Both the position numbers and the translations under genes were made by a program. From an uncultured Chloroflexia bacterium (GTDB lineage: Bacteria; Chloroflexota; Limnocylindria; Limnocylindrales; CSP1-4), in assembly GCA_963800275.1 (NCBI GenBank), contig CAWDAI010000008.1, positions 19,447-83,446 on the forward strand: a stretch of 64,000 nucleotides of DNA, read 5' to 3'. The notes under the pieces are model-generated. The model was given only the letters and a program-made list of their open reading frames with translations. It was not told where the DNA came from and made no database searches. Positions within the stretch are counted from its first letter, which is position 1, and each line of letters starts with the position of its first letter. Shown in pieces: positions 1 through 64,000 of the stretch.

Positions 1-131
1 TTGCTGGAAGCCGACTGCGCGTCGGTGGCCGCCGCCGCGGCCCCCACCAGGGAGACGGCCAACAGGCCGGCGGTGAGCCCGGCTGCAGCCCAGCGCAGAC
101 CGGTCTGGGAGAGGGTACGGGTCGCGTTCAT
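1..131 (-). CDS. Secreted/exported protein, N-terminal fragment (gene continues beyond window start)
   Basis: Reverse-strand ATG (CAT at 129-131) preceded by GGAGGA RBS. Translation MNATRTLSQTGLRWAAAGLTAGLLAVSLVGAAAAATDAQS is a signal-peptide-like N-terminus. The plus-strand ORF 1..309 has out-of-frame-like composition and is rejected. Confidence 0.35.
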   Translation of the reverse strand, partial: MNATRTLSQTGLRWAAAGLTAGLLAVSLVGAAAAATDAQSASS

Positions 132-243
132 GTTGGAGGATCCTCCGGATGTGGTTTCGCCGGGTGGCGAGGCTTGCTGGCGGGAGTTTCTGCCCCGCAG
201 CCCTATGACGTCGCCTCTCCGCGTCCGGTTCCGCTTTGCGGGG

Positions 244-732
244 CTACGATCTGGCCCTCAGGGGGACGATGACCTCGGTCAGCCACCTGGCCGGATCGGG
301 CTCTGCTGAAGGATCGGTCAGGTAGATCTCCCAGGGACCACCGGCAGGCTCGTAGTCGGCGTTGCCATCCAGCCACGCCCACATGGTCTCGTACGTCTGT
401 CGCAGCGTGTCATAGGGGCCCGCGTGGACGGCGATGGCAGCTGGGCCGGCCGGCAGCTCGCCCGGCTTGACCTCGCCGTCTGGCGCGATCGGCTGCTCCA
501 CCATCACACCGGCCTCGAAGTCGATGACCTCGCCGAAGGAGTGATACCGGGCGAATGGGCCGCTCGCTCCGGTGACGTCCTGTCGCGCAAGCGCCTCGTG
601 TACCGCCTGCTGGACACGGCCCATGGCCAGGGACAGCTCGGCTTCGTCCACCTCGATGCGCTTGGTGGCGGTGTGGTGGCTGCGCAGCACGCGCAGCTCG
701 ATCTTCGAAGAGTGTCCCCTGCGGTCGGGCAT
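244..732 (-). CDS. GyrI-like small-molecule-binding domain protein (AraC/MerR effector-domain-like)
   Basis: C-terminal 162 aa of ORF 244..1224 (start at internal M, CAT 730-732). Motifs GPFARYHSFGE..., AIAVHAGPYDTL..., WEIYLTDP are typical of GyrI-like domains. The upstream 160 aa of the ORF are R/G/P-rich junk. Confidence 0.5.
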   Translation of the reverse strand: MPDRRGHSSKIELRVLRSHHTATKRIEVDEAELSLAMGRVQQAVHEALARQDVTGASGPFARYHSFGEVIDFEAGVMVEQPIAPDGEVKPGELPAGPAAIAVHAGPYDTLRQTYETMWAWLDGNADYEPAGGPWEIYLTDPSAEPDPARWLTEVIVPLRARS

Positions 733-1002
733 GGCGGTACCTCTGCGGTCGGTCGGGCTACTGTGGCGCCGTCCGCCCGTACCTGCAACTCGACGATGGT
801 CCCAATGTCGGTCTTGGCTATCCCTCGCAGCCGGCTGGCCCACGCCTGGCCGCGCAGGACCCGGGCGATCTCTGCCAGGATCGCAGGGCCGATCGGGCCG
901 CCTCGCGCCGCCGGCGCCAGATCCCGAGGCGGAGCGGCTACTCTGGTCTGCGTGCACCAGCTGTCCAGACGAGGGACTCGGCCCTCGAGCTTCGCTCTGT
1001 CG

Positions 1003-1632
1003 ATGGGCCTGCTGATCGTTGCCGCGACCGTCTTGCTGGCCGGAGTTCCGGCGCTGGCCCAGGGGCGGGCCGCCCCTTCGGCTCGGACGGCCCCCTCGGC
1101 CTCGGCCGATCCGACCCAGCTGCCCCTGGACTCCGGCTCGGGCCGCCCTGATCTGTACCTTGAGATGCCCTACGACATCGACAGCTACGAACCGCAGATC
1201 GAGATCACCCGAGGCGGGGACCACTTCGCGGACCTGGCCCCCGATGATCCCCGCCGACGAGAGCTGGAACGCCTGTTGGAGACGGTCGGCGCCGATGTCG
1301 AAGACCTCGTCACGGGCTACGCGCTGGTCTCGAACGAGGCCCTCTTCGCTTTCGTCGTGGCCATCCGGGTGGAGGGCGCCACCCCGGGCACCCTGCTCCC
1401 CGCCTACCTGCCCATCCTGCTCGGTGGTCTGCAGGATCCCGTGACCACGCCCACGCGGCTCGGCGACAAGGAGGTCCTCGTCGTGTCGACCATGGGCGCA
1501 GACGGCGAACCGGCCGAGCTCTACGTCTACGACGAAGGGGACACCGTCTGGATCGTGCAGGGGCCGCGCACCATCGCCGAATCCACGCTGGCCGACCTGC
1601 CCGCGCCCCTGGCCGTCGATCCGGCGAGCTGA
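1003..1632 (+). CDS. Secreted hypothetical protein
   Basis: ATG at 1003 followed by MGLLIVAATVLLAGVPALAQG signal peptide; 209 aa. The upstream part of ORF 424..1632 overlaps the minus-strand gene and is not used. Confidence 0.45.
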   Translation: MGLLIVAATVLLAGVPALAQGRAAPSARTAPSASADPTQLPLDSGSGRPDLYLEMPYDIDSYEPQIEITRGGDHFADLAPDDPRRRELERLLETVGADVEDLVTGYALVSNEALFAFVVAIRVEGATPGTLLPAYLPILLGGLQDPVTTPTRLGDKEVLVVSTMGADGEPAELYVYDEGDTVWIVQGPRTIAESTLADLPAPLAVDPAS

Positions 1633-1666
1633 GCGCGCCGCGAGCCCCCAGGGCCACGAAAAGGAG

Positions 1667-1702
1667 AGGGGGTCCGACGTCAGGGGGATGACGTCAGACC
1701 CC
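1667..1702. terminator. GC-rich hairpin between convergent genes (putative bidirectional terminator)
   Basis: GGGGGTCCGACGTCAGGGGGATGACGTCAGACCCC: 13-bp stem with one mismatch and a 6-nt loop, located between the stop of 1003..1632(+) and the stop of 1744..2250(-). No U-tract, as is common in high-GC genomes. Confidence 0.35.
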
Positions 1703-1743
1703 GTCCTGGTCGCAGATCGGCCGCCCGAGGCCGATGCATCTGG

Positions 1744-2250
1744 TTACGCGATCGTGGTCCGTCGCGTGAGCTTCCCGAACCGGGCCGGAACCCACCACTT
1801 CAGGAAGTAGAGCCGGCAGCCCAGGCAATAGCCGGTCGCTGCGAGCACGGCCTGCAGCGCCCCCACTGCGGCGGCGACCAGCCAGCCGGCCGTGCTGAAG
1901 CCGAGCACGAAGGACAGCGTCGCGATGGAGAAGCCGATGAAGCCGAGCGCCTGCGCGAACCGCGGCGGCAGTTCGTGCTCGAGCTCCGCCGGCGGACCGA
2001 TGCGGAAGGCCTTGCGCACGATCGTCCAGGCACGGCCGAGGATCGAGTAGCGCACGCCCAGGAAGGCACTGAGCCCCAGCGCAGCCGCGAGGAAGGGCAC
2101 CACGACCGGCGTGCCGAGCGCGAAGCCGGTGACGAGGATCACCACCGACAGACCCGCACCGAACCGCTGGCCGCGCGGGTCGATCATGCGGCTGGCCTGG
2201 GGTTTCGTGGTGCTCCGTGGCGCTCCGCCGTTCGCGACTGTCGCGGTCAT
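1744..2250 (-). CDS. DUF4395-family integral membrane protein
   Basis: Internal start (CAT 2248-2250), 169 aa: MTATV...IDPRGQRFGAGLSVVILVTGFALG... with 4 predicted TM helices. Divergent from the LysR gene. Confidence 0.55.
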   Translation of the reverse strand: MTATVANGGAPRSTTKPQASRMIDPRGQRFGAGLSVVILVTGFALGTPVVVPFLAAALGLSAFLGVRYSILGRAWTIVRKAFRIGPPAELEHELPPRFAQALGFIGFSIATLSFVLGFSTAGWLVAAAVGALQAVLAATGYCLGCRLYFLKWWVPARFGKLTRRTTIA

Positions 2251-2341
2251 CGGTGTCTCCCGAGCTGGTGGGAGTAACTCTCCCGTCTCCCGACGGTACT
2301 GCCGATTACTGGCTTGTCCAATCGAATTATGCGAGGCTACT

Positions 2342-2358
2342 GAACGATTGCACCGTTC
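2342..2358. promoter_or_regulatory. Inverted repeat GAACG-N7-CGTTC in the divergent DUF4395/LysR promoter region
   Basis: GAACGATTGCACCGTTC in a locally AT-richer stretch 20 bp upstream of the LysR start; candidate LysR-type autoregulatory site. Confidence 0.2.
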
Positions 2359-2374
2359 ATGACATGGAGAGCTG

Positions 2375-3319
2375 ATGGACATCCCACGCTTGGAGGCCTT
2401 CCTCGAGGTCGCGCGATTGGGTTCGATGCGCGCGGCGGCTCGGTCGCTGCATCTGGGACAGCCGGCACTCTCGGCGCGCATCGTGGCCCTGGAGGATGAA
2501 CTCGGGGCGCGGGTCTTCGAGCGCACCAAGCGTGGCGTCCGGCTGACGCTCGCGGGCCAGGCACTCGTGCCTCACGCCGAGCGCGCCATCGAGGCGGTGG
2601 ACGCGGGCCGTGCTGCCGTGCGGCAGGTGGAGCAGGGTGACGATGGCGAGCTGGCCATCGCGGCTGCGGGCGCCATCAACGCTTCGCTGGTGCCCGAGCT
2701 GGTGGCCCGCTTCCGGCGCTACCACCCGGGTGTCCACCTCCACGTCCACACCGGCTCGACGGAGCGCATCGTGGAGCTGGTGGCCTTCGGCACGGCGCAG
2801 CTGGGACTGCTCTGCCGCAGCATCCCCACACGTGACCCACGCGTGCGGGTGACACCCATCTACGAAGAGGTCTCCACCCTCGTCGCCCGGCCGGAGCACC
2901 CATTCGTGCGCGAGGGCGCGATCCCGCTGGCACGCCTCGGCGATGCCACCCTCATCTACTTCGACCGCGGCTCAGCCGACTACGAGGCGGCGCAGTCGCT
3001 GCTGAGGGAAGGCAGTGTCACCCCCTACGGGATCATCGAGGTGGACTCCGTGGACACTGCGCGGCGCCTCGTGGAGCGTGGCCTCGGCGTGGCCTTCCTG
3101 CCATCGACCGCAGCCGAGCCGGGGATCGAGGCCGGCCGTCTGGCCCAGGTCGCCCTCGCTGATGTCCGGCTGCCGCGGCGACAGGTCGTCGTGCTCGAGC
3201 GGGCAGCGGCCTCCACGTGGCCGCCCGTGGAGACCCTCCGTCGGCTGCTGGGCGAGGCGGGTGCCTTCTTGCCCGGCACCTTCCCCATCAGCTCGCCTCG
3301 CTCGGATCCACCGGCGTGA
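2375..3319 (+). CDS. LysR-family transcriptional regulator
   Basis: N-terminal HTH (LEAFLEVARLGSMRAAARSLHLGQPALSARIVALEDELGARVFERTKRGVRLT) and a C-terminal LysR substrate-binding fold; 314 aa. Confidence 0.9.
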   Translation: MDIPRLEAFLEVARLGSMRAAARSLHLGQPALSARIVALEDELGARVFERTKRGVRLTLAGQALVPHAERAIEAVDAGRAAVRQVEQGDDGELAIAAAGAINASLVPELVARFRRYHPGVHLHVHTGSTERIVELVAFGTAQLGLLCRSIPTRDPRVRVTPIYEEVSTLVARPEHPFVREGAIPLARLGDATLIYFDRGSADYEAAQSLLREGSVTPYGIIEVDSVDTARRLVERGLGVAFLPSTAAEPGIEAGRLAQVALADVRLPRRQVVVLERAAASTWPPVETLRRLLGEAGAFLPGTFPISSPRSDPPA

Positions 3320-5310
3320 ACCCGGAGCGTATCCTCGAGGGCCTCAACGCCGAGCAGCGCCAGGCGGTGACGACCGCCTCCGGTCCGGTCGCCATCATCG
3401 CCGGCGCGGGCAGTGGCAAGACGCGCGTGGTCAGCCAGCGCACGGCCTACGCGGTGGCCACGGACGTGGTGCCGGAGGACCGGGTCCTGCTGGTCACCTT
3501 CACGGAGAAGGCCGCGGCCGAGATGCGTCAGCGGGTGCGTACGCTCGGACTCGAGCGCGTCGCGGCGCGCACGTTCCACTCGGCGGCGCTGGCACAGCTG
3601 CGCTACTTCTGGCCCCCGCGTCACGATGGGGGCGCACTGCCGGAGGTGCTGGCCGACAAGTGGCGGCTGGTGGCACCGCTGGCGCGTGGCCTGCCCGGCG
3701 GCTACCGCTTCACGCCCACGCGCGACATCATCGATGAGATCGAGTGGGCCAAGAGTCGTCGCTTGACGCCGACGACCTACCTGTCGCATGCGGCCGGCCG
3801 CACGCCACCGCCGACACCCGACCTCTTCGTGGGCCTGTTCCGCGGTTATGAGCAGGCGAAGGATCGGCGCGGCTTCGTGGACTTCGACGACATCCTGCGC
3901 TTGACCGTCGAGCTGCTTGAGTCCGACCGGGAGGCGGCTGCTGTGGTGCGTTCGCGCTACAGCTGGTTCACCGTGGACGAGTACCAGGACACCACCCCCC
4001 TGCAGGCCCGCCTGCTGGAGTTGTGGCTGGGGGAGCGACGCGACATCTGCGTGGTCGGTGACGAGGACCAGACGATCTATACCTTCGCCGGCGCGGCCCC
4101 TGAGCATCTCACCGGCTTCGCGCGGCGCTACCCCGGCGCGGTCGTGCTGCCCCTGCTGACCAACTACCGGTCGTCACCCCAGGTGCTCGCTTTGGCCAAC
4201 AAGCTGCTGGCGTCGAGCGGTTCCGACAAGGAGCTGCATGCGACCCGGGACGATGGACCGGAGCCGGTCATCCGGACCTTCGGCTCGGCCGCGGAGGAAG
4301 CGGCCTACGTCGTGGCCACGGTCAAGGCCCTCATGAGGCAAGGCGTCGGCGCGAACCAGATCGCGGTGCTGCTGCGCCTGAATGCCCAGACCGCCGGCTT
4401 CGAGGAGGCCTTCGCGCGCGAAGGCATCGCCTACCAGCTGCGCGGCAAGCGCTTCTTCGAGCGTCGCGAGGTGCAGGCTGCCATCCGCGCGCTGGAGCGC
4501 ATCCCCGGTGACCTGACCGGCCGCGACCTGGTCGCGGCTGCCCGCTCAGCCTGGGATCGACAGCTGGGGTTCGACCCTGAGGCCGAGCCCGAGGGTCGGG
4601 AGGCGCGCGAGCGCCAGGCGACCCTCGTCACCCTGCTGGCCATCGTCTCCCAGCTGACCGCGGCCGATGCCGGCACCGGACGAGACGGCGTGGTCGGTGC
4701 GCTCCAGGAGCGAGCTGCGCGTGAGGCTGCAGCGGATGTCGGCGGAGTCGAGCTGCTCACGCTACACCGGGCCAAGGGGCTGGAATGGGACGCGGTCTTC
4801 ATCCCCCTGCTCGAGGAGGGCACGCTACCGGTCGCCCAGGCCGTCGATGACGAGGACGCGTTGGCCGAGGAGCGACGGCTGCTCTACGTGGGCATCACCC
4901 GCGCGCGGCGCCACCTGACCCTGTCGTGGGCCCGTGAACGAGTCTCGACCACGGGCAAGTCCGGCTCGCGACGGCCCTCGCGTTTCCTGGCCCAGCTGGG
5001 CGCGGAGCCGGCGATCCCGGTGCGGCGGATGGCACGGACGGAAGGGCGCGAACGCCAGCCCGCCGGAGCGGCGCGTGCCCGGCTCGGCGCCGACGACGCA
5101 GTGCTCTTCGACGCGTTGCGTGCGTGGCGCCTGCAGCGGGCCCGGGAGGAGAAGGTCTCGCCATTCATCGTGGCCTATGACACGGTCCTCGCCGAGATCG
5201 CCGAGCGTCGACCACGCGACGAGGCGGCGCTGCTGGCCGTCGCCGGCATGGGCCCGGCCAAGGTGGCCAAGTACGGCGCGGAGATCCTGGCTCTCGTGGC
5301 CGACGGCTAG
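3316..5310 (+). CDS. UvrD/PcrA-family SF1 DNA helicase with C-terminal HRDC domain (UvrD2-like)
   Basis: GTG start overlapping the LysR stop (GTGA). Helicase motif I AGAGSGKTRV, motif II VDEYQDT, and a C-terminal HRDC-like segment (VSPFIVAYDTVLAEIAERRP...GMGPAKVAKYG). Confidence 0.85.
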   Translation: MNPERILEGLNAEQRQAVTTASGPVAIIAGAGSGKTRVVSQRTAYAVATDVVPEDRVLLVTFTEKAAAEMRQRVRTLGLERVAARTFHSAALAQLRYFWPPRHDGGALPEVLADKWRLVAPLARGLPGGYRFTPTRDIIDEIEWAKSRRLTPTTYLSHAAGRTPPPTPDLFVGLFRGYEQAKDRRGFVDFDDILRLTVELLESDREAAAVVRSRYSWFTVDEYQDTTPLQARLLELWLGERRDICVVGDEDQTIYTFAGAAPEHLTGFARRYPGAVVLPLLTNYRSSPQVLALANKLLASSGSDKELHATRDDGPEPVIRTFGSAAEEAAYVVATVKALMRQGVGANQIAVLLRLNAQTAGFEEAFAREGIAYQLRGKRFFERREVQAAIRALERIPGDLTGRDLVAAARSAWDRQLGFDPEAEPEGREARERQATLVTLLAIVSQLTAADAGTGRDGVVGALQERAAREAAADVGGVELLTLHRAKGLEWDAVFIPLLEEGTLPVAQAVDDEDALAEERRLLYVGITRARRHLTLSWARERVSTTGKSGSRRPSRFLAQLGAEPAIPVRRMARTEGRERQPAGAARARLGADDAVLFDALRAWRLQRAREEKVSPFIVAYDTVLAEIAERRPRDEAALLAVAGMGPAKVAKYGAEILALVADG

Positions 5311-5951
5311 GAGCGGATGATCCAGTCGGGCTGGGCGCTGCGCTCGTAGACCAGGCGTGCGTTGGGCATGTCGTTGTCCTCCAGCTTGGCCCGGATCATC
5401 GCATCGCTGTAGTCGTAACCGACCCAGCGCTGGCGGTTGCGTACCTCCAGCGTCTCCATGTCCGCGACCACCATGGCCGTATGGTCGAACCAGGGACGGA
5501 GGCGTGGCCAGGGCTCGTCGTCGAGCAGCAGCCAGTTGCCCTCGGTGACGATGATCCGCGCAGCCGGCTCGATGATGATGGCGCCGGCCCGGGCGATCTC
5601 GATATCGCGGTCGAAGCGGGGCACGGCCACGCTCGGCTCGTCGTTGGTCTTGAGGCGACGGAGCGACGACGCATAGCCCCCCACATCGAAGGTGTGTGGC
5701 GCACCCTTGCGTGGCCGCCAGCCGCGGGGCACCAGCACCTCGTCGTCGTAGTGGTAGCCGTCCATCGGCAGGAGGGCTGCACTGCCGGGGTCGATCGCGT
5801 CGAGCCTCGCGACCAGGCCTGCCGCGATGGTGGACTTGCCCGAAGCGGGCGCACCGGCGATGGCGATGATGCGTCGCTCGCCGATGGAGACGCTGCCCGC
5901 CAGCTCCGCGACGTGGGCCATGAACGAGGCGCTGTCGAACTCCTGTGGCAT
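5307..5951 (-). CDS. P-loop nucleoside/nucleotide kinase-family protein (PRK/uridine-kinase-like)
   Basis: Walker A IAIAGAPASGKST; 214 aa; similar to kinases of the Frk type. The stop overlaps the convergent helicase stop. Confidence 0.7.
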   Translation of the reverse strand: MPQEFDSASFMAHVAELAGSVSIGERRIIAIAGAPASGKSTIAAGLVARLDAIDPGSAALLPMDGYHYDDEVLVPRGWRPRKGAPHTFDVGGYASSLRRLKTNDEPSVAVPRFDRDIEIARAGAIIIEPAARIIVTEGNWLLLDDEPWPRLRPWFDHTAMVVADMETLEVRNRQRWVGYDYSDAMIRAKLEDNDMPNARLVYERSAQPDWIIRS

Positions 5952-5994
5952 GGACCGATGGTAGCGGGCCCCAGCACCCGGCCGAGGACCGGGC

Positions 5995-7713
5995 TTAACG
6001 TCCGCTCGTCAGTCGCGCGGCGAGCCCGGGTGGCGCGATCGCGACCACATGGGTGGTGGCCCTCGTGAGGCCGACGTAGAGCAGCTCGTCGAGGCGGCCC
6101 GCGTCTTCAGGCAGCTCACAGAGCACGATGACCTCGCGCTCGAGCCCCTTGAAGCGACGGATGGACTCGAAGAGCACGACGTCGGGCGGTTCGTCCTCGA
6201 CCTGCTCGGGCGGCAGACCGCGTGTGCGCCCTGCGGCATCGAGGGCCTCGTTCCAGAGGGTCACGTTGCCGAACCTGCGCTGCCGCCAAACGCCGCTCGA
6301 AGCGGTGCCGACGCCCGACAGCACGGCGATCCTGAACTCCGGCACGTGTTCCTCCACGACCAGGCGATGAAGCGTCCGGCGCAGGGCCTCGATGGTCGCG
6401 GGCCCGGGCTCAGCGGTCTCGACGTGGGCGGGCAGGCCTTCCTCGCGGTAGACCTCCACCTCCATCCCGTCATCGCGGAAACGTGACGCCAGGCGGGCGA
6501 CGGCCGGCGGGTTCCGGTGGTCCTCGAAGAGATCCAGTCGCTCCAGTCCCAGCTGGGCGACGACGTCCGGCCGGTAGAGCGCCTGGGCCGGATCATGGAA
6601 GACCCAGAAGACGCCGTGCTCGTTGTCATGCAGCAGCAGCTGCAGAGACTCCAGCCAGCCCAGCGCGAAGTCCTGGCCCTCGTCCACGATGATCGCGTGG
6701 TAGCGGGCCTCGAGGTCGGCCCCGGCCGCCTCGAGCAGGGCGTCGGGCAGGGTCTCGTCCCACCACGCTCCCGGGATGGGCACCGGTCGTTCCGGCAGCA
6801 CCCCAGCCCGCTCGGCCAGCAGCTCGCACAGGCGGTGGAAGGTGGTGACCTCGAGGCCCGCAGGTGCCCGGACCTCGGCCAGCTCGCGTCGCATCGTCGT
6901 CGCCAGCCGCTGGTTGAAGCACACCAGCAACGTGCGGTAGCCCTCCTCCGCCAGGCGCCGGGCGCGCTCCGCTGCCAACATCGACTTGCCCGATCCGGCC
7001 GGTCCGATCACCTCCACCTGGCGCAGGGCCCTGAAGCGGTTGAGGATGCGTGACTGCATGCGTGAAGCAGCCACCAGGGCGGTCCGGTCATCCTCGATGC
7101 GACCGCGCACCAGCCGGTGCAGCGAGACGACCGGCCGGAGCAGGCTGTCCACGAGCTCCACGCCCTGCGGGCCCAGCGGGCGGTAGCGGCCGGCCCCGTC
7201 ACCCCGCCAATACTCGAAGACGCGGTCGAGCCAGCGCTGGATGCCGGCGGTGGTCTCGAGCGCGTGGGCATCGAGGACCAGCTCGACGGGCGCGTCCGGG
7301 CCCAGCAGTGAGCGGCCGCGCGGCAGCGACTGCAGATCGACGTCGGGGAAGGCCACGGCATGTCCGGCAAGGGGCTCGAGATCGGCCGGCCAGTCGGGCA
7401 GGTCCATGAGCTTGGCCCGCAGGTAGTGCTTGGAGGTGCGGGCTTGCTCGAAGGGGGACTCCTTGAGCGCCACCGGCCCCAGATACCAGTGCCCGTCGCG
7501 GTCGACCGAGGGCTCCCCGGACTTGACCTCCAGCACCAGCAGCCCGTACTCGGGATGGGTGATGACGGCGTCCGCCTCGCCATCTCGCGCCGGCCCGTGG
7601 TCGCGCAGCGGTCCGGTCCAGTTGACGTTGACGTAGATGCGGTACTCGGGTTCCGGCAGGGCCGCACGCAGCCGACGCTCGACCTGCCGCTCGGCTTCCT
7701 GCCCGTGCCGCAT
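5995..7713 (-). CDS. NERD (PD-(D/E)xK nuclease-related) domain fused to UvrD-like SF1 helicase
   Basis: N-terminal NERD with intact D...E.K (GEADAVITHPEYGLLVLEVKSG). Helicase motif I GPAGSGKS, motif II IIVDEGQD, and a C-terminal UvrD_C-like RFKGLEREVIVL...LYVGLTRA. 572 aa. Confidence 0.8.
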   Translation of the reverse strand: MRHGQEAERQVERRLRAALPEPEYRIYVNVNWTGPLRDHGPARDGEADAVITHPEYGLLVLEVKSGEPSVDRDGHWYLGPVALKESPFEQARTSKHYLRAKLMDLPDWPADLEPLAGHAVAFPDVDLQSLPRGRSLLGPDAPVELVLDAHALETTAGIQRWLDRVFEYWRGDGAGRYRPLGPQGVELVDSLLRPVVSLHRLVRGRIEDDRTALVAASRMQSRILNRFRALRQVEVIGPAGSGKSMLAAERARRLAEEGYRTLLVCFNQRLATTMRRELAEVRAPAGLEVTTFHRLCELLAERAGVLPERPVPIPGAWWDETLPDALLEAAGADLEARYHAIIVDEGQDFALGWLESLQLLLHDNEHGVFWVFHDPAQALYRPDVVAQLGLERLDLFEDHRNPPAVARLASRFRDDGMEVEVYREEGLPAHVETAEPGPATIEALRRTLHRLVVEEHVPEFRIAVLSGVGTASSGVWRQRRFGNVTLWNEALDAAGRTRGLPPEQVEDEPPDVVLFESIRRFKGLEREVIVLCELPEDAGRLDELLYVGLTRATTHVVAIAPPGLAARLTSGR

Positions 7714-7733
7714 GCGCCGATCCTGGCCGCTCG

Positions 7734-8333
7734 CTACCAGCGGTTGCGGTGGAGCTGCTCGTCGAGCGCTCGACGCCGCCGCTTGTCGACCGAGCTCTCC
7801 GGCTGGGGTTCGTGGCTGCGATGGCCGATGGCGATGACGCCGATCTGCCGGCGATCCGAGGGCACGCCGAAGCGTTCGCGCACAGCATCCTCGCCATCGG
7901 CGATACCGAAGAACCAGGTGTCCAGGCCGGCGTTCACGGCCGCCAGCTGCAGTTGCATGGAGGCCATGCCCGCGTCCACGTCCCAGAAGGGCACCGCCCA
8001 GGCGTCCGGGTCAGCGAGACCGAACTCGATCTTGTCCGGAGCCGAGTAGCGCTGGAGGTAGCGCTGGGGATCGGACCACACCAGCACCAGCACTGGTGGT
8101 CGATCAGCGATGTCTTCCGCGGTCGCCGGATCCTCGGGGTCCTCGGTGAGGGCCCAGAAGTCGGCGAGCGTGGCGGGCTCGTCGAGCACGAGGAAGTCGA
8201 TACCCTGCGAGAAGCCGGCCGTCGGTGCGCGGCGGGCCTGTTCCACGATCCTGTCGATGACCGCCCGATCGGGTCGCTGGTCAGTGAAGCGACGGATGCT
8301 GCGGCGCCTGCGCAGGACGTCATCGAATTCCAT
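7734..8333 (-). CDS. Nitroreductase-family protein
   Basis: RRRSIRRFTDQ... nitroreductase N-terminal signature; 199 aa. Sits 21 bp upstream of the NERD-helicase on the same strand. Confidence 0.8.
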   Translation of the reverse strand: MEFDDVLRRRRSIRRFTDQRPDRAVIDRIVEQARRAPTAGFSQGIDFLVLDEPATLADFWALTEDPEDPATAEDIADRPPVLVLVWSDPQRYLQRYSAPDKIEFGLADPDAWAVPFWDVDAGMASMQLQLAAVNAGLDTWFFGIADGEDAVRERFGVPSDRRQIGVIAIGHRSHEPQPESSVDKRRRRALDEQLHRNRW

Positions 8334-8422
8334 CCGCAGAGCCTACCAAGCGCAGGGCACAGGGATGGCCCGGGCGGATGTGGCCCGGGCCTCCGGCACG
8401 AGGGATCGGTGTGGGACTCGGT

Positions 8423-9184
8423 CTAGCCGACCTTGGCCAGGACTTCGGCAGCGCCTGAGCCATCGGCCCCGAAGGCGGGCTCGTCCTCGCGCTGGGGCAG
8501 GCCCCAGGGATTGCCGACGCCGGTGTCATCCTTGTTCTCGGGTGCGTCGGATGCCGCCTCGTCATCGTCGCGGTCCGAGCCGGTGTCGCTCTCGGCCTCG
8601 GCCTCGAACTCGTCCGTTGCCGGCTCTGCGGGTTCGCCACTCGCGTCGGCGTCGACGGTCTCGGCCGCGTCCTCCACGGCGACCGTCGCCTCGGCCTTGG
8701 CCATGGCCTCAGCCGCCTTCGCGGCCGCTGTCGCGGACAGGTCCACGTCCTTGCTGGCGAGGGCCACATGGGGGACCACGATGGCCTCCTCCTCGCCCTT
8801 CCAGACCTGCAGCTCGACGACCACCAGCGGCAAATGCTCGGCGAGGGTCTCGAGCGTGGTCTGGTAGCGATCGGAGAGCGTCTCTGTCACGAGCACCGCC
8901 ACGTGTTCCTTGTCGGGGTGGCGGACGCGGTTGCGAGCCCAGTTGTCGAGGACGCCGAAGCCGCGCGACGCCTCCAGCTCGCCCAGCTGTACGTCGACGC
9001 TGAAACAGCGCTCGTCGTCGATCGCGGCGAACGAACGTGCGTCGTCGTCGTGGTCACCCTCGGCCGCAGTCAGCTCGCCCAGGCCCAGCCGTGACGGCTG
9101 CTCGGAGAGCCACGTGCACATCCAGGCCTCGTCCTTGCCCAGGTCGGTGACGGTGGAAACCGCACCCGAAACGATGTTGGTCAT
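8423..9184 (-). CDS. Hypothetical protein with highly acidic, disordered C-terminal tail
   Basis: Internal start MTNIVSGAV (CAT 9182-9184). The N-terminal 130 aa look globular. The C-terminus is an Ala/Glu/Asp-rich tail (…EAEAESDTGSDRDDDEAASD…). The upstream 300 aa of ORF 8423..10087 have out-of-frame composition. Confidence 0.45.
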   Translation of the reverse strand: MTNIVSGAVSTVTDLGKDEAWMCTWLSEQPSRLGLGELTAAEGDHDDDARSFAAIDDERCFSVDVQLGELEASRGFGVLDNWARNRVRHPDKEHVAVLVTETLSDRYQTTLETLAEHLPLVVVELQVWKGEEEAIVVPHVALASKDVDLSATAAAKAAEAMAKAEATVAVEDAAETVDADASGEPAEPATDEFEAEAESDTGSDRDDDEAASDAPENKDDTGVGNPWGLPQREDEPAFGADGSGAAEVLAKVG

Positions 9185-9469
9185 CCCGAAGATCCCTCGC
9201 GCTACACAGGCCGGATGGCCGGCGGGAGTGCCAGACACCTCGGTCTGATTACAGCCGTACGGGGGTGGCTGGTCCACGGCCCCGAAGGTCCGCCCCCCCA
9301 TGATCCGGCCGGTGCGTCTCGGCACCTCCAGGCCGCTCGACCGTGCAGCGGGCTCGCGGCCACCATTCGCGTCGAGCACGCGCCATCCCGCGAGCACGTG
9401 TGTGAGAACATTAGGGTCCCCGGAATACGCCCGCGCCCGCTCTTGCCCGCGCTCCCGAAAGGAGCTCAG

Positions 9470-10195
9470 ATGCCTTCCCGGTCCACGTCCCCCAAGCCCA
9501 CCACCAAGTCGGCCACGGCAGTGGCCAAGCCCGCTGCCCGCTCGAAGGCAGTCGCGCTGCCGAAGGCGGCGGCCAAGGGCAGGTCGGTGGCCAGCTCGCA
9601 GAAGACCAGGGCCGCCAGCAAGCCGGTCGCGCCGGTGGTCCCCGAGCCACAGGAGCTGGTGCGGCCGCTGCTCAAGGTGCGACAGGCGCGTGAGTTCACG
9701 AGCAGGAAGGTGACGAGGGCCGAGCTCCACGCCATCACGGAGGCCGCGCGCTGGTCTGGCAGCAGCCGCAACGAGCAGTCCTGGCGTTTCATCGTGCTGC
9801 GTGACCGCACTCGCATCCGTGACATCGCCGAGCTGGGGCTGCCCCAGACTCGCGGACTCCGCACGGCCACGGCCGCGGTCGCGATCGTGTTGCCTGACGA
9901 GCCCGGCCGCGAGATCTCTCGCGCGTTCGACGACGGCCGCGCTGCGGAGCGCATGCTCATCGCCGCGCACCTGCTGGGTCTGGGTGGCGGCATCTCGTTC
10001 GTGCGGCGCGACGTCCGCGACCGCATCAACGAGGCCCTCGGTCTGCCGGCCAAGCGCTCGGTGCCCACGATCGTGGCCCTCGGTCACCCGACCGAGGACG
10101 CCCTGCAGTCGAAGTCACGACCTGGCCAGGCCCGGCTCCCTCGCGAGGAGGTCATCTTCGAGGAGCGTTGGCCGGACGAGCCTGCGCACCCATAG
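9470..10195 (+). CDS. Nitroreductase-family protein with N-terminal Lys/Ala/Pro-rich histone-like tail
   Basis: AAAGGAG RBS 6 nt upstream of ATG 9470. N-terminal 60 aa PKPTTKSATAVAKPAARSKAVALPKAAAKGRS... resemble actinobacterial HU/H1-like tails. The rest is a nitroreductase fold (RKVTRAELHAITEAARWSGSSRNEQSWRFIVL). Confidence 0.7.
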   Translation: MPSRSTSPKPTTKSATAVAKPAARSKAVALPKAAAKGRSVASSQKTRAASKPVAPVVPEPQELVRPLLKVRQAREFTSRKVTRAELHAITEAARWSGSSRNEQSWRFIVLRDRTRIRDIAELGLPQTRGLRTATAAVAIVLPDEPGREISRAFDDGRAAERMLIAAHLLGLGGGISFVRRDVRDRINEALGLPAKRSVPTIVALGHPTEDALQSKSRPGQARLPREEVIFEERWPDEPAHP

Positions 10196-10256
10196 CGGTC
10201 GCCATCCGATCCGGCCGAGCCACCCGGTCAGCGTCCCGGGATGACTCCGCGCCCGG

Positions 10257-11093
10257 TCACATCGACGGTAGCGCCCTGGCCAGGACATCGGTGATGGTCG
10301 CCGCCACCTGATCGAACTCGGGGAGCTGGTCGCCGGTCGCTTCGTCCATGTAGAGCCGCCGGTTGACCTCGATCATGACCGAGCGCACCCGGGGCTCGCG
10401 GCCGTGATAGCCCGACGGCACGAACGTGCCCGCGAAGGGTGAGTCGCGCCGGGTGCGGTAGCCGGCGGCGCTGAATCCTGCTTCGACCGCGTCGGCCAGA
10501 TCAGCGGGTGTGTGGAAGGGATCGGTGCCGATGCAGACGTCGGGCCGATCCAGTCGCTGGTCGATGTCGATGGGGGCCGGCTGGTCCGGGAACGAATGGC
10601 AATCGATGACGGTGCAGGCATCGAACTCGGCCAACAGGTTGGCCACGACCGCATCGAGCGCCGCGTGGTATGGCTCGTACAGCTCCCGCACACGCCGTGC
10701 GCGCAGCTCGGTCGAGACCGCGCGCAGCGGCTGCATCCGGGTGCCACGCCAGTACACGACGCCCATGCCGCGCGGCGCCATGGGCTCGGCCGACTCGTCG
10801 AGGAAACGTTCGGGGTCGAACACGAAGCGCGAGCGGCGGTTGACGAAGGACGTCACGCCCAGGGCGCCCAGTCCCGCGTACAGTTCGTCGGTGTAGGCGT
10901 CGTGCAGACGCAGCATCTCCTCGGCCAGCTCGGCCTCCGAGAGGAGGATCTCCCCGCGTACCTCGTCGGGGATGAAGCTCGACGAATGGGGCACGTGGGC
11001 CACCAGCGGCCGTCGGAGGCCCTGTGGGGGGACGATCTGGAACGGAGGTGGGGTCTCGGTCATGGGTGATCCCGCCAAGTGCTGCTGGCGCAT
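10257..11093 (-). CDS. N-formylglutamate amidohydrolase-family protein
   Basis: LVAHVPHSSSFIPDEVR... and the remainder are typical of the FGase/HutG-like family; 278 aa. Alternative start at MTETPP. Confidence 0.7.
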   Translation of the reverse strand: MRQQHLAGSPMTETPPPFQIVPPQGLRRPLVAHVPHSSSFIPDEVRGEILLSEAELAEEMLRLHDAYTDELYAGLGALGVTSFVNRRSRFVFDPERFLDESAEPMAPRGMGVVYWRGTRMQPLRAVSTELRARRVRELYEPYHAALDAVVANLLAEFDACTVIDCHSFPDQPAPIDIDQRLDRPDVCIGTDPFHTPADLADAVEAGFSAAGYRTRRDSPFAGTFVPSGYHGREPRVRSVMIEVNRRLYMDEATGDQLPEFDQVAATITDVLARALPSM

Positions 11094-11332
11094 GAGCCGA
11101 CTCTGACACAGTCCATCGCATGCGCTCTGTTGTCGGCTGGTGGCGTGGCGAGTGCGACCGGAACCGCAACTTCGCCGCCGACTTCGAGATCATGGACATG
11201 ATGGACGGCGACCTCGACGGGACGCTCGACTACTAGGGCTCGGCCACGCGGCGCCTGGGAACGGCTCGGGAATGGTCGCCCCTGCGTTTCGATGACCGCG
11301 CACCGACGGACGAGAATTTGTAGCCTCTGCTC

Positions 11333-12577
11333 ATGACGTTCGGGACCGTCACTCGCTGCACCCCGCTCACGGCCATGGTCGCCGCGTTGGCGCTCGTCGG
11401 CCTGTCCGCGGGCATCGTCGCTGCCCAGACCGATCCCGACCTGGTGGTCACGCTGGAGCTGCCCGACGGTTACATCGACTACGAGGTCCAGCCTGGGCCG
11501 CTCAACTTCTTCGACGAGGAGAACCAGCCGCTGGCGGTGCAGGTGATCGATGGTTGCGCCGTGAACGACCACTACTGGCTCTTCGGCGCGGGGCTCTCAG
11601 GCGTCTCCCTCCAGCTCAACGTGCTCGACCGGAACACCGGCAAGTCGGCTCGGCCGCTGCTACCACCGTTCGAGCCCGGGAAGCCCATCGGCACGATCTT
11701 CGATCCGGAGGCGCTGCCGATCTGTGGCAGTGATGTCCAGGTGGGCGGGCTGCCGCAGCTGGATGCCCAGGCGACCTATACCTCGGCCGATGCGGACACG
11801 CCCAACTTCTCCACGAGCCTGCGGCTGCTCTCCGATGGTGCGGAACGGAGCTATCGCCGCCTCCAGCAGGGCGTTGACGCGTACACCATCCTGACTCGCG
11901 GCTCGCCCGTCGCGGCGGTCGACGAGCGGGACGACCTCGACCGCATCTTCCTGTTCGTCGAGGGCCGCGTGCCGCGGTCGGTGCAGGGCGTCGTCTTCAG
12001 CGGACCCGAGGGCATGCTCCCGGCGCGGGCCGACCTGGCCAAGGCACTCACATCGCTGCGCAAGGCGCGCGTCCGCCGGGCCGCCGAGCTGGCCCAGAAC
12101 GGCCGCCGGCCTAACGCGCTCATCGACAGCCTGGGCCTGCGCAAGGTGGAGCGGGTGCACAACGTGGACCTCGACTTCGAGACGCTCGGCGCCGATGCCT
12201 ACCTCGCCATCGCCGGCTGGATCCGCGAGGGCGGCAAGCCGATCGAGCCGCCTGCGCTGGTCGACCAGCGCTTCATCGTGGAGCTGGTCCACGTCGACGG
12301 GACGCGCGAGGAGCTGCCGCTGACGGGTCCATTCGTCGGCTCGCCCGAGGCCGGCTCGACCTGGGAATACGGTACGACCGATGCTCGCGTGCAGGTGCGG
12401 GACGAGTGTCGGCTGAGTGGGACCTTCTGGGATTGGGCCGCGGCGCGCGTCACGGAGCCGGTCGAGCTGGCCATCACCGATACGCAGACAGGCACCACCA
12501 CGTCGCAACTCTTGTGGACCGATCTGTACGATCTCTCGCGAGCAGCGAGCACGTCCACCATCGACAGCTGCCCCTAG
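11333..12577 (+). CDS. Secreted hypothetical protein
   Basis: Signal peptide MTFGTVTRCTPLTAMVAALALVGLSAGIVAAQ; 414 aa; no recognisable catalytic motif. Confidence 0.6.
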   Translation: MTFGTVTRCTPLTAMVAALALVGLSAGIVAAQTDPDLVVTLELPDGYIDYEVQPGPLNFFDEENQPLAVQVIDGCAVNDHYWLFGAGLSGVSLQLNVLDRNTGKSARPLLPPFEPGKPIGTIFDPEALPICGSDVQVGGLPQLDAQATYTSADADTPNFSTSLRLLSDGAERSYRRLQQGVDAYTILTRGSPVAAVDERDDLDRIFLFVEGRVPRSVQGVVFSGPEGMLPARADLAKALTSLRKARVRRAAELAQNGRRPNALIDSLGLRKVERVHNVDLDFETLGADAYLAIAGWIREGGKPIEPPALVDQRFIVELVHVDGTREELPLTGPFVGSPEAGSTWEYGTTDARVQVRDECRLSGTFWDWAAARVTEPVELAITDTQTGTTTSQLLWTDLYDLSRAASTSTIDSCP

Positions 12578-12655
12578 CGTCGTGTGCCGAGTGAGGGGTC
12601 CCGAGTGGCCCGTTCGGTGGGGTGCGCTCAGGAGCAGCCTGAGTATCCTTGCCCC

Positions 12656-13543
12656 ATGAGCAAGGCCAAGTGGTGGGTCTGTGGGAACTGTCACAGCCTC
12701 AACGATCTGCCCGCGAACAAGTGCTACAAGTGTCGTGGGCCCAAGCCCGCGGACGCTCGCGTGATCGACGATCAGTACGCCGATGTCCGCAACGAGAAGC
12801 GCGTGGGCATCACGGTCGACCTATCCCAGCTCGGCGACCTCACCCGTCCTGATCCGCGGGAGACGTCGAAGTCGGCCGGCATCATCGAGGCGTTCACGCC
12901 TGCCGGCCAGGGTGACGCAGCCCGGGCCGGTGCGCCCGAGCGGGAGCTGTACGACCCCTACGGACGCGAACCAGGACCGGCACCCGCACCCACCGCACCG
13001 GTCTCGCCTCCCGCCGGGACGGCCCTGCGGCCGATGCGCGAACCGGTCCGCCGCAGCATCGAGGCGCTGGGCGCCAGGCGCCCCTGGACGGCCGGGCCGG
13101 ACGAGATGACCGCGGCCGTGAGCGATGCCACCGCCGGACAGGCGCCGCCCCCGCCCGCGCTCGATGCGGCATCACCGAGCCCTCCAGCCCTCCCGCCTCC
13201 GCCACCACCGGTTATGCCCGCTTCACCTCCGGCCGGAGCCACCCCCGTGCCACCGCCGGCGAACGCGCCACCCCACGCAAGCGGGCCTCCCCGGGTGGCA
13301 CCACCCCCGCCTCCCCCGGGCTACGGCGCGCCCCCTGGCTACGGACCGCCCCCTGGCTACGGACCGCCCCCTGGCGCTGCGATGCCACCGCGTCCGCCCG
13401 TGCCACCCGGACCCGCATCGCGGCCCGGCATGCCTCCACCGCCTGCGGGGATCGCCGGACCGCCGATCGCGCCACCGGGAGGACCGCCGCCAGGCAGGCC
13501 AGGACCACCGCCGCAGCGGCAGGAACCTCCATCTGAGGACTGA
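12656..13543 (+). CDS. Zinc-ribbon protein with long Pro-rich low-complexity C-terminal region
   Basis: MSKAKWWVCGNCHSLNDLPANKCYKCRGPKP is a RanBP2-type/zinc-ribbon CxxC...CxxC motif. It is followed by 200 aa of P/G/A-rich sequence including PPGYG x3 (18-nt repeat at 13334-13375). Confidence 0.5.
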   Translation: MSKAKWWVCGNCHSLNDLPANKCYKCRGPKPADARVIDDQYADVRNEKRVGITVDLSQLGDLTRPDPRETSKSAGIIEAFTPAGQGDAARAGAPERELYDPYGREPGPAPAPTAPVSPPAGTALRPMREPVRRSIEALGARRPWTAGPDEMTAAVSDATAGQAPPPPALDAASPSPPALPPPPPPVMPASPPAGATPVPPPANAPPHASGPPRVAPPPPPPGYGAPPGYGPPPGYGPPPGAAMPPRPPVPPGPASRPGMPPPPAGIAGPPIAPPGGPPPGRPGPPPQRQEPPSED

Positions 13544-13594
13544 CACCGTGGCGCTGGTTCGGAATCACCAGTGGCGTACTAGTCATTACTCATC

Positions 13595-16500
13595 GTGTTC
13601 CGCTACGCTGCGAGTGCCAATCGGGTAGCGGGGAGGCCGGTCATCGTCAGCTGTGGGACTTGCGCTGCGGACAACGCGGCTGGACGACGTTTCTGCGATC
13701 AGTGCGGCGCCAGTCTCATCGACGCATGCCCGAGCTGCGGGGCACAGAACCGAGCGGAGGCGCGATTCTGCGGCGACTGCGGCCAGGCCCTCGGCAACGG
13801 TCTCGATGCCGCAGCGCAGCGCGCGGGATCGTCCGCTGCCGTACCGATCCGCAGCCAGCCTGCCGCGGAGCGTCGTCTGGTCTCGGTGCTCTTCGCCGAT
13901 CTTGTCGCCTTCACCAAGTACTCCGAGGGGCGAGACCCGGAGCTCGTGCGCGAGACGCTGACCCGCTACTTCGAGTCCACGCGCACCGTGATCGAGCGTC
14001 ACGGCGGGCAGGTGGAGAAGTTCATCGGCGACGCTGTGATGGCGGCCTGGGGTGCACAGCGCGCGAACGAGGATGACGCCGAGCGCGCGGTGCGGGCCGC
14101 GCTGGAGGTGGTGAACGCCGTACGCGAGCTGGACGAGGGGCTGCGCGCTCGCGTGGGCGTCCTGACCGGCCAGGCCGCCGTGACCCTCGGCGCCACCGAC
14201 CAGGGCATGGTCGCGGGCGACCTGGTCAACACCGCCGCCCGCCTGCAGGCCGTGGCGCCGCCCGACACCGTGCTGGTGGGGGAAGCCACGATGCAGGCCG
14301 CGACAGGCGCCATCGCCTTCGAGCCGGCCGGCGAACAGGTGCTGAAAGGCAAGTCCGCCCCCGTGCCGGCGTGGCGCGCCCTGCGTGTCGTGGCCGATAA
14401 GGGCGGGCGTGGCCGAGGGGAGGGCCTTGAGCCGCCATTCGTAGGGCGCGAGATCGAGCTGCGCCTGCTGAAGGACGTGGTCAACGCCGCGAGCACCGAA
14501 CAGCGCCCGCGACTCGTCTCCATCACCGGGCCGGCGGGTATCGGCAAGAGTCGCCTGGCGTGGGAGTTCGAGAAGTACGTCGATGGCCTCGTCGAGCGGA
14601 TCTACTGGCACCGCGGACGCTCGCCCAGCTACGGCGAGGGCATCGCCTTCTGGGCCCTGGGTGAGATGGTCCGCCGTCGTGCCGGTCTGGCCGAGGGTGA
14701 CGACGAGGCCACGACACGTGAGCGGATCCACGCGGCCGTGTCCGAGTTCATCGCTGCCGGCGAGGCTGAGTGGATCGAGCGCTCCCTGCTCGTGCTGCTG
14801 GGCCTGGAGGCACCGCCGGACGGCGGGCGCGAGACGCTCTTCGCGGGCTGGCGTACCTTCTTCGAGCGCATCGCGGCCCGACAGACCACCGTGCTCGTGT
14901 TCGAGGACCTGCAATGGGCCGACGATGGCCTGCTCGACTTCATCGACCACCTGCTCGAGTGGTCCCGCGACGTGCCCATCCTCGTCGTCGGCCTGGCCCG
15001 GCCAGAGCTGCTCGATGAGCGACCCGGATGGGGCACGGGCAAGCGTTCGTTCAACGCCATCGGCTTGGAACCCCTGACCGACGACCAGATGCGCGATCTG
15101 CTGCGAGGGCTCGTGCCCACGATGCCCGACGACGCCGTGGCCCAGGTCGTGGCGCGCGCGGACGGGATCCCGCTCTACGCCGTCGAGATGGTGCGCATGC
15201 TCATCGCCGACGGCTCGCTCGTCGCTGGGCTCGACGGCACGTACGCGGCGACCAGGGAGCTGGGCACGCTGGCGCTGCCCGACACGCTGCGCGCGCTCGT
15301 GGCCTCGCGCCTCGACGCGCTGGATGCCACCGACCGGGCCCTGCTCCAGGACGCCACCATCCTGGGCCAGACCTTCGACCACCGCGCCCTCGCACGCATC
15401 ACGGACCGCGACGAGGACGAGGTGGAGGCCCGGCTTCGAGCACTCATGCAGCGCGAGCTGGTGGAGATCTCCGTCGACCCGCGTTCACCCGACCGGGGCC
15501 AGTATGGCTTCGTGCAGGCGGTCATCCGCGAGGTCGCCTACGAGACCCTCTCGCGCCGGGACCGTCGAGCCCGTCATCTCGCCACCGCGCGGTACTACGA
15601 GGCCGCCGGTGATGAGGAGCTGGCGGGAGTCCTGGCTGCCCACTACCTCGGCGCCTACAAGGCCTCTGACCCGGGACCCGAGGCGGACGCCCTCGGCGCG
15701 CAGGCGCGCCGCGCGCTCGTGTCGGCGGCCGCTCGCGCCCTCACGCTCGGTTCACCGGCGCAGGCCCTCGGCCACCTCGAGTCCGCGCTCGAGACCACCG
15801 ACGATCCCCTCGAGCAAGCTGGTCTCCTGGCTCGCGCTTCCACCGCCGCGTCGGTAGCGGGACGCAAGGACCTGGCCATCGATCAGGCCTCCCGTGCGGC
15901 AGCGATCTTCGATGAGGCGGGGCAGGACCGCTCCGCGCTCGAGGCGCTGGCGCTGAAGGGAGGGTTCCAGACGGACGCCGGTTACGACGAAGACGCGCGC
16001 GAGCTGCTCATCGAGGCCGCCGCGAGGGCGTCCGCGCCGGAGGACGCGGATGTGCGGGCCGATCTGCTGGCTCGCCTCAGTCGCGTACACATGCGGCTGC
16101 AAGAGGAGCCGGAGGCGATCGCTGCGGCTGACCAGGCGCTCGCCCTGGCCGAGCCCCTGGGTCTGGACCGGGTCACGGCCGAGGCACTCATCAACAAGTC
16201 CGGCACGCTGAGCCAGATGCGTCGCATCCGCGAGCCGGCCATCCTGATGCAGGGAGCCGTGGACCTGGCCACGGAGGTCGGCGACATCGAGTTGCAGATG
16301 CGCGCTCGGGCGAACCTCTCCGCGACATACAGCCACCAGGACCTCGACCTGGCCATCGCGGCCTCGGTCGAGGCCCTCGAGATCGCCCGGCGCCTGGGGA
16401 CGAGTGGGTACGTCGAGTGGCTCGTGGGTGGACTCGTGCTCTTCGAGTTCGCTCGCGGACACGACTGGGACGCAGCCATCGAACTGCTCGACCGCGCCAT

Positions 16501-17188
16501 CGACGACACCGACGCCGACGCCGACTACATGCGCTACCTGTTCCTGGGCGTCCGACAGCAGTACCTGACCATGCGTGGGCAGGAGACTGGCGGCACCGTC
16601 GAAGCCATGCGTGGGATCCTCGCGTCCGCGGACTTCGTGCCCTTCCAGCGCTTCGATCACATGTCGGCCTACGAGACGTTGCTTGCCGGTCGCCCGGAGA
16701 CCGCGGTCCGTGAGTTCCAGGCGACGTACGGGGTGATGGCCCGCGCGATCGGCGAGGCGCTCGCCGGCGGCAGCATCGCAGCCGCGTATGCGCGCGACGT
16801 CGTGGCGGCCCGCGATGCCTCCAAGCGGCTGCAGGAGTGGGAGGAGGGCGGTCGTGGCGGCGATGCGATCCGTGAGCTCGGTCGCGCCGTCGTCCATGCG
16901 CTCGAAGGGCGCGAGGAGTCGGCTACGGCTTCGTTCGTGCGGGCGGTCGAACGAATGCGAGCTGGGAAGAACCACTTCTGGGTGGCGGTCCTGCAAGCGG
17001 TCGCGCTCGAGCTCCAGCCGGCACGGTCCAGCACCGATGGCTGGGAAGAGGAGGCCCGGGCGCGCTTCGAGCTGCTGGCTGCCGAACCCTGGCTGCGGCT
17101 CCTCGACGCATCGGTGGCGCGCGGGCACGGGCGCGATGCCGAGCCATCGGGTCCAGCGTCGGCCAGTCTCGTCGGGGGTGGAGCATGA
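13595..17188 (+). CDS. Double zinc-ribbon / class III adenylate-guanylate cyclase / P-loop NTPase (STAND/AAA-like) / TPR-repeat protein, copy 1
   Basis: Zinc ribbons: CGTCAADN...CDQCG...CPSCG...CGDCG. Cyclase catalytic motifs: LVSVLFADLVAFT, FIGDAVMAAWG, GDLVNTAARLQ. P-loop GPAGIGKSRLAWEF, Walker B LVFEDLQWAD, then about 500 aa of TPR-like helical repeats. No C-terminal HTH. 1197 aa. Confidence 0.9.
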   Translation: MFRYAASANRVAGRPVIVSCGTCAADNAAGRRFCDQCGASLIDACPSCGAQNRAEARFCGDCGQALGNGLDAAAQRAGSSAAVPIRSQPAAERRLVSVLFADLVAFTKYSEGRDPELVRETLTRYFESTRTVIERHGGQVEKFIGDAVMAAWGAQRANEDDAERAVRAALEVVNAVRELDEGLRARVGVLTGQAAVTLGATDQGMVAGDLVNTAARLQAVAPPDTVLVGEATMQAATGAIAFEPAGEQVLKGKSAPVPAWRALRVVADKGGRGRGEGLEPPFVGREIELRLLKDVVNAASTEQRPRLVSITGPAGIGKSRLAWEFEKYVDGLVERIYWHRGRSPSYGEGIAFWALGEMVRRRAGLAEGDDEATTRERIHAAVSEFIAAGEAEWIERSLLVLLGLEAPPDGGRETLFAGWRTFFERIAARQTTVLVFEDLQWADDGLLDFIDHLLEWSRDVPILVVGLARPELLDERPGWGTGKRSFNAIGLEPLTDDQMRDLLRGLVPTMPDDAVAQVVARADGIPLYAVEMVRMLIADGSLVAGLDGTYAATRELGTLALPDTLRALVASRLDALDATDRALLQDATILGQTFDHRALARITDRDEDEVEARLRALMQRELVEISVDPRSPDRGQYGFVQAVIREVAYETLSRRDRRARHLATARYYEAAGDEELAGVLAAHYLGAYKASDPGPEADALGAQARRALVSAAARALTLGSPAQALGHLESALETTDDPLEQAGLLARASTAASVAGRKDLAIDQASRAAAIFDEAGQDRSALEALALKGGFQTDAGYDEDARELLIEAAARASAPEDADVRADLLARLSRVHMRLQEEPEAIAAADQALALAEPLGLDRVTAEALINKSGTLSQMRRIREPAILMQGAVDLATEVGDIELQMRARANLSATYSHQDLDLAIAASVEALEIARRLGTSGYVEWLVGGLVLFEFARGHDWDAAIELLDRAIDDTDADADYMRYLFLGVRQQYLTMRGQETGGTVEAMRGILASADFVPFQRFDHMSAYETLLAGRPETAVREFQATYGVMARAIGEALAGGSIAAAYARDVVAARDASKRLQEWEEGGRGGDAIRELGRAVVHALEGREESATASFVRAVERMRAGKNHFWVAVLQAVALELQPARSSTDGWEEEARARFELLAAEPWLRLLDASVARGHGRDAEPSGPASASLVGGGA

Positions 17189-20100
17189 GCGTCTTCTGCA
17201 CCAGCTGTGGCCAGGCCAATGGCGACGGCGCTGCCTTCTGCGACAGCTGCGGCAGCACGCTCAACTCGGGCTGTCCCGAGTGTGGTGCCGAGAACCGGCC
17301 CGAGGCGCGCTTCTGCCGTAGCTGCGGTACGCACCTGGCTGACGCGGATGTGCCGACGCCGGCGCCGGCTCCGGCCGGGACACGAACCTTGCCCGCATCG
17401 GCCGATGGCGGCACCGCGGAGCGCCGCCTGGTGTCGGTGCTCTTCGCCGACCTCGTGTCCTTCACCAGCTATTCCGAAGGCCGCGATCCCGAGCTCGTAC
17501 GTGAGACGCTGACCCGCTACTTCGAGGCCACGCGACACGCCATCGAGCATCACGGCGGCCGGGTGGAGAAGTTCATCGGCGATGCGGTGATGGCGGCGTG
17601 GGGCGCCCCCAGGGCCAACGAGGACGACGCCGAACGGGCGGTGCGCGCCGCCCTCGAGGTGGTCGAGGCGGTCCGCAACCTCAACGAGGGGCTGGAAGCC
17701 CGCGTGGGCGTGCTCACCGGCCACGCCGCGGTCACCGTGGGTGCGACCGACCAGGGCATGGTCGCGGGCGACATGGTCAACACGGCCGCGCGCCTGCAGG
17801 CAGCAGCTCCCCCCAGCACCGTGCTGGTAGGGGAGGCCACGATGCAGGCGGCGTCCGGCGCCATCGCCTTCGAGGAGGCCGGCGAGCAGGTCCTCCGCGG
17901 CAAGACGGCCCCGGTCCCGGCCTGGCGCGCCCTGCGCGTCATCGGTGATCGCGGTGGGCGCAGCCGCGGCGAGGGCCTGGAGCCCCCGTTCGTCGGCCGC
18001 GAGCTGGAGCTGCGCCTGCTCAAGGACCTGGTCCACGCGGTCGATGAGGACCGGCGTCCGCGACTCGTCTCCATCACCGGACCCGCCGGCATCGGCAAGA
18101 GCCGCCTGGCGTGGGAGTTCGAGAAGTACCTCGACGGCCTGGTCGACGGCGTCTATTGGCACCGCGGCCGTGCCCCCAGCTATGGCGACGGGGTCACCTT
18201 CTGGGCGCTCGGCGAGATGGTCCGCAAGCGGGCCGGGCTACTCGAGTCGGACGACGAGAACACCACGCGCGAACGGGTTCGCGCGACCGTCGAGGAGTGG
18301 GTGCCCGACCAGAAGGACCGGGCCTGGGTGGAGCCGGCGCTGCTGACCCTGCTCGGCCTCGAGCCACCACCGGCCGGCGGCCGCGACGTGCTCTTCGCGG
18401 CCTGGCGGATCTTCTTCGAGCGCGTGGCTGCGCATGGCACGACGATCCTGCTGTTCGAGGACCTGCAGTGGGCCGACAGCGGGCAGCTCGACTTCATCGA
18501 TCACCTCATGGAGTGGGCCCGTGACGTCCCCTTGCTGGTGGTGACCCTTGCCCGCCCCGAGCTGCTCGAGCGCCGGCCCGGCTGGGGCACCACGGCTCGT
18601 GCCTTCAATGCGGTCGGACTGGAGCCGCTCACGCCGGCCAATATGCGTGAGCTCCTGCTGGGCCTCGTCCCTGGCCTGCCCGCGGACGCGGTCTCGACGG
18701 TCCTCGAGCGAGCCGATGGCATCCCCCTCTACGCGGTGGAGACGGTCCGCATGCTGGTGGCCGACGGCCGCCTGCTGGCTGACGGCGACGGCACCTTCCG
18801 CCCGGCCGGCGAGCTCGGTGAGCTGGCCATGCCCGATTCTCTGCGGGCGCTGATCGCCTCTCGCCTCGACGCGCTTGACGATGCCGATCGCACCCTCCTG
18901 CAGGACGCGGCGGTGCTGGGCAAGACCTTCACGCCGGACGCGATCGCAGCCATCTACGGCCAGGACGAGGCGGAGATCGCATCGCGCTTGCGGGCACTCT
19001 CGCGCCGAGAGCTGCTGGAGATCGCGGTCGATCCCGCCTCACCCGAGCGGGGCCAGTTCGGGTTCGTCCAGTCAGTCGTCCGCGAGGTCGCTTACGAGAC
19101 CCTGTCCCGGCGTGATCGACGGACTCGACATCTGGCCGCGGCGCGCTACTTCGAGGGCCTGGGGGATGAGGAGCTGGCGGGCGTGCTCTCGACGCACTAC
19201 ATGGCCGCGTACGAGGCCTCGGAACCCGGTCCGGAGGCGGATGCGCTGCGCATCCAGGCGCGCCTGGCCCTGCAGGGGGCAGCCGAGCGTGCGATGGACC
19301 TGGGTGCCTACGACCAGGCTCGCCTGAGCTTGCAGCGGGCCCTCTCGATCACCGAGGACGCCGCGGAGCGAGCATCGCTCCTCGAACGCGCCGCCGCCGC
19401 CGCCGACATCGAGGGGGCATACGAAGAGGCCGAGCGGCTCGGCCGGGAGGCGCTCGCTGCCTACGAGTCCATCGACGACCATACCGGCGCGGCCCGGACC
19501 TCGGCCAGGCTGGGCATGATCCTGCTCAACGCCTCGCGGCTGACCGAGACCGTCGAGCTGCTGGAATCAGCGCTGGCCAAGGCCGATCGGCCGGAGGACG
19601 CGAAGCCGCGGGCCGAGATCCTGGCGAGCCTCTCTCGCGCCCACATGCGGCTGCTCCAGACGGAGCAGGCCCTGGCTCGGGCCGACGAGGCGCTGGCCAT
19701 CGCCGAGCCCCTGCGCCTGCGGCACACCATCGGCGAGGCCTTCATCAACAAGGCCGGCGCCCTATCGCAGTCGGGTCGGCTGGTGGAGCCGATCGTCTTG
19801 ATGTCAGCAGCCGTCGACCTGGCCCACGAGCAGGGTGACATGGCCCTCGAGCTGCGTGCGCGCAACAACCTTGCCGCCACCCAGGGCACGGAGGACGGCG
19901 ACGCCGCCATGCGGGTCAGCCGCGAAGCCTACGCGCTGGCCACGCGCCTGGGCATCCGACAGATGTCGACCTGGCTGGCTGGTGCCATCGCCCAGGGAGC
20001 GCTCTACGAGGGGCTCGACTGGGATACGGCGCTGCGCCAGGTGGATACCGAGATCGACGGCAGCATGTCCGACGCCGACCGGGTGCGACTGCTCTCGCTG

Positions 20101-20754
20101 CGCGAGGCGCTGATGGCCTTCCGCGGGGACGATCGGACCGAGCTGCTGGCTGCCCGCGAGCGGCTGACCGTGCAGATCAGCGATCCCGACGAGGAGTTGT
20201 CGGAGGCGGTGAATGCCGCGCATGCGTCGTTCGTCGACGGCCGCATCGACGAGGCGCTGGCCGCCTACGCGCCGTACATCCGGGCACAGACCCAGAACTC
20301 CCTGGAGGCACGTTGGGGATATGTCCTCGCGGCACAGTTCGCCCGAGACCCGGAGGCGGCTCGACGCGGCCTCGAGGCCCTGGACTTCGAGCCCTACGCC
20401 GGGACCTACGTCGACGGCGTACGCCGGCTGGCCGAAGCGGGCGTGGCCGCGCTCGAGGGACAGCCCGGGGCTGCGCTGGCGTCCTATCGCGCCGCTATCG
20501 AGGCCTGGCGCGCCTGCGGCGCCCGCTTCGATGTCGCCATCGCCCAGATGGCTGCCCTGACCTCGTTGCCAGACGAGCCGTCCATCGAGGGTTGGGCCGA
20601 TGAGGCTCGTGAGCGCTTCGAGATCGTGAGATCGCCGGCGCTGCTCGAGCGACTCGAGCAGGTGCTGGCGACCCGTGCCATCGAACGAGCCAACGGCACG
20701 CAGGCACCCGAGGCGAAGCCTGCCAATGCCGCCAGGGACGCAGGCGCGCGCTAG
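17185..20754 (+). CDS. Double zinc-ribbon / class III cyclase / P-loop NTPase / TPR-repeat protein, copy 2 (tandem paralog)
   Basis: ATGA overlap with copy 1. Same motif set (CTSCG...CDSCG...CPECG...CRSCG; FADLVSFT; IGDAVMAAWG; GDMVNTAARLQ; GPAGIGKSRLAWEF; LLFEDLQWAD). 1189 aa. Confidence 0.9.
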   Translation: MSVFCTSCGQANGDGAAFCDSCGSTLNSGCPECGAENRPEARFCRSCGTHLADADVPTPAPAPAGTRTLPASADGGTAERRLVSVLFADLVSFTSYSEGRDPELVRETLTRYFEATRHAIEHHGGRVEKFIGDAVMAAWGAPRANEDDAERAVRAALEVVEAVRNLNEGLEARVGVLTGHAAVTVGATDQGMVAGDMVNTAARLQAAAPPSTVLVGEATMQAASGAIAFEEAGEQVLRGKTAPVPAWRALRVIGDRGGRSRGEGLEPPFVGRELELRLLKDLVHAVDEDRRPRLVSITGPAGIGKSRLAWEFEKYLDGLVDGVYWHRGRAPSYGDGVTFWALGEMVRKRAGLLESDDENTTRERVRATVEEWVPDQKDRAWVEPALLTLLGLEPPPAGGRDVLFAAWRIFFERVAAHGTTILLFEDLQWADSGQLDFIDHLMEWARDVPLLVVTLARPELLERRPGWGTTARAFNAVGLEPLTPANMRELLLGLVPGLPADAVSTVLERADGIPLYAVETVRMLVADGRLLADGDGTFRPAGELGELAMPDSLRALIASRLDALDDADRTLLQDAAVLGKTFTPDAIAAIYGQDEAEIASRLRALSRRELLEIAVDPASPERGQFGFVQSVVREVAYETLSRRDRRTRHLAAARYFEGLGDEELAGVLSTHYMAAYEASEPGPEADALRIQARLALQGAAERAMDLGAYDQARLSLQRALSITEDAAERASLLERAAAAADIEGAYEEAERLGREALAAYESIDDHTGAARTSARLGMILLNASRLTETVELLESALAKADRPEDAKPRAEILASLSRAHMRLLQTEQALARADEALAIAEPLRLRHTIGEAFINKAGALSQSGRLVEPIVLMSAAVDLAHEQGDMALELRARNNLAATQGTEDGDAAMRVSREAYALATRLGIRQMSTWLAGAIAQGALYEGLDWDTALRQVDTEIDGSMSDADRVRLLSLREALMAFRGDDRTELLAARERLTVQISDPDEELSEAVNAAHASFVDGRIDEALAAYAPYIRAQTQNSLEARWGYVLAAQFARDPEAARRGLEALDFEPYAGTYVDGVRRLAEAGVAALEGQPGAALASYRAAIEAWRACGARFDVAIAQMAALTSLPDEPSIEGWADEARERFEIVRSPALLERLEQVLATRAIERANGTQAPEAKPANAARDAGAR

Positions 20755-20799
20755 TTCGTCTGCGGGAATCAGGCGGCGCGGGTACCCTCACCGGGCTAC

Positions 20800-22755
20800 A
20801 TGACGCTTCGCCGCGTCGTCACGCTTGCCCAGGCGTCGACGATGATCCTGCTGCTCCTGCCTGGGCCGCTCCAGACCGGCTCTGCCTCGGTTCGTGCTGC
20901 CGTGCAGCCGGTCGAGCCGGCCGCGACGGTGGTCTATGACGCTTCTGGCCGCGGCATCGGCTGCCTGCCCGGCGGCAAGAGGTACAAGGGCCCGGCCTCC
21001 ATCAAGGACCCGCCCTGGCCGCCCGGAGCGGAACCGACCCCGAGCCCCGAGCCATCGCCGAGCCCTGAGCCATCCCCGAGCCCTGAGCCATCGCCGAGCG
21101 CCGAGGCCTCAGCCGCGCCGTCTGACGTGCCTTCGCCTGCGCCGGAGGCGGCGATCCGGCTGGCCGTGGCGACCATCGATAGCCCGACCCAGCCAGAGCC
21201 GATGACAGCCGACGCGATCCGGCCGGCCTCCGAGCTCATCACCGGCGTCGACGTCAGCCACCACCAGCAAGACCTTGACTTCGAGGCCGTGCGCGAGGCC
21301 GGCCACCGTTTCGCGATCATGAAGGTGACCGAGAACAACGACCACCTGGACACCTACTTCTCCACCTACGTGGGGCAGGCCAGGGCGGCCGGCCTGGAGG
21401 TCGGTGCCTACCACGTCTTCGACTACACCCTGGATGGCAAGTCGCAGGCCGATCACTATGTCGATCGGGTCGAGCAGGTGATCGGTTTCGACGGCCTGCT
21501 CCCGCCGGTGGTGGATGTCGAGTGCTGGCCGGCCTACTACGGCGCCTCCATCCATTCGGTCTCCGCCGCCCGCCTGCGGGACTTCGTCGACGAGGTCTAC
21601 CGACGCACGGGCATGGCCCCGGTGGTCTACACCTCCGAGTACATGTGGCGCGAGGTGGTGGGCAACCCCGATGGCTTCGCGGACCTGCCCCTGTGGGCGG
21701 CCTGTTGGGGCTGCGACCAACCGATCACGTTGCCCGAGGGGTGGGACGACTGGACCTTCTGGCAGGACGGGCTGACCAAGATCCCTGGTCGACGGGCCAG
21801 GGTGGATGGCAACTACTTCGCCGGCTCGCGCCAGCAGCTGCGCTCGCTCGTGCAGCGCCCCTTCTCCATCGCCGGCGGTGCGGTGGCCACAGCGGGCGGC
21901 ACGGTGGCACTCGATCTGGGTGGACGGCGGGGTAGCGAGATCCGCACCTCCCTCGACGGCGAGGAGTGGTCGGACTGGCAGGCGCTGCGGCCCACGCCCA
22001 CGGTGGAGATCGGCACGGCTGAAGGCCAATACGTGGTCTACGCTCAGCTCAAGGACGGCCCCGGCCTGCTCGCGCCGGTCGTGAGCGACACCATCGTGGT
22101 GGACGCCACGCCGCCGGAGGTCACGCCGCCCTCGGTCGGCCTGCGCCTCGGGCCGCTCGTCGACGGGCCGGCCGGTATCCCGGTGGCCGTGGGGTGGCAG
22201 GCTCGGGACGAGACCGCCGGCCTCGCTGGCGCGAAGGTGGAGGTCGCCTGTGCCGAGGTCTCGCTGACGAGCGATGCCCCGGGTTCGGCCGCACCGGCCG
22301 AGTCCGTGACCTGGCAGGCTGAGGCCGAGCTGGCCGCGGGCGAGAGCTGCGACGTGACCGCCATCGTTCCCGACGGCGCCGGCAACACCAGCCGCGCCAC
22401 GACCTCGGGCGTGGAGGTCAGCATCGTGACCCCCGACCGCGCCGGAGCTGCCAGCGTGGCCGGAGATGAGGTGGGCGTGGTGGCCAACCGCGGTCCCGAT
22501 GCGGGCCGGGCGGCACTCCTCGTCGACGGCGCCGCCGTCGCGCTCGTGGACCTGTGGGCCGCCGAGCCGGGAGGACCGGAGATCGTGCACGTGGCCACCC
22601 TGGCCCCCGGCCCCCACATCGTGGCGATCCAGCCCACGGACAGCGCCGACCCCGGCTCCACCGGCACCGCGGTCGATGTCACCGGCTTCGTGACCATCAC
22701 TGGCGGCGCGCTCAGAGCGGGTAGCGCATCAGCGGCAACGACCGTCCCGGGATGA
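20800..22755 (+). CDS. Secreted GH25-family muramidase (lysozyme) with PSPEPS linker and C-terminal Ig-like/β-rich domains
   Basis: Signal peptide, then PSPEPSPSPEPSPSPEPSPS linker. GH25 motifs GVDVSHHQQ...DFEAVREAGHRFAIMKVTEN...AYHVFDY. 300 aa of β-rich C-terminal repeats. Confidence 0.8.
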   Translation: MTLRRVVTLAQASTMILLLLPGPLQTGSASVRAAVQPVEPAATVVYDASGRGIGCLPGGKRYKGPASIKDPPWPPGAEPTPSPEPSPSPEPSPSPEPSPSAEASAAPSDVPSPAPEAAIRLAVATIDSPTQPEPMTADAIRPASELITGVDVSHHQQDLDFEAVREAGHRFAIMKVTENNDHLDTYFSTYVGQARAAGLEVGAYHVFDYTLDGKSQADHYVDRVEQVIGFDGLLPPVVDVECWPAYYGASIHSVSAARLRDFVDEVYRRTGMAPVVYTSEYMWREVVGNPDGFADLPLWAACWGCDQPITLPEGWDDWTFWQDGLTKIPGRRARVDGNYFAGSRQQLRSLVQRPFSIAGGAVATAGGTVALDLGGRRGSEIRTSLDGEEWSDWQALRPTPTVEIGTAEGQYVVYAQLKDGPGLLAPVVSDTIVVDATPPEVTPPSVGLRLGPLVDGPAGIPVAVGWQARDETAGLAGAKVEVACAEVSLTSDAPGSAAPAESVTWQAEAELAAGESCDVTAIVPDGAGNTSRATTSGVEVSIVTPDRAGAASVAGDEVGVVANRGPDAGRAALLVDGAAVALVDLWAAEPGGPEIVHVATLAPGPHIVAIQPTDSADPGSTGTAVDVTGFVTITGGALRAGSASAATTVPG

Positions 22756-23200
22756 CCGACGAGGGCACCATGCCCACGCGTGTCGCCCCCAGGTGCAGGT
22801 AGAACGGCTCGGCGAAGGGGTCGCTTTCCCACTCCAGCACGCCCTTGCCCCAACCGCGCGCGATCTCCGCCGCCCGCCGGAAGAGGCACCGCCCATGGCC
22901 GCGGCCCATGGCTGACGGCTCGACCCAGAGGTTCTTCAGGAACGCGAGCTCGGTCCGCCGCCGCAGGCCGAACACGCCCACCGGCCGGCCATCGGTCTCG
23001 AGCAGCTCCACGTGCACGACCGGGTCGGCCAGGCGCTTCGGGGTGAAGGCCAGCTCTTCGGCGAGCGACTCGATGAACGCGTCGTCATAGCCCCAGTGGC
23101 GCTTGGCGCGAACGGCCAGCTGGGTGATGGCCGCGGCCTCGTCGGGGCGTGGCCGGCGGAGGCGCGCCGCCGCGGCCGCCGCCGTCGTTTCGCAGGACAA
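22712..23200 (-). CDS. GNAT-family N-acetyltransferase
   Basis: LRRPRPDEAAAITQLAVRA...FGLRRRTELAFLKNLWVEPSAMGRGHGRCLFRRAAEIARGWG is an acetyl-CoA binding motif. The true start may be internal (around 23161), because the 5' 100 nt overlap the upstream ORF. Confidence 0.6.
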   Translation of the reverse strand: MSCETTAAAAAARLRRPRPDEAAAITQLAVRAKRHWGYDDAFIESLAEELAFTPKRLADPVVHVELLETDGRPVGVFGLRRRTELAFLKNLWVEPSAMGRGHGRCLFRRAAEIARGWGKGVLEWESDPFAEPFYLHLGATRVGMVPSSVIPGRSLPLMRYPL

Positions 23201-23579
23201 CCTGGCTACTTCTTCTTCTTGCGTCGTCCTTCTTCTTGCCGTCGTCCTTCTTCTTGCCGTCGTCCTTCTTGCGGCCCCGGCCGAGCAGGGGGATCCTGCG
23301 CTCGTCCTCGATCCAGTGGGGCTTGGACGAGCGGGCCCAGGACGGACCGGCCTGGCGGCGCAGGATGATCCAGAGACCGATCACGCCCAGCACCGCCACC
23401 CCGAAGAAGATGATGCCGGCCAGGCGCAGCGAGCCGTCTGAAGACGCACCATCGAGCTTGGTGATGGCATCGGTGGAGAGATTGACCGCATCCTCGACAT
23501 TCCCTGCGATGGCTGCGGCAAGGGCCTGGTCGACGATGGCGTCCACGTCCACGCCGGCCAGCCCGAAGTCGGTGAGCAT
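23085..23579 (-). CDS. Single-pass membrane segment with Lys/Asp-rich tail. It is probably the frameshifted C-terminus of the upstream large secreted protein.
   Basis: DFGLAGVDVDAIVDQALAAAIAG continues the helical repeat style of gene 23381..26158. Then a TM helix LAGIIFFGVAVLGVIGLWIIL and KKDDGKKKDDGKKKDD (18-nt tandem repeat 23222-23272). Reading frame differs from the upstream gene by one base. Confidence 0.35.
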   Translation of the reverse strand: MLTDFGLAGVDVDAIVDQALAAAIAGNVEDAVNLSTDAITKLDGASSDGSLRLAGIIFFGVAVLGVIGLWIILRRQAGPSWARSSKPHWIEDERRIPLLGRGRKKDDGKKKDDGKKKDDARRRSSQVVLRNDGGGRGGAPPPATPRRGRGHHPAGRSRQAPLGL

Positions 23580-26158
23580 GTCACGGGGCTCGGCCGCCCG
23601 CAGCTGGGCGCGGTGGACCTAGCTGGCAGCGTCGGCCTGCTTCGACGGCGGTCTCGGCCCCGGCCTGCAGGTCCTCGCAGCGTTCGGGCGCTCTCGAAGT
23701 CGGACTTGATCGATTCGAGGGCGTTGAGGTCGGGCAGCTCCGCCTGCGCGTCGCTCGCAGACTTGATCCAGCGCTCTGCTTCCTTGGCGCTCTCGACCGC
23801 GGCCCCGAAGTTGCCGGCTGCGACCGGGTCGGCCACGACCGCGGGGATGTGCCAACTGGGCACCAGCAGCTCCAGCGTGGCCAGGGCGTTGCCCACGGTC
23901 ATCGCCTCCGCCGCGCGTGCCTCCACGCGCTTCCGCAGCGCGGCCATCTCCGCTCCGCTGGTGACCGCTTCGAACTGGGGCCGGACCTCGTCACGCAGGC
24001 CGGCCTGCGGCAGCGCCTCGTCCGCGCTCGTGGCGGCATCGACCACGGCCTGCGCGTCCCCGATGATCCTGGTGCCGGCGTCGATCTCGCCGGTCTCGAG
24101 CGGGCGCGTCACCGCGGCGGGGATGGCCCACTCGCCGGCCGCCACCTGCAGGGCCTCCAGCGCGCGTCCGGCGATGGACGCTTTGCGGTGGTCGGAGGCG
24201 GCTTCATCGGCCAGCGTCTGGAGGCTGGCGGCCGTGGCGCTGTTCTCGTAGCGGAGCTTGTATTTGTCGAGGAAGTTCGCCTGCGGCAGGGCGACGTCGG
24301 CGGCGGTGATCTCCTGGACCGCCCGAGTGGCCGGCGCGATGGCCGCCGAGATGTCACTCCAGCGCTGCTCGCTGAGGGCGTCGCGCACGGCCAGTGGCAT
24401 GAACCAGCCGGCCGGTGCAGCGCTCTGCATCGCACCAAGGTCGGGGGCCACGCCCCGGGCACCCTTGAGCAGGTTGTCGACGAACTCGGTAACCGCGTCG
24501 AGTTCCGCCTCGTTGGCGGCCGCCTCGAACTGCGGCTGCACGATGTCCGGCAGGTTGGCCACCGGCAGCAGCCGGTCGGCCTCGATGAGGTTCTGGTAGA
24601 CCTCGCGCGATTTGTCGATGCGGTCCATGGCGGAGCGGAACTCCCAGTCATCCATGTCCTTGCGCACGGCACGCGGCGCGCCCAGGGGGGCGATGTCGGC
24701 GAGAAACTGGTGGTAGGCGGCTCGCGCCTGTGAGCGCAACATCAGCTCGGACTCGCCGCCCGGCAGGTCCGCGGCGATGCCGAACCTGTCCAGCAGGTTT
24801 TGGGCGAAGTCGAGATCGTCGAGGTTGGCCGCGTAGGCCGGGTCGGCTGCGGCCGGCACCAGGCCGCGCTCATCGACCGCATCGAGCCATTCCCGATAAT
24901 CGACGCCGGTGGACGTCCCGGTCTCGGGACCCGCGGTGCCGATGTACTTGGTCTCTCCCCGAAGCATGGAGCCGACGACCTCGTCCCACTGCTCCTGGGG
25001 CATGCGCTCGCGGACGGCGGCGACGATGCCGCAGGCGGCGGCGTCCTGGGCCTCGATGCGGGTCTGATAGTCATCGGGCGACTGCGGCTGGACGACCATC
25101 CACTCGGAGAGGTCCAGCTCCAGCGGGTTGGCGGAGGCGGGCTCGCAAGTTGTCCCGCGCATGGCGCTCGCGGTCCACTCGGCCATACCCTCGCGCAGCC
25201 AGATGTCCGGGAAGTTGTCAGCTCCGTACCAGGCGTGGGCCAGCTGGTGGTCCGTAGCCTCCAGTGGGAATTCGCTGAGCTGGACGATGCCGGAAGCCCC
25301 GTGGGTGCTGGCGTAGCCACCGACGTCCCGCGACGGGGCCATGCGCACCACCACCGTACTGTCGCCCGGGATGGGCTGGCCGATGAAGCTGTCGAGGTCG
25401 CGCAGTACCTCGGGAGCGACGCTGCCGGCCGCATCCAGCCAGCCGTCACCACCGCTCCAGGCCTGCAACTCGAACGCACGGTCACGCGGACCGATGATCG
25501 TGTCCGGCAGGAGGCGGTCCTGGCGCACGCCCTCGAAACAGGTGAAGACCGAACCGGGCCTGTTCCTGGAGCTCGCGGTGGTTCGATAGCCGCTGCTGGT
25601 GATCTCCATGGGCGTGCCCAGCGGTTGGCTGAAGCCCCACTGGGAAAGGTCGTCCACGGCGACCGAGACGCTGCCCACGTTCGTGTCCTGGCCGGTCACA
25701 CAGAGGTAGATGTAGCTGTCGTTCACGCGCGCGGGCGTGGTGCGCTTGGCGGCGTTGTTGCCGGGGTCCGCATCGAGGGCGTAGCGCAGCGTGAAGGAAC
25801 CAGAATCACCCTGGGAGATGGGCTTCTTGTTGAGCACGGAGATCGGCTTCCAGAGGCCGGGAAGACTGTCCCGGCTCCTGGCGAGCGTGAAGGCTCCGGT
25901 GATGTCTGGCGGTGGCGCCGTCTCCTCGACGGCCAGCGGGCCCCAGGCCCGCTTCGGCCGCCAGGTCGTCCCGGTCAGCGGGCTCAACTTCACATCCATC
26001 CGCACATCGATGGTGCCCTCGTCCGGGTGGACCTGGTATTTCACATCCGAGGATTCCTTGAGCTGGTCGGAGATGGCGGCGACAGGCAGCGCCAGCACGA
26101 TCGAAGCCACGATCGCGAGCAGCAGCGAGACGAGGGCGCGGCAGGCCCCAGACGACAT
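23381..26158 (-). CDS. Large secreted M1-aminopeptidase-like (HQxxH variant) protein with C-terminal 45-aa helical repeats; 3' end apparently frameshifted
   Basis: Start MSSGACRALVSLLLAIVASIVLALPVAA (CAT 26156-26158). M1-type motif DHQLAHAWYGADNFPDIWLREGMAEW parallels HExxHxW...WLNEGFA but with Gln in place of the catalytic Glu. At least 4 repeats of ..ALPQAxLxD...QFEA... follow. The last 85 aa before the stop at 23381 have out-of-frame composition. Confidence 0.65.
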   Translation of the reverse strand: MSSGACRALVSLLLAIVASIVLALPVAAISDQLKESSDVKYQVHPDEGTIDVRMDVKLSPLTGTTWRPKRAWGPLAVEETAPPPDITGAFTLARSRDSLPGLWKPISVLNKKPISQGDSGSFTLRYALDADPGNNAAKRTTPARVNDSYIYLCVTGQDTNVGSVSVAVDDLSQWGFSQPLGTPMEITSSGYRTTASSRNRPGSVFTCFEGVRQDRLLPDTIIGPRDRAFELQAWSGGDGWLDAAGSVAPEVLRDLDSFIGQPIPGDSTVVVRMAPSRDVGGYASTHGASGIVQLSEFPLEATDHQLAHAWYGADNFPDIWLREGMAEWTASAMRGTTCEPASANPLELDLSEWMVVQPQSPDDYQTRIEAQDAAACGIVAAVRERMPQEQWDEVVGSMLRGETKYIGTAGPETGTSTGVDYREWLDAVDERGLVPAAADPAYAANLDDLDFAQNLLDRFGIAADLPGGESELMLRSQARAAYHQFLADIAPLGAPRAVRKDMDDWEFRSAMDRIDKSREVYQNLIEADRLLPVANLPDIVQPQFEAAANEAELDAVTEFVDNLLKGARGVAPDLGAMQSAAPAGWFMPLAVRDALSEQRWSDISAAIAPATRAVQEITAADVALPQANFLDKYKLRYENSATAASLQTLADEAASDHRKASIAGRALEALQVAAGEWAIPAAVTRPLETGEIDAGTRIIGDAQAVVDAATSADEALPQAGLRDEVRPQFEAVTSGAEMAALRKRVEARAAEAMTVGNALATLELLVPSWHIPAVVADPVAAGNFGAAVESAKEAERWIKSASDAQAELPDLNALESIKSDFESARTLRGPAGRGRDRRRSRPTLPARSTAPSCGRPSPVTCSPTSGWPAWTWTPSSTRPLPQPSQGMSRMRSISPPMPSPSSMVRLQTARCAWPASSSSGWRCWA

Positions 26159-26291
26159 GGGACGCTCCTCTGTGGATGCGGACATGGGTGAGTGCGGTTC
26201 TGTGCAGTTGGGACCGTAACGCGAACGCCAACAAGGGGCAAGGTGGACCATCGGCAGCGTCGGGACAGGACCGCTCACCCATACTCGGTCC

Positions 26292-27548
26292 GTGCCCCGT
26301 CGTCGCCTCGCCATGCTCTACGCCCTCGCGGGCATCAGCCTTGGGCTGATCCTGCCTTTCACCGTGCCGCTGCTCGCCGAACGCGGCCTGGGCGCGGTCG
26401 AGATCGGCGTGGTCATGAGCTTGACGGGGGTCGCGGCCCTGGTCTCCTATCCCGTGTGGGGCGCCATCGCAGACGGCTGGCTGGGCCGACGCCGGACCGT
26501 CGCCGTCGCGGCCGTGCTGGCGGCCCTCGGTGGCGTGTCGCTCATGCTGGCGGGTCAGGACCCGCTGGCCCTGGCCCTGGCCCTGGCCGTGGTCATCGTG
26601 GGCACGCTGGCCTGGAACCCGTTGATCGACGCGCTCGCGCTCGCGGTCCTGGGCGACGGTTCCTCCGACTACGGTCGGCTGCGCCTGTGGGGCTCGCTGG
26701 GCTGGGCTGCATCAGCCATGTCCGCGGGCGTGGTCTGGACGCTGGTCGGGCCGACGCCGGTGTTCCTCGCCTTCGTGGCGGCCGCGCTCCTGGTGGGCGG
26801 GCTGGTGCTCCTGCCGCTCCCGGGGGAGGTCGGGAGCGCCTCTGCCGGCGACGGCTCGGCCGGCGACGACACCCGCCCGCCGCTGCGCTCGTGGTTGCCG
26901 CTGGTGGCCACGCCGCTGATGCTCGGGTTCCTGCTCGGCCTGCTGGTCACCTCGCTCGGTGAGCACGCCTCGTGGCGCTTCATCGGCCTGCGCATCCTGG
27001 ACCAGGGCGGTGGCGTCTTCCTCATCGGCCTGGCGGCCTCATTGCCGGCGCTGGTGGAGGTCCCCGTGTTCCTCTCGTCGCGCCGGCTGGCTGGCTACTT
27101 CGGGCTGCGCCGGCTGTTCGTGGGTGGAGCAGCGGTCGCGGCCATCATCATGGGTCTCATCGCGGTCGCCCCCGAGCCATGGATGGTGGCCGGGCTGCGC
27201 ACCCTCGACGGAGTGTCCTACGCGATGCGCTACACGGCCATGGTGCTCATCGTGGGCGCCCTCCTGCCTCGCTCGCTGTTCGCCTTCGGGCAGTCGGTGG
27301 CCTGGTTCGTCTATGCCGGGATCGCCCCCATCGTGGCCGACGCGGCCGGCGGGCTCATCTACGAGGCCTTCGGGGCAGAGGCGCTGTTCCTGGCCACGAT
27401 GGTGGCGCTGGCCGTCGGGGGCGCCATCGTCTGGCTGGTGCTGCGCGGGCCGCGCTTCGGTCCGCAAGGGTCGCTGCCGGCCGCGGCGGCAGGATCGGTG
27501 GCTCCTCCGCCGGCGGGTCCCGAGGCACCGCTCCCGCCGCCGGGCTGA
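26292..27548 (+). CDS. MFS-superfamily transporter
   Basis: 12 predicted TM segments, MFS-like loop motifs (GAIADGWLGRRR); 418 aa (alternative start at MLYALAG). Confidence 0.8.
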   Translation: MPRRRLAMLYALAGISLGLILPFTVPLLAERGLGAVEIGVVMSLTGVAALVSYPVWGAIADGWLGRRRTVAVAAVLAALGGVSLMLAGQDPLALALALAVVIVGTLAWNPLIDALALAVLGDGSSDYGRLRLWGSLGWAASAMSAGVVWTLVGPTPVFLAFVAAALLVGGLVLLPLPGEVGSASAGDGSAGDDTRPPLRSWLPLVATPLMLGFLLGLLVTSLGEHASWRFIGLRILDQGGGVFLIGLAASLPALVEVPVFLSSRRLAGYFGLRRLFVGGAAVAAIIMGLIAVAPEPWMVAGLRTLDGVSYAMRYTAMVLIVGALLPRSLFAFGQSVAWFVYAGIAPIVADAAGGLIYEAFGAEALFLATMVALAVGGAIVWLVLRGPRFGPQGSLPAAAAGSVAPPPAGPEAPLPPPG

Positions 27549-27560
27549 GCGATCTGACGG

Positions 27561-28685
27561 TCAGTCAGCGACGATCCACTGACCGCCTCGCATGACGCGC
27601 CGCACGGCGAACGAGCCGGCGTCGAGCTCGGCGATGTCCGCGCGCAGCCCCGGGGCCAGGCGTCCGCGGTCGTCACAGCCGAGCAGCTCGGCGGGGTTGG
27701 TCGAGGCGGCTCTCACGGCATCGCACAGCGCTACGCCGTGGCGGACCAGGTTGCGCAGCTCCAGGTCGCTGGCCGTGACCGAGCCGGCCAGGTTGCCGCC
27801 GTGGACGAGGGTCGCGCGCTCACCGTCGACGCGCACCTCCAGCGCGCCCAGCATGCCTCGGCGCTGCCCCGATCCGGCGAGCGAGATGGCGTCGCTCACG
27901 AGGACCACGCGTTCCCGTGGCTTCAGCCGCCAGATGAGTGGCCAGAGGTCGGGATCGACGTGCTGGGTGTCGGCGATCAGCTCTACCCAGATCTCGTCGT
28001 CGAGCAGAGCGGCGAGCGCCAGGCCCGGGTCTCGGTGCGCCAGCCCGCCCATGGCGTTGAACAGGTGGGTCGTGGTCATGGCACCGGCCGCATACCCGGC
28101 CCGCGCCTGGGCCACGCTCGCTGCCGAGTGACCCAGCGAGACGCGGACGCCGTGGCGGGCGAGCGTCTCGATCAGCGCGGGCGCACCCCGCAGCTCAGGG
28201 GCGATGGTCATGATGCGCAGGCCCTCGAGGAAGGTCGCCAGGATGGTCTCGTCCAGGTCGGCCGGATGGCGCAGCAGCTCGGTCGGGTGCGCACCTTTGC
28301 GCTCCTCGGCCAGGAAGGGCCCCTCCATGTTGAAGCCGAGGGGTGCGGCGCCATCCCTTGGCGCGTCGGGCATCCAGCGACGGACCGACTCGGCGTACTC
28401 GGAGAGGTCGGTGAAGGTCGCGCTGACCGACGTGGGCAGGAAGGAGGTGACCCCACGGCGCGCCAAGGCCCGAGCCATGCCCGTGAGCGCGGTCGGACCG
28501 TCCATCGCGTCGTGGCCGCCCCAGCCGTGGACATGGACGTCGATGAGACCCGGCACCACCAGCACATCCTCCCTCGCGTCGGGGTCGGGCTCGATCCCGG
28601 CGATGCGCCCGTCGTCATCGGTGAGCAGGTGGCCGCGCAGCTCGCCCTCGTCGAGCACGAGCCGGCCGGAGATGGTCTCAGTCAT
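27561..28685 (-). CDS. nagA: N-acetylglucosamine-6-phosphate deacetylase
   Basis: Internal start MTETISG (CAT 28683-28685). Amidohydrolase metal-binding motifs GLIDVHVHGWGGHD and HLFNAM; 375 aa. NagA-like throughout. Confidence 0.85.
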   Translation of the reverse strand: MTETISGRLVLDEGELRGHLLTDDDGRIAGIEPDPDAREDVLVVPGLIDVHVHGWGGHDAMDGPTALTGMARALARRGVTSFLPTSVSATFTDLSEYAESVRRWMPDAPRDGAAPLGFNMEGPFLAEERKGAHPTELLRHPADLDETILATFLEGLRIMTIAPELRGAPALIETLARHGVRVSLGHSAASVAQARAGYAAGAMTTTHLFNAMGGLAHRDPGLALAALLDDEIWVELIADTQHVDPDLWPLIWRLKPRERVVLVSDAISLAGSGQRRGMLGALEVRVDGERATLVHGGNLAGSVTASDLELRNLVRHGVALCDAVRAASTNPAELLGCDDRGRLAPGLRADIAELDAGSFAVRRVMRGGQWIVAD

Positions 28686-29826
28686 AGTCGCCTGCCTCCT
28701 CCACGGCCTGCCAGAAGGCCAGGATGTTCTCGGTCGGCACGTGGGCCTGCATGTTATGGATGCTGGCGATGACGAAGCCACCGCCGGGCTTGAGCTGCTC
28801 GATCCGCCGGACCGTCTCCGCGTAGACCTCCTCGGGCGTGCCCCGGGCCAACGTCCGCTGAGGATCGACGGTGCCGCCCCAGAAGGTGATGTCGTCGCCG
28901 AACTCGCGCTTGAGCACGTCCGTCTCCATGCCCTCCGCGGAGACCTGCACCGGGTTGATGGCATCCACGCCGATGTCGATGAGGTCGCCCATGAGCTCGC
29001 TGATGGCGCCGCACGAGTGCAGGAAGAAGCGCGCGTTCGAGCGGCTCTTGATGAGGTCGATGATCTCCTTGTGCAGCGGCTTGACGATGTCGCGGTAGGC
29101 CGCAGGGCTGAAGAGCGGTGCGTGCTGCGCGCCGAGGTCGTCGGCCTCGGCGGCGATGTCGATCTCCGGCCCGATCTCGTCGAGCACCCGTTCCCAGTAG
29201 GCCAGCTTGAGATCGGTGATCCGGCGCATGAGCGCGCGTGCGAGGTCGGGCTGGAGGGCCAGGTCCATGTAGCCGTCCTCGTAGCCGCGCAGGCGGAAGT
29301 GCATCTCGGTCACGCCCGCGCAGAGCGAGCCCACGAAGGTGGCTCGCCGCTCCACCTCGTGCACCTGTGCCGCTCGCTCCCTGAGGCCTACGAAGCGGCC
29401 GGGATCGACCGGGTCGGGCCAGGGGTAGGCCGCGATGTCGTCCCTCGTGATGGGACCTGAGAGCGGTGCGCTCACAGACTCGTAGTAGAGGCCGCCGTGC
29501 GGTCGTGCCCGCAGCACTCCGAACTCGTCGAGGAAGCGTTCGTACTGACCATCGTCGGAGACCTCGCGCTGGTACCCGTGTGGCGAGCCGCCGCTGACCA
29601 GGCCCACGTCCGCACCCCATCGCTCGAGCATGTCGGCGTGCACGCCGGCGAGCCCCTGGGTGGTGTCCACGATACGGATCTCGGCTTCCGGCAGGCCCAG
29701 GGCGGGCCGCAGGCGCGCATAGGCCTCGGCGTGGATGCTGCTGTAGCGCGTGCCGGCGAAGTCGCGCGGCACCCGGTCCGCCTGGCGGTGGTCGAGCGCG
29801 GTCAGGACGCGTTCACGTGAGTGCAT
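28678..29826 (-). CDS. Uroporphyrinogen-decarboxylase (URO-D)-family protein (MtaA/CmuA-like)
   Basis: Start MHSRERVLTALDHRQADRVPRDF (CAT 29824-29826); 382 aa with URO-D fold features throughout (…FFLHSCGAISELMGDLIDIGVDAINPVQ…). Stop is 2 nt before the nagA start. Confidence 0.75.
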   Translation of the reverse strand: MHSRERVLTALDHRQADRVPRDFAGTRYSSIHAEAYARLRPALGLPEAEIRIVDTTQGLAGVHADMLERWGADVGLVSGGSPHGYQREVSDDGQYERFLDEFGVLRARPHGGLYYESVSAPLSGPITRDDIAAYPWPDPVDPGRFVGLRERAAQVHEVERRATFVGSLCAGVTEMHFRLRGYEDGYMDLALQPDLARALMRRITDLKLAYWERVLDEIGPEIDIAAEADDLGAQHAPLFSPAAYRDIVKPLHKEIIDLIKSRSNARFFLHSCGAISELMGDLIDIGVDAINPVQVSAEGMETDVLKREFGDDITFWGGTVDPQRTLARGTPEEVYAETVRRIEQLKPGGGFVIASIHNMQAHVPTENILAFWQAVEEAGDYD

Positions 29827-29876
29827 GGTCACCCCCATTGGTCGGGCCGCCGGGCCGGAGCCCGGATGGCCGCAGG

Positions 29877-30623
29877 CTACACGCCGGGCTCGATGGTGAG
29901 GGCACCGCTGTCCTCGACCGAGAAGCCGACATTGAGTCCGTAGCGCTCGGCCGCGTAGCGCGATTCGGTGCGCTCGATCGGTCGACCGCGCTGGTCGTAG
30001 ATGAGTCGCCGCTCCACCAGCAGCGGGTCGCCGAGGGCCACCTCCAGCAGCGCGGCATCGGTCTCGTCCGCGGCCTTGGCTCCGATGGTGGCGCGGCCCC
30101 GCGAGGGCACGATCCCGGCCGCGATGAGCGCCTCGTGGAGCGAGCCGGTCTCGAGGTCGGCGGCCATGACGGCCTCGGCACAGCGGGGCGTGAGCACCGC
30201 CAGCTCGGTCGCCACCGGCTCGTCGTCGGCCAGCCGCACGCGATAGAGCGCGACCACCTTGGCACCGTGGGCCAGGCGCAGGTCCACGCGCTCCCCGTCG
30301 AGCGCGGGCCGGACCCGCCGCTCGACCACGTACGAGCTGGGCACACGCCCGCTGCGGCGCATCTCGTGGCTGAAGGTCATCAGGAAGTTGGCCCGCCGGT
30401 GGGCCGGCGGCTCGGCCACGAACGTGCCCCGTCCGGGGTCGCGCCGCACGAGGCCTTCGTCGGCCAGCTGGGCCATGGCGTGGCGGGCCGTCATACGGCT
30501 GACCCCGAACTCGGCACAGAGGTCGGCATCCGAGGGCAACCGCTGGCCCGGACGCAGGTGGGCGATGCGGGCGCGCAGGGCAGCCTCGATCTCTCGGTAG
30601 CGGGGCGCGTAGTCCATGCTCAT
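29877..30623 (-). CDS. GntR-family (HutC/UTRA subfamily) transcriptional regulator
   Basis: Start MSMDYAPRY. wHTH LPSDADLCAEFGVSRMTARHAMAQLADEGLV followed by a UTRA effector domain; 249 aa. Confidence 0.8.
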   Translation of the reverse strand: MSMDYAPRYREIEAALRARIAHLRPGQRLPSDADLCAEFGVSRMTARHAMAQLADEGLVRRDPGRGTFVAEPPAHRRANFLMTFSHEMRRSGRVPSSYVVERRVRPALDGERVDLRLAHGAKVVALYRVRLADDEPVATELAVLTPRCAEAVMAADLETGSLHEALIAAGIVPSRGRATIGAKAADETDAALLEVALGDPLLVERRLIYDQRGRPIERTESRYAAERYGLNVGFSVEDSGALTIEPGV

Positions 30624-31588
30624 GTGGTCGGCCCGCCCTCGACGTTCGCCGCCAGCGCACTCCCACGCTCCGCTGCTCGTTCGGCCCCGTGAACGGCGGC
30701 GCCGATGGCCCCGGCCCACGTGCCTAGCTCTGCGAGCACCACGTCCACGCGCTCGACCGGGGTGGTGATCACGCGGCGCCGCATCTCGGCCTTGATGGGC
30801 TCGATGATTAGCTCGCCCGCGCTGGCCCAGCCGCCGCCGAGGATGACCAGGTCGGGCGTGATGATGGTGACCGCGTTGGACAGGCCGATGCCCAGGTAGC
30901 GCCCCACCTGGGCCAGGCCGTCTCGCGCCCGCGCGTCGCCGGCCCGGGCCCGCTCGATGGCCTCGCGCGGGTCACGCGTCCCGCAGGCGGCTGCGACCTG
31001 GTCGGCCCGGCAGTAGGCCTCCACACAGCCCCGATTGCCACAGCCGCACCAGGGCCCATCGGGATCGATGGTCTGGTGGCCCAGCTCACCCGCCTGCCCG
31101 CGATAGCCTTGGATGACCTGGTTGCCGATGGCGTAGACCCCACCGATCCCGGTGCCCAAGGTCAGCCCCACGAACGAATCGACGGCCCGGCCCGCGCCGA
31201 AGCGCAGCTCGGCCAGGCCGAAGGCGCGGGCGTCGTTGATGAGCGCGGTGGGCAAGCCGGTGGCGGCTTCGACAGGCGCGCCCGTGGGCGTGGCCGACCA
31301 GTCGCCGGGCACGTTGGTCAGGAAGGTGACCACACCCGACTCGGGGATGTAGAGCCCGGGCACCGCCACGCCGCAGCTCAGCACCGGCCCGTCGGTCACG
31401 GCGTCGCGGATCTCCGTCGCCAGTGCCGCCAGCTGTGGGACCACGCTGGCCTCGCCGCGAGAGGTGTCGGTGGGCACCTGCCCGCGGTCGAGGGTGTGCC
31501 AATCCTCCGGACCCGACCGCTCCACCACCACCCACTTGGTATTGGTGCCGCCGAGGTCCAGGCCGATGTGTCGCGTCGACGGTGCCAT
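30620..31588 (-). CDS. ROK-family sugar kinase (no HTH; GlcNAc/glucose kinase-like)
   Basis: IGLDLGGTNTKWVVVE phosphate-1 motif and ROK zinc motif GHQTIDPDGPWCGCGNRGCVE; 323 aa. ATGA overlap with the GntR gene. Confidence 0.8.
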   Translation of the reverse strand: MAPSTRHIGLDLGGTNTKWVVVERSGPEDWHTLDRGQVPTDTSRGEASVVPQLAALATEIRDAVTDGPVLSCGVAVPGLYIPESGVVTFLTNVPGDWSATPTGAPVEAATGLPTALINDARAFGLAELRFGAGRAVDSFVGLTLGTGIGGVYAIGNQVIQGYRGQAGELGHQTIDPDGPWCGCGNRGCVEAYCRADQVAAACGTRDPREAIERARAGDARARDGLAQVGRYLGIGLSNAVTIITPDLVILGGGWASAGELIIEPIKAEMRRRVITTPVERVDVVLAELGTWAGAIGAAVHGAERAAERGSALAANVEGGPTT

Positions 31589-31601
31589 CCGAGTGCCCCG
31601 C

Positions 31602-32600
31602 CTACTCCTCGATGATGCGGTTGTACGCCGCCGCCACGGACAAGACGATGGCGCCAAAGAGGATCTGTCGCGCTGCCTCCGGCATCTGTAGCACCGTCAG
31701 CAGCGTGGTCAGCACCGTCAGGATCACGGCACCCACGATGCTACCGCCGTAGCCACCGCGGCCACCGTAGATGGATGTCCCGCCGATGACCGCCGCCGCC
31801 ACCGACGGCAGGACATAGACTTCGACGAGCGTGCCGGTGGCGGTCTGGGTGAGGCCCGCGTAGATGAGGCCGGCGATCCCGGCCAGGACCCCCGAGATGA
31901 CGTACAAGACGACCAGGACTTGCCAGACCCGGACGCCAGCCAGCCGGGCCGCGAACTCGTTGTCACCGATGGCATAGAGCACCCGCCCGAAGCCACTACG
32001 GCGCAATCCCAACAGGATGACCGCGGCGAGTGGGATGAAGACGATGAGGCTGTTGGGGATCCAGCCGAAGGACGTTCGTGCGCCCAGCCACAGGATCTCG
32101 TCGGGCACGCGCGTCCCGCTTCCGATGACGATCCGCTGATACACGGTCAGCAGGCCCAGGACGACCAGGCTCATGCCCAGGGTCATGATCAGGGGGTGGA
32201 CACGGAAGATGCCCACGCCGATACCGTTCACGAGGCCGATGACGGTGGCCACGACGAGGGCGAGGATAGAGGCCGCCACGACACCCTCGGCGGGAGCCTG
32301 CGTGGCCATGACATAGGCCGACATCGAGGCCACCATCCCGACCGACAGATCGATCCCGCCGGTGATCATGGTCAGGGTCTGGGAGGCCGCCAGGATGGCT
32401 AGCGGGATCGCGAACCGGATGGTCGACGAAAGCCAACGCTCATTCACGATTCCAGGGCGAACGATCTCTAGCGTGACCACAAGCAGGGCCAACAGCAGCA
32501 GCAGCGGGATGAGGGGTCGGTCGCGCATCACTCGCCGAGCCGAACCCAGCCATGGCCAGCGGCCCACATCCACGGCGCTGGCCTGAGGTGACGAACTCAT
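31602..32600 (-). CDS. Sugar ABC transporter permease (ribose/xylose-type, BPD_transp_2)
   Basis: Start MSSSPQ (CAT 32598-32600, ATGA overlap with the upstream permease); 333 aa with about 9 TM helices. Confidence 0.85.
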   Translation of the reverse strand: MSSSPQASAVDVGRWPWLGSARRVMRDRPLIPLLLLLALLVVTLEIVRPGIVNERWLSSTIRFAIPLAILAASQTLTMITGGIDLSVGMVASMSAYVMATQAPAEGVVAASILALVVATVIGLVNGIGVGIFRVHPLIMTLGMSLVVLGLLTVYQRIVIGSGTRVPDEILWLGARTSFGWIPNSLIVFIPLAAVILLGLRRSGFGRVLYAIGDNEFAARLAGVRVWQVLVVLYVISGVLAGIAGLIYAGLTQTATGTLVEVYVLPSVAAAVIGGTSIYGGRGGYGGSIVGAVILTVLTTLLTVLQMPEAARQILFGAIVLSVAAAYNRIIEE

Positions 32601-33604
32601 GAGCCACGACTCCGGAGGGCGACCAGGCCACCGACCATGACCACGCTGACCATGATCACGCCTTCGATGACGGTGGTGTAGTTGGGGTCGATGCCCATCA
32701 GGGTGAGATCGGTCCGCACGAGACGGAGGATGAACACCGCCACGATCGGGCCGACGAGCCCGCCTCGGCCGCCTGCGAGACTGACGCCCCCGAGTACCAC
32801 GGCCGCGACGCTGGCCAGCAGATACGGCCCCGGGACCGGCGTGCCGATGCCCGTGCTCATGGTCAGTGACAGGCCGCCCATGGCTGCGAACAGACCCGTC
32901 AACGCGTAGGCTGCGACCTTGGTCCTCGAGACGTCCACACCGCTCCGAAAGGCCGCCAGGCGGTTGCTGCCCACAGCGTAGAAGGACAACCCCAGGGGTG
33001 AGTTGCGCAATGGGATCCAGATGGCCAAGACCAGCACCAGGAGAAGAACGACGGCCTTGGGCGCCCACTCGCTCAGAACAGTGCCGTTGATGAGTTCGCG
33101 GAGCCACTCGGCCGAAGCGCCACCGGGGGTGTTGAGCACGAGCAAGGCTGCCCCGGCCCAGACATAGAGCATCGCGAGCGTGACCACGATGTCTGGGACG
33201 CGCGTGAGTACCACGAGCGAGCCGTTGATCGCGCCGAGCACGAGGCCCATCAGCAGGACCCCGATCACGATCAGGACCGCAGACTCTTCGCTCCCACCCT
33301 TCATCAGGACAGCCGCGGTGACGCTCGTCAGGGCCATCATGGAGCCGATCGAGAGGTCGATTCCGCCGGAGATGAGCGCGACTGCCTGGCCGGCGGCCGC
33401 AAGCGCGACGGGCAGGGCAGCCAGGGCCAGGGCCTCTACCTGGGAGGGCCCGTAGGCGGGCTGGATGACCTTGGTCACCACGAATAAGAGCGCCAGGAGC
33501 CCGCACAGCACCAGCACCCAGCTGTTGCGGCGGATCAGGCGAGTGACCGTCGCCCCGGTGCCGCCCCGATCCAGAGGCTCCTCGATGCTCGTGGCAGCGC
33601 TCAC
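32597..33604 (-). CDS. Sugar ABC transporter permease (second, BPD_transp_2)
   Basis: GTG start (GTGA overlap with the ATPase stop); 335 aa, polytopic. Confidence 0.8.
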   Translation of the reverse strand: MSAATSIEEPLDRGGTGATVTRLIRRNSWVLVLCGLLALLFVVTKVIQPAYGPSQVEALALAALPVALAAAGQAVALISGGIDLSIGSMMALTSVTAAVLMKGGSEESAVLIVIGVLLMGLVLGAINGSLVVLTRVPDIVVTLAMLYVWAGAALLVLNTPGGASAEWLRELINGTVLSEWAPKAVVLLLVLVLAIWIPLRNSPLGLSFYAVGSNRLAAFRSGVDVSRTKVAAYALTGLFAAMGGLSLTMSTGIGTPVPGPYLLASVAAVVLGGVSLAGGRGGLVGPIVAVFILRLVRTDLTLMGIDPNYTTVIEGVIMVSVVMVGGLVALRSRGS

Positions 33605-35190
33605 GCGGTCACTTCCTCCCCAGCTCCCCGGCCTGTGCCACCGCCCGCGAGGATGCCTACCGTGCCCGTCTCGCGGGGCAATCCGTAGGCGGCCCGGATG
33701 AGCGTAGGTTCGTCGGCGATGGAAGCCGGGATATCGTCCACGACACGACCGGAGAAGATGACGACTGCCCGGTCGCAAGCCAGTTGGACCTCTTCGAGCT
33801 CTGAGGTATAGAGCAAGACCGCTGCGCCCGCGTCTGCAAGGTCGCGGAGGAGCTCGTAGATCTCCCGCTTGGTGCGGATGTCGATGCCTCGCGTTGGGTC
33901 GAAACAGAGCAAGGTCCGCACGCCGCCTGCGATCCAACGAGCGATGGTGACCTTCTGCTGGTTGCCGCCGGAGAGTCGTCGCACTTCGCCCTGGGCCCGC
34001 GTGTCGATCTGCAGTCGCTTGATGGCACTCGCGACACGTTCACGCTCGGCGCCCATGTCGATGGGTCCCCAGCGACGCGGCCGCGCGGTGGAGGGAAGCG
34101 CGATGTTCTCGCGCACCGAACGCTGCATGAGCAACGCTTCGACGCGGTCGCCCGGCACGTAGACGAGTCCCTTTCTGATGGCGTCAGCGGGATGGCGGAA
34201 GTGGACTTCCCGGCCGTCGACTTCCAGGGAGCCGCGGCTCGGGCGACGCATACCCGAGAGCACACCGAACAGCTCATCCTGCCCCTGCCCCTCCAGCGCC
34301 ACGAGCCCGAGAACCTCGCCAGGGTGAAGTTCGAATGAGACCTCCTTCAGCCGCAAGCCAGCACCGATACCGTGAAGGCGCAGTCGTGCTTCGGTCTGTT
34401 TGAGAGGCACTTCAGAGACTTGTGTAGCCGCGGACGTGGCACGTCGAGCGGGTGCGGCCTCGCGCTCGTCCGAGGGCCCCATCATCAGGTCGACGATCGC
34501 CTCCGCCGCCCCTGGCTCCATGTCGACGACACCGACCGTCTCGCCATCTCGCAGGACCGTTGCCCGGTCGCAAAGCGCAGAGACCTCGAGCAAACGGTGC
34601 GAGATGAAGATGACGGACTGCCCGGTCTCACGCAGCTTCCCAACCTCATCGAGGACCTTCTCCGCCAGGTCCGCGGGCAAGGCAGCGGTCATCTCGTCGA
34701 GCAGCAGGATGTCGGGCTCCACAGCAATGGCTCGGGCCAGATCGAGAACACGCACCACGGCCAGCGGCAGGTCCCGGACCATCTCGTGGAGATCGAGGTC
34801 ATGGACACCGAGTCGCTCCACCCATGCTCTTACCGGGGACGCTGGCGTCTGGGTGAGGCGCAGATTCGCGAGCACATCAAGGTCGGGGATGAGGGCGGGT
34901 TCCTGGTATACCGAGATCAGACCTGACCGCCTCGCGGCGGCGGGCGAATGGACGTCTCGTTCCTGGCCGCGAACGAGGATTCGGCCACGATCCGGGTGCA
35001 CCGCACCGGTCAGGATCTTCACGAGGGTGGACTTGCCCGCCCCATTGGCGCCGAGAAGGGCATGCACCTCGCCAGGTCGCACCGCAAGAGAGGCCTCGCG
35101 CAACGCGACGACCGCTCCGTAGCGCTTGACCACGCCCGTGGCATCCAGGAGCAGCTCTGTGGTTTCCGGGGTGGGCTGGGGTGGCGTCAA
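33601..35190 (-). CDS. Sugar ABC transporter ATP-binding protein (duplicated NBD)
   Basis: Two Walker A/ABC signature sets (GANGAGKSTL...; LSGGNQQKV); 529 aa. Confidence 0.9.
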   Translation of the reverse strand: MTPPQPTPETTELLLDATGVVKRYGAVVALREASLAVRPGEVHALLGANGAGKSTLVKILTGAVHPDRGRILVRGQERDVHSPAAARRSGLISVYQEPALIPDLDVLANLRLTQTPASPVRAWVERLGVHDLDLHEMVRDLPLAVVRVLDLARAIAVEPDILLLDEMTAALPADLAEKVLDEVGKLRETGQSVIFISHRLLEVSALCDRATVLRDGETVGVVDMEPGAAEAIVDLMMGPSDEREAAPARRATSAATQVSEVPLKQTEARLRLHGIGAGLRLKEVSFELHPGEVLGLVALEGQGQDELFGVLSGMRRPSRGSLEVDGREVHFRHPADAIRKGLVYVPGDRVEALLMQRSVRENIALPSTARPRRWGPIDMGAERERVASAIKRLQIDTRAQGEVRRLSGGNQQKVTIARWIAGGVRTLLCFDPTRGIDIRTKREIYELLRDLADAGAAVLLYTSELEEVQLACDRAVVIFSGRVVDDIPASIADEPTLIRAAYGLPRETGTVGILAGGGTGRGAGEEVTA

Positions 35191-35280
35191 GGCGTATCTG
35201 TCCCGATCTGTCTCAGGAGAGGGTGCAGGCGAACCTGCACCCTCTCCTGCATCGATCGCAAAGCGATCGCAAGGGGTCGA

Positions 35281-36372
35281 CTATTCCTCGCCGGGACCCT
35301 TGCACGCGAGGATCTGGTCCTCGGTGTAGGTGGTCCAGCCGGGGATGCTGATGGTCACTGGCCAGAACGGATCCAGTGAGCCCGAAGCAGCGATAGCCGC
35401 CTGGATCTTCTCCTGGCCCTCAGGGGTCTGGTTGTCCCACAGCTCGGGATTGACGAGCACCGCGGGGTCGCTGGGCGCGTCACCATCAAGGATCTGGAGC
35501 GCCAGCGTCACGCCGGCACCACCCACGGAACCCGGGTTGGTCACGGCGGCTCCGACGAGACCCTCCTGGGTCCCAAGCTGGTTCACGAACTCGGAGTTGT
35601 CCGCTCCGACGACCGGGACACCCTCGATACCGGCAGTCGTGAGCGCCGAGACGATCACGCTATCGATACCGGAGGTCCAGACGCCGTCGACGTTCTGGCC
35701 GCTGTTGATGACATCGTTGATCTGCTGAGCGCCCGTAGCCTGGTCCCAGCCGGTGAAGGTCTCGGACACGATGTTGATGTCCGGATACTCCGCCAGGGCT
35801 TGCTTGAAGCCGACGTCACGATCTGTGTCGGCCTGGGCTCCGGCGATACCGCGCATGTACACGACGTCGCCTGCGCCACCGATCTGATCGAACAGCCACT
35901 TGGCGCCCATGTAGCCGTATTCTTCCTGGTCGTTGGCCATCAGATATGCGCCATCCTGCGTGACGCCCATGTCCACCGCGACCACCACGATCCCTGCGTC
36001 GATGGCCTCGGCGAGAGCGTCGTTGACGGCCTCAGGGCTGACCGGGTTGACGATGATGGCGTCGACATCGGCAGCGATAAGGTTTCGCAGGTCCTCGAGC
36101 TGCCCTGCCGCATCGGTGGTTCGGTGGGCGACGATGAGGTCGCTCACTTCGCCTGAAGCAAGGGCCTGGGCGCGGATGGAGCAGATCATCTCCTCGCGCC
36201 AGCCGTTGCCCTGCAGCGTGTTGGACACGCCGAGCTTGTAATCGCCACCAGCTGCCATCGACGCCTCGGGCGCCATGCTCTCATCCTGGGCGAGGGCCGC
36301 GGTGCCGAGGCTCGTGGCCGCGAGCGCCATGATGGCGCCGCCGGTGAAGAGCTTGCCGTACTTGTGAACCAT
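35281..36372 (-). CDS. Sugar ABC transporter periplasmic substrate-binding protein (Peripla_BP_4-like)
   Basis: Signal/lipobox-like N-terminus then a type-I periplasmic binding fold (…VVVAVDMGV…VGADNSEF…); alternative start 36393. Confidence 0.8.
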   Translation of the reverse strand: MVHKYGKLFTGGAIMALAATSLGTAALAQDESMAPEASMAAGGDYKLGVSNTLQGNGWREEMICSIRAQALASGEVSDLIVAHRTTDAAGQLEDLRNLIAADVDAIIVNPVSPEAVNDALAEAIDAGIVVVAVDMGVTQDGAYLMANDQEEYGYMGAKWLFDQIGGAGDVVYMRGIAGAQADTDRDVGFKQALAEYPDINIVSETFTGWDQATGAQQINDVINSGQNVDGVWTSGIDSVIVSALTTAGIEGVPVVGADNSEFVNQLGTQEGLVGAAVTNPGSVGGAGVTLALQILDGDAPSDPAVLVNPELWDNQTPEGQEKIQAAIAASGSLDPFWPVTISIPGWTTYTEDQILACKGPGEE

Positions 36373-36476
36373 GTGACTCCTTGTCCTCCACACATGAAGG
36401 TGACTGGGTGACCGTGGGGCGAGATACCCCGGGCCGGGTGGATCGGTCCGAAATCGGGTCGGGTCACACCTCCTCG

Positions 36477-37289
36477 CTATGGCTTGCCGCTTGGTTCGTC
36501 ATCGGGATCGCGCACGAGGGCCCGTGCCACGCGGCGCGCGTGCTCACGATACGCGCCCTCGAAGAGGGCCCGTGAGCGCTCGGCGCCGACGACGGAGGCG
36601 CGCGTGATGACAGGTGGCGTTAGGCCCCGCTCCACGAGGAGCTGGGCGATGCGCACCTTCAGGGAGTTGACGATGGCCACGTAGGCCAGCGTCGAGCCCG
36701 GACCGACGGGCGTGTCCAGCCCGGGCACGGTGACCATGGCATCCGCCTCCGGCGTGCACAGGTCGATGACGATGTCGGCCTCGTCGAGCAGGCGCCCGCC
36801 GACCGCCGGATCGGGCTCTCCGGACAGCGACTGCTCGACCCCCGTCACGGCGACCACCTTGCAGCCGCGCTGGCGGGCGCCACGCGCCACCTCCACCGGG
36901 ACCGCGGTCAGGCCGTTGGCGCTGAAGACCATCATCACATCGTCGGGGCCGAAGCTGAAGTTGTCGAGGATGACCTTGGCCAGGCCGGGCACGCGCTCGA
37001 TGAACATGGCTTGCCGTTGACCGTTCGTGCCGACCACGTCGAAGTGGTTGGACATCGACAGCTCCACGATGGGGTGGAAGCCCGGGAAGCTGCCGTAGCG
37101 CGGGAACATCTCCTCCACCGGGATGCGCGAGTGGCCCGTGCCGAAGAGGTGCACCAGGCCGTCGGCAGCGATCGAGCGCGCACACAGCTGCGCGGCCTCC
37201 TCGAGCACATCCGCCTGGGTGGTGACGATGCGCTCGAGGAGGGCCTGGGCTTCGTCGAACCAGGCCCCGCTGCCGTTGAAGTCGCTCAT
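36477..37289 (-). CDS. SIS-domain protein (UPF0309-like sugar-phosphate binding/isomerase)
   Basis: LVHLFGTGHSRIPVEEMF... SIS phosphosugar-binding motif; 270 aa. Confidence 0.75.
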   Translation of the reverse strand: MSDFNGSGAWFDEAQALLERIVTTQADVLEEAAQLCARSIAADGLVHLFGTGHSRIPVEEMFPRYGSFPGFHPIVELSMSNHFDVVGTNGQRQAMFIERVPGLAKVILDNFSFGPDDVMMVFSANGLTAVPVEVARGARQRGCKVVAVTGVEQSLSGEPDPAVGGRLLDEADIVIDLCTPEADAMVTVPGLDTPVGPGSTLAYVAIVNSLKVRIAQLLVERGLTPPVITRASVVGAERSRALFEGAYREHARRVARALVRDPDDEPSGKP

Positions 37290-37323
37290 CGTGTCGTGTT
37301 CACCTCGCTGGTCGTTCGTTGCG

Positions 37324-38239
37324 CTAACGGATGAATGGTCGGAGCTGGTCGCGGGCTACCAGGAACCCACGCTTGATCTTCTGGTCGCTGCCTTCGAAGA
37401 TCCTGTCCTCGTGCTCGATGATGATGGGTCCGTCATACCCCGTGCGATAGAGCTCGGAGAAGATCTCCGCCCAGGGGGCGTGGCCCAACCCGGGGATGCG
37501 TGGGATCTGCCAGCCGATGCCACCGCTGATGGAGCCGCGTTCGTAGAGGCCGTCTCGATCGATCATCACATCCTTGGCCTGGAAGTGGAGGATGTGCTCG
37601 CCGAACTCGCGGATGAAGCGGCCCTGGTCGATCATCAGCCAGACCAGGTGGCTGGGGTCGAAGTTCAGGCCGACGGTGTCGCCCCACTCCTCCAGGATCC
37701 GCCGCCAGACGTACGGCGAGTAGGCGATGTTGTGGCCGCCCGGCCACTCGTCGTCGCTGAAGATCATGGGGCAGTTCTCGAAGGTCAGCTTGACCCCGTG
37801 GTCGTGCGCGAAACGCACGATATCGGGCCAGACCTTGAGGGCCTCCTCCCAGTTCTGGTCGACGGTCTTGCTCGCGTCGCCACCGCAGAAGGTGTTGGTC
37901 ACCGGCAGGCCCATCAGGCCCGTGGCCACGATGACCGACTTCAAGTGGTCGATGGCCGCGCTGCGCACCGCGGGGTCGGGATGGAGTGGATTGGGATAGA
38001 AGCCCAGGCCGGAGATGTCGAGGCCCTTCTCGCGCCAGCTGGCCCTTGATCTCGCTGCCCTGCGACTCGGTCAGGTTGGCCACGTCGATGTGGGCAGTGC
38101 CCGCGTACTTGCGCTTGACGCCGCCGCTTATGGGCCAGCAGGCGATCTCCAGCACCTCGAAGTCGGCCGCGGCAGCCCAGTCGGCGACCTCCATCAGCGG
38201 GGTCTCTGGGAACGGTGCGGTCAGGAAACCGAGCTTCAC
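37324..38239 (-). pseudogene. Sugar-phosphate isomerase/epimerase (xylose-isomerase-like TIM barrel), split by a 1-nt frameshift near 38025-38028
   Basis: N-terminal part MKLGFLTAPFPETPLMEVADWAAAADFEVLEIACWPISGG...KGQLAREG (ORF 37433..38239). It continues in another frame as LDISGLGFYPNPLHPDPAVRSAAIDHLKSVIVATGLMG... (ORF 37324..37968). The shift is in a GGG run (gaagggcctc). Confidence 0.7.
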
Positions 38240-38277
38240 ATCCTCCTCCTTTGCTTGCCTGTGCTAACGGTCGTGGC

Positions 38278-39433
38278 TCATTCGGCGACATCGACCCAGC
38301 GCTCCTCCGCCGCGCTGCGGGTGACGGCGTCGCCGACCGTCATCTCGTGGTGGCCGTCCTCGAAGGTGGCATAGAGCGGTCGGTCCGGCGGGCTTCCCGC
38401 CAGAACGGCCCGGTAGATCTCCGCGAAGTGCGAGCGCATGCTGTCCGCGAAGCCTTCGACGTGGCCACCGGGCAGGGCCGTGGCCGCCACGCCGGTCTCG
38501 TTCATCAGCTCGGCGCCGCGCTGCAGGATCTCGTTGGGCCGACCACGGTGGCCGATCCAGAGATGGTCGGGCGTCTCGCTATCCCAGGCGGCGGCCGCGG
38601 CTGGCGCCGTCGATCTCCCATTGCACCGAGTTCTTGCGGCCCGCGGACACCTGGCTGATGGCGACCGAACCGCGGGCGCCGTTGGCGTAGCGCAGCAGGA
38701 TGACCGCGGCGTCGTCGGTGGTCATCTCCACCGGCTCCGTCTCGGCGGCGCGCTCCTGGCTGAACGTCTCGACCTCACCGAGCGGCTTCTGGCGGACCTT
38801 GACGAAGGTCGAGAGGTCGGCCATGACCGACGCGACGCGCTGGCCGGTGATGAAGTTGGTGAGATCGATCCAGTGGCTGCCGATGTCGCCGACCGCGCGC
38901 AAATGACCGCCCTTGTCGGGCTCCAGGCGCCAGTTCCAGTCGGTGTCGAGCAAGAGCCAGTCCTGGAAGTAGTGACCGGTGACCAGACGGACGTCTCCCA
39001 GCTCGCCGTCGGCGACCATGCGCCGAGCGTGCTGGTTGAGCGGGTAGAAGCGGATGTTGAAGTTGACCGCTGCGATCAGGCCGGACGCCTCCGCCAGCGC
39101 CACCAGCTCGCGCGACTCGGACGAGCTCACCGCCAGCGGCTTCTCGCATACGACGTGCTTGCCCGCCGCCAGGATCGCCTCGACCTGGGGATAGTGGAAC
39201 TGGTTGGGCGAGGTCACGTGGACCACATCCACGTCGGGATCGGCAAGGGCGGCTTCCAGGCTCGGGTAGGCCACCGGCAGGCCCATGCGCACGGCCGCGG
39301 CCTGGGCCAGCTCGGGCGTCGCGTCGACCACACCGCGCACATCGACCCCCAGGCGGCGCAGGGCTTCGACATGCACGGTGCCGATGAACCCGCTGCCGAT
39401 GACGGCCGCGCCGACCTCGCTGAAACGCTCCAC
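38278..39433 (-). pseudogene. Gfo/Idh/MocA-family NAD(P)-dependent oxidoreductase, split by a frameshift near 38595-38610
   Basis: Rossmann N-terminus AAVIGSGFIGTVHVEAL...; body ends ...SVQWEIDGASRGRRLG*. The adjacent frame continues AAWDSETPDHLWIGHRGRPNEILQRGAELMNETG...PGGHVEGF... (ORF 38278..38505), the canonical family C-terminus. Confidence 0.7.
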
Positions 39434-39526
39434 TGGACCCTCCTCCTCAGGAAACGGCGTAGCCGTCTAGATGGCTAGATGGCCAGCGCCCAATGTACCG
39501 ACGCGGTGCTGGCCGGTCAAACACGC

Positions 39527-40808
39527 TCATGCCGCGGCCCCATGCAGCGCCGCTGGCCGACCCGAGTCGATCCAGCGCGCCAGCTGCGCCTCGCTGAACA
39601 GCTCGTCCAGCACCATCGAGGCGGCGCCGATGACGCCGGCGCGGTTGCCGAGACGTGACAACTGGACCTGCAGATCGCGCGTGGCGAGCGCGGTGCTGCG
39701 GGCGTAGATGACCTGTCGGACCGTCGCGAGGTAGCTATCACCGGCGTGGGTCACGCCACCGCCGAGCACGATGAGGGACGGGTTGAAGAAGTTGGCCAGC
39801 CCGGCCAGGATCCCGCCGACCAGCATGGCGGAGCGATCGAGGAGGCGCGCTGCGGCCGGGTCTCCTGCCCGTGCTGCTGCCGTCACCTCCCGGGCCGTGA
39901 TCTGGCCCTGCTGCTGGAGCGCCGCCGCCAGCCGCTCGCTCCCGCCGTTCTGCGCCAGGGTCGTGCCCTCGCGTGCGAGGGCCTGGCCACCGGCGAGGAT
40001 CTCGAGGCAGTCGATCTTGCCGCAGCGGCAGGTCTCGCCGGTGCCGTTCACGACCTGGATGTGGCCGATGTCGCCGGCGCTGCCCTGGGCGCCACGGTGG
40101 ATGTGGCCGTTGCTCACGATGCCCGAGCCGATGCCGGTGCCGATCTTGACCACGATGAAGTCGTCGAGGCCGCGCGCGAGACCGGCGCGCCATTCGCCGA
40201 GGGCCATGATGTTGACGTCGTTGTCGACCCACACCGGCACCTGGTACCGGTCACCGAAGTATTCGCGCACCGGGTAGCCCTCCCAGCCGGGCATGATGGG
40301 CGGACTGATGGGGTGGCCGGTGCGGAATTCGACGGGTCCGGGCACGCCGATGCCCAGGCCCCACAGCTCACCGGGCGCCAGGGCCGTGGCCCGCAATCGT
40401 TCGAAGAGGGCCTCCACCCGGGCCAGCACGACTTCCGGTCCGGCGGTCACATCCGACGTTTCGGAGACACGCGCGAGGATGCGGCCCGTGCCATCGGCGA
40501 TGGCCACGTCCATGCCGGTAGCGCCGATGTCGGCCACGAGCAGATAGCCCGAATCGCCGCGGAACTCCAACTGTCGTGGCGGCCGGCCTACCGGTGCTGG
40601 CCGCGACCGACTCGGTCAGGAAGCCGCGAGCCAGCAGCTCGTTCACGCGCTGGGTGACGATGGCGCGTGAGAGCCCGGTGCGCGCGATCAGCTCGGAGCG
40701 GGAATGGGCGCGGCCCCGGCGGACCAGCTCGAGGATGGCCACGATGGCATCCAGCGATTCCCCCGGGACCGAACGTTGCTTCGGCACCCGTCCAGCATAC
40801 TTTTGCAT
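39527..40808 (-). pseudogene. ROK-family transcriptional regulator (wHTH + sugar-kinase-like domain), N-terminal HTH separated from the body by a frameshift near 40580-40600
   Basis: HTH part MQKYAGRVPKQRSVPGESLDAIVAILELVRRGRAHSRSELIARTGLSRAIVTQRVNELLARGFLTESV (ORF 40368..40964 frame). ROK body LEFRGDSGYLLVADIG...CRCGKIDCLE (ORF 39527..40570), offset by +1 in a ccggccgcc run. Confidence 0.7.
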
Positions 40809-40823
40809 GTCAAGTGCAAAAGT
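40799..40823. promoter_or_regulatory. Perfect palindrome ACTTTTGCA-N7-TGCAAAAGT overlapping the ROK regulator start codon (putative operator)
   Basis: 9-bp perfect inverted arms with a 7-bp spacer, AT-rich in a 70% GC background. The start codon (CAT 40806-40808) lies inside the left arm. Confidence 0.4.
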
Positions 40824-40905
40824 CGGAGGCGCACGATGGGAAAGACGTCTGGTCGCCGCGCGCAGGGCCAAGACCGGACGTCCGCTCCTCGTCGGCTCTC
40901 CGGGT

Positions 40906-41764
40906 CTAGCCCAGCTCGAACGTGGTCGTGCCGAAGACGCGCGATTCCTCGACGCGTGGGACATCGCCGAGATACATGCGCACGACGCTGAAGTCGACGC
41001 TCATGCGATGTCGACGCGCAAGGGCCATGGCCCAGGCGTTGACCTCCGGCACGTCGATAGACACGGGCTCCCCGGGGGCGAAGGCAGCGAGCGCCGTGTA
41101 GAGCTGCTCGGCGACCTCGCCGTCATCGGCAAAGAGGGGGCCGATCTTGGCGCCGACTCGGCAGCGTCGGACCACGCCGTAACCCTGCACCCGGCCTTGG
41201 CCGGGGACGGCCAGGGCCAGGGCCTGGTCCTGCTCCAACCAGGCCCGCAGGAAGCGATCACGCGGGGCGGGGAAGCAGCGTCGATCGTAGGCGGCGATCC
41301 AGGCATGCGGCACCTCGGCGGCCGGGACCACGCTCGTCGGACGGTCCATGGCCACGCCCTGCGCGCGGTAGCGGATCGTCCGATGCGAGGGCGTGAAGCC
41401 ACCGCTGCCGTACCAGCCTGGCCATCGCCTCTACGCCATCGAGACCGATCGATGCGCCACGTCGCAGGCGCGCCCGCAACAACTGCAGACGTGCCCGCCA
41501 GAGTCGTCCCCCGAAGCCTCGGAGACGGAACTCGGGCCGCACGATGAACAAGCCCATGAAGCCGAAGGCCCCGTCATAGCTGACGATGGCACCGCCACCG
41601 ATGAGCTGCCCGTCAAGCTCGGCCGCGACGAAGCCCTCCGGGTCGGTCGCCCAGAACGTCTCGTCGTCGTGGAGGCCCGGGTTCCAGCCCTCCGCGGCCG
41701 CCCACTCCAGCAGGGTGCCGACCTCGTCTCGCCGCATCAGGCGCAGCGTCAGGGGATCGTTCAT
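40906..41764 (-). pseudogene. GNAT acetyltransferase with C-terminal Acetyltransf_18/YitH-like domain, split by a frameshift near 41408-41418
   Basis: N-terminal GNAT MNDPLTLRLMRRDEVGTLLEWAAAEGWNPGLHDDETFW...GFGGRLWRA (ORF 41258..41827 frame). The C-terminus continues in another frame as ...YGSGGFTPSHRTIRYRAQGVAMDRPTSVVPAAEVPHAWIAAYDRRCF... (ORF 40906..41355). Confidence 0.6.
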
Positions 41765-41897
41765 CGGGCTCCTCGTGCGGTCGTCCTGCTCAGAGTGTGC
41801 CCCAGGCGCAGACCGTAGCGCAGCCAATTCGTGGGGCCTGGCCTATCCTGCGGACTGGGTTTCCGACCCCTCATCCCCGCCACCCGCAGGAGGCTCC

Positions 41898-43007
41898 ATG
41901 CCCCGCCATCGCCTACTCGCCCTCGCCGCCACACTGACCATGCTCGCTGCTTCCGCGCTGCCGGCCGTCGCCCAGGATGAACGCCCCCACGGTCCGCCCG
42001 ATGCCACCCCTAACCCGGTGGCGCTCGAAGCGCCCGCCGGTGACGGGACCGCGGTCCGCCTGACCACCGAGCTCGGCGACATCGTCATCGGTCTCTTCAA
42101 CGAGTCTGCGCCGGTGGCCGCGGAGAACTTCCTCAACCTGGCGCAGGAAGGTTTCTACGATGGAGTCGGCTTCCACCGTGCCGTCGAGGGCTTCGTGCTG
42201 CAGGGTGGCGATCCGGACGGCACCGGTACGGGCGGACCCGGGTACACCATCTCCGACGAGGAGGTCGTGGGCCAGTACGGTCGCGGCATCGTGGCCATGG
42301 CTCGCAGCGGAGCTCCGAACTCGGCCGGTAGCCAGTTCTTCATCGTGCTCGACGATGCCGCGGAGCAGGCGCTCGAGGCCAACCGCTCGTACACCATCTT
42401 CGGACGCGTGGTCGAGGGCATGGATGTGGTCGATGCCATCGTCGCTGCGCGCGAGCCGTCCGATCAGATCGAGAACCCCGTGAAGATCCTTTCCGCCTCC
42501 GTGGAGCAGGTCGAGCTTCCGCCCGAGCCCACCGCGGCCCCGCCTTCCGCGGCACAGCTGGCGGCCGATGAGCTGGCTGCGCTGATGCCCGCGACAGCCG
42601 CGGGTTTCGACCTGCAGACCATGACCTTCACCATGGAGCAGGTGGGCGCCCAGTTCGATCCGGCGCTCCTGGCCGATCTGCAGGCCATCGCCGAAGCTGA
42701 CGGGGCTGACGTGCAGCAGTTCGCGGTGGCCCAGTCCGCCGGTACCGACGGCACGGACTTCGTCAGCATCGCCGCCGCCTCCATCCCCGGCGTGCCCGGC
42801 ACAGAGGTGCAGTCGGCCATCATGTCGCTGCTGTTGCCAGGTACCGATAGCGCCGTGGCCACCGAGGAGACGATCGACGGACGCACGGTCCAGCGGCTCC
42901 AGCTCGACGATGCCACTACGGCCTGGATCTTCAGCAGTGACGAGGTCGTGTGGTTCGTGGTGACCACGCTGGAGGATCCCACGGAGGTCATCGCCGCGCT
43001 GCCCTGA
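41898..43007 (+). CDS. Secreted cyclophilin-type peptidyl-prolyl cis-trans isomerase with C-terminal extension domain
   Basis: GCAGGAGG RBS; signal peptide; cyclophilin motifs GFYDGVGFHRAVEGFVLQGGDP...GIVAMARSGAPNSAGSQFFIVL; 369 aa. Confidence 0.8.
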   Translation: MPRHRLLALAATLTMLAASALPAVAQDERPHGPPDATPNPVALEAPAGDGTAVRLTTELGDIVIGLFNESAPVAAENFLNLAQEGFYDGVGFHRAVEGFVLQGGDPDGTGTGGPGYTISDEEVVGQYGRGIVAMARSGAPNSAGSQFFIVLDDAAEQALEANRSYTIFGRVVEGMDVVDAIVAAREPSDQIENPVKILSASVEQVELPPEPTAAPPSAAQLAADELAALMPATAAGFDLQTMTFTMEQVGAQFDPALLADLQAIAEADGADVQQFAVAQSAGTDGTDFVSIAAASIPGVPGTEVQSAIMSLLLPGTDSAVATEETIDGRTVQRLQLDDATTAWIFSSDEVVWFVVTTLEDPTEVIAALP

Positions 43008-43089
43008 CGGCAGCTCAGGGGGCCTGCGTGGGTCGGCGCGGCCGGGCTGCTATCGCCAGCGGCGGCCCAGTCTCGGGGGATGCTTTCGC

Positions 43090-43747
43090 GATGTCGTTCG
43101 TTCGTCGGATCCTGGGGATGGCGCCGCCAACAACAAGGGCAGGCGGTGCGGGCTGGGACTCGATCCCCATCGCCGAGTTCGACGCCCTCCTCCTGGAGAC
43201 GATCGAACCGCCGCTTCTCGCGGCGGGGTTCGAGACCAGTGGCAAACGGCGCTGGGTTCGGTCTTCATCCGCGCCCGTCCGCGATGTCGTCCAGGTGGTG
43301 GCGATGAAGGGCCTGACCTACGGCGTGATGTGGGGCCACTCGCTCGACTATGCGCCTCGGCTCGTCAAGGGCGAGGTCCGCTGGCACCGGACAGCGAGGA
43401 GCGCGGATATCGACGTCCCCTTCCCCGGGTTCGGGCCACCGTGGCGGATCCCCCTGTGGAAGGGGGACCAGCCTGAGCGGCTCGTACGGGAGTTCGGCGC
43501 ACAGGTGGAGCCGGATCTTCTTCAATGGCTCGAAGTCCCCGAGGGCGAGCGCTCACTCCTGCCCAAGTTCGAGGCCGCGACGGCCGAGTTGACCTGGTAT
43601 GGCTACTGGGTCAACGTCGCGTTCGCCGCAACCCTCGTCCGTCTCGGGGAGCGAGCGCGGGCCGCCGAGCAGTTCGACATGTACGCGTCGCAGGCACAGG
43701 AGGCGCCGGACGCGGTCGAGGCCCTTCGTCGGGCCGCACTCGGCTGA
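43090..43747 (+). CDS. Hypothetical protein
   Basis: 219 aa from MSFVRRILG; globular-looking composition; no recognised motif. Confidence 0.45.
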
Positions 43748-43774
43748 CCGCTTGGACACGCGCCATTCCGCAGG

Positions 43775-44524
43775 TCACCGCAACTGCGCGTCCGACCGCT
43801 CAAACGACCCTCGGCCCTGGTCGACCTCGAAGGCGACCTCGTCGTCCAACTCGGTCACCGCGATGCTCCTGGCCGCGGCGTCCTTGAGCCGTTCGGCCTT
43901 CCTCAGCCCCAGGCGACGGTGTCCGGGGCCGGCGTTGGCGTCGGCCAGCGTGCCCGTGCGCTTCCGTCTCGCGACCGCCGCCGTGGGCGCGACCCGCAGG
44001 ACCTCCCGTGCGGTGCGGCAGGCCGGGTCGTCGAAGAGCTCGCCCAGCTCGGGGAAGCCCAGCTCCACGAGCCGGATGAGCCGCTGGCAGACCCGCGCCT
44101 GCTCGGTCACGAGCGTCATCGCGAAACGCGCGGCTTGGCGCAGCTCCACGCCCTCGAGCGGGTCGCGGGGGATGGCGTGGTCCTGCTGGGCCATGAGCGC
44201 GAGGCACCTCGCATCGGCCGGGTCGGACTTCGTGCGCTGCATCCGGCTCTTGGCAAAGTACTTGGCCCCGAGCGGGTTGACCACCCGCACCGGCATCGCT
44301 CCGCCACGCAGATGGGAGGCGAGGCCCATCCAGTAGTGGCCCGAGGACTCCATCGTGATCCGCCCCACCGGCTCGGGTTGGCGGGCCAGCCAGGCGTCGA
44401 GGCGGTCGAAGCCGGCGCGGTCCTGGGATACCCGCAGGACCTCGCGGTCGGCCTTGTCCTGTCCTGCGCGACAACGGGCCACCACGTGCTGCTTGCCGCC
44501 GATGTCGATACCCACCGTGATCAT
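43775..44524 (-). mobile_element. IS110-family transposase, 3'-truncated remnant (N-terminal DEDD domain only)
   Basis: MITVGIDIGGKQHVVAR... DEDD_Tnp_IS110 N-terminus and linker (...LVELGFPELGELFDDP...). It ends after 249 aa without the C-terminal Transposase_20 domain, only 28 bp from the neighbouring gene's stop. Confidence 0.7.
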
Positions 44525-45033
44525 CGGATGCCTCCTTCTGACACCCAGGGGTGCCCGACCATCCCGGTCAACGTCAGCTGATGGGTCCCATCACCGGTCT
44601 CATGTCTGCCGCTGGATCCCGATGACCGTTCACGGCCGAGGGTCGGGGGCCGGCATCTAGGGCCGACGGTCATCTGCCGCATAGCATCGTGCCGGTCTCC
44701 CCGTGGGGTCGGATGCCATCATCGACCCCGTAACAAGGACGTATATCAGCAGCAGACGTGCGTGCCACTCACACGGCGCGCGCCGGCCGTCTCCAACAGG
44801 TCGTTCGTGTGCCTGCCAAGCAAGCCCGAGTCGCCTGGCTCGCCCATTACGCGCGCTCGCCTGGCCCGCCCAGCAGGCACGTACGACTTGCCTGGATCGT
44901 CGCGCCCGGCAGGCGCACTCGGCTGCACATCCTTCATGCAGGCAGAAGGCGCTTGACGGAGGAACTCGGTCTACGAAGCGATGCGTTCCAAGAGCTCCAG
45001 CGGCGCCGCCGCTGAGATGCGGGCCGCTGCCTG

Positions 45034-46227
45034 CTACACCACGCGGTCGCTGAAGTCGCCGCTCGTGGGGTCCTTGAGGATCAGTTTGGAGCGGCCGTCA
45101 GGCAGCAGCTCGCGCTTGATCACCACCAGGCCCTCGTAGGTCTCCGGTGCCTTGCCGATGGGCTTGGTCGCGCCACCGCGCCAGTCGAGCTCCAGCGGCT
45201 CCCAGGCCCGGCTCTTGGCTGAGCGGTAGCAGGCATCCATGATGGCGTTGACCACGTAGCCGTCGTAGAGCGTCTCCATCGGCTCCCGGCCCTCGTCCAT
45301 GGCCGAGAACATGTCGCTGAACATGTCCACGTAGCCTAGCTCCGAGACCTCGTCGCCGACGGGGAAGAGCCAGCCGGCATCGGTCTCCGCCTTCTCAGCC
45401 ACGTAGCCACCTTCGCCCTCGCCGGCGCTGAACATCTCGAAGCCGGTGCGCAGGAAGTTGTTGATCCAGATGGTCCCGCCGGTGCCCGCGACCTCCGTGC
45501 GCAGGTCCATGCCGCCGCGGAAGGTCCAGCTGACCTCGAACTGGCCGATGGCGCCGGACTCGTAACGCACCAATGCGATGGCGTTGTCCTCGGCGTCGAT
45601 GGGGTGCACCAGCGTGTCGGTCTGGCACATGACCTCGAGCGGCCGGTTACCCTTGCCCAGGAAGACGCGCCCGATCTCGATGCAGTGGCAGCCGAGGTCG
45701 ATGATGGCCCCGCCGCCGGTGAGCCGGTGGTCCCAGAACCAGGCCGAGTGCGGTCCGGGGTGCGCCTCTCGCGCCCGCACCCAGGTGATGTCGCCGAGCG
45801 CGCCATCCTGCGCCGAGCGCATGGCCTTGAGCGACTTGGGCGAGTAGACGAGATCCTCCAGGTAGCCGCCGAAGATGCCGGCCTCCTCCACCGCCTGCAG
45901 CATGCGCTTGGCCTCGCCGGCGTTCCGCCCGAGTGGCTTGGTCACGAGCACGCTCTTGCCTGCGCGAGCCACCGCCGTCACCGCCTCCTCGTGGAGGAAG
46001 TTGGGCAGTCCCACGATGACCGTATCGGTGTCGGGATGGTCGATGGCGGCCTGCATATCGGTCGTGGATTCGGGGATGCCGTGGCGGGCCTTGAAGGCCT
46101 CGCCGCGCTCGGCCGATCGCGAATAGACCACCTGTACGCGGTCCAGGTTGCGCTGGCCGTGGAGCGTGGCGGCATAGAAGTCCCCGATGAGCCCCGTCCC
46201 CAGCAGGGACACCTTGTGCTGCTTCAC
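45034..46227 (-). CDS. Gfo/Idh/MocA-family oxidoreductase
   Basis: [17 protein letters not shown] Rossmann motif; intact 397 aa. Confidence 0.85.
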
Positions 46228-46364
46228 AGCGTTCCTCTCCTCCAGCTGATTCGTGGCTCGATCGTAAACCGTCGGCGCCGCGATCGACCGAGCTATCGGG
46301 GCAAGGCTGTACTGGACAGGCGCGGCCCTGCCTGCGGCGCTCGTGTGCTATGGAGCCCGGTCGT

Positions 46365-46568
46365 CTACTGGTTCACTTCGGCCGGATTGACCGTATGGAC
46401 CGTGCCAGCCGTGGGGCGGAAGGTGGTCTCGTGGCCGTCGTCCCAGGCCACCCGATAGCTGGTGCCGTAATCGTGCTCGACGATCTCGCGGATGGTGCCC
46501 GTGCGTGGCGGCTCATCCACTTTCCCGGAATCCACCATGATGCGGTCGCCGACCTTGGTCGTGCTCAT
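46365..46568 (-). CDS. DUF1918-family small protein
   Basis: 67 aa: MSTTKVGDRIMVDSGKVDEPPRTGTIREIVEHDYGTSYRVAWDDGHETTFRPTAGTVHTV, a typical actinobacterial DUF1918 pattern. Confidence 0.6.
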   Translation of the reverse strand: MSTTKVGDRIMVDSGKVDEPPRTGTIREIVEHDYGTSYRVAWDDGHETTFRPTAGTVHTVNPAEVNQ

Positions 46569-46696
46569 CGAGTCCTCCTCCCTGGCTCATGGCCATCGCT
46601 CCCCCCAAGGGTACGTCCGTGCGGGACCACCGTGGTAGAGCCGACCGGCCCCGACGGCCGGGTTGCCTCCTGACCCAAGGCTGCCATGCTGTGCCC

Positions 46697-48298
46697 ATGC
46701 ACCGGCTCATCCTGGCGCTGTTCCTGGTGGCGACGCTCGCGGTCGCGCCCCCGCTGGCCCGCGCACCCATGGTCCCGGTCGTGCGCGCGCAGGACGACCA
46801 GGCGCAGGCCATCGGCACGGCGGACGGCGATGCGCAGGACGACCAGGCGCAGGCCATCGGCACGGCGGACGGCGATGCACAGGACGACCTCGAGTCTCCA
46901 CTGCAGTTGGCCGTGGCCGGCTCGCCGCTGCTGCCCGCTGTGCCCGAACCGATCCGGGCCACGGTGACACTGCCGGCCCCGGCGCAGCTGCGGCTGCGCG
47001 TGGTCGATTTCGATGGCGACACGGTGGCCGAGCTGTACCGCGGACACCGCAGGGCGGGCGAGCTGCAGCGCGCCTGGGACGGCGTCACGACCGCCGGCCG
47101 CCCCGCCTCACCCGGGCCCTACCGGGTGGTCGCGACCACTTCGGTCGACGGGGCACTCGAGCGTGCCGAGACGTGGGTCACCGTGGCCGATCGGGCCGTG
47201 TCCCCGCAGGCACCGGCATCGATCACCGTGGCCGTCGACCCCGGGCACGGCGGCGACTACGACGGAGCGGTGGCGTCTGACGGCACCCGCGAGGCCGACA
47301 TCAACCTCGACATCGGCCTGCGGCTGGCCCGCATGCTCGAAGGCGCGGGCGTCAACGTCGTGCTCACTCGCGACGCCGACCGCAACGTCAACGAGCCGCC
47401 GCAGGACCGCACCGGGGATCGACTGATCGACGGTGACGATGAGCTCGCCGCTCGACCCGACGCGGCCAACGAGGCCCGCGCCGACCTGTTCATCTCGATC
47501 CACAACAACACCGCTGCGAGCCCGCGCGTGGGCGGGCCATCCACGCTCTACTTCGACGAGCGTCCCTTCGCTGCTCGCAACGCCCGCCTCGCCAGGATCG
47601 TGCAGGAGGAGATGGTGGCGGGCCTGGCCGAGGCCGGCGAAGACGGCTGGCAGCCCCACGATCACGGCGCGCTCATCTATCCCTACTACGTGCTGCGGGG
47701 CTTCGATCCGCCCCGGCTGCGTCGCCCGACGCAGATGCCGGGTGTGCTCAGCGAGGGGCTCTTCCTGTCCAACCCGCAAGAGCTGGCGCTGCTCCAGCAG
47801 CCGGCCGTACGGGGCGCCATGGCAGCCGCCTACTACCGGGCCGTCTCCAGATACCTGGCACGCCGCGGTCCGCACCTGGGCTACGCCCTGGTGGACGGGC
47901 CGGCCGAAGCGGTCGACCCGGGCAGGCCACTGACCCTGGGCATCGAGGTCCGCAACCAGGGCAGCGAGGCGGTCCGCGACTGGCGGCTCACCGGGGAGCT
48001 CGAGCGAGCCCGGCCGCGTTACCTGGGCCGGGTGGGCCGGGGCACACAGATCGCAGACGCGCGAGTGCCGCGCCTGGCCCCGGGCGAGAGCGCCCTCGTC
48101 GAGCTGCGCTTTGCGGCACCGGCGGAGCCCGGCGACTGGGTCCTGCTGGTAGACGCTCGTACCGAGTCGGACAAGCGCGCCTCGAACCTGGGCATCCCGC
48201 CCCTCCAGGTGCGCTTCGAGACGAACGCGCCGGCGCCTTCCGCTGCTCCTTCGATCTCTGCCTCGCCTTCGATCTCCGCCTCGCCCCCCGCTGCCTAA
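46697..48298 (+). CDS. Secreted N-acetylmuramoyl-L-alanine amidase (Amidase_3) with N-terminal repeat region
   Basis: Signal peptide; Amidase_3 motifs ITVAVDPGHGGDYDGA...READINLDIGLRLARML...ADLFISIHNN; 533 aa. Confidence 0.8.
   Translation: MHRLILALFLVATLAVAPPLARAPMVPVVRAQDDQAQAIGTADGDAQDDQAQAIGTADGDAQDDLESPLQLAVAGSPLLPAVPEPIRATVTLPAPAQLRLRVVDFDGDTVAELYRGHRRAGELQRAWDGVTTAGRPASPGPYRVVATTSVDGALERAETWVTVADRAVSPQAPASITVAVDPGHGGDYDGAVASDGTREADINLDIGLRLARMLEGAGVNVVLTRDADRNVNEPPQDRTGDRLIDGDDELAARPDAANEARADLFISIHNNTAASPRVGGPSTLYFDERPFAARNARLARIVQEEMVAGLAEAGEDGWQPHDHGALIYPYYVLRGFDPPRLRRPTQMPGVLSEGLFLSNPQELALLQQPAVRGAMAAAYYRAVSRYLARRGPHLGYALVDGPAEAVDPGRPLTLGIEVRNQGSEAVRDWRLTGELERARPRYLGRVGRGTQIADARVPRLAPGESALVELRFAAPAEPGDWVLLVDARTESDKRASNLGIPPLQVRFETNAPAPSAAPSISASPSISASPPAA
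46787..46876 (+). repeat. Perfect 45-nt tandem duplication inside the amidase gene (encodes AQDDQAQAIGTADGD x2)
   Basis: gcgcaggacgaccaggcgcaggccatcggcacggcggacggcgat occurs twice back-to-back, followed by a partial third copy. Confidence 0.6.
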
Positions 48299-48645
48299 AG
48301 GCTGCGGCACCCGTTTTCGAAGTCTCTGCCGGCCGCATCTAAAGGGTTCTCCTGATGTCCCCGCCGACCCTTTAGGCCCATCGTTCCGTTCAGACGCGAC
48401 GCCCCCGGTCGCGATCGAGCAGACAGGACGGACCGATGAACGACTACCAGATGACCCACCTGACCCAGACCGCTATGGCCGAGCGCCGCGCGGAAGCCGA
48501 TCGCCACCGACTGGTCCACTCCGCCCGCGGAGCGCGGTCGCGCTCGACGTCTGCCTTCGGTCGGGCACGACACTCACGCCTGGCATCGCTGCTGCGACGT
48601 GCCTGAGTGCCGGGGGCCGGCGGCGATCGCGGGTGGACTGCCCCT

Positions 48646-51624
48646 ATGATCGGCGCCATGGCGCGCAGGATGTCGAGCTCGGTGCTGGTCGGTCGGACCC
48701 AGGCGATGGAGACGCTCGGTTCGGCGCTCGAGCAGACGATCGGGGGTCGCCCCAGCCACGTCGTCATCGGCGGCGAGGCCGGGGTGGGCAAGACGCGCCT
48801 CCTGACTGAGGCCCGCAAACAGGCCGAAGCCAGGGGCGCTCGCGTCGTTTCCGGGGGCTGCGTCTCGATGGGTGCCGATGGCCTGCCCTTCGCACCCTAT
48901 ACGGAGATCATCCGCTCGCTGGTCGCAGCAGACGGCGCGGCCGCGGTCCGGGCCATGGTCGGCCGGGCTGCGCCCGACCTGTCCCGCCTGGTGCCCGCAC
49001 TCGATACCGGCCAATCGCCGCCGGAGCAGGAGCTGTGGGCGCAGACCCGCCTCTACGAGGCCATCCTGGACCTGCTGCGGCGCCTGGCCGCGCAGGGCCC
49101 CCTGGTGGTCCAGCTCGAGGACCTGCACTGGGCCGATGCGGGCACGCTCGCGGCCACCTCCTTCCTGCTCCGCGCCTTCGAGGCCGAGCCCGTCAGCATC
49201 TGGGCCACGTTCCGCGCCGACGAGATCACCCGGCGCCACCCGGTCCGTCCCTGGTTGGCGGAGGTCGTGCGCGACACCGACGTGGCGCGCATCGAGCTGG
49301 AGCCACTCGACCAGGCAGAGGTCGCGGCTCTCGTCGCACACATCCTCGGCTCTGAGCTGCAGGAGCGCGAGGTGGAGGAGATCCGCCGACGCTCGGATGG
49401 CAACCCGTTCTTCGTGGAGGAGCTGCTCTGCTGTCGCGATGACTACCAGGAAGCGCTGCCGGCCTCGCTCAGGGACGTCCTGCTGTCGCGCGTCGATGCC
49501 CTACCCGATGACGCCCAGCAGTTGGTCGGGGTAGCCGCCGTGGGTGGCCAGGAGGTGGAACACGACATCCTCGTTGCCATCGCCGGTGGTGTGGTCGCCG
49601 AACCAGGCTTGCGCACGCTGGTCGAGAGCGGTCTGCTGGTGCCGGTCCAGGCCATCGATGGCGATGACGCCTACGCCTTCCGCCATGCCCTGCTGCGCGA
49701 GGTCACCTACGAGGAGCTGCTGCCGGCCGACCGGCGACGCCTCCATCAGCGTTGGGGCGAGTTCCTCGCTGAGCATGGGCGAGGCGACGCGACCGATCCG
49801 GCGGGCCTCTTGCAGCTGGCCCACCACTGGCGCGAGGCTCGAGACGGACGCGCACTGGCGGCGTCGATCGTGGCTGGCGACGCGGCGATGGCCTCATTCA
49901 GCTACGAGACCGCCTCGCGCGAGTACGGCGAGGCGCTGGCACTGTGGGAGGACGGTCCGTCTGGCGACGCCGACATCGACCATGTCGAGCTGCTGGCCAG
50001 GGGCGCGCGCGCCGCCTATCTCGCCTCCGACTATCGGCGCGCGTCGTCCTGGTGTCGCTCGGCCATCGGGGAGGTCGACGCGGCCGATGCAGCTCGCCGG
50101 ACCACCCTGCGCATCCTGCTGGGACGGATCGAATGGGTCTCCGGTGATTGGGGTGCCAGCGTCGCCACCTATGAGGGCGCCCTTGCCGGTGCGCCGGCTG
50201 AGCCGCCCATCGTCCGTCTTCAGGCGCTGGCTGGCCTGGCCCAGGCATACATGCTCCATGCCCGGCTGCGCGAGGCCCGGCCCATGTTGGAGGAGGCCAT
50301 CGACGGCGCCATCGCCAGCGATGCCCGGGAGATGGAGGGACACGCCCGCAACACGCTCGGCGGGGTCCTCTCGGGCCTGGGGGAGGGTGACGCGGCACGG
50401 GCATCCCTCGAAGCGTCGTTGGCGATCGCCCTCGAGCTGGGCATCCCCGACGACATCGGTCGGGCTTACGTCAACCTGGCTGATGCCGAGAGCTCGAGTG
50501 GCTACCCCGAACGAGCCTTCGAGACATCGCTGCAAGGCATGCGTGTGGCGGCCGAGTGGGGCGTCTCCAACAGCTATGGCTCCTACCTGGGCTACGGCGC
50601 GGCCAGTTTCGGCTTCGAGTGCGGACGCTGGGACGAGGCCCTGGATCTGCTCGTGCGCGCCGACCGCATCTCCGGCTCGAGCGAAGGCTCGTATGTCTAC
50701 CGGGCGTCGTATGTCGCCGAGCTCTTTGCTTGCAGTGGGGACGAACGGTTCCCCGCCCTGTGGGAGCGGGCATCTCGCCTCATCCTTGAGCGACCGACTT
50801 CCCACACCCACGGTCCGCTCTTCATGGGCGGCATCGAACAGGCTGCCTTCAGGGGCGATCCGGGCCTGGCTCTGGAGCGCGCGCGGGAGGTCATCGATCT
50901 TCTCCACACCGTGGACGGCTCCATCCAGCTGGCCGGCGTCGCCCGCGTCGCGGCCTGGCCGGTAGCTGACCTGGGCGTGGCCGCCCGCCGCAGCGGAGAC
51001 GAGGCCGCCCTGGTGCGGGCACGGGCGGAGATGGATGAGCTTGAGCTGATCGCGGCCGCCTGGCAGAGCGAGGACATCGACCCCCACAGCCGCCTGGCAG
51101 AGGTCCTGCGGCTCGGTACGGGTGACCAGCTGGCCGCCGAGCGCGCACGTCTGGAGGGTACCGACACCGCCACACAGTGGGCCGACCTGGCCGACGCCTG
51201 GGCACGACTCGGCCGTCCCTTCCGCTCGGCCATGGCCCGCTGGCGCGAGGCCCAGGCTGCCGAGGCGAGCGCTGATCGCGAAATGGCCACGGCCGCCCTG
51301 CGCACGTCGCACCGGCTGGCCACCGAGCTCAGGGCACGGCCACTGCTGGAGGAGCTGGAGACCATGGCGCGCCGCCTGCGCGTGCGCCTGGCGGGCGGGC
51401 CAGCATCGGTGGCCGCTGAGCGAGCCTACGGCCTGACGCCACGTGAGCTGGAGGTACTGGCCGAGGTCGCCGCCGGCCACACCAACCGCGAGATCGCCGA
51501 GACGCTCTTCATCAGCGACTCCACCGCCGGCGTCCATGTCAGCAACATCCTGGGCAAGCTGGGAGTGGCCACCCGGACCGAGGCGGCACGCGTCGCCCTC
51601 GACCAGGGACTGCTGCCCGCCTGA
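48646..51624 (+). CDS. LAL-type (large ATP-binding LuxR-family) transcriptional regulator: AAA/STAND NTPase + TPR + C-terminal LuxR HTH
   Basis: P-loop GGEAGVGKTRLL, Walker B VVQLEDLHWAD, TPR-like repeats, C-terminal LTPRELEVLAEVAAGHTNREIAETLFISDSTAGVHVSNILGKLGV. The start is ambiguous (48607, 48646, 48658). Confidence 0.85.
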   Translation: MIGAMARRMSSSVLVGRTQAMETLGSALEQTIGGRPSHVVIGGEAGVGKTRLLTEARKQAEARGARVVSGGCVSMGADGLPFAPYTEIIRSLVAADGAAAVRAMVGRAAPDLSRLVPALDTGQSPPEQELWAQTRLYEAILDLLRRLAAQGPLVVQLEDLHWADAGTLAATSFLLRAFEAEPVSIWATFRADEITRRHPVRPWLAEVVRDTDVARIELEPLDQAEVAALVAHILGSELQEREVEEIRRRSDGNPFFVEELLCCRDDYQEALPASLRDVLLSRVDALPDDAQQLVGVAAVGGQEVEHDILVAIAGGVVAEPGLRTLVESGLLVPVQAIDGDDAYAFRHALLREVTYEELLPADRRRLHQRWGEFLAEHGRGDATDPAGLLQLAHHWREARDGRALAASIVAGDAAMASFSYETASREYGEALALWEDGPSGDADIDHVELLARGARAAYLASDYRRASSWCRSAIGEVDAADAARRTTLRILLGRIEWVSGDWGASVATYEGALAGAPAEPPIVRLQALAGLAQAYMLHARLREARPMLEEAIDGAIASDAREMEGHARNTLGGVLSGLGEGDAARASLEASLAIALELGIPDDIGRAYVNLADAESSSGYPERAFETSLQGMRVAAEWGVSNSYGSYLGYGAASFGFECGRWDEALDLLVRADRISGSSEGSYVYRASYVAELFACSGDERFPALWERASRLILERPTSHTHGPLFMGGIEQAAFRGDPGLALERAREVIDLLHTVDGSIQLAGVARVAAWPVADLGVAARRSGDEAALVRARAEMDELELIAAAWQSEDIDPHSRLAEVLRLGTGDQLAAERARLEGTDTATQWADLADAWARLGRPFRSAMARWREAQAAEASADREMATAALRTSHRLATELRARPLLEELETMARRLRVRLAGGPASVAAERAYGLTPRELEVLAEVAAGHTNREIAETLFISDSTAGVHVSNILGKLGVATRTEAARVALDQGLLPA

Positions 51625-51712
51625 GCGGGTCCTAGGATCGATCCCTGCCTGGGGCGGTCGCCTGGGCGGGTCCCAGGATCGATCCCTGCCTGGGGCGGTC
51701 GCCTGGGCGGGT
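51625..51712. repeat. 41-bp tandem direct repeat (2.2 copies) containing the GGATCGATCC palindrome, in a convergent intergenic region
   Basis: gcgggtccYaggatcgatccctgcctggggcggtcgcctgg x2, plus a partial third copy. It sits between the LAL stop (51624) and the LacI stop (51713). Confidence 0.6.
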
Positions 51713-52717
51713 CTACGGTGCGGGCGGTGCGATCTCGCCCGAGCCGCGGATGACCAGCCGGGTAGAGATGGTCCGATGCTGGCTGGGGCCGCTGTAGCCG
51801 TCCAGGCGGGCGAAGAGCAGCTCGGCCGCCGCTCGCCCGATGGCGTAGGGATCCTGCGCCACCACCGTCACGGCCGGGTCGAGCATGCCGGCCAGCTCGA
51901 CGTCGTCGAAGCCGATGAGCGCGATCAGGTGCTGCAGGCCGAGCAGGTGCAAGGCATGGATGGCACCGATGGTGATGAGGTTCTGACTGGCGAAGAGGGC
52001 GGTCGGGGCGACCGGCGGCGGCAGTCGCAGCAGGCTCTCGACCGCGCGCTGCGAGGTGTCTCGTGTGTGCAGGTCGGTACGCACCAGCTGCTCATCGACC
52101 GAGATCCCGGCGGCGGCCAGCGCGTCCGCGTAGCCCTTGAAGCGATCCTGGGCCGTGGTGATGTCGGTGAGGTCCCCGAGGAAGGCGATGCGCCGATGGC
52201 CGGCTGCCAGCAGGTGCTCCACCGCCTCACGCGATCCGGTCCGGTTGGTCGCGAGCACGGTATCGGCATCGAGGAATCGCGGCGCCCGGTCGACGAAGAC
52301 CGCGGCCAGGCCGGCCTGCATCTCCGGCTGCAGGTATGACTGATCGGTGCCGGTCGGAACCATCACCAGGCCATCGACCCGGCGCTGGATCATGGCTCGC
52401 GCCACCTCCCGCTCGCGGACCGGATCCTCGTCCAGGCTGGTGGCCAGCACGGCCATGCCGCGCTCGATGGCGGCATCGTCGACGGCGCGATGGACCGCGC
52501 CCGAGAAGGGATTGGCCACGTTCTCGAGCATCAGGCCCAAGGTCGCGGTCTGCCGTCCGCGGCGCAGGTTGGAGGCGGTCAGGTCCGGGCGATAGTCGAG
52601 CTGGTGAGCGGCCGCCTCCACTCGTTCGGCCAGAGTCTCCGAGACTCCGCTCTCGCGGTTGACCACGCGCGATACGCTCTTGATGCTGACCCCGGCCAGT
52701 GCGGCCACGTCGCGCAT
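51713..52717 (-). CDS. LacI-family transcriptional regulator
   Basis: MRDVAALAGVSIKSVSRVVN HTH; periplasmic-binding-like effector domain; 334 aa (an N-extended alternative start exists at 52747). Confidence 0.85.
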   Translation of the reverse strand: MRDVAALAGVSIKSVSRVVNRESGVSETLAERVEAAAHQLDYRPDLTASNLRRGRQTATLGLMLENVANPFSGAVHRAVDDAAIERGMAVLATSLDEDPVREREVARAMIQRRVDGLVMVPTGTDQSYLQPEMQAGLAAVFVDRAPRFLDADTVLATNRTGSREAVEHLLAAGHRRIAFLGDLTDITTAQDRFKGYADALAAAGISVDEQLVRTDLHTRDTSQRAVESLLRLPPPVAPTALFASQNLITIGAIHALHLLGLQHLIALIGFDDVELAGMLDPAVTVVAQDPYAIGRAAAELLFARLDGYSGPSQHRTISTRLVIRGSGEIAPPAP

Positions 52718-52751
52718 GGTGGCTCGACGGCGCGGTCCGACCACCATGGCC

Positions 52752-52883
52752 CCGCTGCTTGACAACGTTGTCCGTTTCGGGCTGCTCATCGCAAGCAACG
52801 ATATGACATCGTTTGCACGGAAACAACCCGGCGACGGGTTGACATTCGGGTGACCTCGCGACTACCGTGCAAGACAACGTTGT
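52752..52883. promoter_or_regulatory. Divergent promoter region with two copies of the LacI-type operator palindrome GACAACGTTGTC and a TTGACA -35 hexamer
   Basis: GACAACGTTGTC at 52752-52763 and 52872-52883. TTGACA at 52836-52841 with a TACCGT-like -10 after 17 bp. Sits between the LacI gene and the ABC substrate-binding gene. Confidence 0.45.
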
Positions 52884-52951
52884 CACACCTGACGACGGGA
52901 GGAAGCTGCCACCCAGGCAGCCGGAGGATAAAGAGGAGGCTCGCTGTCGCG

Positions 52952-54064
52952 ATGACCTTTGTTTCAAGCCGCTCGATGCGGCTCATCACCGTTGGTGCGA
53001 CCGTCGCGCTGACCGCCGGCATGGTCGCCGGTACCGCCGCCGTGGCTCAGGACGAGTCGCCGGCCGCCAGTGACATGGCGCTCGACGGCACCGGTGTCGA
53101 TATCGAGTACATCGTCAAGGAGAACATCAACCCCTTCTGGGTCTGGCAGATCAACGCTGCCACCGCTGAGGCCGAGAAGCTCGGCGCCAGCCTGCATGCT
53201 TGTTGGGGCGTCCAGGACCCCGATCCCGAGGGTCAGACGACCTGCATCGAGAACGCCATCTCGCGCGGTGCCAACACCATCATCATCGCGCCCGCTAACG
53301 CCGGCGTCACACCGGCCATCGATCAGGCTCGCGCGGCTGGGCTCATGACCATCGCCGTCGACACCAAGACCGATCCGCCCGATGCGGTCGACATGACCTT
53401 CGCCACGGACAACTTCCAGGCCGGTCTGCTCATCGGCGAGTGGGCCAAGGCCAAGCTCGGCGACGCGGCAGCGGACGCCAAGGTCGCGTTCATCAACATC
53501 GACCCGTCTCAGCCGGTCGTCGGTGTGCAGCGTAACCAGGGCTTCATGCAGGGCTTCGGCATGGATGTCGGTGACATCAACAAGTGGGGTGACGAGACCG
53601 ATCCCCGCATCGTCGGCCAGGAGATCGGCCACGGTAACCAGGAGGGCGGTCTGGCGGCCATGGAGCTGCTGCTCCAGGCCAACCCGGACATCAACGTCCT
53701 CTACACCATCAACGAGCCCACCGCGGCGGGTGCCATGCAGGCCCTCGAGGCCGCGGGCAAGACCGCCGACGACGTGCTCGTGCTCTCGGTCGACGGCGGC
53801 TGCGCCGGCGTGACCGACCTGCAGAACGGCATCATCGACGCCACGTCGATGCAGTTCCCGTCCCGCATGGCCGAGCTCAGCGTCGACTGGGCCGTGCGTA
53901 ATGCCATGACCGGAGAGCTGCCGTCCCCGCAGGACAGCCCCTACTACGTCGAGGGCAACGACATCTACAACACCGGTGTCGAGCTCATCACCAACGACCC
54001 GCAGGAAGGCGTTCCCTCCGAGGACAGCACCTGGGGCCTCGAAAATTGCTGGGGCACCGCGTAG
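52952..54064 (+). CDS. Sugar ABC transporter substrate-binding protein (Peripla_BP_4-like)
   Basis: AAGAGGAGG RBS; signal peptide MTFVSSRSMRLITVGATVALTAGMVAGTAAVAQDES; type-I PBP fold; 370 aa. Confidence 0.8.
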   Translation: MTFVSSRSMRLITVGATVALTAGMVAGTAAVAQDESPAASDMALDGTGVDIEYIVKENINPFWVWQINAATAEAEKLGASLHACWGVQDPDPEGQTTCIENAISRGANTIIIAPANAGVTPAIDQARAAGLMTIAVDTKTDPPDAVDMTFATDNFQAGLLIGEWAKAKLGDAAADAKVAFINIDPSQPVVGVQRNQGFMQGFGMDVGDINKWGDETDPRIVGQEIGHGNQEGGLAAMELLLQANPDINVLYTINEPTAAGAMQALEAAGKTADDVLVLSVDGGCAGVTDLQNGIIDATSMQFPSRMAELSVDWAVRNAMTGELPSPQDSPYYVEGNDIYNTGVELITNDPQEGVPSEDSTWGLENCWGTA

Positions 54065-54202
54065 TCCCGCGCTAACGAGCTGTTAACCAGATGACGGGAT
54101 GGCCACTCGGCCATCCCGTCATCTCTGTACCCTCAACCACGCGTGTCGCCCGACCCGGGGACGGGCCACGATCGAGAAGGGAGACTCGATGAGGCGCATC
54201 GG

Positions 54203-55300
54203 ATGACCGACCACGACGATCGCTCCGTGGATCGCGAGGAGGATTCGCGCCGCGCTGAATTGACGGCTGCGGGCGTCGCCGGCGAGATCTCAGAGCAAGA
54301 ACGGCAACAGCCGACGGCGCTCCAGCGTGTCCAGCGGGTCCTGCACCGCTATCCGGCCCTCGGGCCGCTGTTCGTCCTGCTCGCCATGCTGGTGGCGTTC
54401 AGCTTCACGTCCGACCGGTTCCTGCAGCCGTTCAACATGAGCCTGATCATCCAGCAGGTCACGGTCGTGGGCACCCTGGCCATCGGCCAGACGATCATCA
54501 TCCTGACCGCCGGCATCGACCTCTCCGTCGGTGCCATCACCGTCTTCGTATCGGTGGTCATGGCCAAGCTGTCCGCTGATTACGGTGTACCCGGGATCGC
54601 GGCCCTGTTCGTGGGCTTCAGCTTTGGCACCGCCTGCGGCCTCTTGAACGGCCTGCTCATCACCCGTCTGCGGTTGCCGCCGTTCATCGTGACCCTGGGC
54701 ACGCTGAGCATCTTCTTCGCTCTCAACCTGTACGTCTCGGCCTCCACGACCATCCGCGGCCGGGACATGGATCCGATCCTCACCGCCCTCGCGGGCGCGG
54801 GCGGCACGATCGAGCTGCCGGTGATCAACACGCCCATCCCCTTCGCTTCGCTGGGCATGCTCGTGTTGTACGCCATCATGGCCTATGTCCTGCGCTACAC
54901 CGCCTGGGGCCGGCACATCTACGCCACCGGCGACGACCCCGAGGCCACGCGCCTGACCGGCATCAAGGTCGACCGCGTGCTCGTCTCGGTCTACGCGGTG
55001 GCGGGCTTCATCTACGGGATGGGGGCCTGGTTCCTCCTCGGTCGCATCGGCGCGGCCAGTCCCCAGGTCGGTACCAGCTACAACCTCGACACCATCACCG
55101 CTGTCGTCATCGGCGGCACCAGCCTCTTCGGCGGCCGGGGCGTGGTCGTGGGCACGCTCATCGGCGCCGTCATCGTGGGCATGGCCCGCAACGGCCTGAG
55201 CCTTGCGGGCTTCGACCCGCTGTGGCAGGACTTCACCATCGGCGTCCTCGTCATCGTGGCCGTCACACTCGACCAGTGGATCCGGAGGGTCAGCGCATGA
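54203..55300 (+). CDS. Sugar ABC transporter permease (BPD_transp_2)
   Basis: Polytopic, ribose-type permease signature; N-terminal acidic cytoplasmic extension; the start is uncertain. Confidence 0.8.
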   Translation: MTDHDDRSVDREEDSRRAELTAAGVAGEISEQERQQPTALQRVQRVLHRYPALGPLFVLLAMLVAFSFTSDRFLQPFNMSLIIQQVTVVGTLAIGQTIIILTAGIDLSVGAITVFVSVVMAKLSADYGVPGIAALFVGFSFGTACGLLNGLLITRLRLPPFIVTLGTLSIFFALNLYVSASTTIRGRDMDPILTALAGAGGTIELPVINTPIPFASLGMLVLYAIMAYVLRYTAWGRHIYATGDDPEATRLTGIKVDRVLVSVYAVAGFIYGMGAWFLLGRIGAASPQVGTSYNLDTITAVVIGGTSLFGGRGVVVGTLIGAVIVGMARNGLSLAGFDPLWQDFTIGVLVIVAVTLDQWIRRVSA

Positions 55301-56193
55301 CCGTGGCAACGACCGGCGACATCCCGACCCCCGTGATGCAGGCCAAGCGCCTGGTCAAGAGCTACGGCCGCGTGGTCGCGCTCGACGGTGCCAACCTCGA
55401 GCTCTACCCCGGCGAGGTGCTCGGCGTCATCGGCGACAACGGCGCCGGCAAGTCGACACTCATCAAGTGCTTCAGCGGCGCGGTCATCCCCGACGAGGGC
55501 GAGATCTACATCGACGGCGAGCTGGTCCATCTGCACTCGCCCGGCGACTCCATGGCCGCCGGCATCGAGACCGTCTACCAGACGCTGGCGGTGTGCCCGG
55601 CACTGGACATCGGGACCAACCTCTTCCTGGGCCGGGAGCGGCGCAAGCCGGGTATCCTCGGGTCGGTCTTCCGCATGCTCGACCTCGGCGGCATGCGCGA
55701 GGCGGCTCGCAAGGAGATGTCCGATCTCGGCCTGCTCACGATCCAGGACATGACCCAGGCCGTCGAGACACTATCCGGCGGTCAGCGCCAGGGCGTGGCC
55801 GTGGCACGTGCAGCCGCCTTCGGTCAGCGCGTGGTGATCATGGACGAGCCCACTGCGGCCCTGGGTGTGAAGGAATCCTCCAAGGTGTTGCAGCTGATCC
55901 GTGACGTGCGCGACCGCGGGATCCCGGTCATCCTCATCAGCCACAACATGCCGCACGTGTTCGACGTCTCGGACCGGATCCACATCCACCGGCTGGGACG
56001 ACGGGTAGCCGTGGTGACGCCCGCGTCCCACTCCATGGCGGACGCGGTGGCGATCATGACCGGTGCCCTCGAATCGAATCAGACCGAAGAGGAGATGTCC
56101 CGTCCCAACCCGACCAAGTCCGGGCTTGAGACCGTGGGCCATGTGCGCTCCGGGTCCATGACCTCGGCCCAGCCACAAGCCCCAGGACCCTAG
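55297..56193 (+). CDS. Sugar ABC transporter ATP-binding protein (single NBD)
   Basis: ATGA overlap with the permease. Walker A GDNGAGKSTL, signature LSGGQRQ, Walker B VIMDEPTAAL; 298 aa. Confidence 0.85.
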   Translation: MTVATTGDIPTPVMQAKRLVKSYGRVVALDGANLELYPGEVLGVIGDNGAGKSTLIKCFSGAVIPDEGEIYIDGELVHLHSPGDSMAAGIETVYQTLAVCPALDIGTNLFLGRERRKPGILGSVFRMLDLGGMREAARKEMSDLGLLTIQDMTQAVETLSGGQRQGVAVARAAAFGQRVVIMDEPTAALGVKESSKVLQLIRDVRDRGIPVILISHNMPHVFDVSDRIHIHRLGRRVAVVTPASHSMADAVAIMTGALESNQTEEEMSRPNPTKSGLETVGHVRSGSMTSAQPQAPGP

Positions 56194-56783
56194 GAGTGCT
56201 TTCCGCGCGTCCAGCCCTGTGGGCCCAGGGTCTCCTCAGCGAACCGGGCTGAGTCTTCCTCCAACGAGGTGGCCAGCGAGTCATTGAGGCGGTTCAAGTA
56301 GCCGTACAACGCGACGGCGGCCAGGATCTCCACGATCTGGCCGTCGTCCCAGTGCTGGCGCAGCCGATCGAAATCCTCGTCGGTGACCGCGTTCGGCACG
56401 GACGCCGCGTGCACTGCGAAGTCCAGTGCGGCACGCTCGGCCTCGCTGAAGAGGGGGCTCGTGCGGTAGCTCCAGATCGCCGCCAGGCGGTCCGGCTCGG
56501 CGCCGGCGCGTGCGGCGCCCTGCAGGGCGTGGGCCTCGCAGTAGCGGCAGCCGTGCACGTGCGAGGCCATGTGCGCTACCAGGTTCTTGAGCTCCACGGG
56601 CACCGTGCCCGAATCCGGGTCGAGCACCGCTCGGCGAAGGGCGATGAAGCCCTTCACGATCTCCGGCCGCCGGGCCATGATGCGCAGGCCGTTGGGCACG
56701 AAGCCGAGCGTCCGCCGGTAGGTGGCTTCCACCTCCTCCAGGCCCTCGATCTCGGACAGGGACAGCGGTTCCAGTCGGGACAT
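56190..56783 (-). CDS. Carboxymuconolactone decarboxylase (CMD/AhpD-like) family protein
   Basis: MSRLEPLSLSEIEGLEE...HMASHVHGCRYCEAH is the CxxC-containing AhpD-like core; 197 aa. Confidence 0.7.
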   Translation of the reverse strand: MSRLEPLSLSEIEGLEEVEATYRRTLGFVPNGLRIMARRPEIVKGFIALRRAVLDPDSGTVPVELKNLVAHMASHVHGCRYCEAHALQGAARAGAEPDRLAAIWSYRTSPLFSEAERAALDFAVHAASVPNAVTDEDFDRLRQHWDDGQIVEILAAVALYGYLNRLNDSLATSLEEDSARFAEETLGPQGWTRGKHS

Positions 56784-56857
56784 GCGTTCCTCCTGCATGG
56801 ATGGGCCGGTCGTGACCCGTCCCCACGGTAGCGCGCTGACGTGGCAGGCTCTGGGGG

Positions 56858-57922
56858 ATGGATCTCCCATTCGCCTTGCTGCAGGCGGCCGTCGGCGTCG
56901 CCCTCGTCTCGCTCTCGCTGGCCTCTGCCTTCCGCACGGTGGTGCTGCCCGGAGCCGCTTTCGATCGCCTGTCGCGCGGGATCTTCCTGTCCCTGCGCTG
57001 GCTGCTCAAGGTGCTGTCACGCAACCAGCGCTACTACCAGCGCGAAGCCGTCTTCAGCGTCCACGCACCCCTCGCCCTCCTCGTGCTGGCGTTGGCCTGG
57101 GCCACCGGCATCATGTTCGGCTTCGCCTTGCTCTTCCACGCCACCGGTGGCGTGTCCATCGATAAATCGCTTGCGCTCGCGGGCTCGTCATTCACCACGC
57201 TCGGATTCATCCGGCCCCAAGAGGGCATGCATGAGTTCCTGGCCATCAGCGCCGCGATCCTGGGATTGGCCATCGTGGCCATGCTGCTCTCGTACCTCCC
57301 CACCATCTACGGGCTCTACTCGCGCCGCGAGGTGGTGGTCGCGGACGTGAGCATCAAGAGCGGCGGCCAGGCCCACGGTCCCGACCTCCTGGCCCGGTTG
57401 TCCATCGGAGCCGACACCCACCGGATCGACGATCTCTGGTCCGACTGGAATCACTGGCTCATCGCGTTGGGCGAGACCCACACGTCCGAGCCGGCCCTCT
57501 GTTTCTTCCGTTCGCCTCGCGGCGGACGATCGTGGCTGACCGCCGCCACGGCCCTGCTGGATGCGGCCATCCTGCGCAACGTGGTCGTCGACAACCCCGG
57601 GTCCCTGCGCGCCGAGATGACCTACGACGCGGGCGTAGAGGCGTTCGAGAGCATCGCCGCGTTCTTCAACGTGGCACCGCCGGACGTCCCCCACGAGACC
57701 CGCCTGTCGCGCGTCGATTTCGACGCGGCCGTGGCCATCCTCGAGACGTCCGGCGTGCCCGTGATCGAGGACCGCGACGCGGCCTGGCGTGAGTTCGCGC
57801 GGCTGCGGGCGAGCTTCGAGCCGCAGCTGCTGGGCCTCTGTCGCCTGCTCCTGCCACCCCCCTCGCGCTGGGGTGCCGATCTGCTCGACCAGCCCTCTCC
57901 CTCCGACGTGCCGAAGGCGTAG
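56858..57922 (+). CDS. Hypothetical integral membrane protein
   Basis: 4-5 N-terminal TM helices plus a soluble C-terminal domain; 354 aa; no recognised motif. Confidence 0.55.
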   Translation: MDLPFALLQAAVGVALVSLSLASAFRTVVLPGAAFDRLSRGIFLSLRWLLKVLSRNQRYYQREAVFSVHAPLALLVLALAWATGIMFGFALLFHATGGVSIDKSLALAGSSFTTLGFIRPQEGMHEFLAISAAILGLAIVAMLLSYLPTIYGLYSRREVVVADVSIKSGGQAHGPDLLARLSIGADTHRIDDLWSDWNHWLIALGETHTSEPALCFFRSPRGGRSWLTAATALLDAAILRNVVVDNPGSLRAEMTYDAGVEAFESIAAFFNVAPPDVPHETRLSRVDFDAAVAILETSGVPVIEDRDAAWREFARLRASFEPQLLGLCRLLLPPPSRWGADLLDQPSPSDVPKA

Positions 57923-58051
57923 CGGCGGGCCGCCGGGTCGAGCGCACCTGCGGGTCGATCCGATCAGGCCGGACCCGGGTTCCGGCGATGGCGGGTATCC
58001 TGCGCCCGCCGGTATCTGCCGCCGGTTCTGCCGACCCCGACAGGAGGATGA

Positions 58052-58820
58052 CGTGAGCCACCATCGACCCCGCGCCCTCGCCCTGCCATCTCGCCGACCG
58101 ATCCCCGGGCTCGCCCTGGTCCTGGGCGCCGCCCTTGCGCTCGGTGCCAGCCCCGCGTTGGGCCAGGAGGCATCGTCCGCCCCCGGAGGGATCGACGGAT
58201 CCTGGGACATCGACACGTCCATCGAGGGCTTCGATCAAGACTTGAGCTCGGGCTCGTGGGTCGGATTCCGCGTGGCCGAGGTCCTCGATCCCGGTGGCTC
58301 GACCGAAGCCATCGGGCGCACGCCGCTGGTGGCTGGTTCACTGGTCGCCTCCGGTTCCGTCATCGAGAGCGCGGTCATCGAGGCTGACCTCACCGGCATC
58401 CGCAGCGACCAGCCGCGGCGCGAGAGCGCGATCCAGCGCTCGCTGGGCACGAACGAGTTCCCCATCGCCCGCTTCGAGATGACCGGCCCGGTGGATCTGG
58501 GGGTGGTACCGCCCGAGGGTGAACCCTTCAGCGCCACACTACCGGGCACGCTCACCATCCGTGATGTCGGCCAGGATGTGACGCTGGAACTGCAAGGCCA
58601 GCGCGCCGGCGACCTGGCCGTCGTGGTCGGGACGCTGCCGCTCGACTTCACCTCGTTCGGGGTGACCATGCCGACCGCGCCCATCGTGGTCTCGGTCGAA
58701 GGTCAGGGCGACCTCGAATGGCAGCTCTACCTGTCGCGCGATACGGGTATGGCGATGGAGGCGACGACACAGCCCGGCCCGACCGCCGCCCCGAGCGGGG
58801 ACCCGGTCCCCGACGAGTAG
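58052..58820 (+). CDS. Secreted YceI-like family protein
   Basis: AGGAGG RBS 5 nt before the GTG; signal peptide; YceI-like β-barrel signature (…WDIDTSIEGFDQDLSSGSWVGFRVAEVL…FPIARFEMTG…). 256 aa. Confidence 0.7.
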
Positions 58821-58919
58821 GCGCCGCGCTCGCATGTTGTCAGGCGAGTAGTCCTCCATCCGACCGACGGGGGCCCGGACACCGACCGCGGGCGCCCGGT
58901 GTCCGGCGTCCCCCCGGCG

Positions 58920-59717
58920 TCACCCGCGGATCGGCAGGATGCAATCGTGGCGCGTGACCATGCCGTCGACGGCATGGTAGAGGCAGACCGTCCCACCGGC
59001 GAGCGTCCCGACCCCTGCCCAGGCGAGCTCGCCCGGAGGCGCCTCGAAGGCGACGATGTCCCCGATCGCTTCGATGGAGCCGCCCAGGAGGGCGACGTGG
59101 GCGATCTCGGCGGGGCCGGTATAGGTCCAGGTGGTGTTGAGGAAGCGCGCCGTGTGGACGGCGTCGGGCGCGTAGACCGCTTCGAGCGCCTCGAGGCTGC
59201 TCTCCCGGCCCCACGCTCCGAGGAGCCGCGCATCGAGCTCGGCGATGGCTGCCAGCGTATCCGGATCGGTCGTCACACCGGCTGCCGGGCGGATCTGGTC
59301 AGACCTCTCGGGAACCATGCAGTCGTGGCGGACGATCTGCCCGTCGACGGCATGCCACAGGCAGGCGGTGCCACCGGCCATCGAGAGGAAGCTGGCCCAG
59401 CGCCAGCCAATCTCGTCGAGCTTGATGTCGATCCGCGGGCCGACCATCTCGGGCCCGCCGCCGTATCCGGCGACCGCGGCGATCTGATCGGGTCCGACGT
59501 ACTCGTTGGTGCGGTCGTAGAAGGTCGCCGTATGCACCCCGTCGGGAGCATAGGTCTCGGCGAGCAGCTCCGGTTCGCCCGACCAGGCGCGCAGGTTCAG
59601 GGCGACCAGCTCATCGAGCGTGGCTGGGGCAGCGCCAGCGACTGTGCTCAGGCTCAGCACCGCCACCAGTGTGGCGAGGAGTGCGCGACGTGTGATCGCG
59701 CCGACGGATGACAACAT
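58920..59717 (-). CDS. Secreted protein made of two tandem homologous domains (internal duplication)
   Basis: Signal peptide, then two 110-aa units that align: YAPDGVHTATFYDRTNEYVGPDQIA...AGGTACLWHAVDGQIVRHDCMVP and YAPDAVHTARFLNTTWTYTGPAEIA...AGGTVCLYHAVDGMVTRHDCILP. Confidence 0.6.
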   Translation of the reverse strand: MLSSVGAITRRALLATLVAVLSLSTVAGAAPATLDELVALNLRAWSGEPELLAETYAPDGVHTATFYDRTNEYVGPDQIAAVAGYGGGPEMVGPRIDIKLDEIGWRWASFLSMAGGTACLWHAVDGQIVRHDCMVPERSDQIRPAAGVTTDPDTLAAIAELDARLLGAWGRESSLEALEAVYAPDAVHTARFLNTTWTYTGPAEIAHVALLGGSIEAIGDIVAFEAPPGELAWAGVGTLAGGTVCLYHAVDGMVTRHDCILPIRG

Positions 59718-60074
59718 GAGGAACCCCCTTCTTCGTGTGCCGCGCGCATGCCACTGACGTCGGTGCGGCGATGGCGCGCGGTGCGGGGCTCCGCGCGATG
59801 CACCGCGCATCGCCCCGCTGTTGTGCGGCGTCGTCTCATTCGCGACGCCCTACTCAATCTGTGCGTCCCCGCCCGCCCGCAGGTTCCGTCTCTGATGGCA
59901 GGCCTCTTCGGCTCTGGCCGCGGCCGCACGCTCGACTGGAGGCGCCACCCGGCCAACAGCACGCCGCAACTGGGCGCAACGGCACTGTCTGGGCCAGCTC
60001 GATCCGTGAATCCTGAACGTGGCCGCGTCGGCGCGGTAGCCGCGGACGCCCAAGCAGTTCACAGGAGAGTGATC

Positions 60075-60551
60075 ATGCCCAGCATGGACCAGGCCATCGA
60101 CGAGTTCCTGTCCCAGAAGCGCATCGCTGTCGCTGGTGTCTCGCGGACGGCCGGTGGCAAACACGCCAGCAACGGCATCTACTCCCGCTTCAAGGAGCGG
60201 GGCTATGAGGTCTTCCCGGTCAATCCCAACGCCGACACGGTCTTGGGCGATACCTGCTACCACAGCGTCAAGGACATCCCCGGCGGCGTGGATGCGGTGG
60301 TCATCGCGACCAACCCCAAGGCCTCGCTGTCGGTGGCGCAGGACTGCAAGGAGGCCGGGGTCGACAAGGTCTGGTTCCACAAGAACTTCGGCGCCGGCAG
60401 CTATTCGCAGGAGGCGTATGACTTCTGCCAGGCCAACGACATCACGGCCCTCGTGAGCTGCCCGCTCTGGTACGGCCAAACACAGGACGGCTTCCACAAG
60501 TACTTCGGGGCGGCCTGTCGGCTCCTGCGCCAGGTCCCGAGCGAGCTCTAG
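60075..60551 (+). CDS. CoA-binding domain protein (YccU-like, CoA_binding_2)
   Basis: AGGAGAG RBS; KRIAVAGVSRTAGGKHASNGIYSRFKERGYEVFPVNPN...VDAVVIATNP; 158 aa. Confidence 0.7.
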   Translation: MPSMDQAIDEFLSQKRIAVAGVSRTAGGKHASNGIYSRFKERGYEVFPVNPNADTVLGDTCYHSVKDIPGGVDAVVIATNPKASLSVAQDCKEAGVDKVWFHKNFGAGSYSQEAYDFCQANDITALVSCPLWYGQTQDGFHKYFGAACRLLRQVPSEL

Positions 60552-60582
60552 TGGCCGGGACCAGCCGGTCCCGTGACGAACG

Positions 60583-62202
60583 GTGAGCGGCCGAGGGCGC
60601 CCGTCGGATCGCTCGATCTTCATGGCCCGCATGCGCCGGACGCCCTGGCGTCGAGCGCTGCGCCAGGCCTGGCGTGAACGGGGGCGGGGGGATCGCCTGC
60701 TGCTGCCCGAGCGCCTCGAGGGCGCGGTCTACGGACACCTCTGCGGCGACGCGTTGGGGGTGCCCTACGAGTTCCAGCCGGCCACGGCCATCGGCGAGGT
60801 GACCTGGCGCGGTCACGGGACCCACGACCAACCGGCGGGTACGTGGAGCGACGACGGGGCACTCATGCTGGCGCTGCTCGACTCGCTCCTGCAGGCCGGC
60901 TTCGACACCGCCGATCAGGCGCGCCGGGCACTGGCCTGGCGCGACGAGGGGCGATATGCCGTCGGGGGTGTCGCCTTCGACGTGGGCAACGCCACTACCC
61001 GGGCGCTGCACGCGTTGCGCTCCGGCGTCCCGCCCGAGTCGGCCGGCGACACCGAGGCCACGGGCAACGGCTCGCTCATGCGCATCCTGCCCCTGCCTCT
61101 GATGCTGCGCGAGGTGGACGACGACGAGCTCATCGAGTCGGCAGCGCGTGCCTCACGGGTCACGCACGGCAGCGCCGAGGCCCAGCTCGCGTGTGCCCTG
61201 TACGTGTTGCTGGTGCGGGGCCTGCTGGACGGGGAGAACGACCGCGGAGCGGTCATGTCACGGGCGCGCCGCGTGCTGCGCGCCCACCTGGAGCGTGGCG
61301 GCCTGCCCGGGTCGAAGGAGGCCGCGGACCCGCTGCTCGCGGTGGCCGCGCTGGACGGTTTCGAGGCCTCGAGCGGTCGCGCCGGCCGGGGACGCGTGGT
61401 CGACAGCTTCTGGTCGGCGTGGGACGCGTTCGCCTCGGCCGACGACTACCCGGCCGCCGTAATCGCGGCCGTGCGCTACGGCAACGACACCGACACCACG
61501 GCCGCCATCGCCGGTGGCCTCGCCGGCGTTCACTTCGGCATCGCCGGGATCCCGCTCGAGTGGCACCGTGGCCTGCGCGATCGGCCCCTCGCCCAGCGAC
61601 TGATCGATCGGCTCGTGGAGACGGACGACTCCGAGTGGGACGGTCGCCACTGGAGCACCTCGAGCACGAACCCGCTGCGGGTCGATCTGCTCGAGCTCGC
61701 CGGCAGCGACATGGCCGCCGGCGGCGGTCGCTTGGGCATGACCTTCCTGCCGGGCAAGCGCTACCTGGCCTACTACAACGGACCACAGTGGCGGGACCTC
61801 GATAGCGACCTGGCGTCGCTCATCGATCAGGGGGTGGACACGCTCCTGCTGCTGGTCGAGGACAAGGAGCTCCAGCGCTGCCGGGTGACCCACATCGAGG
61901 ACGCTGCGGTCGCACACGGCCTGGAGCTGCTACGCCATCCGGTCCCCGACCCGCAGGTCCCCCGATCGGACGTGGCCTATCGCCGGGACGTGGCCGCGGT
62001 GGCCCGGCGCGTGCGCTCGGGCGGCACCGTCGCGATCGCCTGCCGTGGCGGGCTCGATCGTGCGGGCATGACCGCTGCCTGCCTGCTGCGCGAAGCGGGC
62101 CTGGACGCGGACACGGCCATCGATCGCGTCCACGCTGCACGTCGCCACACCCTGACCATGCCCGACCAGCTGCGCTACGTGCGGGCCTGGCCGCACGCCT
62201 GA
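60583..62202 (+). CDS. ADP-ribosylglycohydrolase (ARH/DraG-like) fused to a C-terminal Cys-based (CX5R) protein-tyrosine/dual-specificity-phosphatase-like domain
   Basis: ARH motifs: GAVYGHLCGDALGVPYEF, SDDGALMLALLDSL, GNGSLMRILP, YGNDTDTTAAIAGGLAGVHFG. C-terminal 170 aa carry VAIACRGGLDRAGMTAACLL (P-loop CX5R) preceded by a DSP-like fold. Alternative start at 60622. Confidence 0.8.
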   Translation: MSGRGRPSDRSIFMARMRRTPWRRALRQAWRERGRGDRLLLPERLEGAVYGHLCGDALGVPYEFQPATAIGEVTWRGHGTHDQPAGTWSDDGALMLALLDSLLQAGFDTADQARRALAWRDEGRYAVGGVAFDVGNATTRALHALRSGVPPESAGDTEATGNGSLMRILPLPLMLREVDDDELIESAARASRVTHGSAEAQLACALYVLLVRGLLDGENDRGAVMSRARRVLRAHLERGGLPGSKEAADPLLAVAALDGFEASSGRAGRGRVVDSFWSAWDAFASADDYPAAVIAAVRYGNDTDTTAAIAGGLAGVHFGIAGIPLEWHRGLRDRPLAQRLIDRLVETDDSEWDGRHWSTSSTNPLRVDLLELAGSDMAAGGGRLGMTFLPGKRYLAYYNGPQWRDLDSDLASLIDQGVDTLLLLVEDKELQRCRVTHIEDAAVAHGLELLRHPVPDPQVPRSDVAYRRDVAAVARRVRSGGTVAIACRGGLDRAGMTAACLLREAGLDADTAIDRVHAARRHTLTMPDQLRYVRAWPHA

Positions 62203-62357
62203 AGGCATCCCCGCACGCTCGGTCATTCCGCGCGGCGCTGCCCCATCTCCACGAAACCTCCACATCGGGTCCATCGGGACTGCGCACGCGCCTCTCATCG
62301 TCAGGGCATCGAACCCATGACGTGCGCCGAGAGCGCACCCCACAGGAGACATGCACG

Positions 62358-63218
62358 ATGCGAACCCGATCCCCCAAGTCCATCCTGGCCCTCTCCGGCG
62401 CACTCGCCCTCTCGGCCATGGTGGCCGTGCCCGTCGCGACCATGGCCCGCGGCTTCGGACCCGGCGCCGGGAGCTGCGACGGCGACTGCACCAACGATGG
62501 CGTCCAGGTGCAGCGTGCCCGCGCCCAGGACGAGAGCCGCGCGACAGCCGGGCAGCAGATCCGCGCTCGCGACGGATCGGCCGCCGGTGTCGCGGCTGAC
62601 GACAGCGCCACGGCGGGCCTCGGCCGCGGTCCAGCCGCCGGCAGCGCGGGCAAGGGCGTCCGTGCCAATGGCTACGGCAGCGGCAACGGCGCCGGCTACG
62701 GGATCGGCAGCAACGGCGCCGGCAACGGACCCAACCTCGACGGCGATCGTGGCCCCGGGACCTGCGGCGAGTGCACCGCCGAGATGGGCACGCTGACCGA
62801 AGCGCAGGTGGCCGATCTCGTCTTCATGGCCAACGAGGAGAAGATGGCGCACGACGTCTACGCCGCCCTCGCTGATCTGCACGACGTGCGCCTCTTCAGC
62901 AACATCGCCGCCTCCGAGGCCCGCCACTTCGAAGCGGTCAACACCGTCCTCGAGCGCTACGATCAGGAGACCTTCGCGCTTGACGATGACTTCACCGACC
63001 CGGTCCTCGAGTCCCTCTACACCGAACTGCTGGGGCAGGCCGGTGACGACCAGGCGGCTGCCATGGCGGTGGGCCTGACCATCGAGAGCACCGACATCGC
63101 AGACCTCAAGTCGCGCATGGCCGAGCTCGAGACGACCGCCCCCGATGCCCACCAGCTGTACACCCATCTGCTGGCCGGAAGCGAGAACCATCTCCAGGCC
63201 TTCGAGCGCTGGAGCTGA
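62358..63218 (+). CDS. Secreted DUF2202 (ferritin-like) domain protein with Gly/Ala-rich N-terminal region
   Basis: Signal peptide; low-complexity G/A/N stretch; ferritin-like helices VADLVFMANEEKMAHDVYAAL...ASEARHFEAVNTVLERY; 286 aa. Confidence 0.65.
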   Translation: MRTRSPKSILALSGALALSAMVAVPVATMARGFGPGAGSCDGDCTNDGVQVQRARAQDESRATAGQQIRARDGSAAGVAADDSATAGLGRGPAAGSAGKGVRANGYGSGNGAGYGIGSNGAGNGPNLDGDRGPGTCGECTAEMGTLTEAQVADLVFMANEEKMAHDVYAALADLHDVRLFSNIAASEARHFEAVNTVLERYDQETFALDDDFTDPVLESLYTELLGQAGDDQAAAMAVGLTIESTDIADLKSRMAELETTAPDAHQLYTHLLAGSENHLQAFERWS

Positions 63219-63307
63219 TCACGGGACAGCGCAGCTGACCGCTGCGCTCTCGCGCGCTGGCGACCGGGGAGGGGGAGTCCCCGGTCGTCGGCGTACCATC
63301 GCCTCCC

Positions 63308-63991
63308 ATGCCACTGATCCTCGTCGTCGATGACGAGCCCCACATCACCGAGGTCGTCAGCGCCTACCTCGAGCGCGAGGGCTACCAGGTGGAGACGGCT
63401 GCCGACGGTGACACTGCCCTCGAGCTGGCCCGCGACGCACGCCCCGACCTGCTGGTCCTGGACGTGATGCTGCCGGGCCGTTCCGGCTTCGACGTGCTGC
63501 GCGAGCTGCGTGCCGAAGGCGTCGAAGCGGCGGTGATCATGCTCACCGCCCGGGACGAGCTCATCGACCGCGTGGCCGGCCTGGAGATGGGCGCGGACGA
63601 CTACATGGCCAAGCCCTTCGAGCCGCGCGAGCTGGTGGCGCGTATCGGAGCCGTCCTGCGGCGCCGCACCGTGGCCACGGCGCCGTCGGCGAGCCGTCGC
63701 TTCCTCGACCTGCGCATCGACGTCGATGCCCGTGAGGTGACCCGCGGTGACGAGCCCATCGTGCTGACCCGGGTCGAGTTCGACCTGCTGGCGACGCTCG
63801 GCGAGCGGCCCGGCATGGTCCTTGGCCGTGGTCAGCTGGGCGAGCGCATCTACGGCGAGGCCTTCGAGGCCGACGATCGCACCGTGGACAGCCACGTCAA
63901 GAACCTGCGTCGCAAGCTCGGCCGCCCGCCTGGCGGCGGCGACTACATCGAGACCGTGCGCGGCGTCGGCTACCGGGCCGCCCGTCGATGA
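63308..63991 (+). CDS. OmpR-family two-component response regulator
   Basis: Receiver LILVVDDEPHITEVV...DLLVLDVMLPGRSG...; winged-helix output (VLTRVEFDLLATL...VRGVGYR). The next ORF (ATG 63988, ATGA overlap) runs off the window and is presumably the cognate histidine kinase. Confidence 0.9.
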   Translation: MPLILVVDDEPHITEVVSAYLEREGYQVETAADGDTALELARDARPDLLVLDVMLPGRSGFDVLRELRAEGVEAAVIMLTARDELIDRVAGLEMGADDYMAKPFEPRELVARIGAVLRRRTVATAPSASRRFLDLRIDVDAREVTRGDEPIVLTRVEFDLLATLGERPGMVLGRGQLGERIYGEAFEADDRTVDSHVKNLRRKLGRPPGGGDYIETVRGVGYRAARR

Positions 63992-64000
63992 GCCTGCGCC

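What the first reader, a model, noticed from the sequence alone, without database searches (positions are those of the whole stretch)
5307..8333. NERD nuclease fused to UvrD-like SF1 helicase, flanked by nitroreductase and a P-loop kinase: nuclease-helicase (Nhi-like) candidate
Gene 5995..7713 combines an N-terminal NERD (PD-(D/E)xK-type) domain with conserved D/E/K (GEADAVITHPEYGLLVLEVKSG) and a complete SF1 helicase core (GPAGSGKS; IIVDEGQD; UvrD_C-like LYVGLTRA). Single-polypeptide nuclease+helicase fusions of this kind have been described as stand-alone anti-phage/anti-plasmid proteins (Nhi-type). They are distinct from the housekeeping UvrD2-like helicase with HRDC that sits just upstream (3316..5310). 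The gene is co-directional and tightly spaced with a nitroreductase (21-bp gap) and followed by a P-loop kinase. This could be a small operon of unknown combined function.
Basis: partly seen in the sequence, partly recalled or inferred. Interest (0 to 1): 0.5.

Follow-up and report, generated by a model that had tools for sequence, protein, structure and literature searches.

The report
Stand-alone NERD nuclease–SF1 helicase gene
A real, intact gene in an uncultured soil Chloroflexota bacterium fuses a DNA-cutting domain to a DNA-unwinding motor; it is a common but dispensable gene in a changeable stretch of chromosome, its distant relatives sit among anti-virus genes, it is not a member of the Nhi family, and it forms no conserved unit with its two neighbours.

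Summary
ORF 5995-7713 (minus strand, 572 aa) is a NERD PD-(D/E)xK nuclease fused to a compact SF1A-type helicase, and all catalytic motifs are invariant among homologues.

It is not a member of the Nhi or Nhi-like family. Their defining DUF2075/PF09848 domain and the PADLOC Nhi profile both fail. The best defence-library match is the NERD-helicase associated with UG34 reverse transcriptases, but no reverse transcriptase is present here.

The gene belongs to a large family of about 560-aa proteins. In other phyla (32-37% identity), all five members sampled lie among defence genes: DISARM-like modules, DarT, a type III-B CRISPR locus, and plasmids.

In this Limnocylindrales-like lineage the gene is stand-alone. 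It is inherited vertically and is more conserved than UvrD2. It is present in 19 of 22 resolved syntenic loci and cleanly absent from 3. It sits in a variable interval rich in toxin-antitoxin pairs, between a conserved 253-aa gene and the kinase-UvrD2 flank.

The nitroreductase and the kinase are not conserved partners, so the operon idea fails.

Most likely it is a self-contained ATP-driven nuclease-helicase acting on invading or aberrant DNA. A repair role is the main rival. It is a new member of a known but uncharacterised kind, of moderate interest.

The parts
5995..7713 (-). NERD nuclease-SF1 helicase gene (572 aa plus stop), called NH in this report
   Evidence: ORF and translation. Pfam NERD + AAA_19/UvrD-helicase + UvrD_C_2. 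More than 600 homologues of 567-575 aa. AF2 model mean pLDDT 80.5.
7408..7704 (-). NERD (PD-(D/E)xK-type) nuclease domain, aa 4-102
   Evidence: PF08378 E 3.8e-10, 40.7 bits against cut-off 22.1. The modelled secondary structure H2-18, E25-32, E45-53, E57-63, H87-103, E116-122 is the alpha-beta-beta-beta-alpha-beta core.
7522..7584 (-). Catalytic signature D44-G-E46-A-D48 ... E62-V-K64
   Evidence: Invariant in 24 lineage homologues. Kept as GEAD...LEVKGG in 32-37% identical relatives from other phyla. The same E/D/ExK pattern was shown by mutation to be needed in the NERD protein ZwsA (bioRxiv 10.64898/2026.04.06.716636).
7036..7338 (-). Helical linker region, aa 126-226, between nuclease and motor
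   Evidence: Helices 149-226 in the AF2 model, with the lowest confidence around aa 194-208. No Pfam match.
5998..7035 (-). Compact SF1A-like helicase core, aa 227-572
6982..7005 (-). Motif I / Walker A, GPAGSGKS
   Evidence: Invariant.
6670..6693 (-). Motif II / Walker B, IIVDEGQD
   Evidence: D344-E-G-Q-D348-F invariant; VVDEGQDF in the outgroup.
6058..6081 (-). Motif VI, LYVGLTRA
   Evidence: Invariant Y546, L549, T550, R551, A552.
7720..7725 (-). -10-like hexamer CAGGAT whose last T lies 7 nt before the A of the ATG; a possible own promoter giving a leaderless mRNA (inferred)
   Evidence: In the same register, about 26 related loci from two clades carry CAGACT, CAGAAT, TATCAT, GACACT or CATACT followed by 6-7 nt and then ATG, although their upstream genes differ. 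The generic promoter scan found nothing.
7734..8333 (-). Neighbour, not a conserved partner: nitroreductase-family gene (NTR1, 199 aa)
   Evidence: PF00881 1.9e-21. Adjacent to NH only in a sub-clade. Present without NH in L087.
5307..5951 (-). Neighbour, not a conserved partner: PRK09270-type nucleoside/nucleotide kinase (214 aa); part of the conserved kinase-UvrD2 flank
   Evidence: NCBIfam NF006746 238 bits. Kept next to UvrD2 in L081 and L083, which lack NH. Lies 0.8-4 kb from NH in other relatives.
8423..9184 (-). Left border of the variable interval: lineage-specific 253-aa protein with an acidic C-terminal tail (called c1 in this report)
   Evidence: 58% identical to cluster c1. No Pfam or PADLOC hit. 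237 homologues. Used as the anchor for the presence/absence test.

Best explanation
NH (5995-7713, minus strand) is a self-contained ATP-driven nuclease-helicase.

Shown:
- An intact NERD PD-(D/E)xK nuclease and a complete, compact SF1 motor with UvrD/Rep-type motifs sit in one 572-aa chain.
- No partner gene is conserved across relatives.
- In this Limnocylindrales-like lineage the gene descends vertically under strong constraint. Yet it lies in a variable chromosomal interval full of toxin-antitoxin pairs and is cleanly missing from some related genomes.
- Its relatives in other phyla sit in defence islands.

Inferred:
- The motor loads on single-stranded DNA at ends, gaps or replication/recombination intermediates and moves 3'->5', as SF1A enzymes do.
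- It delivers the DNA to the N-terminal nuclease, which degrades it.
- The benefit to the cell is most likely destruction of invading (phage or plasmid) DNA. It would therefore work like Nhi without belonging to that family.
- It is probably transcribed from its own promoter as a leaderless mRNA, not as an obligate operon with the nitroreductase and the kinase.
For: - Domains and invariant catalytic residues.
- Family size: 1,992 50%-identity clusters at E<1e-30, nearly all co-linear proteins of about 560 aa.
- Defence-library homology: PADLOC RTasNERD-Hel 4.6e-45 over nearly the full length, C3a187 'NERD+UvrD' 7.7e-26. The former is the UG34-associated cluster 485 of PMC9226505.
- Outgroup contexts, all five sampled:
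  - UvrD-helicase, DrmA-like helicase, DUF1998, NH, DarT and Tn3 on an Azospirillum plasmid.
  - A DUF3883 giant protein followed by NH on a Sphingomonas plasmid.
  - Next to a type III-B CRISPR locus in Thermomicrobium.
  - DrmE_C, a DEAD helicase, N6_N4_Mtase and NH.
  - A DNA methylase, MZB/DUF1998, Helicase_C, a UvrD-helicase and NH.
- Variable presence: of 27 c1-bearing contigs of at least 10 kb, NH is present in 19, absent in 3 with both flanks intact and no remnant, and unresolved in 5. L083 is an empty site.
- Interval contents vary: PIN-Phd, PemK and RES-Xre pairs, an IS, an M23 peptidase, DUF6880 (PADLOC PDC-S62, 4.6e-39) and alpha-2-macroglobulin.
- No conserved partner across three clades.
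- A conserved -10-like hexamer lies just before the ATG.
Against: - No experiment bears on this gene, and no member of this ~560-aa family has been characterised.
- Conservation is unusually high for a defence gene. NH is 76-80% identical where UvrD2 on the same contigs is 71-77%, and mean 83% against 68% for the flanking FGase gene.
- Its divergence tracks the flank (Pearson 0.88, 0/2000 permutations), so there is no sign of horizontal shuffling.
- Base composition matches the host. There is no integrase, tRNA or flanking repeat.
- No recognised defence gene lies within 8 kb in the window.
- PADLOC profile hits are not specific. Housekeeping UvrD2 hits GajB profiles at 1e-70.
- In 27 of 71 loci an AddA/AddB-like or UvrD2 repair gene lies within 8 kb, which fits a repair role equally well.
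- The three 'absent' genomes could carry a copy elsewhere.
Confidence: 0.5

Rival explanations
1. Genome-maintenance enzyme. A defence-family nuclease-helicase has become a nearly fixed chromosomal gene of this lineage. It processes the cell's own DNA ends, stalled forks or recombination intermediates, as an accessory to UvrD2 and AddAB/AdnAB-type enzymes.
For: - NH is more conserved than UvrD2 and FGase in the same genomes and is vertically inherited.
- It is present in 19 of 22 resolved loci.
- Related copies exist in 68 species-representative loci, all Chloroflexota, each clade with its own stable synteny.
- UvrD2 or AddA/AddB-like genes lie within 8 kb in 27 of 71 loci across three clades.
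Against: - The gene is cleanly lost in three related genomes.
- It sits in a toxin-antitoxin-rich variable interval.
- No GAAC-N4-GTTC SOS box lies upstream in 63 loci, though the LexA motif of this class is unknown.
- All five sampled outgroup relatives lie in defence contexts.
Confidence: 0.3
2. Effector of a multi-gene system encoded elsewhere in the genome, such as a DISARM-like module or a UG34-type reverse transcriptase acting in trans. NH would then be inactive or mis-targeted on its own.
For: The nearest outgroup relatives lie beside DrmA/DrmB/DrmE/methylase genes. The best PADLOC profile was built from RT-associated proteins.
Against: No such gene lies within 8 kb in the window. None recurs among the neighbour clusters of 71 related loci. 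In UG34 systems only 7 of 17 reverse transcriptases have the helicase. The rest of the genome could not be searched.
Confidence: 0.12
3. A three-gene operon (nitroreductase, nuclease-helicase, kinase) with a combined function.
For: The genes are co-directional, with gaps of 20 and 43 bp and no terminator-like site. The arrangement is kept in ~95% identical relatives L075 and L077, and NTR1-NH is directly adjacent in L086.
Against: - The kinase lies 0.8-4 kb away, or is not within 8 kb, in most relatives.
- The kinase stays beside UvrD2 when NH is absent.
- NTR1 is absent from most NH loci and occurs without NH in L087.
- Neither gene is near NH in the 52-64% identity clades.
- NH appears to keep its own -10-like element.
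Confidence: 0.04

Closest known systems
Nhi (Staphylococcus epidermidis) and Nhi-like (Millman et al. 2022)
   Same: One polypeptide with an N-terminal nuclease and a C-terminal SF1 helicase, acting without partner genes. Nhi-like is listed with a NERD domain (PMC10952713). Human SLFN11/14, whose helicase domain belongs to the same Pfam family as DUF2075 (PF09848), are the top Foldseek matches.
   Different: PF09848 is below threshold (15.8 against 24 bits, profile positions 6-89 of 354). The PADLOC Nhi profile scores 14.5 bits on the P-loop only. The motifs are UvrD/Rep-like. Nhi lies in mobile SCC-type cassettes (PMC11470126), whereas NH is chromosomal and vertically inherited.
UG34 reverse-transcriptase-associated NERD-helicase (cluster 485 of Mestre et al. 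2022; PADLOC PDLC03813 RTasNERD-Hel)
   Same: Best defence-library match: E 4.6e-45, 152.7 bits, aa 23-557 on profile positions 31-508 of 519. Same NERD plus helicase order.
   Different: No reverse transcriptase in the window or as a recurrent neighbour. The score indicates a homologue, not a close family member.
NERD-helicases beside DISARM-like modules and on plasmids (PGAP name 'NERD domain-containing protein/DEAD/DEAH box helicase'; PADLOC candidate C3a187)
   Same: 32-37% identity over the full length, the same ~560-aa architecture and every catalytic motif.
   Different: Those genes sit beside DrmA/DrmB/DrmE/methylase, DarT, DUF3883 or CRISPR genes on plasmids or islands. NH is alone in a chromosomal interval.
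SF1A helicases and helicase-nucleases (Rep/UvrD/PcrA, HelD, AdnAB, AddAB, RecB)
   Different: The nuclease is N-terminal and of NERD type. The motor is only about 345 aa, without UvrD-sized 1B/2B domains (Pfam UvrD-helicase matches profile positions 15-89 of 271 only). It is a single chain with no heterodimer partner.

Membership tests
Nhi / Nhi-like defence proteins | N-terminal predicted nuclease in the same polypeptide | tested here: met
   NERD PF08378, 40.7 bits against cut-off 22.1. E8, D48, E62 and K64 invariant.
Nhi / Nhi-like defence proteins | C-terminal DUF2075 / PF09848 helicase domain (definition in 10.1101/2022.05.11.491447) | tested here: not met
   PF09848 scores 15.8 bits, E 0.0085, against cut-off 24, covering only profile positions 6-89 of 354.
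Nhi / Nhi-like defence proteins | Match to the Nhi sequence profile | tested here: not met
   PADLOC PDLC02372 Nhi: E 0.0025, 14.5 bits, aa 220-265 only. AbiO: 15.7 bits. The DefenseFinder Nhi-like profile was not available.
Nhi / Nhi-like defence proteins | Protects against phage; triggered through phage replication or SSB complexes | not testable with these tools
   This requires experiment (background: PMC10732053).
UG34-RT-associated NERD-helicase (DRT accessory) | Match to the family profile | tested here: met
   PDLC03813: E 4.6e-45, 152.7 bits, near full length. The score is moderate, indicating homology rather than a close family member.
UG34-RT-associated NERD-helicase (DRT accessory) | Adjacent UG/Abi reverse transcriptase | tested here: not met
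   No RT by Pfam or PADLOC in genes from 424 to 20754. No recurrent partner in 71 loci.
NERD-SF1 helicase fusion family (~560 aa; PADLOC candidate C3a187) | Co-linear NERD domain plus SF1 core with motifs I-VI, shared over the full length with family members | tested here: met
   1,992 clusters at E<1e-30, mostly matching profile positions ~5-565. Motif-by-motif alignment with five outgroup members. C3a187: E 7.7e-26.
SF1A UvrD/Rep/PcrA helicases | Conserved helicase motifs of UvrD/Rep type | tested here: met
SF1A UvrD/Rep/PcrA helicases | Full UvrD-helicase and UvrD_C domains with 1B/2B accessory subdomains | tested here: not met
   PF00580 matches only profile positions 15-89 of 271. PF13361 UvrD_C does not match. 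No NCBIfam UvrD, PcrA or Rep hit.
SF1A UvrD/Rep/PcrA helicases | 3'->5' translocation on ssDNA | not testable with these tools
   Inferred from the motif type only.
DISARM (as accessory nuclease-helicase) | Neighbouring drmA (helicase), drmB (DUF1998/MZB) and a methylase | tested here: not met
   Absent from the window and from lineage loci. Present beside outgroup relatives.

The most novel reading that the evidence does not exclude
The most novel reading has two versions, and the evidence excludes neither.

1. The ~560-aa NERD-SF1A helicase family is an unrecognised stand-alone immune effector, distinct from Nhi. In one bacterial class it has been retained vertically for a very long time, under stronger constraint than UvrD2.
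2. Alternatively, it is a defence-island nuclease-helicase caught in the act of being adopted for chromosome maintenance.
Probability: 0.25. Interest if true: 0.6.

Novelty: new member of a known kind. Interest (0 to 1): 0.38.

Why it matters
NERD-helicase fusions are widespread: about 2,000 50%-identity clusters at E<1e-30. They are listed only as candidates or accessories in defence catalogues, and none of this type has been characterised.

This lineage offers a clean natural comparison. Filled and empty sites share identical flanks, and the gene needs no partner. That makes it a convenient starting point for testing whether the family is a single-gene immune system or a repair factor.

It also shows that architecture alone is not enough to file a gene under Nhi. 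For annotation purposes, the nitroreductase and the kinase should not be read as part of a system.

Tried and rejected
- Core-gene reading. Counts of 90%-identity clusters (NH 37 at >=72% identity against UvrD2 about 48 at >=70%) and NH's higher conservation first suggested a core housekeeping gene. The c1-anchored test found three clean absences and a variable interval, so 'strictly core' was dropped.
- Multiple paralogues per genome. L071 proved to be a noisy inverted fold-back copy of L057 on one nanopore contig, and L062 is a fragment. This is not evidence of paralogy.
- SOS regulation. No GAAC-N4-GTTC box within 350 bp upstream in 63 loci. The true LexA motif of the class is unknown.
- Mobile-element borders. 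There are no tRNA genes in 1-22000 and only chance-length repeats around 5200-9300. Base composition is flat.
- Generic sigma-70 promoter and intrinsic-terminator scan: nothing found.
- PDB sequence search: no hit at E<=0.01.
- Metagenome scan with c1 returned only four ~90% identical loci, which say nothing about presence or absence.
- The afdb50 fold library was unavailable.
- The 466-aa and 476-aa genes occupying the slot in L087 and L081 are unrelated to each other and have no Pfam or PADLOC match.
- Literature search found no characterised NERD plus UvrD-like fusion.
Full report
**What is in the sequence**

The window is ~70% G+C with no compositional break around the finding. Three co-directional genes lie on the minus strand:
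- a nitroreductase-family gene (NTR1, 7734-8333);
- the 572-aa gene of interest (NH, 5995-7713);
- a PRK09270-type nucleoside/nucleotide kinase (5307-5951).

The gaps between them are 20 and 43 bp. A fourth co-directional gene lies upstream at 8423-9184. It encodes a 253-aa protein with an acidic tail and no family match, and I call it c1. UvrD2 with an HRDC domain (3316-5310) is on the plus strand, convergent with the kinase.

NH matches NERD (PF08378, E 3.8e-10, above threshold; aa 4-102), AAA_19, the N-terminal part of UvrD-helicase, and UvrD_C_2.

**Is the enzyme intact?**

An alignment of 24 homologues at 60-96% identity has a mean column identity of 72%. The invariant residues are:
- nuclease residues E8, D44, E46, D48, E62, K64 and Q90;
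- SF1 motifs I (GPAGSGKS), Ia (CFNQRLA), TFHRLC, II (DEGQDF), III (HDPxQA..R), IV (RNP), V (RRFKGxER) and VI (YxxLTRATT).

The same motifs survive in relatives from other phyla at 32-37% identity. The AF2 model (mean pLDDT 80.5) shows the alpha-beta-beta-beta-alpha-beta nuclease core, with D48 and E62-x-K64 on consecutive strands. A helical linker follows, then a compact two-RecA motor.

**Organism and family**

The closest proteins come from 'Candidatus Limnocylindrales' and 'uncultured Chloroflexia' soil MAGs. A scan of species-representative genomes found 68 loci, all Chloroflexota. That scan used two exact peptide patterns and so reaches only the close family.

A profile search of 1.84 billion representative proteins found 1,992 clusters at E<1e-30. 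Nearly all are ~545-585-aa proteins matched end to end. Scores drop sharply, from 800-500 bits for this lineage to <=388 bits for everything else.

**Comparison with defence catalogues**

- The best PADLOC match is RTasNERD-Hel (E 4.6e-45, near full length), followed by the candidate C3a187 'NERD+UvrD' (7.7e-26).
- The Nhi profile gives 14.5 bits on the P-loop only.
- RTasNERD-Hel corresponds to 'cluster 485', found beside 7 of 17 UG34 reverse transcriptases (PMC9226505). There is no reverse transcriptase or any other recognised defence gene among the genes from 424 to 20754.
- Nhi and Nhi-like are defined as an N-terminal nuclease plus DUF2075/PF09848. PF09848 is sub-threshold here (15.8 against 24 bits).

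NH therefore resembles Nhi in architecture but fails its membership tests. These profile hits show homology only: the housekeeping UvrD2 next door hits GajB profiles at 1e-70.

**Relatives in other phyla**

All five contexts I examined are defence-like:
- an Azospirillum plasmid with UvrD-helicase, DrmA-like helicase, DUF1998, NH, DarT and Tn3;
- a Sphingomonas plasmid with a 1,618-aa DUF3883 protein abutting NH;
- the Thermomicrobium megaplasmid, next to a type III-B CRISPR locus;
- a metagenomic contig with DrmE_C, a DEAD helicase, N6_N4_Mtase and NH;
- a metagenomic contig with a DNA methylase, MZB/DUF1998, Helicase_C and a UvrD-helicase, divergent from NH.

The family also occurs on 28 plasmid or chromid records and one phage record.

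**Synteny within the lineage**

In the 74-83% identity clade the upstream order g11333 - FGase - NTR2 - c1 is conserved. NTR1 is present in only some loci. The region downstream of NH is variable. The kinase lies 44 bp to 4 kb away, or is not within 8 kb.

The 61-64% and 52-55% identity clades each have their own conserved neighbours: SNase and a PD-(D/E)xK gene in one, and SIMPL - NH - YccF in the other. They share none of the window's neighbours. No partner gene is conserved across clades.

NH diverges in step with the flanking FGase gene (Pearson 0.88, 0 of 2000 permutations reached it). It is more conserved than FGase (mean 83% against 68%) and more conserved than UvrD2 on the same contigs (76-80% against 71-77%). 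In ~95% identical relatives, NH, UvrD2 and the kinase all sit at 94.6-94.9%. This is vertical descent under strong purifying selection.

**Core or accessory?**

I used c1 as an anchor chosen independently of NH. Among 27 c1-bearing contigs of at least 10 kb:
- NH is on the same contig in 19. Adjacency was seen directly in 15.
- NH is absent from the interval in 3.
- 5 were not examined.

The absences are clean:
- L083 reads c1 - 84-aa ORF - kinase - lactate permease - UvrD2, with ~360 bp between c1 and the kinase.
- L081 has unknown genes and a RES-Xre pair instead.
- L087 keeps NTR1 but has an unrelated 466-aa gene in place of NH.
- tblastn finds no NH remnant at E<=1e-3 in any of them, while the flanks are 60-81% identical to the window.

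The c1-to-kinase interval otherwise carries a changing mix: PIN-Phd, PemK and RES-Xre pairs, an IS, an M23 peptidase, a cyclase, DUF6880 (PADLOC candidate PDC-S62), alpha-2-macroglobulin and unknown genes.

NH is therefore common but dispensable, and it resides in a variable chromosomal interval. The kinase belongs to the conserved kinase-UvrD2 flank. I picked the seven loci examined directly because their contig lengths were not in the NH lists, which enriches for absences. The 19:3 ratio over all resolved contigs is the fairer figure. A second copy elsewhere in the three genomes cannot be excluded.

**Transcription**

Generic promoter and terminator scans find nothing. However, in about 26 loci from two clades a -10-like hexamer (CAGACT, CAGAAT, TATCAT, GACACT or CATACT) is followed by 6-7 nt and then the ATG, whatever gene lies upstream. 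The window has CAGGAT (7720-7725) in the same register. This suggests NH has its own promoter and a leaderless mRNA. It is an inference from sequence alone.

**Interpretation**

I commit to a self-contained ATP-driven nuclease-helicase whose most likely benefit is degrading invading or aberrant DNA (confidence 0.5). It would work like Nhi without being a member of that family.

The main rival, at 0.3, is a genome-maintenance role. It is favoured by the exceptional conservation and by UvrD2 or AddA/AddB-like genes within 8 kb in 27 of 71 loci. It is disfavoured by the clean losses, the toxin-antitoxin-rich setting, the lack of an SOS box and the defence contexts of the wider family.

Dependence on a system encoded elsewhere (0.12) could not be tested. 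The three-gene operon idea (0.04) is contradicted by the comparative data.

**Novelty and interest**

This is a new, lineage-specific member of a known but uncharacterised kind, the NERD-SF1 helicase fusions catalogued as defence candidates or accessories. The surprising element is the combination of class-wide, UvrD2-beating conservation with residence in a variable island. The useful element is the natural pairing of filled and empty sites. Interest is moderate, at 0.38.

Noticed in passing
window 13595-17188 and 17185-20754 (+): Two tandem paralogous genes of ~1,190 aa overlap by 4 bp. Each has a double zinc ribbon, a class III adenylate/guanylate cyclase domain and an AAA_16 (STAND-like) NTPase domain. 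PADLOC gives only generic PycC cyclase hits. Homologues occupy the same position in relatives L083, L085 and L086.
   Followed up: partly
window 8423-9184 (-): Lineage-specific 253-aa protein (c1). It has a ~150-aa N-terminal domain and a strongly acidic ~100-aa tail, with no Pfam or PADLOC match and 237 homologues. It marks the conserved left border of the variable interval and lies directly upstream of NH in many relatives. The acidic tail might mimic DNA, but this was not tested.
   Followed up: partly
window 5952-8422, compared with L081-L087: The c1-to-kinase interval behaves as a chromosomal hot spot. It ranges from an empty site (~360 bp in L083) to more than 8 kb. Its contents include PIN-Phd, PemK and RES-Xre toxin-antitoxin pairs, an IS (rve), an M23 peptidase, alpha-2-macroglobulin, DUF6880 (PADLOC PDC-S62) and unknown 466-aa and 476-aa genes. 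No integrase, tRNA or flanking repeats were found.
   Followed up: partly
L079 8001-9755; L080 8001-9719; L072 (Azospirillum plasmid NZ_CP029836.1) 6947-8632: The nearest relatives outside the lineage (34-37% identity) lie beside DISARM-like gene sets: DrmE_C, DrmA-like helicase, DUF1998/MZB, methylases and an extra UvrD-like helicase. This suggests the NERD-helicase is a recurrent accessory nuclease of such modules.
   Followed up: partly
L057 and L071 (both on contig CAVPJO010000018.1, 25.7 kb): This public MAG contig carries the FGase...NTR1-NH block twice in inverted orientation, and one copy is riddled with frameshifts. It looks like a nanopore fold-back chimera rather than a true duplication. 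Several Microflora Danica contigs also show frameshifted UvrD2 or NH genes.
   Followed up: partly
L004, L017-L019, L021, L025, L027, L035, L044, L048, L066, L068, L070 (within 8 kb of NH): AddA-like (UvrD helicase plus C-terminal PD-(D/E)xK, ~876+ aa) and AddB/Cas4-like (PDDEXK_1, ~345 aa) genes recur near NH in all three clades. UvrD2 does the same in the window's clade. This may be a remnant of an ancestral repair-gene neighbourhood.
   Followed up: partly
window 8423-10087 (-) versus 9215-10195 (+): The mechanical 554-aa minus-strand ORF is an artefact of high G+C. Only its last 253 codons (c1) are real. The rest overlaps a genuine plus-strand nitroreductase-family gene (NTR2, 326 aa, with an N-terminal extension). 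Likewise, the 697-aa UvrD2 ORF starting at 3217 over-extends the real 664-aa gene starting at 3316.
   Followed up: yes

Follow-up and report, generated by a model that had tools for sequence, protein, structure and literature searches.

The question raised by this locus is whether two adjacent genes, each joining a nucleotidyl cyclase to a STAND NTPase and a repeat sensor with no DNA-binding output, form an unusual and possibly antiviral pair or belong to ordinary bacterial signalling. A preliminary description of the window (the whole 64,000-nucleotide stretch of DNA that was analysed) had favoured the former, regarding a cyclic-nucleotide-producing STAND module that lacks a transcriptional output as unusual and Avs-like in its logic. 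The features on which the analysis was built are the following.

13595..17188, plus strand: gene A, 1197 aa, GTG start; zinc ribbon, class III cyclase, AAA_16 STAND NTPase and TPR-like sensor
13652..13789, plus strand: gene A double zinc ribbon, residues ~20-65, four CxxC; Pfam DZR (E 4.7e-10) and Zn_Ribbon_1
13877..14356, plus strand: gene A cyclase homology domain, residues 95-254; Pfam PF00211 (E 2.3e-19), PDB cyclases at 1e-18
14435..14989, plus strand: gene A AAA_16 P-loop NTPase, residues 281-465; PF13191 (E 7e-22), Walker A GPAGIGKS, Walker B VLVFED
15662..17134, plus strand: gene A C-terminal TPR-like sensor, residues ~690-1180; the most divergent part
17185..17188, plus strand: ATGA junction, where the gene A stop codon overlaps the gene B start codon (translational coupling)
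17185..20754, plus strand: gene B, 1189 aa, ATG start; paralog of gene A with identical architecture
17197..17337, plus strand: gene B double zinc ribbon, residues 5-51; Pfam Zn_Ribbon_1 (E 2.3e-13) and DZR (5e-10)
17428..17907, plus strand: gene B cyclase homology domain, residues 82-241, with D89, K129, D133, M192, N199 and R203; fold match to the Rv1900c CHD
17986..18543, plus strand: gene B AAA_16 NTPase (Pfam), residues 268-453, with K305/S306 in Walker A and E425/D426 in Walker B
19102..20697, plus strand: gene B alpha-solenoid (TPR-like) sensor, residues ~640-1171; AF2 pLDDT >95 there, best fold match 6mfv

The coordinates, lengths and ATGA overlap of the two genes proved correct as first described, and the GTG of gene A is the sole in-frame start codon upstream of its zinc ribbon. 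Gene A is 97% identical to database cluster P0041 and gene B is 100% identical to cluster P0001. The two proteins share 57% identity overall, and in 50-residue windows this identity falls from 86-88% in the cyclase, through 60-76% in the NTPase/winged-helix region, to 20-58% in the C-terminal repeats, bearing out the expectation that the TPR region would be the most divergent part of the paralogs. Both translations contain the motifs LFADLV(A/S)FT, KFIGDAVMAAWG, GD(L/M)VNTAARLQ, GPAGIGKSRLAWEF and (V/I)L(V/L)FEDLQWAD. The domain order of zinc ribbon, cyclase, NTPase and TPR also stands, with Pfam hits for the first three above curated cut-offs and weak matches for the TPRs. Across both proteins DZR and Zn_Ribbon_1 span residues ~5-65, and the eight zinc-ribbon cysteines are at least 90% conserved in the family; in the AF2 model of gene B the ribbon has low confidence, with a disordered linker at residues 53-75.

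Both proteins match class III cyclases (CHD) by sequence, with Guanylate_cyc (PF00211) at E 2e-19 in gene A (70.2 bits) and 5e-20 in gene B (72.4 bits) against a curated cut-off of 21.9 bits, and with PDB cyclases at E 1e-18. The modelled gene B domain superposes on Rv1900c, CyaB and CyaC (TM 0.76-0.91), the closest solved fold being the Rv1900c CHD (TM 0.91, rmsd 1.9). Both proteins have the metal-binding D89 and D133 and the transition-state N199 and R203 (gene B numbering), none of which varies across 101 relatives; counted together with the substrate Lys, the set shows no variation in 101-124 relatives or in either paralog lineage, and the catalytic core first described as intact in both copies is thus retained on alignment. 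Additionally, variability along the protein is lowest in the cyclase (entropy 0.5-0.8 bits, compared with 1.5-2.9 in the sensor), indicating selection on catalysis. In the classification of Linder & Schultz, class IIIc, exemplified by Rv0386 and Rv1900c, reportedly has a shortened dimerisation arm relative to IIIa and IIIb; the arm region here is 1-4 residues shorter than in Cya2/CyaC, as read from HMMER alignments.

The substrate-specifying pair, for which K/D (adenylyl) and E/C (guanylyl) had been named as the alternatives, turned out to be neither. An invariant Lys (K129, in EKFIGD) is combined with a Met seven residues before the Asn, or with Leu in some relatives, and this departs from the canonical pairs (Lys with Asp/Thr for ATP; Glu with Cys/Gly etc. 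for GTP). The second position is Asp in the Burkholderia protein and Ser in the Sinorhizobium protein, both of which occur there in known adenylyl cyclases, and Met/Leu in the window's clade, and ATP specificity is therefore not assured or predictable from this residue. Judging from the invariant first-position Lys and the Asp/Ser of the Burkholderia and Sinorhizobium proteins, the window cyclases probably prefer the adenylyl (cAMP) reaction.

The non-canonical second position would also suit a cyclase domain that is non-catalytic in vivo, acting as a nucleotide-binding or regulatory module on a TPR scaffold as suggested for Mclx2/Mclx3 of M. tuberculosis, and catalytic residues are reportedly missing from the mycobacterial relatives Rv1358 and Rv2488c (PMC4452763). 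This is extremely improbable for the window proteins, since the metal-binding and transition-state residues and the substrate Lys do not vary among more than 100 relatives and no other domain is as conserved as the cyclase, a pattern expected of an active enzyme. Unlike Rv1358 and Rv2488c, which lack several of the six positions, the window proteins keep all except the Asp/Thr. In having non-canonical specificity (here at the second residue) they resemble Rv0386, whose substrate-specifying pair is non-canonical too and which is active as an adenylyl cyclase (PMC4452763).

Downstream of the cyclase, AAA_16 is matched at E 7e-22 in gene A and 3e-22 in gene B (79-80 bits, with a curated cut-off of 32.6 bits), and the Walker A Lys/Ser and Walker B Glu/Asp are invariant among 101-124 relatives, as in a MalT/LAL-type STAND P-loop. 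The AF2 model of gene B (pLDDT 87.7) has the STAND layout in one polypeptide, with the NOD followed by helical/winged-helix modules and the repeat sensor, a continuous helical solenoid (~640-1171) that ends in a disordered tail. Its best full-length PDB fold match is the STAND-TPR protein PH0952 (6mfv, E 4e-12, 753 aligned columns). The Pfam and fold matches thus agree with the earlier assignment of a STAND-type NTPase and TPR sensor, and a sensor NTPase carrying an N-terminal enzymatic effector is a fair description of the architecture. No GerE or other HTH family was found in either protein by Pfam even at E<=0.1, and the gene B model contains no terminal helix-turn-helix bundle. The lack of a LuxR HTH in both copies, as originally noted, is real because the same scan detects GerE at E 1e-17 in the window's LAL regulator (48607-51624), which had been correctly placed downstream at 48.6 kb.

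That LAL paralog shares 27% identity with the window proteins over the NTPase and repeats. Like MalT, PH0952 and the LAL regulators, with their TPR or SUPR sensors, the window proteins carry their helical-repeat sensor after an AAA_16-type NOD; the effector of those regulators is a DNA-binding domain, whereas here it is an N-terminal enzymatic cyclase, and the output would therefore be a second messenger rather than transcription. With a probability of roughly 0.65, we consider the product of each gene to be a soluble nucleotidyl cyclase, most likely an adenylyl cyclase, that is gated by a ligand through a MalT/LAL-type STAND switch and serves ordinary intracellular signalling, and both proteins probably make a cyclic-nucleotide signal when switched on. 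At rest, the TPR-like sensor and an ADP-bound NTPase core would keep the protein as a closed monomer. Binding of a ligand, different for each paralog, to the variable sensor would open the core and allow exchange of ADP for ATP, and the opened proteins would then oligomerise. Class III cyclases catalyse as dimers, with active sites that form only across the dimer interface, so it is on oligomerisation, when the N-terminal cyclase domains are joined, that cNMP synthesis would start; dimeric class III cyclase structures are among the PDB sequence and fold matches. The product would be a diffusible second messenger, read elsewhere by unlinked receptors and not through DNA binding; the analysis turned up no cNMP receptor.

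Closed ADP-bound and open ATP-bound states, multimerisation and sensor-mediated autoinhibition have been described for such STAND proteins (PMC6468293). The ADP/ATP switch, the oligomerisation-driven activation of the cyclase, the nucleotide used and the ligand are what we infer for the window proteins; the mechanism is transferred from MalT/PH0952 and from isolated cyclase domains because no biochemically assayed member of the HTH-less family was found in the literature searched.

The architecture itself is common, contrary to the view that it would be unusual. At E<=1e-30 the family comprises 16,972 clusters (50% identity), the 150th match is still collinear over the full length, and all 120 of the best 90%-clusters share the HTH-less architecture, with PF00196 in 0 of 120. 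Species-representative genomes of Chloroflexota (Limnocylindria), Gaiellales, Solirubrobacterales, Dormibacterota and Methylomirabilota contain at least 590 copies. The relatives that carry names are Limnocylindria/Chloroflexota, and dispersed paralogs are numerous within a genome, with three loci on one 3.55-Mb contig. Cultured Sinorhizobium and Burkholderia have RefSeq-annotated copies that are HTH-less alike. The proteins of S. medicae (WQO70366.1) and B. pyrrocinia (WP_342312182.1) show the identical order of DZR, Guanylate_cyc, AAA_16 and TPR with no GerE; the window protein is collinear with these homologues over residues 2-722 at 30-33% identity, and differs from them in sequence, in its sensor repeats and in the second specificity residue (Met/Leu here). 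Metagenomic relatives carry generic annotations such as 'adenylate/guanylate cyclase domain-containing protein' and 'class 3 adenylate cyclase/TPR repeat protein'. The window genes belong, as ordinary members, to a very large bacterial family that is already annotated and biochemically unstudied.

The Mclx proteins of mycobacteria (Rv0386, Rv1358, Rv2488c) combine a class III cyclase with an AAA/NB-ARC-type NTPase, TPRs and a LuxR HTH. The window proteins likewise have their class III cyclase at the N-terminal side, ahead of a LAL/MalT-type P-loop NTPase and helical repeats, and differ in lacking the LuxR/GerE HTH, in having an extra N-terminal double zinc ribbon and in coming from Chloroflexota-like genomes rather than mycobacteria. 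In a paper on the mycobacterial genes the combination of CHD and LuxR was called 'nearly mycobacterial-exclusive' (PMC4452763), and a review figure places a Roseiflexus (Chloroflexota) cyclase with terminal TPR repeats beside Rv0386 (PMC9552081). Roseiflexus A7NMN0, a 'cyclase with terminal TPR repeats', is one example of the HTH-less family. The best NCBIfam match is to the TOMM system kinase/cyclase fusion (TIGR03903, E 6e-63), with which the cyclase-NTPase-helical region can be aligned over model positions 272-905 of 1267; membership was rejected, as the scores of 213 and 208 bits compare with a cut-off of 705.75, the match begins at 272 and no Pkinase is present.

The combination of a STAND NTPase, a repeat sensor and an N-terminal enzymatic domain is also what an antiviral (Avs-like or Pycsar-like) system would have, with the TPR region sensing a phage protein and the cyclic nucleotide triggering an abortive-infection effector. 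Several observations are in line with this: Avs3 (8dgc), which the STAND and TPR layout resembles, is among the fold matches (E 1e-9), the PADLOC PycC models match the homologous cyclase fold (E 4e-18), the sensor evolves rapidly (35-59% identity, compared with 76-85% in the core), and a NERD-helicase matching a DRT-associated model lies ~6 kb upstream. However, the PycC match (64 bits) is no better than that of the generic Pfam cyclase (70 bits), and PADLOC otherwise returned one weak TPR match and no Avs, NACHT or other STAND defence model in either protein. The NERD-helicase is absent from the syntenic locus L001. The sensor carries a polar patch (R818, R865, E868, R891, N895 and G923 in gene B) that is conserved across the family, which is more in keeping with a shared ligand or an intramolecular contact than with arms-race variation.

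The neighbourhoods point in the same direction. In the window the neighbours include a GH25 muramidase and, as noted at the outset, an upstream zinc-ribbon/Pro-rich protein (12584/12656-13543, a CxxC...CxxC ribbon with a Pro-rich tail). Among relatives the surrounding genes are diverse and chiefly metabolic; no family accounts for more than 5 of 148 neighbours, and in ~84 loci neither a conserved neighbour nor an adjacent cNMP-binding effector was found. The cNMP_binding domain is absent from the families found in at least 2 of the 148 neighbours, leaving the genes without the pairing seen in Pycsar, and PADLOC gave only sporadic, single defence-model matches among these neighbours (65 loci), which is not the defence island expected of Avs. 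No homologue was present in 50,697 phage records, and in close relatives the gene keeps its chromosomal position, surrounded by metabolic genes. Unlike Pycsar and Avs systems, the family is thus chromosomal, multi-copy and syntenic, and an antiviral role is highly unlikely, the PADLOC signal being generic PycC homology; dispersed paralogs, varied metabolic neighbours and chromosomal synteny are a signalling-type distribution.

The claim that the two genes form a system as a pair fared no better, because in ~70 of 80 related loci the gene stands alone, no second copy lying within 10 kb; the family therefore works without a partner. Gene A and gene B would be tandem duplicates from a lineage-specific expansion, co-translated through the ATGA overlap and equipped with different sensors. 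Nevertheless, coupled tandem arrays were observed in the Chloroflexota and Gaiellales loci sampled, with an NTGA stop/start overlap at 10 of 10 junctions in 8 tandem loci (Chloroflexota and Gaiellales, Actinomycetota), which favours stoichiometric co-expression and hints that neighbouring copies are functionally linked, as would be unnecessary for simple independent sensors. The two proteins may co-assemble. An obligate hetero-oligomer, in which the coupled paralogs build a mixed STAND hub with heterodimeric cyclase sites and feed two ligands into one cNMP output, is nonetheless unlikely. In the window's clade the upstream and downstream copies are separate sister lineages older than the species, and the cyclase and NTPase cores remain 75-88% identical while the sensors differ, as co-assembly would need. 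Yet both copies keep a complete catalytic set with no complementary degeneration, unlike true pseudo-heterodimeric cyclases, and across the family the upstream and downstream copies do not separate into two clades (those of locus L032 are sisters, and the single copy of L039 is sister to the upstream copy of L038), which fits repeated duplication and loss. A stricter version, with NTGA-coupled copies from Limnocylindria to Gaiellales forming a mixed hub whose heterodimeric sites would need two different sensors to be occupied before firing (coincidence detection), and whose Lys/Met pair could make a nucleotide other than cAMP, is quite doubtful; a defence role for the tandem arrays, as a variant of the mixed hub, is still less likely.

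Overall, the main value of this locus is corrective: the HTH-less combination of cyclase, STAND NTPase and TPR is widespread and the mycobacterial HTH fusion is the exception, and the locus therefore ought not to be listed as a candidate for a new immune or signalling system. Mildly new are the Met/Leu at the second purine-specifying position, the NTGA overlap in tandem arrays of two phyla and the conserved polar patch of the sensor. The family amounts to ~17,000 clusters at 50% identity, and abundant soil Chloroflexota and Actinomycetota carry several copies in each genome. If the proposed activation by induced proximity is true, these proteins would provide a simple and testable example of a second-messenger enzyme driven by a STAND switch, and their many divergent sensors would imply a large set of intracellular ligands yet to be found.

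In the window, the two adjacent ORFs of interest, termed A (upstream copy) and B (downstream copy), were recovered with the coordinates, sizes and ATGA coupling of the preliminary description, overlapping by four bases:

Gene A: 13595..17188, + strand, ORF of 1197 aa, GTG start
Gene B: 17185..20754, + strand, ORF of 1189 aa, ATG start

All of the motifs quoted previously were found in both translations, and a Pfam analysis detected the same four modules in A and B: DZR/Zn_Ribbon_1 (a double zinc ribbon at residues ~5-65), PF00211 (the class III cyclase homology domain; E 2e-19 in A and 5e-20 in B), AAA_16 (a P-loop NTPase; E 7e-22 in A and 3e-22 in B) and TPR, the last with weak matches. Neither GerE nor any other HTH family was detected in A or B at E<=0.1. 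As a positive control, the same library found GerE at E 1e-17 in the protein encoded at 48607-51624 (+), confirming this gene as the genuine LAL-type regulator it had been taken for (AAA_16 at 27-196, TPR_12, GerE at 943-997). An AlphaFold2 model of B, based on 101 relatives (mean pLDDT 87.7), places a poorly defined zinc ribbon and a disordered linker (53-75) ahead of a cyclase fold at 78-252 and the NTPase core, followed by an unbroken helical solenoid (~640-1171, pLDDT >95) beyond which only a disordered tail is predicted; in this model, a cryptic terminal HTH has no room. The claimed absence of an HTH is thus borne out by the Pfam result, the solenoid-ended model and the control.

The best full-length PDB fold match of B was PH0952 (6mfv; E 4e-12), which is a TPR-sensor STAND NTPase, and the cyclase domain of B superposed best on Rv1900c (TM 0.91), CyaB, CyaC and Cya2, all class III; a PDB sequence search returned cyclase domains only. 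Therefore, A and B are cyclase-STAND-TPR fusions, and Pfam and the fold matches agree with the first reading of their architecture. A promoter and terminator scan of 11-23.5 kb produced nothing exceeding shuffled sequence.

The preliminary description considered such a module without an HTH to be unusual. Filter-free HMMER against 1.84 billion 50%-identity representatives returned 16,972 proteins at E<=1e-30, with the 150th match (E 1e-178) still collinear from residue ~4 to ~1160 and a protein length of 1150-1190 aa. The 120 best 90%-identity clusters, out of at least 8000 candidates, all share one Pfam string (zinc ribbons, PF00211, PF13191 and sometimes TPR), and PF00196 is absent from every one of them; at source they are called 'class 3 adenylate cyclase/tetratricopeptide (TPR) repeat protein', 'AAA family ATPase' and 'adenylate/guanylate cyclase domain-containing protein'. 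Among contigs from one genome per species, at least 590 stretches code for relatives, distributed over Chloroflexota (Limnocylindria), Gaiellales, Solirubrobacterales, Dormibacterota and Methylomirabilota, with three or more dispersed copies in several genomes. B is identical to a database cluster from a 237-kb contig, and the named close relatives originate from Chloroflexota / Candidatus Limnocylindria MAGs; the window does not come from a mycobacterium. Additionally, homologues occur in 237 plasmid records, mostly megaplasmids of Sinorhizobium, Rhizobium, Burkholderia and Cupriavidus, and the proteins of S. medicae (WQO70366.1) and B. pyrrocinia (WP_342312182.1) consist of exactly DZR - Guanylate_cyc - AAA_16 - TPR without GerE. 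A paper on mycobacterial cyclase/LuxR genes termed the CHD+LuxR combination 'nearly mycobacterial-exclusive' (PMC4452763). Combined, the cluster, genome and plasmid counts and this statement reverse the earlier premise: the HTH-less form is the usual one, and fusion to an HTH is exceptional. A 2026 survey of STAND proteins does not mention cyclases.

Many close relatives (~1080-1130 aa) were called without the N-terminal zinc ribbon and have no Cys ahead of the cyclase (564-3866 at locus L002; clusters P0013, P0018, P0019, P0021-23, P0045 and P0047-49), and sister sequences have the ribbon; these could be real variants or late start-codon calls.

A and B probably resemble STANDs of the MalT/PH0952 type in their working, with a cyclase replacing the DNA-binding domain. 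A C-terminal HTH characterizes the Mclx/Rv0386 proteins and the LAL regulators, and A and B, tested and found without one, belong to neither; the window's own LAL regulator is 27% identical to their NTPase and repeat part. Against the TOMM kinase/cyclase family they score 213 bits (cut-off 706) and have no kinase domain, and they are likewise not members. A and B are members of a large HTH-less zinc-ribbon-cyclase-AAA_16-TPR family.

The catalytic residues were examined in alignments of 101-124 relatives (B numbering). The metal-binding D89 and D133, the substrate Lys K129, the transition-state N199 and R203, and the Lys/Ser of Walker A and Glu/Asp of Walker B are all invariant in the upstream- and downstream-copy lineages, extending the intact cyclase catalytic set reported for the pair to its relatives. 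Column entropy is lowest in the cyclase (0.5-0.8 bits) vs. 1.5-2.9 bits in the sensor. Of the two purine-specifying positions, the first carries the Lys of adenylyl cyclases, whereas the second, seven residues ahead of the transition-state Asn, carries Met in A and B and not the adenylyl-cyclase-type Asp. In a more diverse alignment this position is Met in 46/73 and Leu in 19/73 sequences; it is Ser in the Sinorhizobium homologue, Asp in the Burkholderia homologue and, by PDB alignment, Thr in CyaC and Gly in the guanylyl cyclase Cya2. With the invariant Lys, and Ser/Asp at the second position in Sinorhizobium and Burkholderia, the family looks adenylyl-cyclase-derived, but with Met/Leu the nucleotide used by this clade is not readable from sequence.

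A and B are 57% identical overall. In 50-residue windows, identity is 86-88% in the cyclase, 60-76% in the NTPase/winged-helix region and 20-58% in the C-terminal repeats, in line with the earlier remark that the paralogs diverge most in the TPR region. The same contrast between the core (the conserved cyclase/NTPase part) and the sensor (the C-terminal solenoid) is seen across genomes:

Region-wise identity among copies of the same position
Downstream copies at the window and related loci L001, L002 and L004: core 78-85%, sensor 54-59%
Upstream copies: core 76-79%, sensor 35-43%

Gene conversion was considered as the main reason for the greater likeness of the cores and was set aside, since orthologues across genomes show an equal contrast. 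Mid-solenoid lies a polar patch (R818, R865, E868, R891, N895 and G923) that 57-70 of 73 diverse relatives retain; the Sinorhizobium protein has all six residues. The patch may serve to contact a common ligand or to autoinhibit by touching the core. A 'carboxylate-clamp'-like reading of R818/R822/N855/R891/N895 was cut back to this patch because R822 and N855 vary in the more diverse alignment.

About 70 of 80 genome loci hold a single copy and ~9 hold tandem arrays of two or three, so that pairing does not define the family. Where tandem copies occur, their coupling is conserved: in eight readable loci from Chloroflexota and Gaiellales, all ten junctions are ATGA, GTGA or TTGA stop/start overlaps, each directly followed by zinc-ribbon codons. 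An ancient obligate A/B pair was suggested by these junctions and by a first tree, in which upstream and downstream copies of the window's clade form sister lineages predating the species. This reading is weakened by the single-copy majority, by the region-wise identities (upstream sensors are no closer to each other than to downstream sensors) and by a wider tree, in which the two positions do not form family-wide clades: at locus L032 the two copies are each other's sisters, and L039, which has one copy, branches as sister to the upstream copy at L038. Most simply, these data reflect repeated duplications and losses, with arrays changing in size, within a signalling family that is expanding and whose sensors evolve fast. 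Given the conserved coupling, neighbouring copies may co-assemble.

In the window, a co-directional run comprises a 414-aa protein without a Pfam match, a Pro-rich zinc-ribbon ORF, A, B and a 651-aa GH25 muramidase, followed by GNAT, a 977-aa protein, an MFS transporter and an amidohydrolase. Gene order at L001, whose relative is 69% identical, is as in the window; L002 has three tandem copies and then GH25; and a very different set of genes (GH3, PAC2, YbjN, Band_7) surrounds a 55%-identical pair on a 3.7-Mb contig. Annotated neighbourhoods were taken from homologues P0017, P0004 and P0058. Clustering of three genes on each side at ~84 loci revealed no conserved partner: no family occurs in more than six loci, and some are antisense artefacts. 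A Pfam scan of the 148 nearest neighbours at 65 loci found only scattered metabolic families (DAO 5, GNAT 4, SDR 3, MFS 3 and others), and no cyclic-nucleotide-binding domain is among the families listed, down to two members.

The Pro-rich ORF (12584/12656-13543, +) has one CxxC-x17-CxxC zinc ribbon, then ~250 Pro-rich low-complexity residues, and no Pfam family. Its position is taken by a 277-aa gene in the syntenic L001; more distant loci have no counterpart, and it is therefore no conserved partner of the cyclase genes. The GH25 muramidase (624-651 aa; window 20800-22755 (+), L001 14506-16380, L002 11027-12940), with a Pro-rich stretch and an unassigned ~330-residue C-terminus, follows the last cyclase-STAND gene after a 45-60 nt gap in the window and L002; a 284-aa gene intervenes in L001, and distant loci have no GH25. 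The 977-aa ORF (23381-26314, -) shows coding-type codon bias and matches neither Pfam nor PADLOC models; L001 keeps it (970 aa) at the equivalent place, and neighbour clustering puts it at four loci including the window. GC content is 0.65-0.67 at 32-38 kb and 52-56 kb vs. 0.70-0.72 elsewhere in the window, and AT skew is strong (-0.23 at 26-28 kb, +0.18 at 32-34 kb); these anomalies (26000-28000, 32000-38000, 52000-56000) may mark islands or unusual genes.

A sensor-NTPase carrying an N-terminal enzyme had suggested an antiviral, Avs-like logic. In PADLOC, A and B match PycC models alone; at 64 bits these matches do not exceed that to the generic cyclase family of Pfam, and no Avs or other STAND defence model is matched. 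The 148 neighbours at 65 loci give sporadic matches of one or two members each. None of 50,697 phage records encodes a homologue, and the related loci offer no conserved partner gene and, among the neighbour families listed, no cNMP-binding domain. A defence role for A and B is therefore unlikely: without an adjacent effector they are not Pycsar systems, and without a defence-model match or defence context they are not Avs. Approximately 6 kb upstream lies a 572-aa NERD + UvrD-like helicase (5995-7713, -) that matches nearly the whole PADLOC model RTasNERD-Hel (DRT-associated; E 4.6e-45) as well as C3a187 'NERD+UvrD'. Next to it, no reverse transcriptase was recognised, the adjoining 554-aa ORF (8423-10087, -) has no Pfam or PADLOC match, and the helicase is missing from the syntenic L001. 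The many generic PADLOC matches to GajB models by a UvrD/PcrA-type helicase with a C-terminal HRDC domain (3217-5310, +) may reflect homology among helicases.

The active sites of class III cyclases span a dimer interface, and dimeric cyclase structures are among the PDB sequence and fold matches; STAND-driven local concentration would therefore be a natural cyclase switch. In the published model for STANDs that have a TPR sensor, the protein rests as a monomer whose core is closed, binds ADP and is kept so by autoinhibitory contacts of the sensor; once an inducer binds, the core can open, take up ATP and multimerise, and this activates the effector domain located at one terminus (PMC6468293). 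By analogy, we infer a corresponding switch and product in A and B: a ligand would bind the variable solenoid and cause the NTPase to open, the opened NTPase would oligomerise, and the oligomer would bring the cyclase domains together as dimers producing a cNMP, probably cAMP, to be read by unlinked receptors.

Overall, the preliminary description of A and B was correct, and they are ordinary members of a known, widely annotated and experimentally neglected architecture. Still of note are the odd residue at the second specificity position, the translational coupling kept between tandem copies and the sheer extent of this uncharacterised sensor family in soil bacteria.

Follow-up and report, generated by a model that had tools for sequence, protein, structure and literature searches.

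Among the main causes of frameshifts in Nanopore assemblies are indels, and with R10.4 about 40-fold coverage is needed for near-finished genomes (PMC9262707). Strains at ~98.7% identity are collapsed by Flye into one consensus (PMC8302730). The Microflora Danica (MFD) metagenome-assembled genomes (MAGs) are Nanopore-only, assembled with Flye and subjected to one round of Medaka polishing, and error-related low coding density in the low-coverage MAGs has been noted in the paper that describes them (PMC12313526). Here we describe a group of frame breaks in a 64-kb window (the whole stretch of 64,000 nucleotides analysed, GCA_963800275.1, CAWDAI010000008.1:19447-83446) from an uncultured Chloroflexia bacterium, and argue that the lesions are very probably consensus artefacts of strain-mixed long reads and that the genes are not pseudogenes.

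Five frame breaks are present in the window, all within minus-strand genes. A GC3-based Viterbi frame segmentation, which is blind to shifts within ~75 nt of gene ends, located same-strand, stop-free frame switches at 23619-23685 (site 1), 38032/33 (site 2), 38584/85 (site 3), 40573/74 (site 4) and 41375/76 (site 5), and no further switches of this kind in the rest of the 64 kb. The original prediction that five genes are split at these places is borne out by these switches and by Pfam domains divided between frames: AP_endonuc_2 positions 31-241 lie after the break in the isomerase gene, GFO_IDH_MocA_C positions 1-122 lie before and 159-218 after that in the oxidoreductase gene, HTH and ROK domains flank the break in the ROK gene, and Acetyltransf_1 and Acetyltransf_18, in this order, flank that in the GNAT gene. 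Each break had been taken for a single-base shift, which holds at sites 2-5 but fails at site 1, where one gene carries four lesions. The single-base shifts at all five sites are net +1, and the sole -1 is that of the repeat tail in the gene at site 1. Clustering of the events exceeds chance (P for at least four of six events within 3.4 kb of 64 kb = 0.008). Public gene calls (NCBI, ENA) on the window's own 236,686-bp contig consist of the same fragments (P0001, P0083, P0084, P0086), so that the errors belong to the public record and not to the extraction of the window. A region at 12323-13876, flagged as non-coding by the GC3 model and considered as a further broken gene, proved to be a proline-rich zinc-ribbon ORF, and tRNA and Rfam scans of the window gave no matches.

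A scan of genome contigs yielded no same-species genome, the best match being 89% at the amino acid level; same-species sequence was recovered only by joining the five repaired junction peptides into one chimeric query for a protein search, followed by contig look-ups. Two contigs of the ENA assembly ERZ25039549, contig_93280 (L081) and contig_104307 (L082), are 98.7-100% identical to the window at the nucleotide level over 39.17-51.7 kb, and this assembly holds at least three strain contigs at ~97-99% identity (contig_93277, contig_93280, and contig_104307) together with a more distant one, contig_25401 (90.7%). On contigs 90-96% identical to the window, with L083 at 90.7% and L085 at 94.6% nt, all four genes at the operon end are intact. 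The site 2 insertion is absent from L085, L083, and L089/L090, and the site 3 insertion from L085, L086, and L083, while L081 and L082 have no insertions at sites 4 and 5 and carry intact genes for the 426-aa ROK and 285-aa GNAT proteins. Lesions 1a, 1b, and 1c (see below) are all absent from L084, L087, and L088. JGI short-read contigs have no extra bases at 1a, 1b, and 2 and read TGG at 1c; for sites 3-5, the intact relatives are themselves long-read contigs. In the comparison with orthologous loci that accompanied the original prediction as a check, the orthologues are read in a single frame, and taking out one base per gene (near 38032, 38600, 40589, and 41417) yields full-length xylose-isomerase-like, Gfo/Idh/MocA, ROK, and GNAT proteins, which align with their orthologues end to end in one frame by tblastn (83-88, 77-89, 69-79, and 53-65% aa identity, respectively).

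The four genes at the operon end, each with one extra base, are all on the minus strand. The xylose-isomerase-like TIM-barrel gene (sugar-phosphate isomerase/epimerase; 37324..38239, 304 aa when repaired), of which intact 304-aa orthologues are found in L083 and L085, has the site 2 insertion at 38032..38035 (GC[G]C): the coding strand reads CTG GCGC GAG, while the relatives have GCC (L085) or GCG (L083, L089, and L090). The Gfo/Idh/MocA oxidoreductase gene (38278..39433, 384 aa when repaired) has the site 3 insertion at 38599..38602 (A[G]CC), reading GCC AGCC GCG for ACC in L085 and L086 and AGC in L083; a relative, P0111, at ~96% aa identity as judged by eye and not computed, is intact. In the gene for a ROK-family regulator with an N-terminal winged HTH and a ROK domain (39527..40808, 426 aa when repaired), site 4 is at 40589..40590 (GG[TA]GG), and the coding strand reads ACC GGTA GGC for GGA in L081 and L082 and GGT in L083, L085, and L086, a polymorphism that is a synonymous third-position SNP among the relatives. 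Its counterpart P0122 on L081/L082, also 426 aa, is intact and differs by ~3 residues. The GNAT (Acetyltransf_1) plus Acetyltransf_18 gene (40906..41764, 285 aa when repaired), with intact 285-aa orthologues on L081, L082, L083, and L085, has the site 5 insertion at 41416..41419 (AGG[C]), reading GCC AGGC TGG for AGG in L081 and L082 and GGC in L083, L085, and L086. Two more one-base insertions are non-coding: TGAG at the Gfo stop codon (38277..38280, minus strand), where L083 and L085 have TGA and L086 has TAG, and CATC between the ROK and GNAT genes (40834..40836, minus strand), where relatives have CAT or CAC. Window fragments score above the Pfam gathering thresholds for PF01261 (isomerase), PF01408/PF22725/PF02894 (Gfo/Idh/MocA), PF00480 (ROK), and PF00583/PF18014 (GNAT), and the same families are found on the intact orthologues; these identities are at the family level, and activities and substrates are putative.

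Site 1 lies in a gene for an M1-like secreted, membrane-anchored protein (23206..26158, minus strand), recognised from the homologues P0002-P0013 and the deposited 925-aa call P0001. The homologues are ~960-975 aa long. The protein has a C-terminal TM helix, a K/D-rich tail, and an HQLAH-X18-E motif, that is, HEXXH-X18-E with the catalytic Glu changed to Gln in the window and in most homologues, and the match to Peptidase M1 (PF01433) is below the gathering score (E = 0.0089; 16.1 bits, with the cutoff at 27.7); judged from its sequence, the protein qualifies as M1-like but not as a demonstrated peptidase. The TAG at 23206-23208 is the native stop, and the four lesions, namely two extra bases, an in-frame TAG, and a missing base, are all inside the last ~480 nt. 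Site 1a (23676..23677, minus strand) is an extra base in CTG C[G]AG GAC, where L084 and L087 have CAG and L088 has GAG, and site 1b (23643..23646, minus strand) is an extra base (G[T]CG) in GCC GTCG AAG, where three short-read relatives read GCC GCC AAG. The TAG of site 1c (23619..23621, minus strand) takes the place of TGG (Trp) in L084, L087, and L088 and sits inside a would-be CAGCTG, changed into CAGCTA. Next to the native stop is a tail of tandem 18-nt repeats, GGC AAG AAG AAG GAC GAC (GKKKDD), at 23209..23262 (minus strand), longer in the window by 17 nt than in L087/L088 and by 35 nt than in L084. One repeat unit is without a G at ~23221/22, and by this net -1 the native stop is read through as far as 23088. 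After repair of site 1, the protein is collinear with P0110 and P0002-P0013 except at the TAG.

Every window-specific one-base insertion for which at least two close relatives are available (6/6) holds both alleles of the relatives in tandem or as a superstring: GGT and GGA become GGTA, AGG and GGC become AGGC, AGC and ACC become AGCC, and GCG and GCC become GCGC in coding sequence, and TGA and TAG become TGAG, and CAT and CAC become CATC, in the two non-coding cases. Given 10.6-11.5% polymorphic columns among the relatives, the chance expectation for 6/6 is ~2e-7. Site 1a also fits this pattern (CAG and GAG giving CGAG), while at site 1b a single allele, GCC, is found among relatives, and neither the TAG at 1c nor the -1 in the repeat tail is of the tandem-allele type; the TAG at 23619-21 and the repeat-tail -1 call for another cause, either an ordinary error or a real mutation. 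Furthermore, eight +1 insertions are specific to L086, a sister contig of the same assembly (97.4% nt), and 7/8 are hybrids of other close contigs' alleles, as at 39237, where the window has GA, L081 has TG, and L086 has TGA.

The cluster of frameshifts coincides with a zone of mosaic consensus at 37500..41000, in which, every few informative sites, the window changes from the allele of one co-assembled strain contig to that of another. Over 39.2-43.0 kb, the window consists of 43 runs alternating between L081 and L086 alleles, mostly in 39.2-41.0 kb, and, wherever these two contigs differ, always carries one of their two alleles; over 37.5-39.5 kb, it alternates between L086 and L085 alleles. 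Private alleles of the window number 0 in 38.4-43.0 kb against 80 in 29.5-37.4 kb. Over the 8.7 kb from 43 to 51.7 kb, the window is ~100% identical to L081, and no coding indel is found there.

The explanation that we favour runs as follows. The window would be part of a Nanopore-type metagenome-assembled contig of a Limnocylindria-like member of the Chloroflexota, in which at least two co-occurring strains (~97-99% identical) were presumably collapsed into one consensus between 37.5 and 41 kb; the M1-like gene, at its variable 3′ end, was probably affected as well. Both alleles of a single- or multi-nucleotide polymorphism may have been retained next to each other in place of one, and each such event would add one base and shift the frame. 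Since the breaks would be merging errors of co-occurring strains, the genes are to be treated as intact, and most likely the xylose-isomerase-like, Gfo/Idh/MocA, ROK, GNAT/Acetyltransf_18, and M1-like membrane protein genes are all intact in reality.

The sequencing platform points in the same direction. Among 80 related loci, the 46 loci from MFD long-read MAGs contain 78 frameshifts, 69 of them net +1, in 459 kb of orthologous coding sequence (0.17 per kb), and the other 34 loci contain a single one in 182 kb (0.006 per kb), a rate ratio of 31 (p = 1.2e-10); this contrast is also found within the more distant tier, L027-L080. The window fits the MFD loci both in rate (4 observed against 2.9 expected for the same genes) and in the +1 direction. 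From the length of its contig, its sources, its near-identity to ENA contigs with Flye-style 'contig_N' names, and its error signature, we infer that the window is of Nanopore origin. It would have been assembled by the same Flye and Medaka pipeline, and the inserted bases would be without support in the reads. Uncorrected indels of a long-read or low-coverage assembly, one of two origins offered in the original prediction, are strongly supported, and can be narrowed to one-base insertions at strain polymorphisms in a mosaic consensus.

A generic long-read error without strain mixing, caused by low coverage or by base calls that are systematically wrong, as may happen at a methylated motif, and thus random or motif-determined in position, is unlikely, although Nanopore consensus indels with frameshifts are well documented (PMC9262707) and the low coding density of low-coverage MAGs in the MFD paper is error-related. 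All breaks had been placed in short G/C runs, but no inserted base lengthens a homopolymer of three or more bases, and a homopolymer-error model was rejected for this reason; repair points in a GGG run at site 2 and in the CCGGCC of a ccggccgcc run at site 4 were likewise given up, because the alignments shifted both 8-10 nt upstream, to GC[G]C and GG[TA]GG. As for a motif, lesions 1c, 2, 3, and 4 each have a GCCAGC on their upstream side at a distance of at most 12 nt, removal of one G recreates this motif at site 5, and the TAG at 1c alters a CAGCTG. The GCCAGC link is post hoc, however: this motif occurs 101 times on that strand, and the association is estimated to be non-significant after correction for the number of hexamers. 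The methylation idea (GCCAGC/CAGCTG near 4-5 of the 7 lesions) was rejected on these grounds and because the link was not reproduced at the insertions of L086. Moreover, an error of this sort would not be expected to fall exactly on polymorphic columns and to equal both alleles in six of six testable cases, nor to be confined to the mosaic zone and spare the coding sequence in the 8.7 kb matching L081.

Real mutation is still less probable, that is, recent pseudogenisation in a strain losing the downstream end of the sugar operon together with the M1-like gene. Four consecutive genes are affected (not three, as first counted), the events are clustered beyond chance (p = 0.008), a nonsense codon is among the four lesions of the M1-like gene, and the site 2 insertion is found in two contigs, the window and L086, which could reflect shared ancestry instead of a repeated artefact, though L086 is riddled with the same artefact. 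Against this, each operon gene has one lesion and no other disabling change, and the window has zero private substitutions in 38.4-43 kb. Real indels are usually deletion-biased and located in repeats, while the six coding and two non-coding insertions are all +1, none lying in a homopolymer of at least three bases; the inserted base is the other strain's allele, for which there is no mutational rationale, and the pattern is identical at non-coding 38279 and 40835. Within the lineage, Nanopore MAGs show the same signature 31 times more often than other MAGs do. The second origin offered in the original prediction, decay of a dispensable sugar island, is not supported either: the operon (28.2-40.8 kb) is conserved and syntenic in L001-L023, L083, and L085, so it is not a dispensable island, and contigs that match the window at 97-100% identity have its end genes in intact form.

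The tandem-allele insertions would be real DNA if they arose, for instance, through repair errors or template switching at mismatched positions of heteroduplexes in inter-strain recombination; this we regard as very improbable, although one insertion (site 2) is present in two contigs. If true, inter-strain recombination in this soil lineage would turn SNP sites into sources of frameshift polymorphisms. Recoding that joins the frames in vivo, by programmed +1 ribosomal frameshifting or otherwise, is dismissed as next to impossible: all six coding insertions need one kind of frame correction and the downstream frames are open and conserved, but every orthologue, including those at 97-100% identity, is read in one frame at every site, no slippery or stop-codon shift site is common to the contexts, two insertions of identical type are non-coding, and five unrelated gene families are involved.

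If the lesions are, as we favour, products of a strain-mixed consensus, all five genes should be annotated as intact, and no decaying sugar island, truncated regulator, or split acetyltransferase should be deduced from them. In Nanopore-only soil MAGs of this lineage, the orthologous loci show ~0.17 frameshifts per kb of coding sequence, mostly +1 and, where checkable, at strain polymorphisms. The resulting fragments will inflate pseudogene counts, coding density, gene-length statistics, and protein-family clustering derived from such catalogues; one protein cluster, for example, consists of 60-147-aa fragments on contigs of 28-365 kb. The tandem-allele signature offers a cheap, read-free error flag when sister contigs exist.

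Compared with known systems, the locus resembles Nanopore consensus indel errors, the problem addressed by the IDEEL test (Sereika et al. 2022, PMC9262707), in that one-base indels split conserved full-length genes in a long-read-only assembly at a platform-linked rate (0.17 against 0.006 per kb). Unlike the classic errors of this class, in which homopolymers (several or more bases) are given the wrong length, the insertions in the window extend no such run, are nearly all +1, and lie at strain polymorphisms. Genuine bacterial pseudogenes of reductive evolution or operon decay likewise show frameshifted and nonsense-bearing ORFs in adjacent genes; here, in contrast, lesions have not accumulated and private substitutions are lacking. 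Intact versions exist both as orthologues and as near-identical alleles, the inserted bases match the alternative allele, and the same events are seen outside coding sequence. As in programmed +1 frameshifting, such as that of prfB, a net +1 change is needed for the full-length product, but a conserved shift site is lacking, the shift is absent in all orthologues, and five unrelated genes are concerned. A further parallel is the strain-oblivious Flye consensus described with Strainberry (PMC8302730): strains ~97-99% identical are present in one assembly (ERZ25039549), and the window switches finely between their alleles like a collapsed consensus. The Strainberry account is of collapse and lowered identity, whereas the window keeps both alleles in tandem and so acquires a +1 frameshift, an outcome that we read from the alignments and of which we found no description in the literature examined.

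Segmentation of the window (G+C ~70%) by a codon-position GC model, in which six reading frames and a non-coding state were Viterbi-decoded and in-frame stops penalised, gave same-strand, stop-free switches of the coding frame only at 23619-23685, 38032/33, 38584/85, 40573/74, and 41375/76; the procedure is blind to shifts within ~75 nt of gene ends. All five split genes are on the minus strand, and at each switch the upstream frame remains open for 115-600 nt past the end of its coding signal. In the xylose-isomerase-like TIM-barrel gene (site 2), Pfam AP_endonuc_2 profile positions 31-241 are found downstream of the break, while GFO_IDH_MocA_C in the Gfo/Idh/MocA gene (site 3) is split into 1-122 ahead of the break and 159-218 beyond it. 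Likewise, a winged HTH precedes and a complete ROK domain follows the break in the ROK regulator gene (site 4), and Acetyltransf_1 and Acetyltransf_18 are found ahead of and beyond that in the GNAT gene (site 5). Because the switches are stop-free and the domains are divided across frames, the five frame breaks claimed in the original prediction are real. The deposited gene calls of the window are fragments (925, 284, 347, and 214 aa) and sit on a single 236,686-bp contig at NCBI and ENA. A sixth case at 12323-13876 (1.5 kb, modelled as non-coding) was rejected, as a proline-rich ORF is located there: the 319-aa ORF at 12584-13543 (+) has an N-terminal zinc-ribbon-like CxxC...CxxC and a long proline-rich PPPGYG-type tail, a composition that led the GC3 model to score the region as non-coding.

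Lesion positions were fixed by DNA alignment to orthologues and near-identical contigs. On the coding strand, with the affected bases bracketed, site 2 reads CTG GC[G]C GAG (plus-strand 38032-35), site 3 GCC A[G]CC GCG (38599-602), site 4 ACC GG[TA] GGC (40589/90), and site 5 GCC AGG[C] TGG (41416-19). Removal of one base per gene yields end-to-end, single-frame alignments to orthologues in syntenic loci, with amino acid identities of 83-88% (TIM-barrel enzyme), 77-89% (Gfo), 69-79% (ROK), and 53-65% (GNAT). Sites 2 and 4 had been assigned to nearby G/C runs, from which the alignments shift both by 8-10 nt, and no homopolymer of three or more bases is lengthened by any of the aligned insertions. 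The genomes nearest to the window are Limnocylindria-type soil MAGs of the Chloroflexota, mainly from the Microflora Danica long-read catalogue. These keep the synteny of the operon at 28.2-40.8 kb, which encodes an amidohydrolase, a URO-D-like protein, GntR, a ROK kinase, two permeases, and an ABC ATPase, then a binding protein, a SIS protein, the TIM-barrel enzyme, the Gfo oxidoreductase, and the ROK regulator, with the GNAT gene following. The operon is not peculiar to the window genome, and the idea of a dispensable sugar island is not upheld.

When the five repaired junction peptides were joined into a chimeric query for a protein search, proteins spanning the junctions were found: P0122, a 426-aa ROK protein with ~3 differing residues; P0111, a Gfo protein with ~14/384 differences as read by eye; P0113; and P0110, which spans site 1 with 93% identity. 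ROK and GNAT genes are intact in two ENA contigs of ERZ25039549, contig_93280 (L081) and contig_104307 (L082), which are 98.7-100% identical to the window in nucleotides over 39.17-51.7 kb, and 4/4 genes are intact in a 1.38-Mb contig of another sample, ERZ25039500 (L085, 94.6%), and in ERZ25039549 contig_25401 (L083, 90.7%). In ERZ25039549 contig_93277 (L086, 97.4% over 29.5-43.0 kb), several genes are broken by its own +1 insertions. Short-read contigs from a JGI metagenome scan (L087-L090) are without the extra bases at sites 1a, 1b, and 2. One of them, L089 (Ga0210085_1000985), compared over 35852-39944, is 96.2% identical across the binding-protein, SIS, and TIM-barrel genes and 86.4% over the adjoining Gfo gene, a drop that suggests recombination or mosaicism between lineages where the TIM-barrel and Gfo genes meet.

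In the M1-like gene (23206-26158, minus strand), the break itself stands, but not as a single shift: relative to the short-read relatives L084, L087, and L088 (90-92% nucleotide identity), four lesions are present. These are an extra base, C[G]AG, at 23676/77 (site 1a), another, G[T]CG, at 23643-46 (site 1b), TAG instead of the TGG of 3/3 relatives at 23619-21 (site 1c), and a gain of 17 nt (18 minus 1) in the 18-nt GKKKDD repeat at 23209-23262 (-), whose net -1 causes the native stop at 23206-08 to be missed. Homologues run to 960-975 aa and carry both a TM helix and a K/D tail. Copy number of the repeat differs among close relatives (17 or 35 nt off the window), so that the C-terminal tail is polymorphic in length. 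The family (~960-975 aa) is conserved in soil and other environmental metagenomes, with taxon-labelled members from Chloroflexota/Limnocylindrales, and its members have a signal peptide, the C-terminal TM helix, and the K/D tail. In most of the proteins P0001-P0013, the zinc motif is HQLAH-X18-E, with Gln for the catalytic Glu of HEXXH, while P0006 has HELAH; the Pfam M1 match is below threshold. The protein may be a pseudo-peptidase.

Six window-specific one-base insertions could be compared with at least two close relatives. In 6/6, the relatives are polymorphic at precisely that column, and in 6/6, the two neighbouring bases in the window are the relatives' two alleles. At site 4, GGA (L081/L082) and GGT (L083/L085/L086) correspond to GGTA in the window; AGG and GGC to AGGC at site 5; AGC and ACC to AGCC at site 3; GCG and GCC to GCGC at site 2; and, in non-coding positions, TGA and TAG to TGAG at the Gfo stop codon, and CAT and CAC to CATC at 40835. 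The relatives differ from one another in only 10.6-11.5% of columns, and the chance expectation for six of six is ~2e-7. Site 1a has the same pattern (CAG in L084 and L087, GAG in L088, CGAG in the window). Furthermore, seven of the eight +1 insertions of L086 are hybrids of the alleles of other close contigs, for example at 39237 (GA in the window, TG in L081, TGA in L086). At 35246, a ninth one-base difference of L086 also occurs in L083 and L085, which makes a gap in the window the likelier explanation. Very probably, all five gene splits are consensus errors that arose when strains were collapsed in a long-read assembly, with the two alleles of a polymorphism written side by side; the assembly pipeline of the window is presumably of the Nanopore type.

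At sites differing between L081 and L086, the window switches between both alleles, giving 43 runs between 39.2 and 43.0 kb with most switches within 39.2-41.0 kb, and no third allele is seen. It alternates similarly between L086-type and L085-type alleles at 37.5-39.5 kb. Private alleles number 0 in 38.4-43.0 kb versus 80 in 29.5-37.4 kb, and beyond the mosaic zone the window is ~100% identical to L086 (29.5-31 kb) or L081 (41-51.7 kb). By this pattern, the mosaic zone coincides with the frameshift cluster, which is non-random (P = 0.008); there are no coding one-base indels in the 8.7 kb common to the window and L081. Nearby, a polymorphic IS110-family element occupies 43819-44749, a site empty in L081. 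The element is 1,433 bp in L082 with a 396-aa DEDD_Tnp_IS110/Transposase_20 gene, and only 930 bp (99.9% identity) in the window, where the transposase gene is without its 3′ part; this could be either a real truncation or a chimera of IS-containing and IS-free strain paths. At 46878, in a gene at 46691-48236 (+), the window is without 45 nt (15 codons, in frame) found in the otherwise ~100% identical L081, with the direct repeat GGCGATGC on either side of the segment.

Pseudogenisation, generic error, and programmed frameshifting are each less likely than consensus error from strain collapse. Three lesions fit the tandem-allele mode poorly: TAG at 23619-21 and the repeat-tail -1 are not such events, and site 1b has a single allele among relatives. 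The M1-like gene has a hypervariable 3′ end, where all three are located; additional consensus errors are the simplest reading of them, although real mutation there is possible. Generic or motif-linked sequencing error, not tied to strain mixing, is unlikely. On the minus strand, GCCAGC coincides with, or precedes by ≤12 nt, lesions 1c (23619-27), 2 (38026-38), 3 (38593-605), and 4 (40583-95), and removal of one G would recreate it at site 5 (41410-22). Lesions 1c and 2 coincide with GCCAGCTGG or follow it closely. The association was noted post hoc and, with 101 copies of GCCAGC on that strand, is non-significant after correction; it may come from a base-calling problem tied to modification or from chance. 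Real pseudogenisation is very improbable; the site 2 insertion common to the window and L086 is a caveat to the artefact reading, which the intact genes in near-identical contigs favour. Programmed frameshifting can be practically dismissed. The split genes are very probably not a real biological feature.

Frameshift frequency is also linked to the platform. When 17 window proteins were compared by tblastn with 80 related loci, 46 Microflora Danica loci had 78 frameshifts in 459 kb of aligned coding sequence, in 27/46 loci and up to 10 in one, whereas 34 other MAG loci had one in 182 kb (rate ratio 31, p = 1.2e-10). Net +1 accounts for 69 of the 78 (p = 1.4e-12). The contrast is not phylogenetic because it is also present among more distant loci. 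Tandem alleles, mosaic zone, and platform-linked rate together strongly support uncorrected assembly indels, the first alternative of the original prediction. Dense frameshift clusters are found in the public long-read MAG loci L001, L002, L005, L012, L021, L023, L030, L067, and L086, including 10 in L001 (cluster at 17.8-20.8 kb), four of them inside one 750-nt GntR-type gene, and the eight of L086 within 13.5 kb. C-terminal fragments (60-147 aa) of the TIM-barrel enzyme on 28-365-kb contigs are also present in the protein collection. These errors are a practical warning for pseudogene and gene-fragment statistics from Nanopore-only MAG catalogues, and an inserted base equal to the allele of a sister contig offers a read-free diagnostic. 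Microflora Danica MAGs are Nanopore-only, assembled by Flye with one Medaka polish, and their authors themselves checked for Nanopore-associated errors (PMC12313526). Flye is known to merge strains that are ~98.7% identical, and indels are among the chief sources of frameshifts in assemblies of this kind (PMC8302730; PMC9262707).
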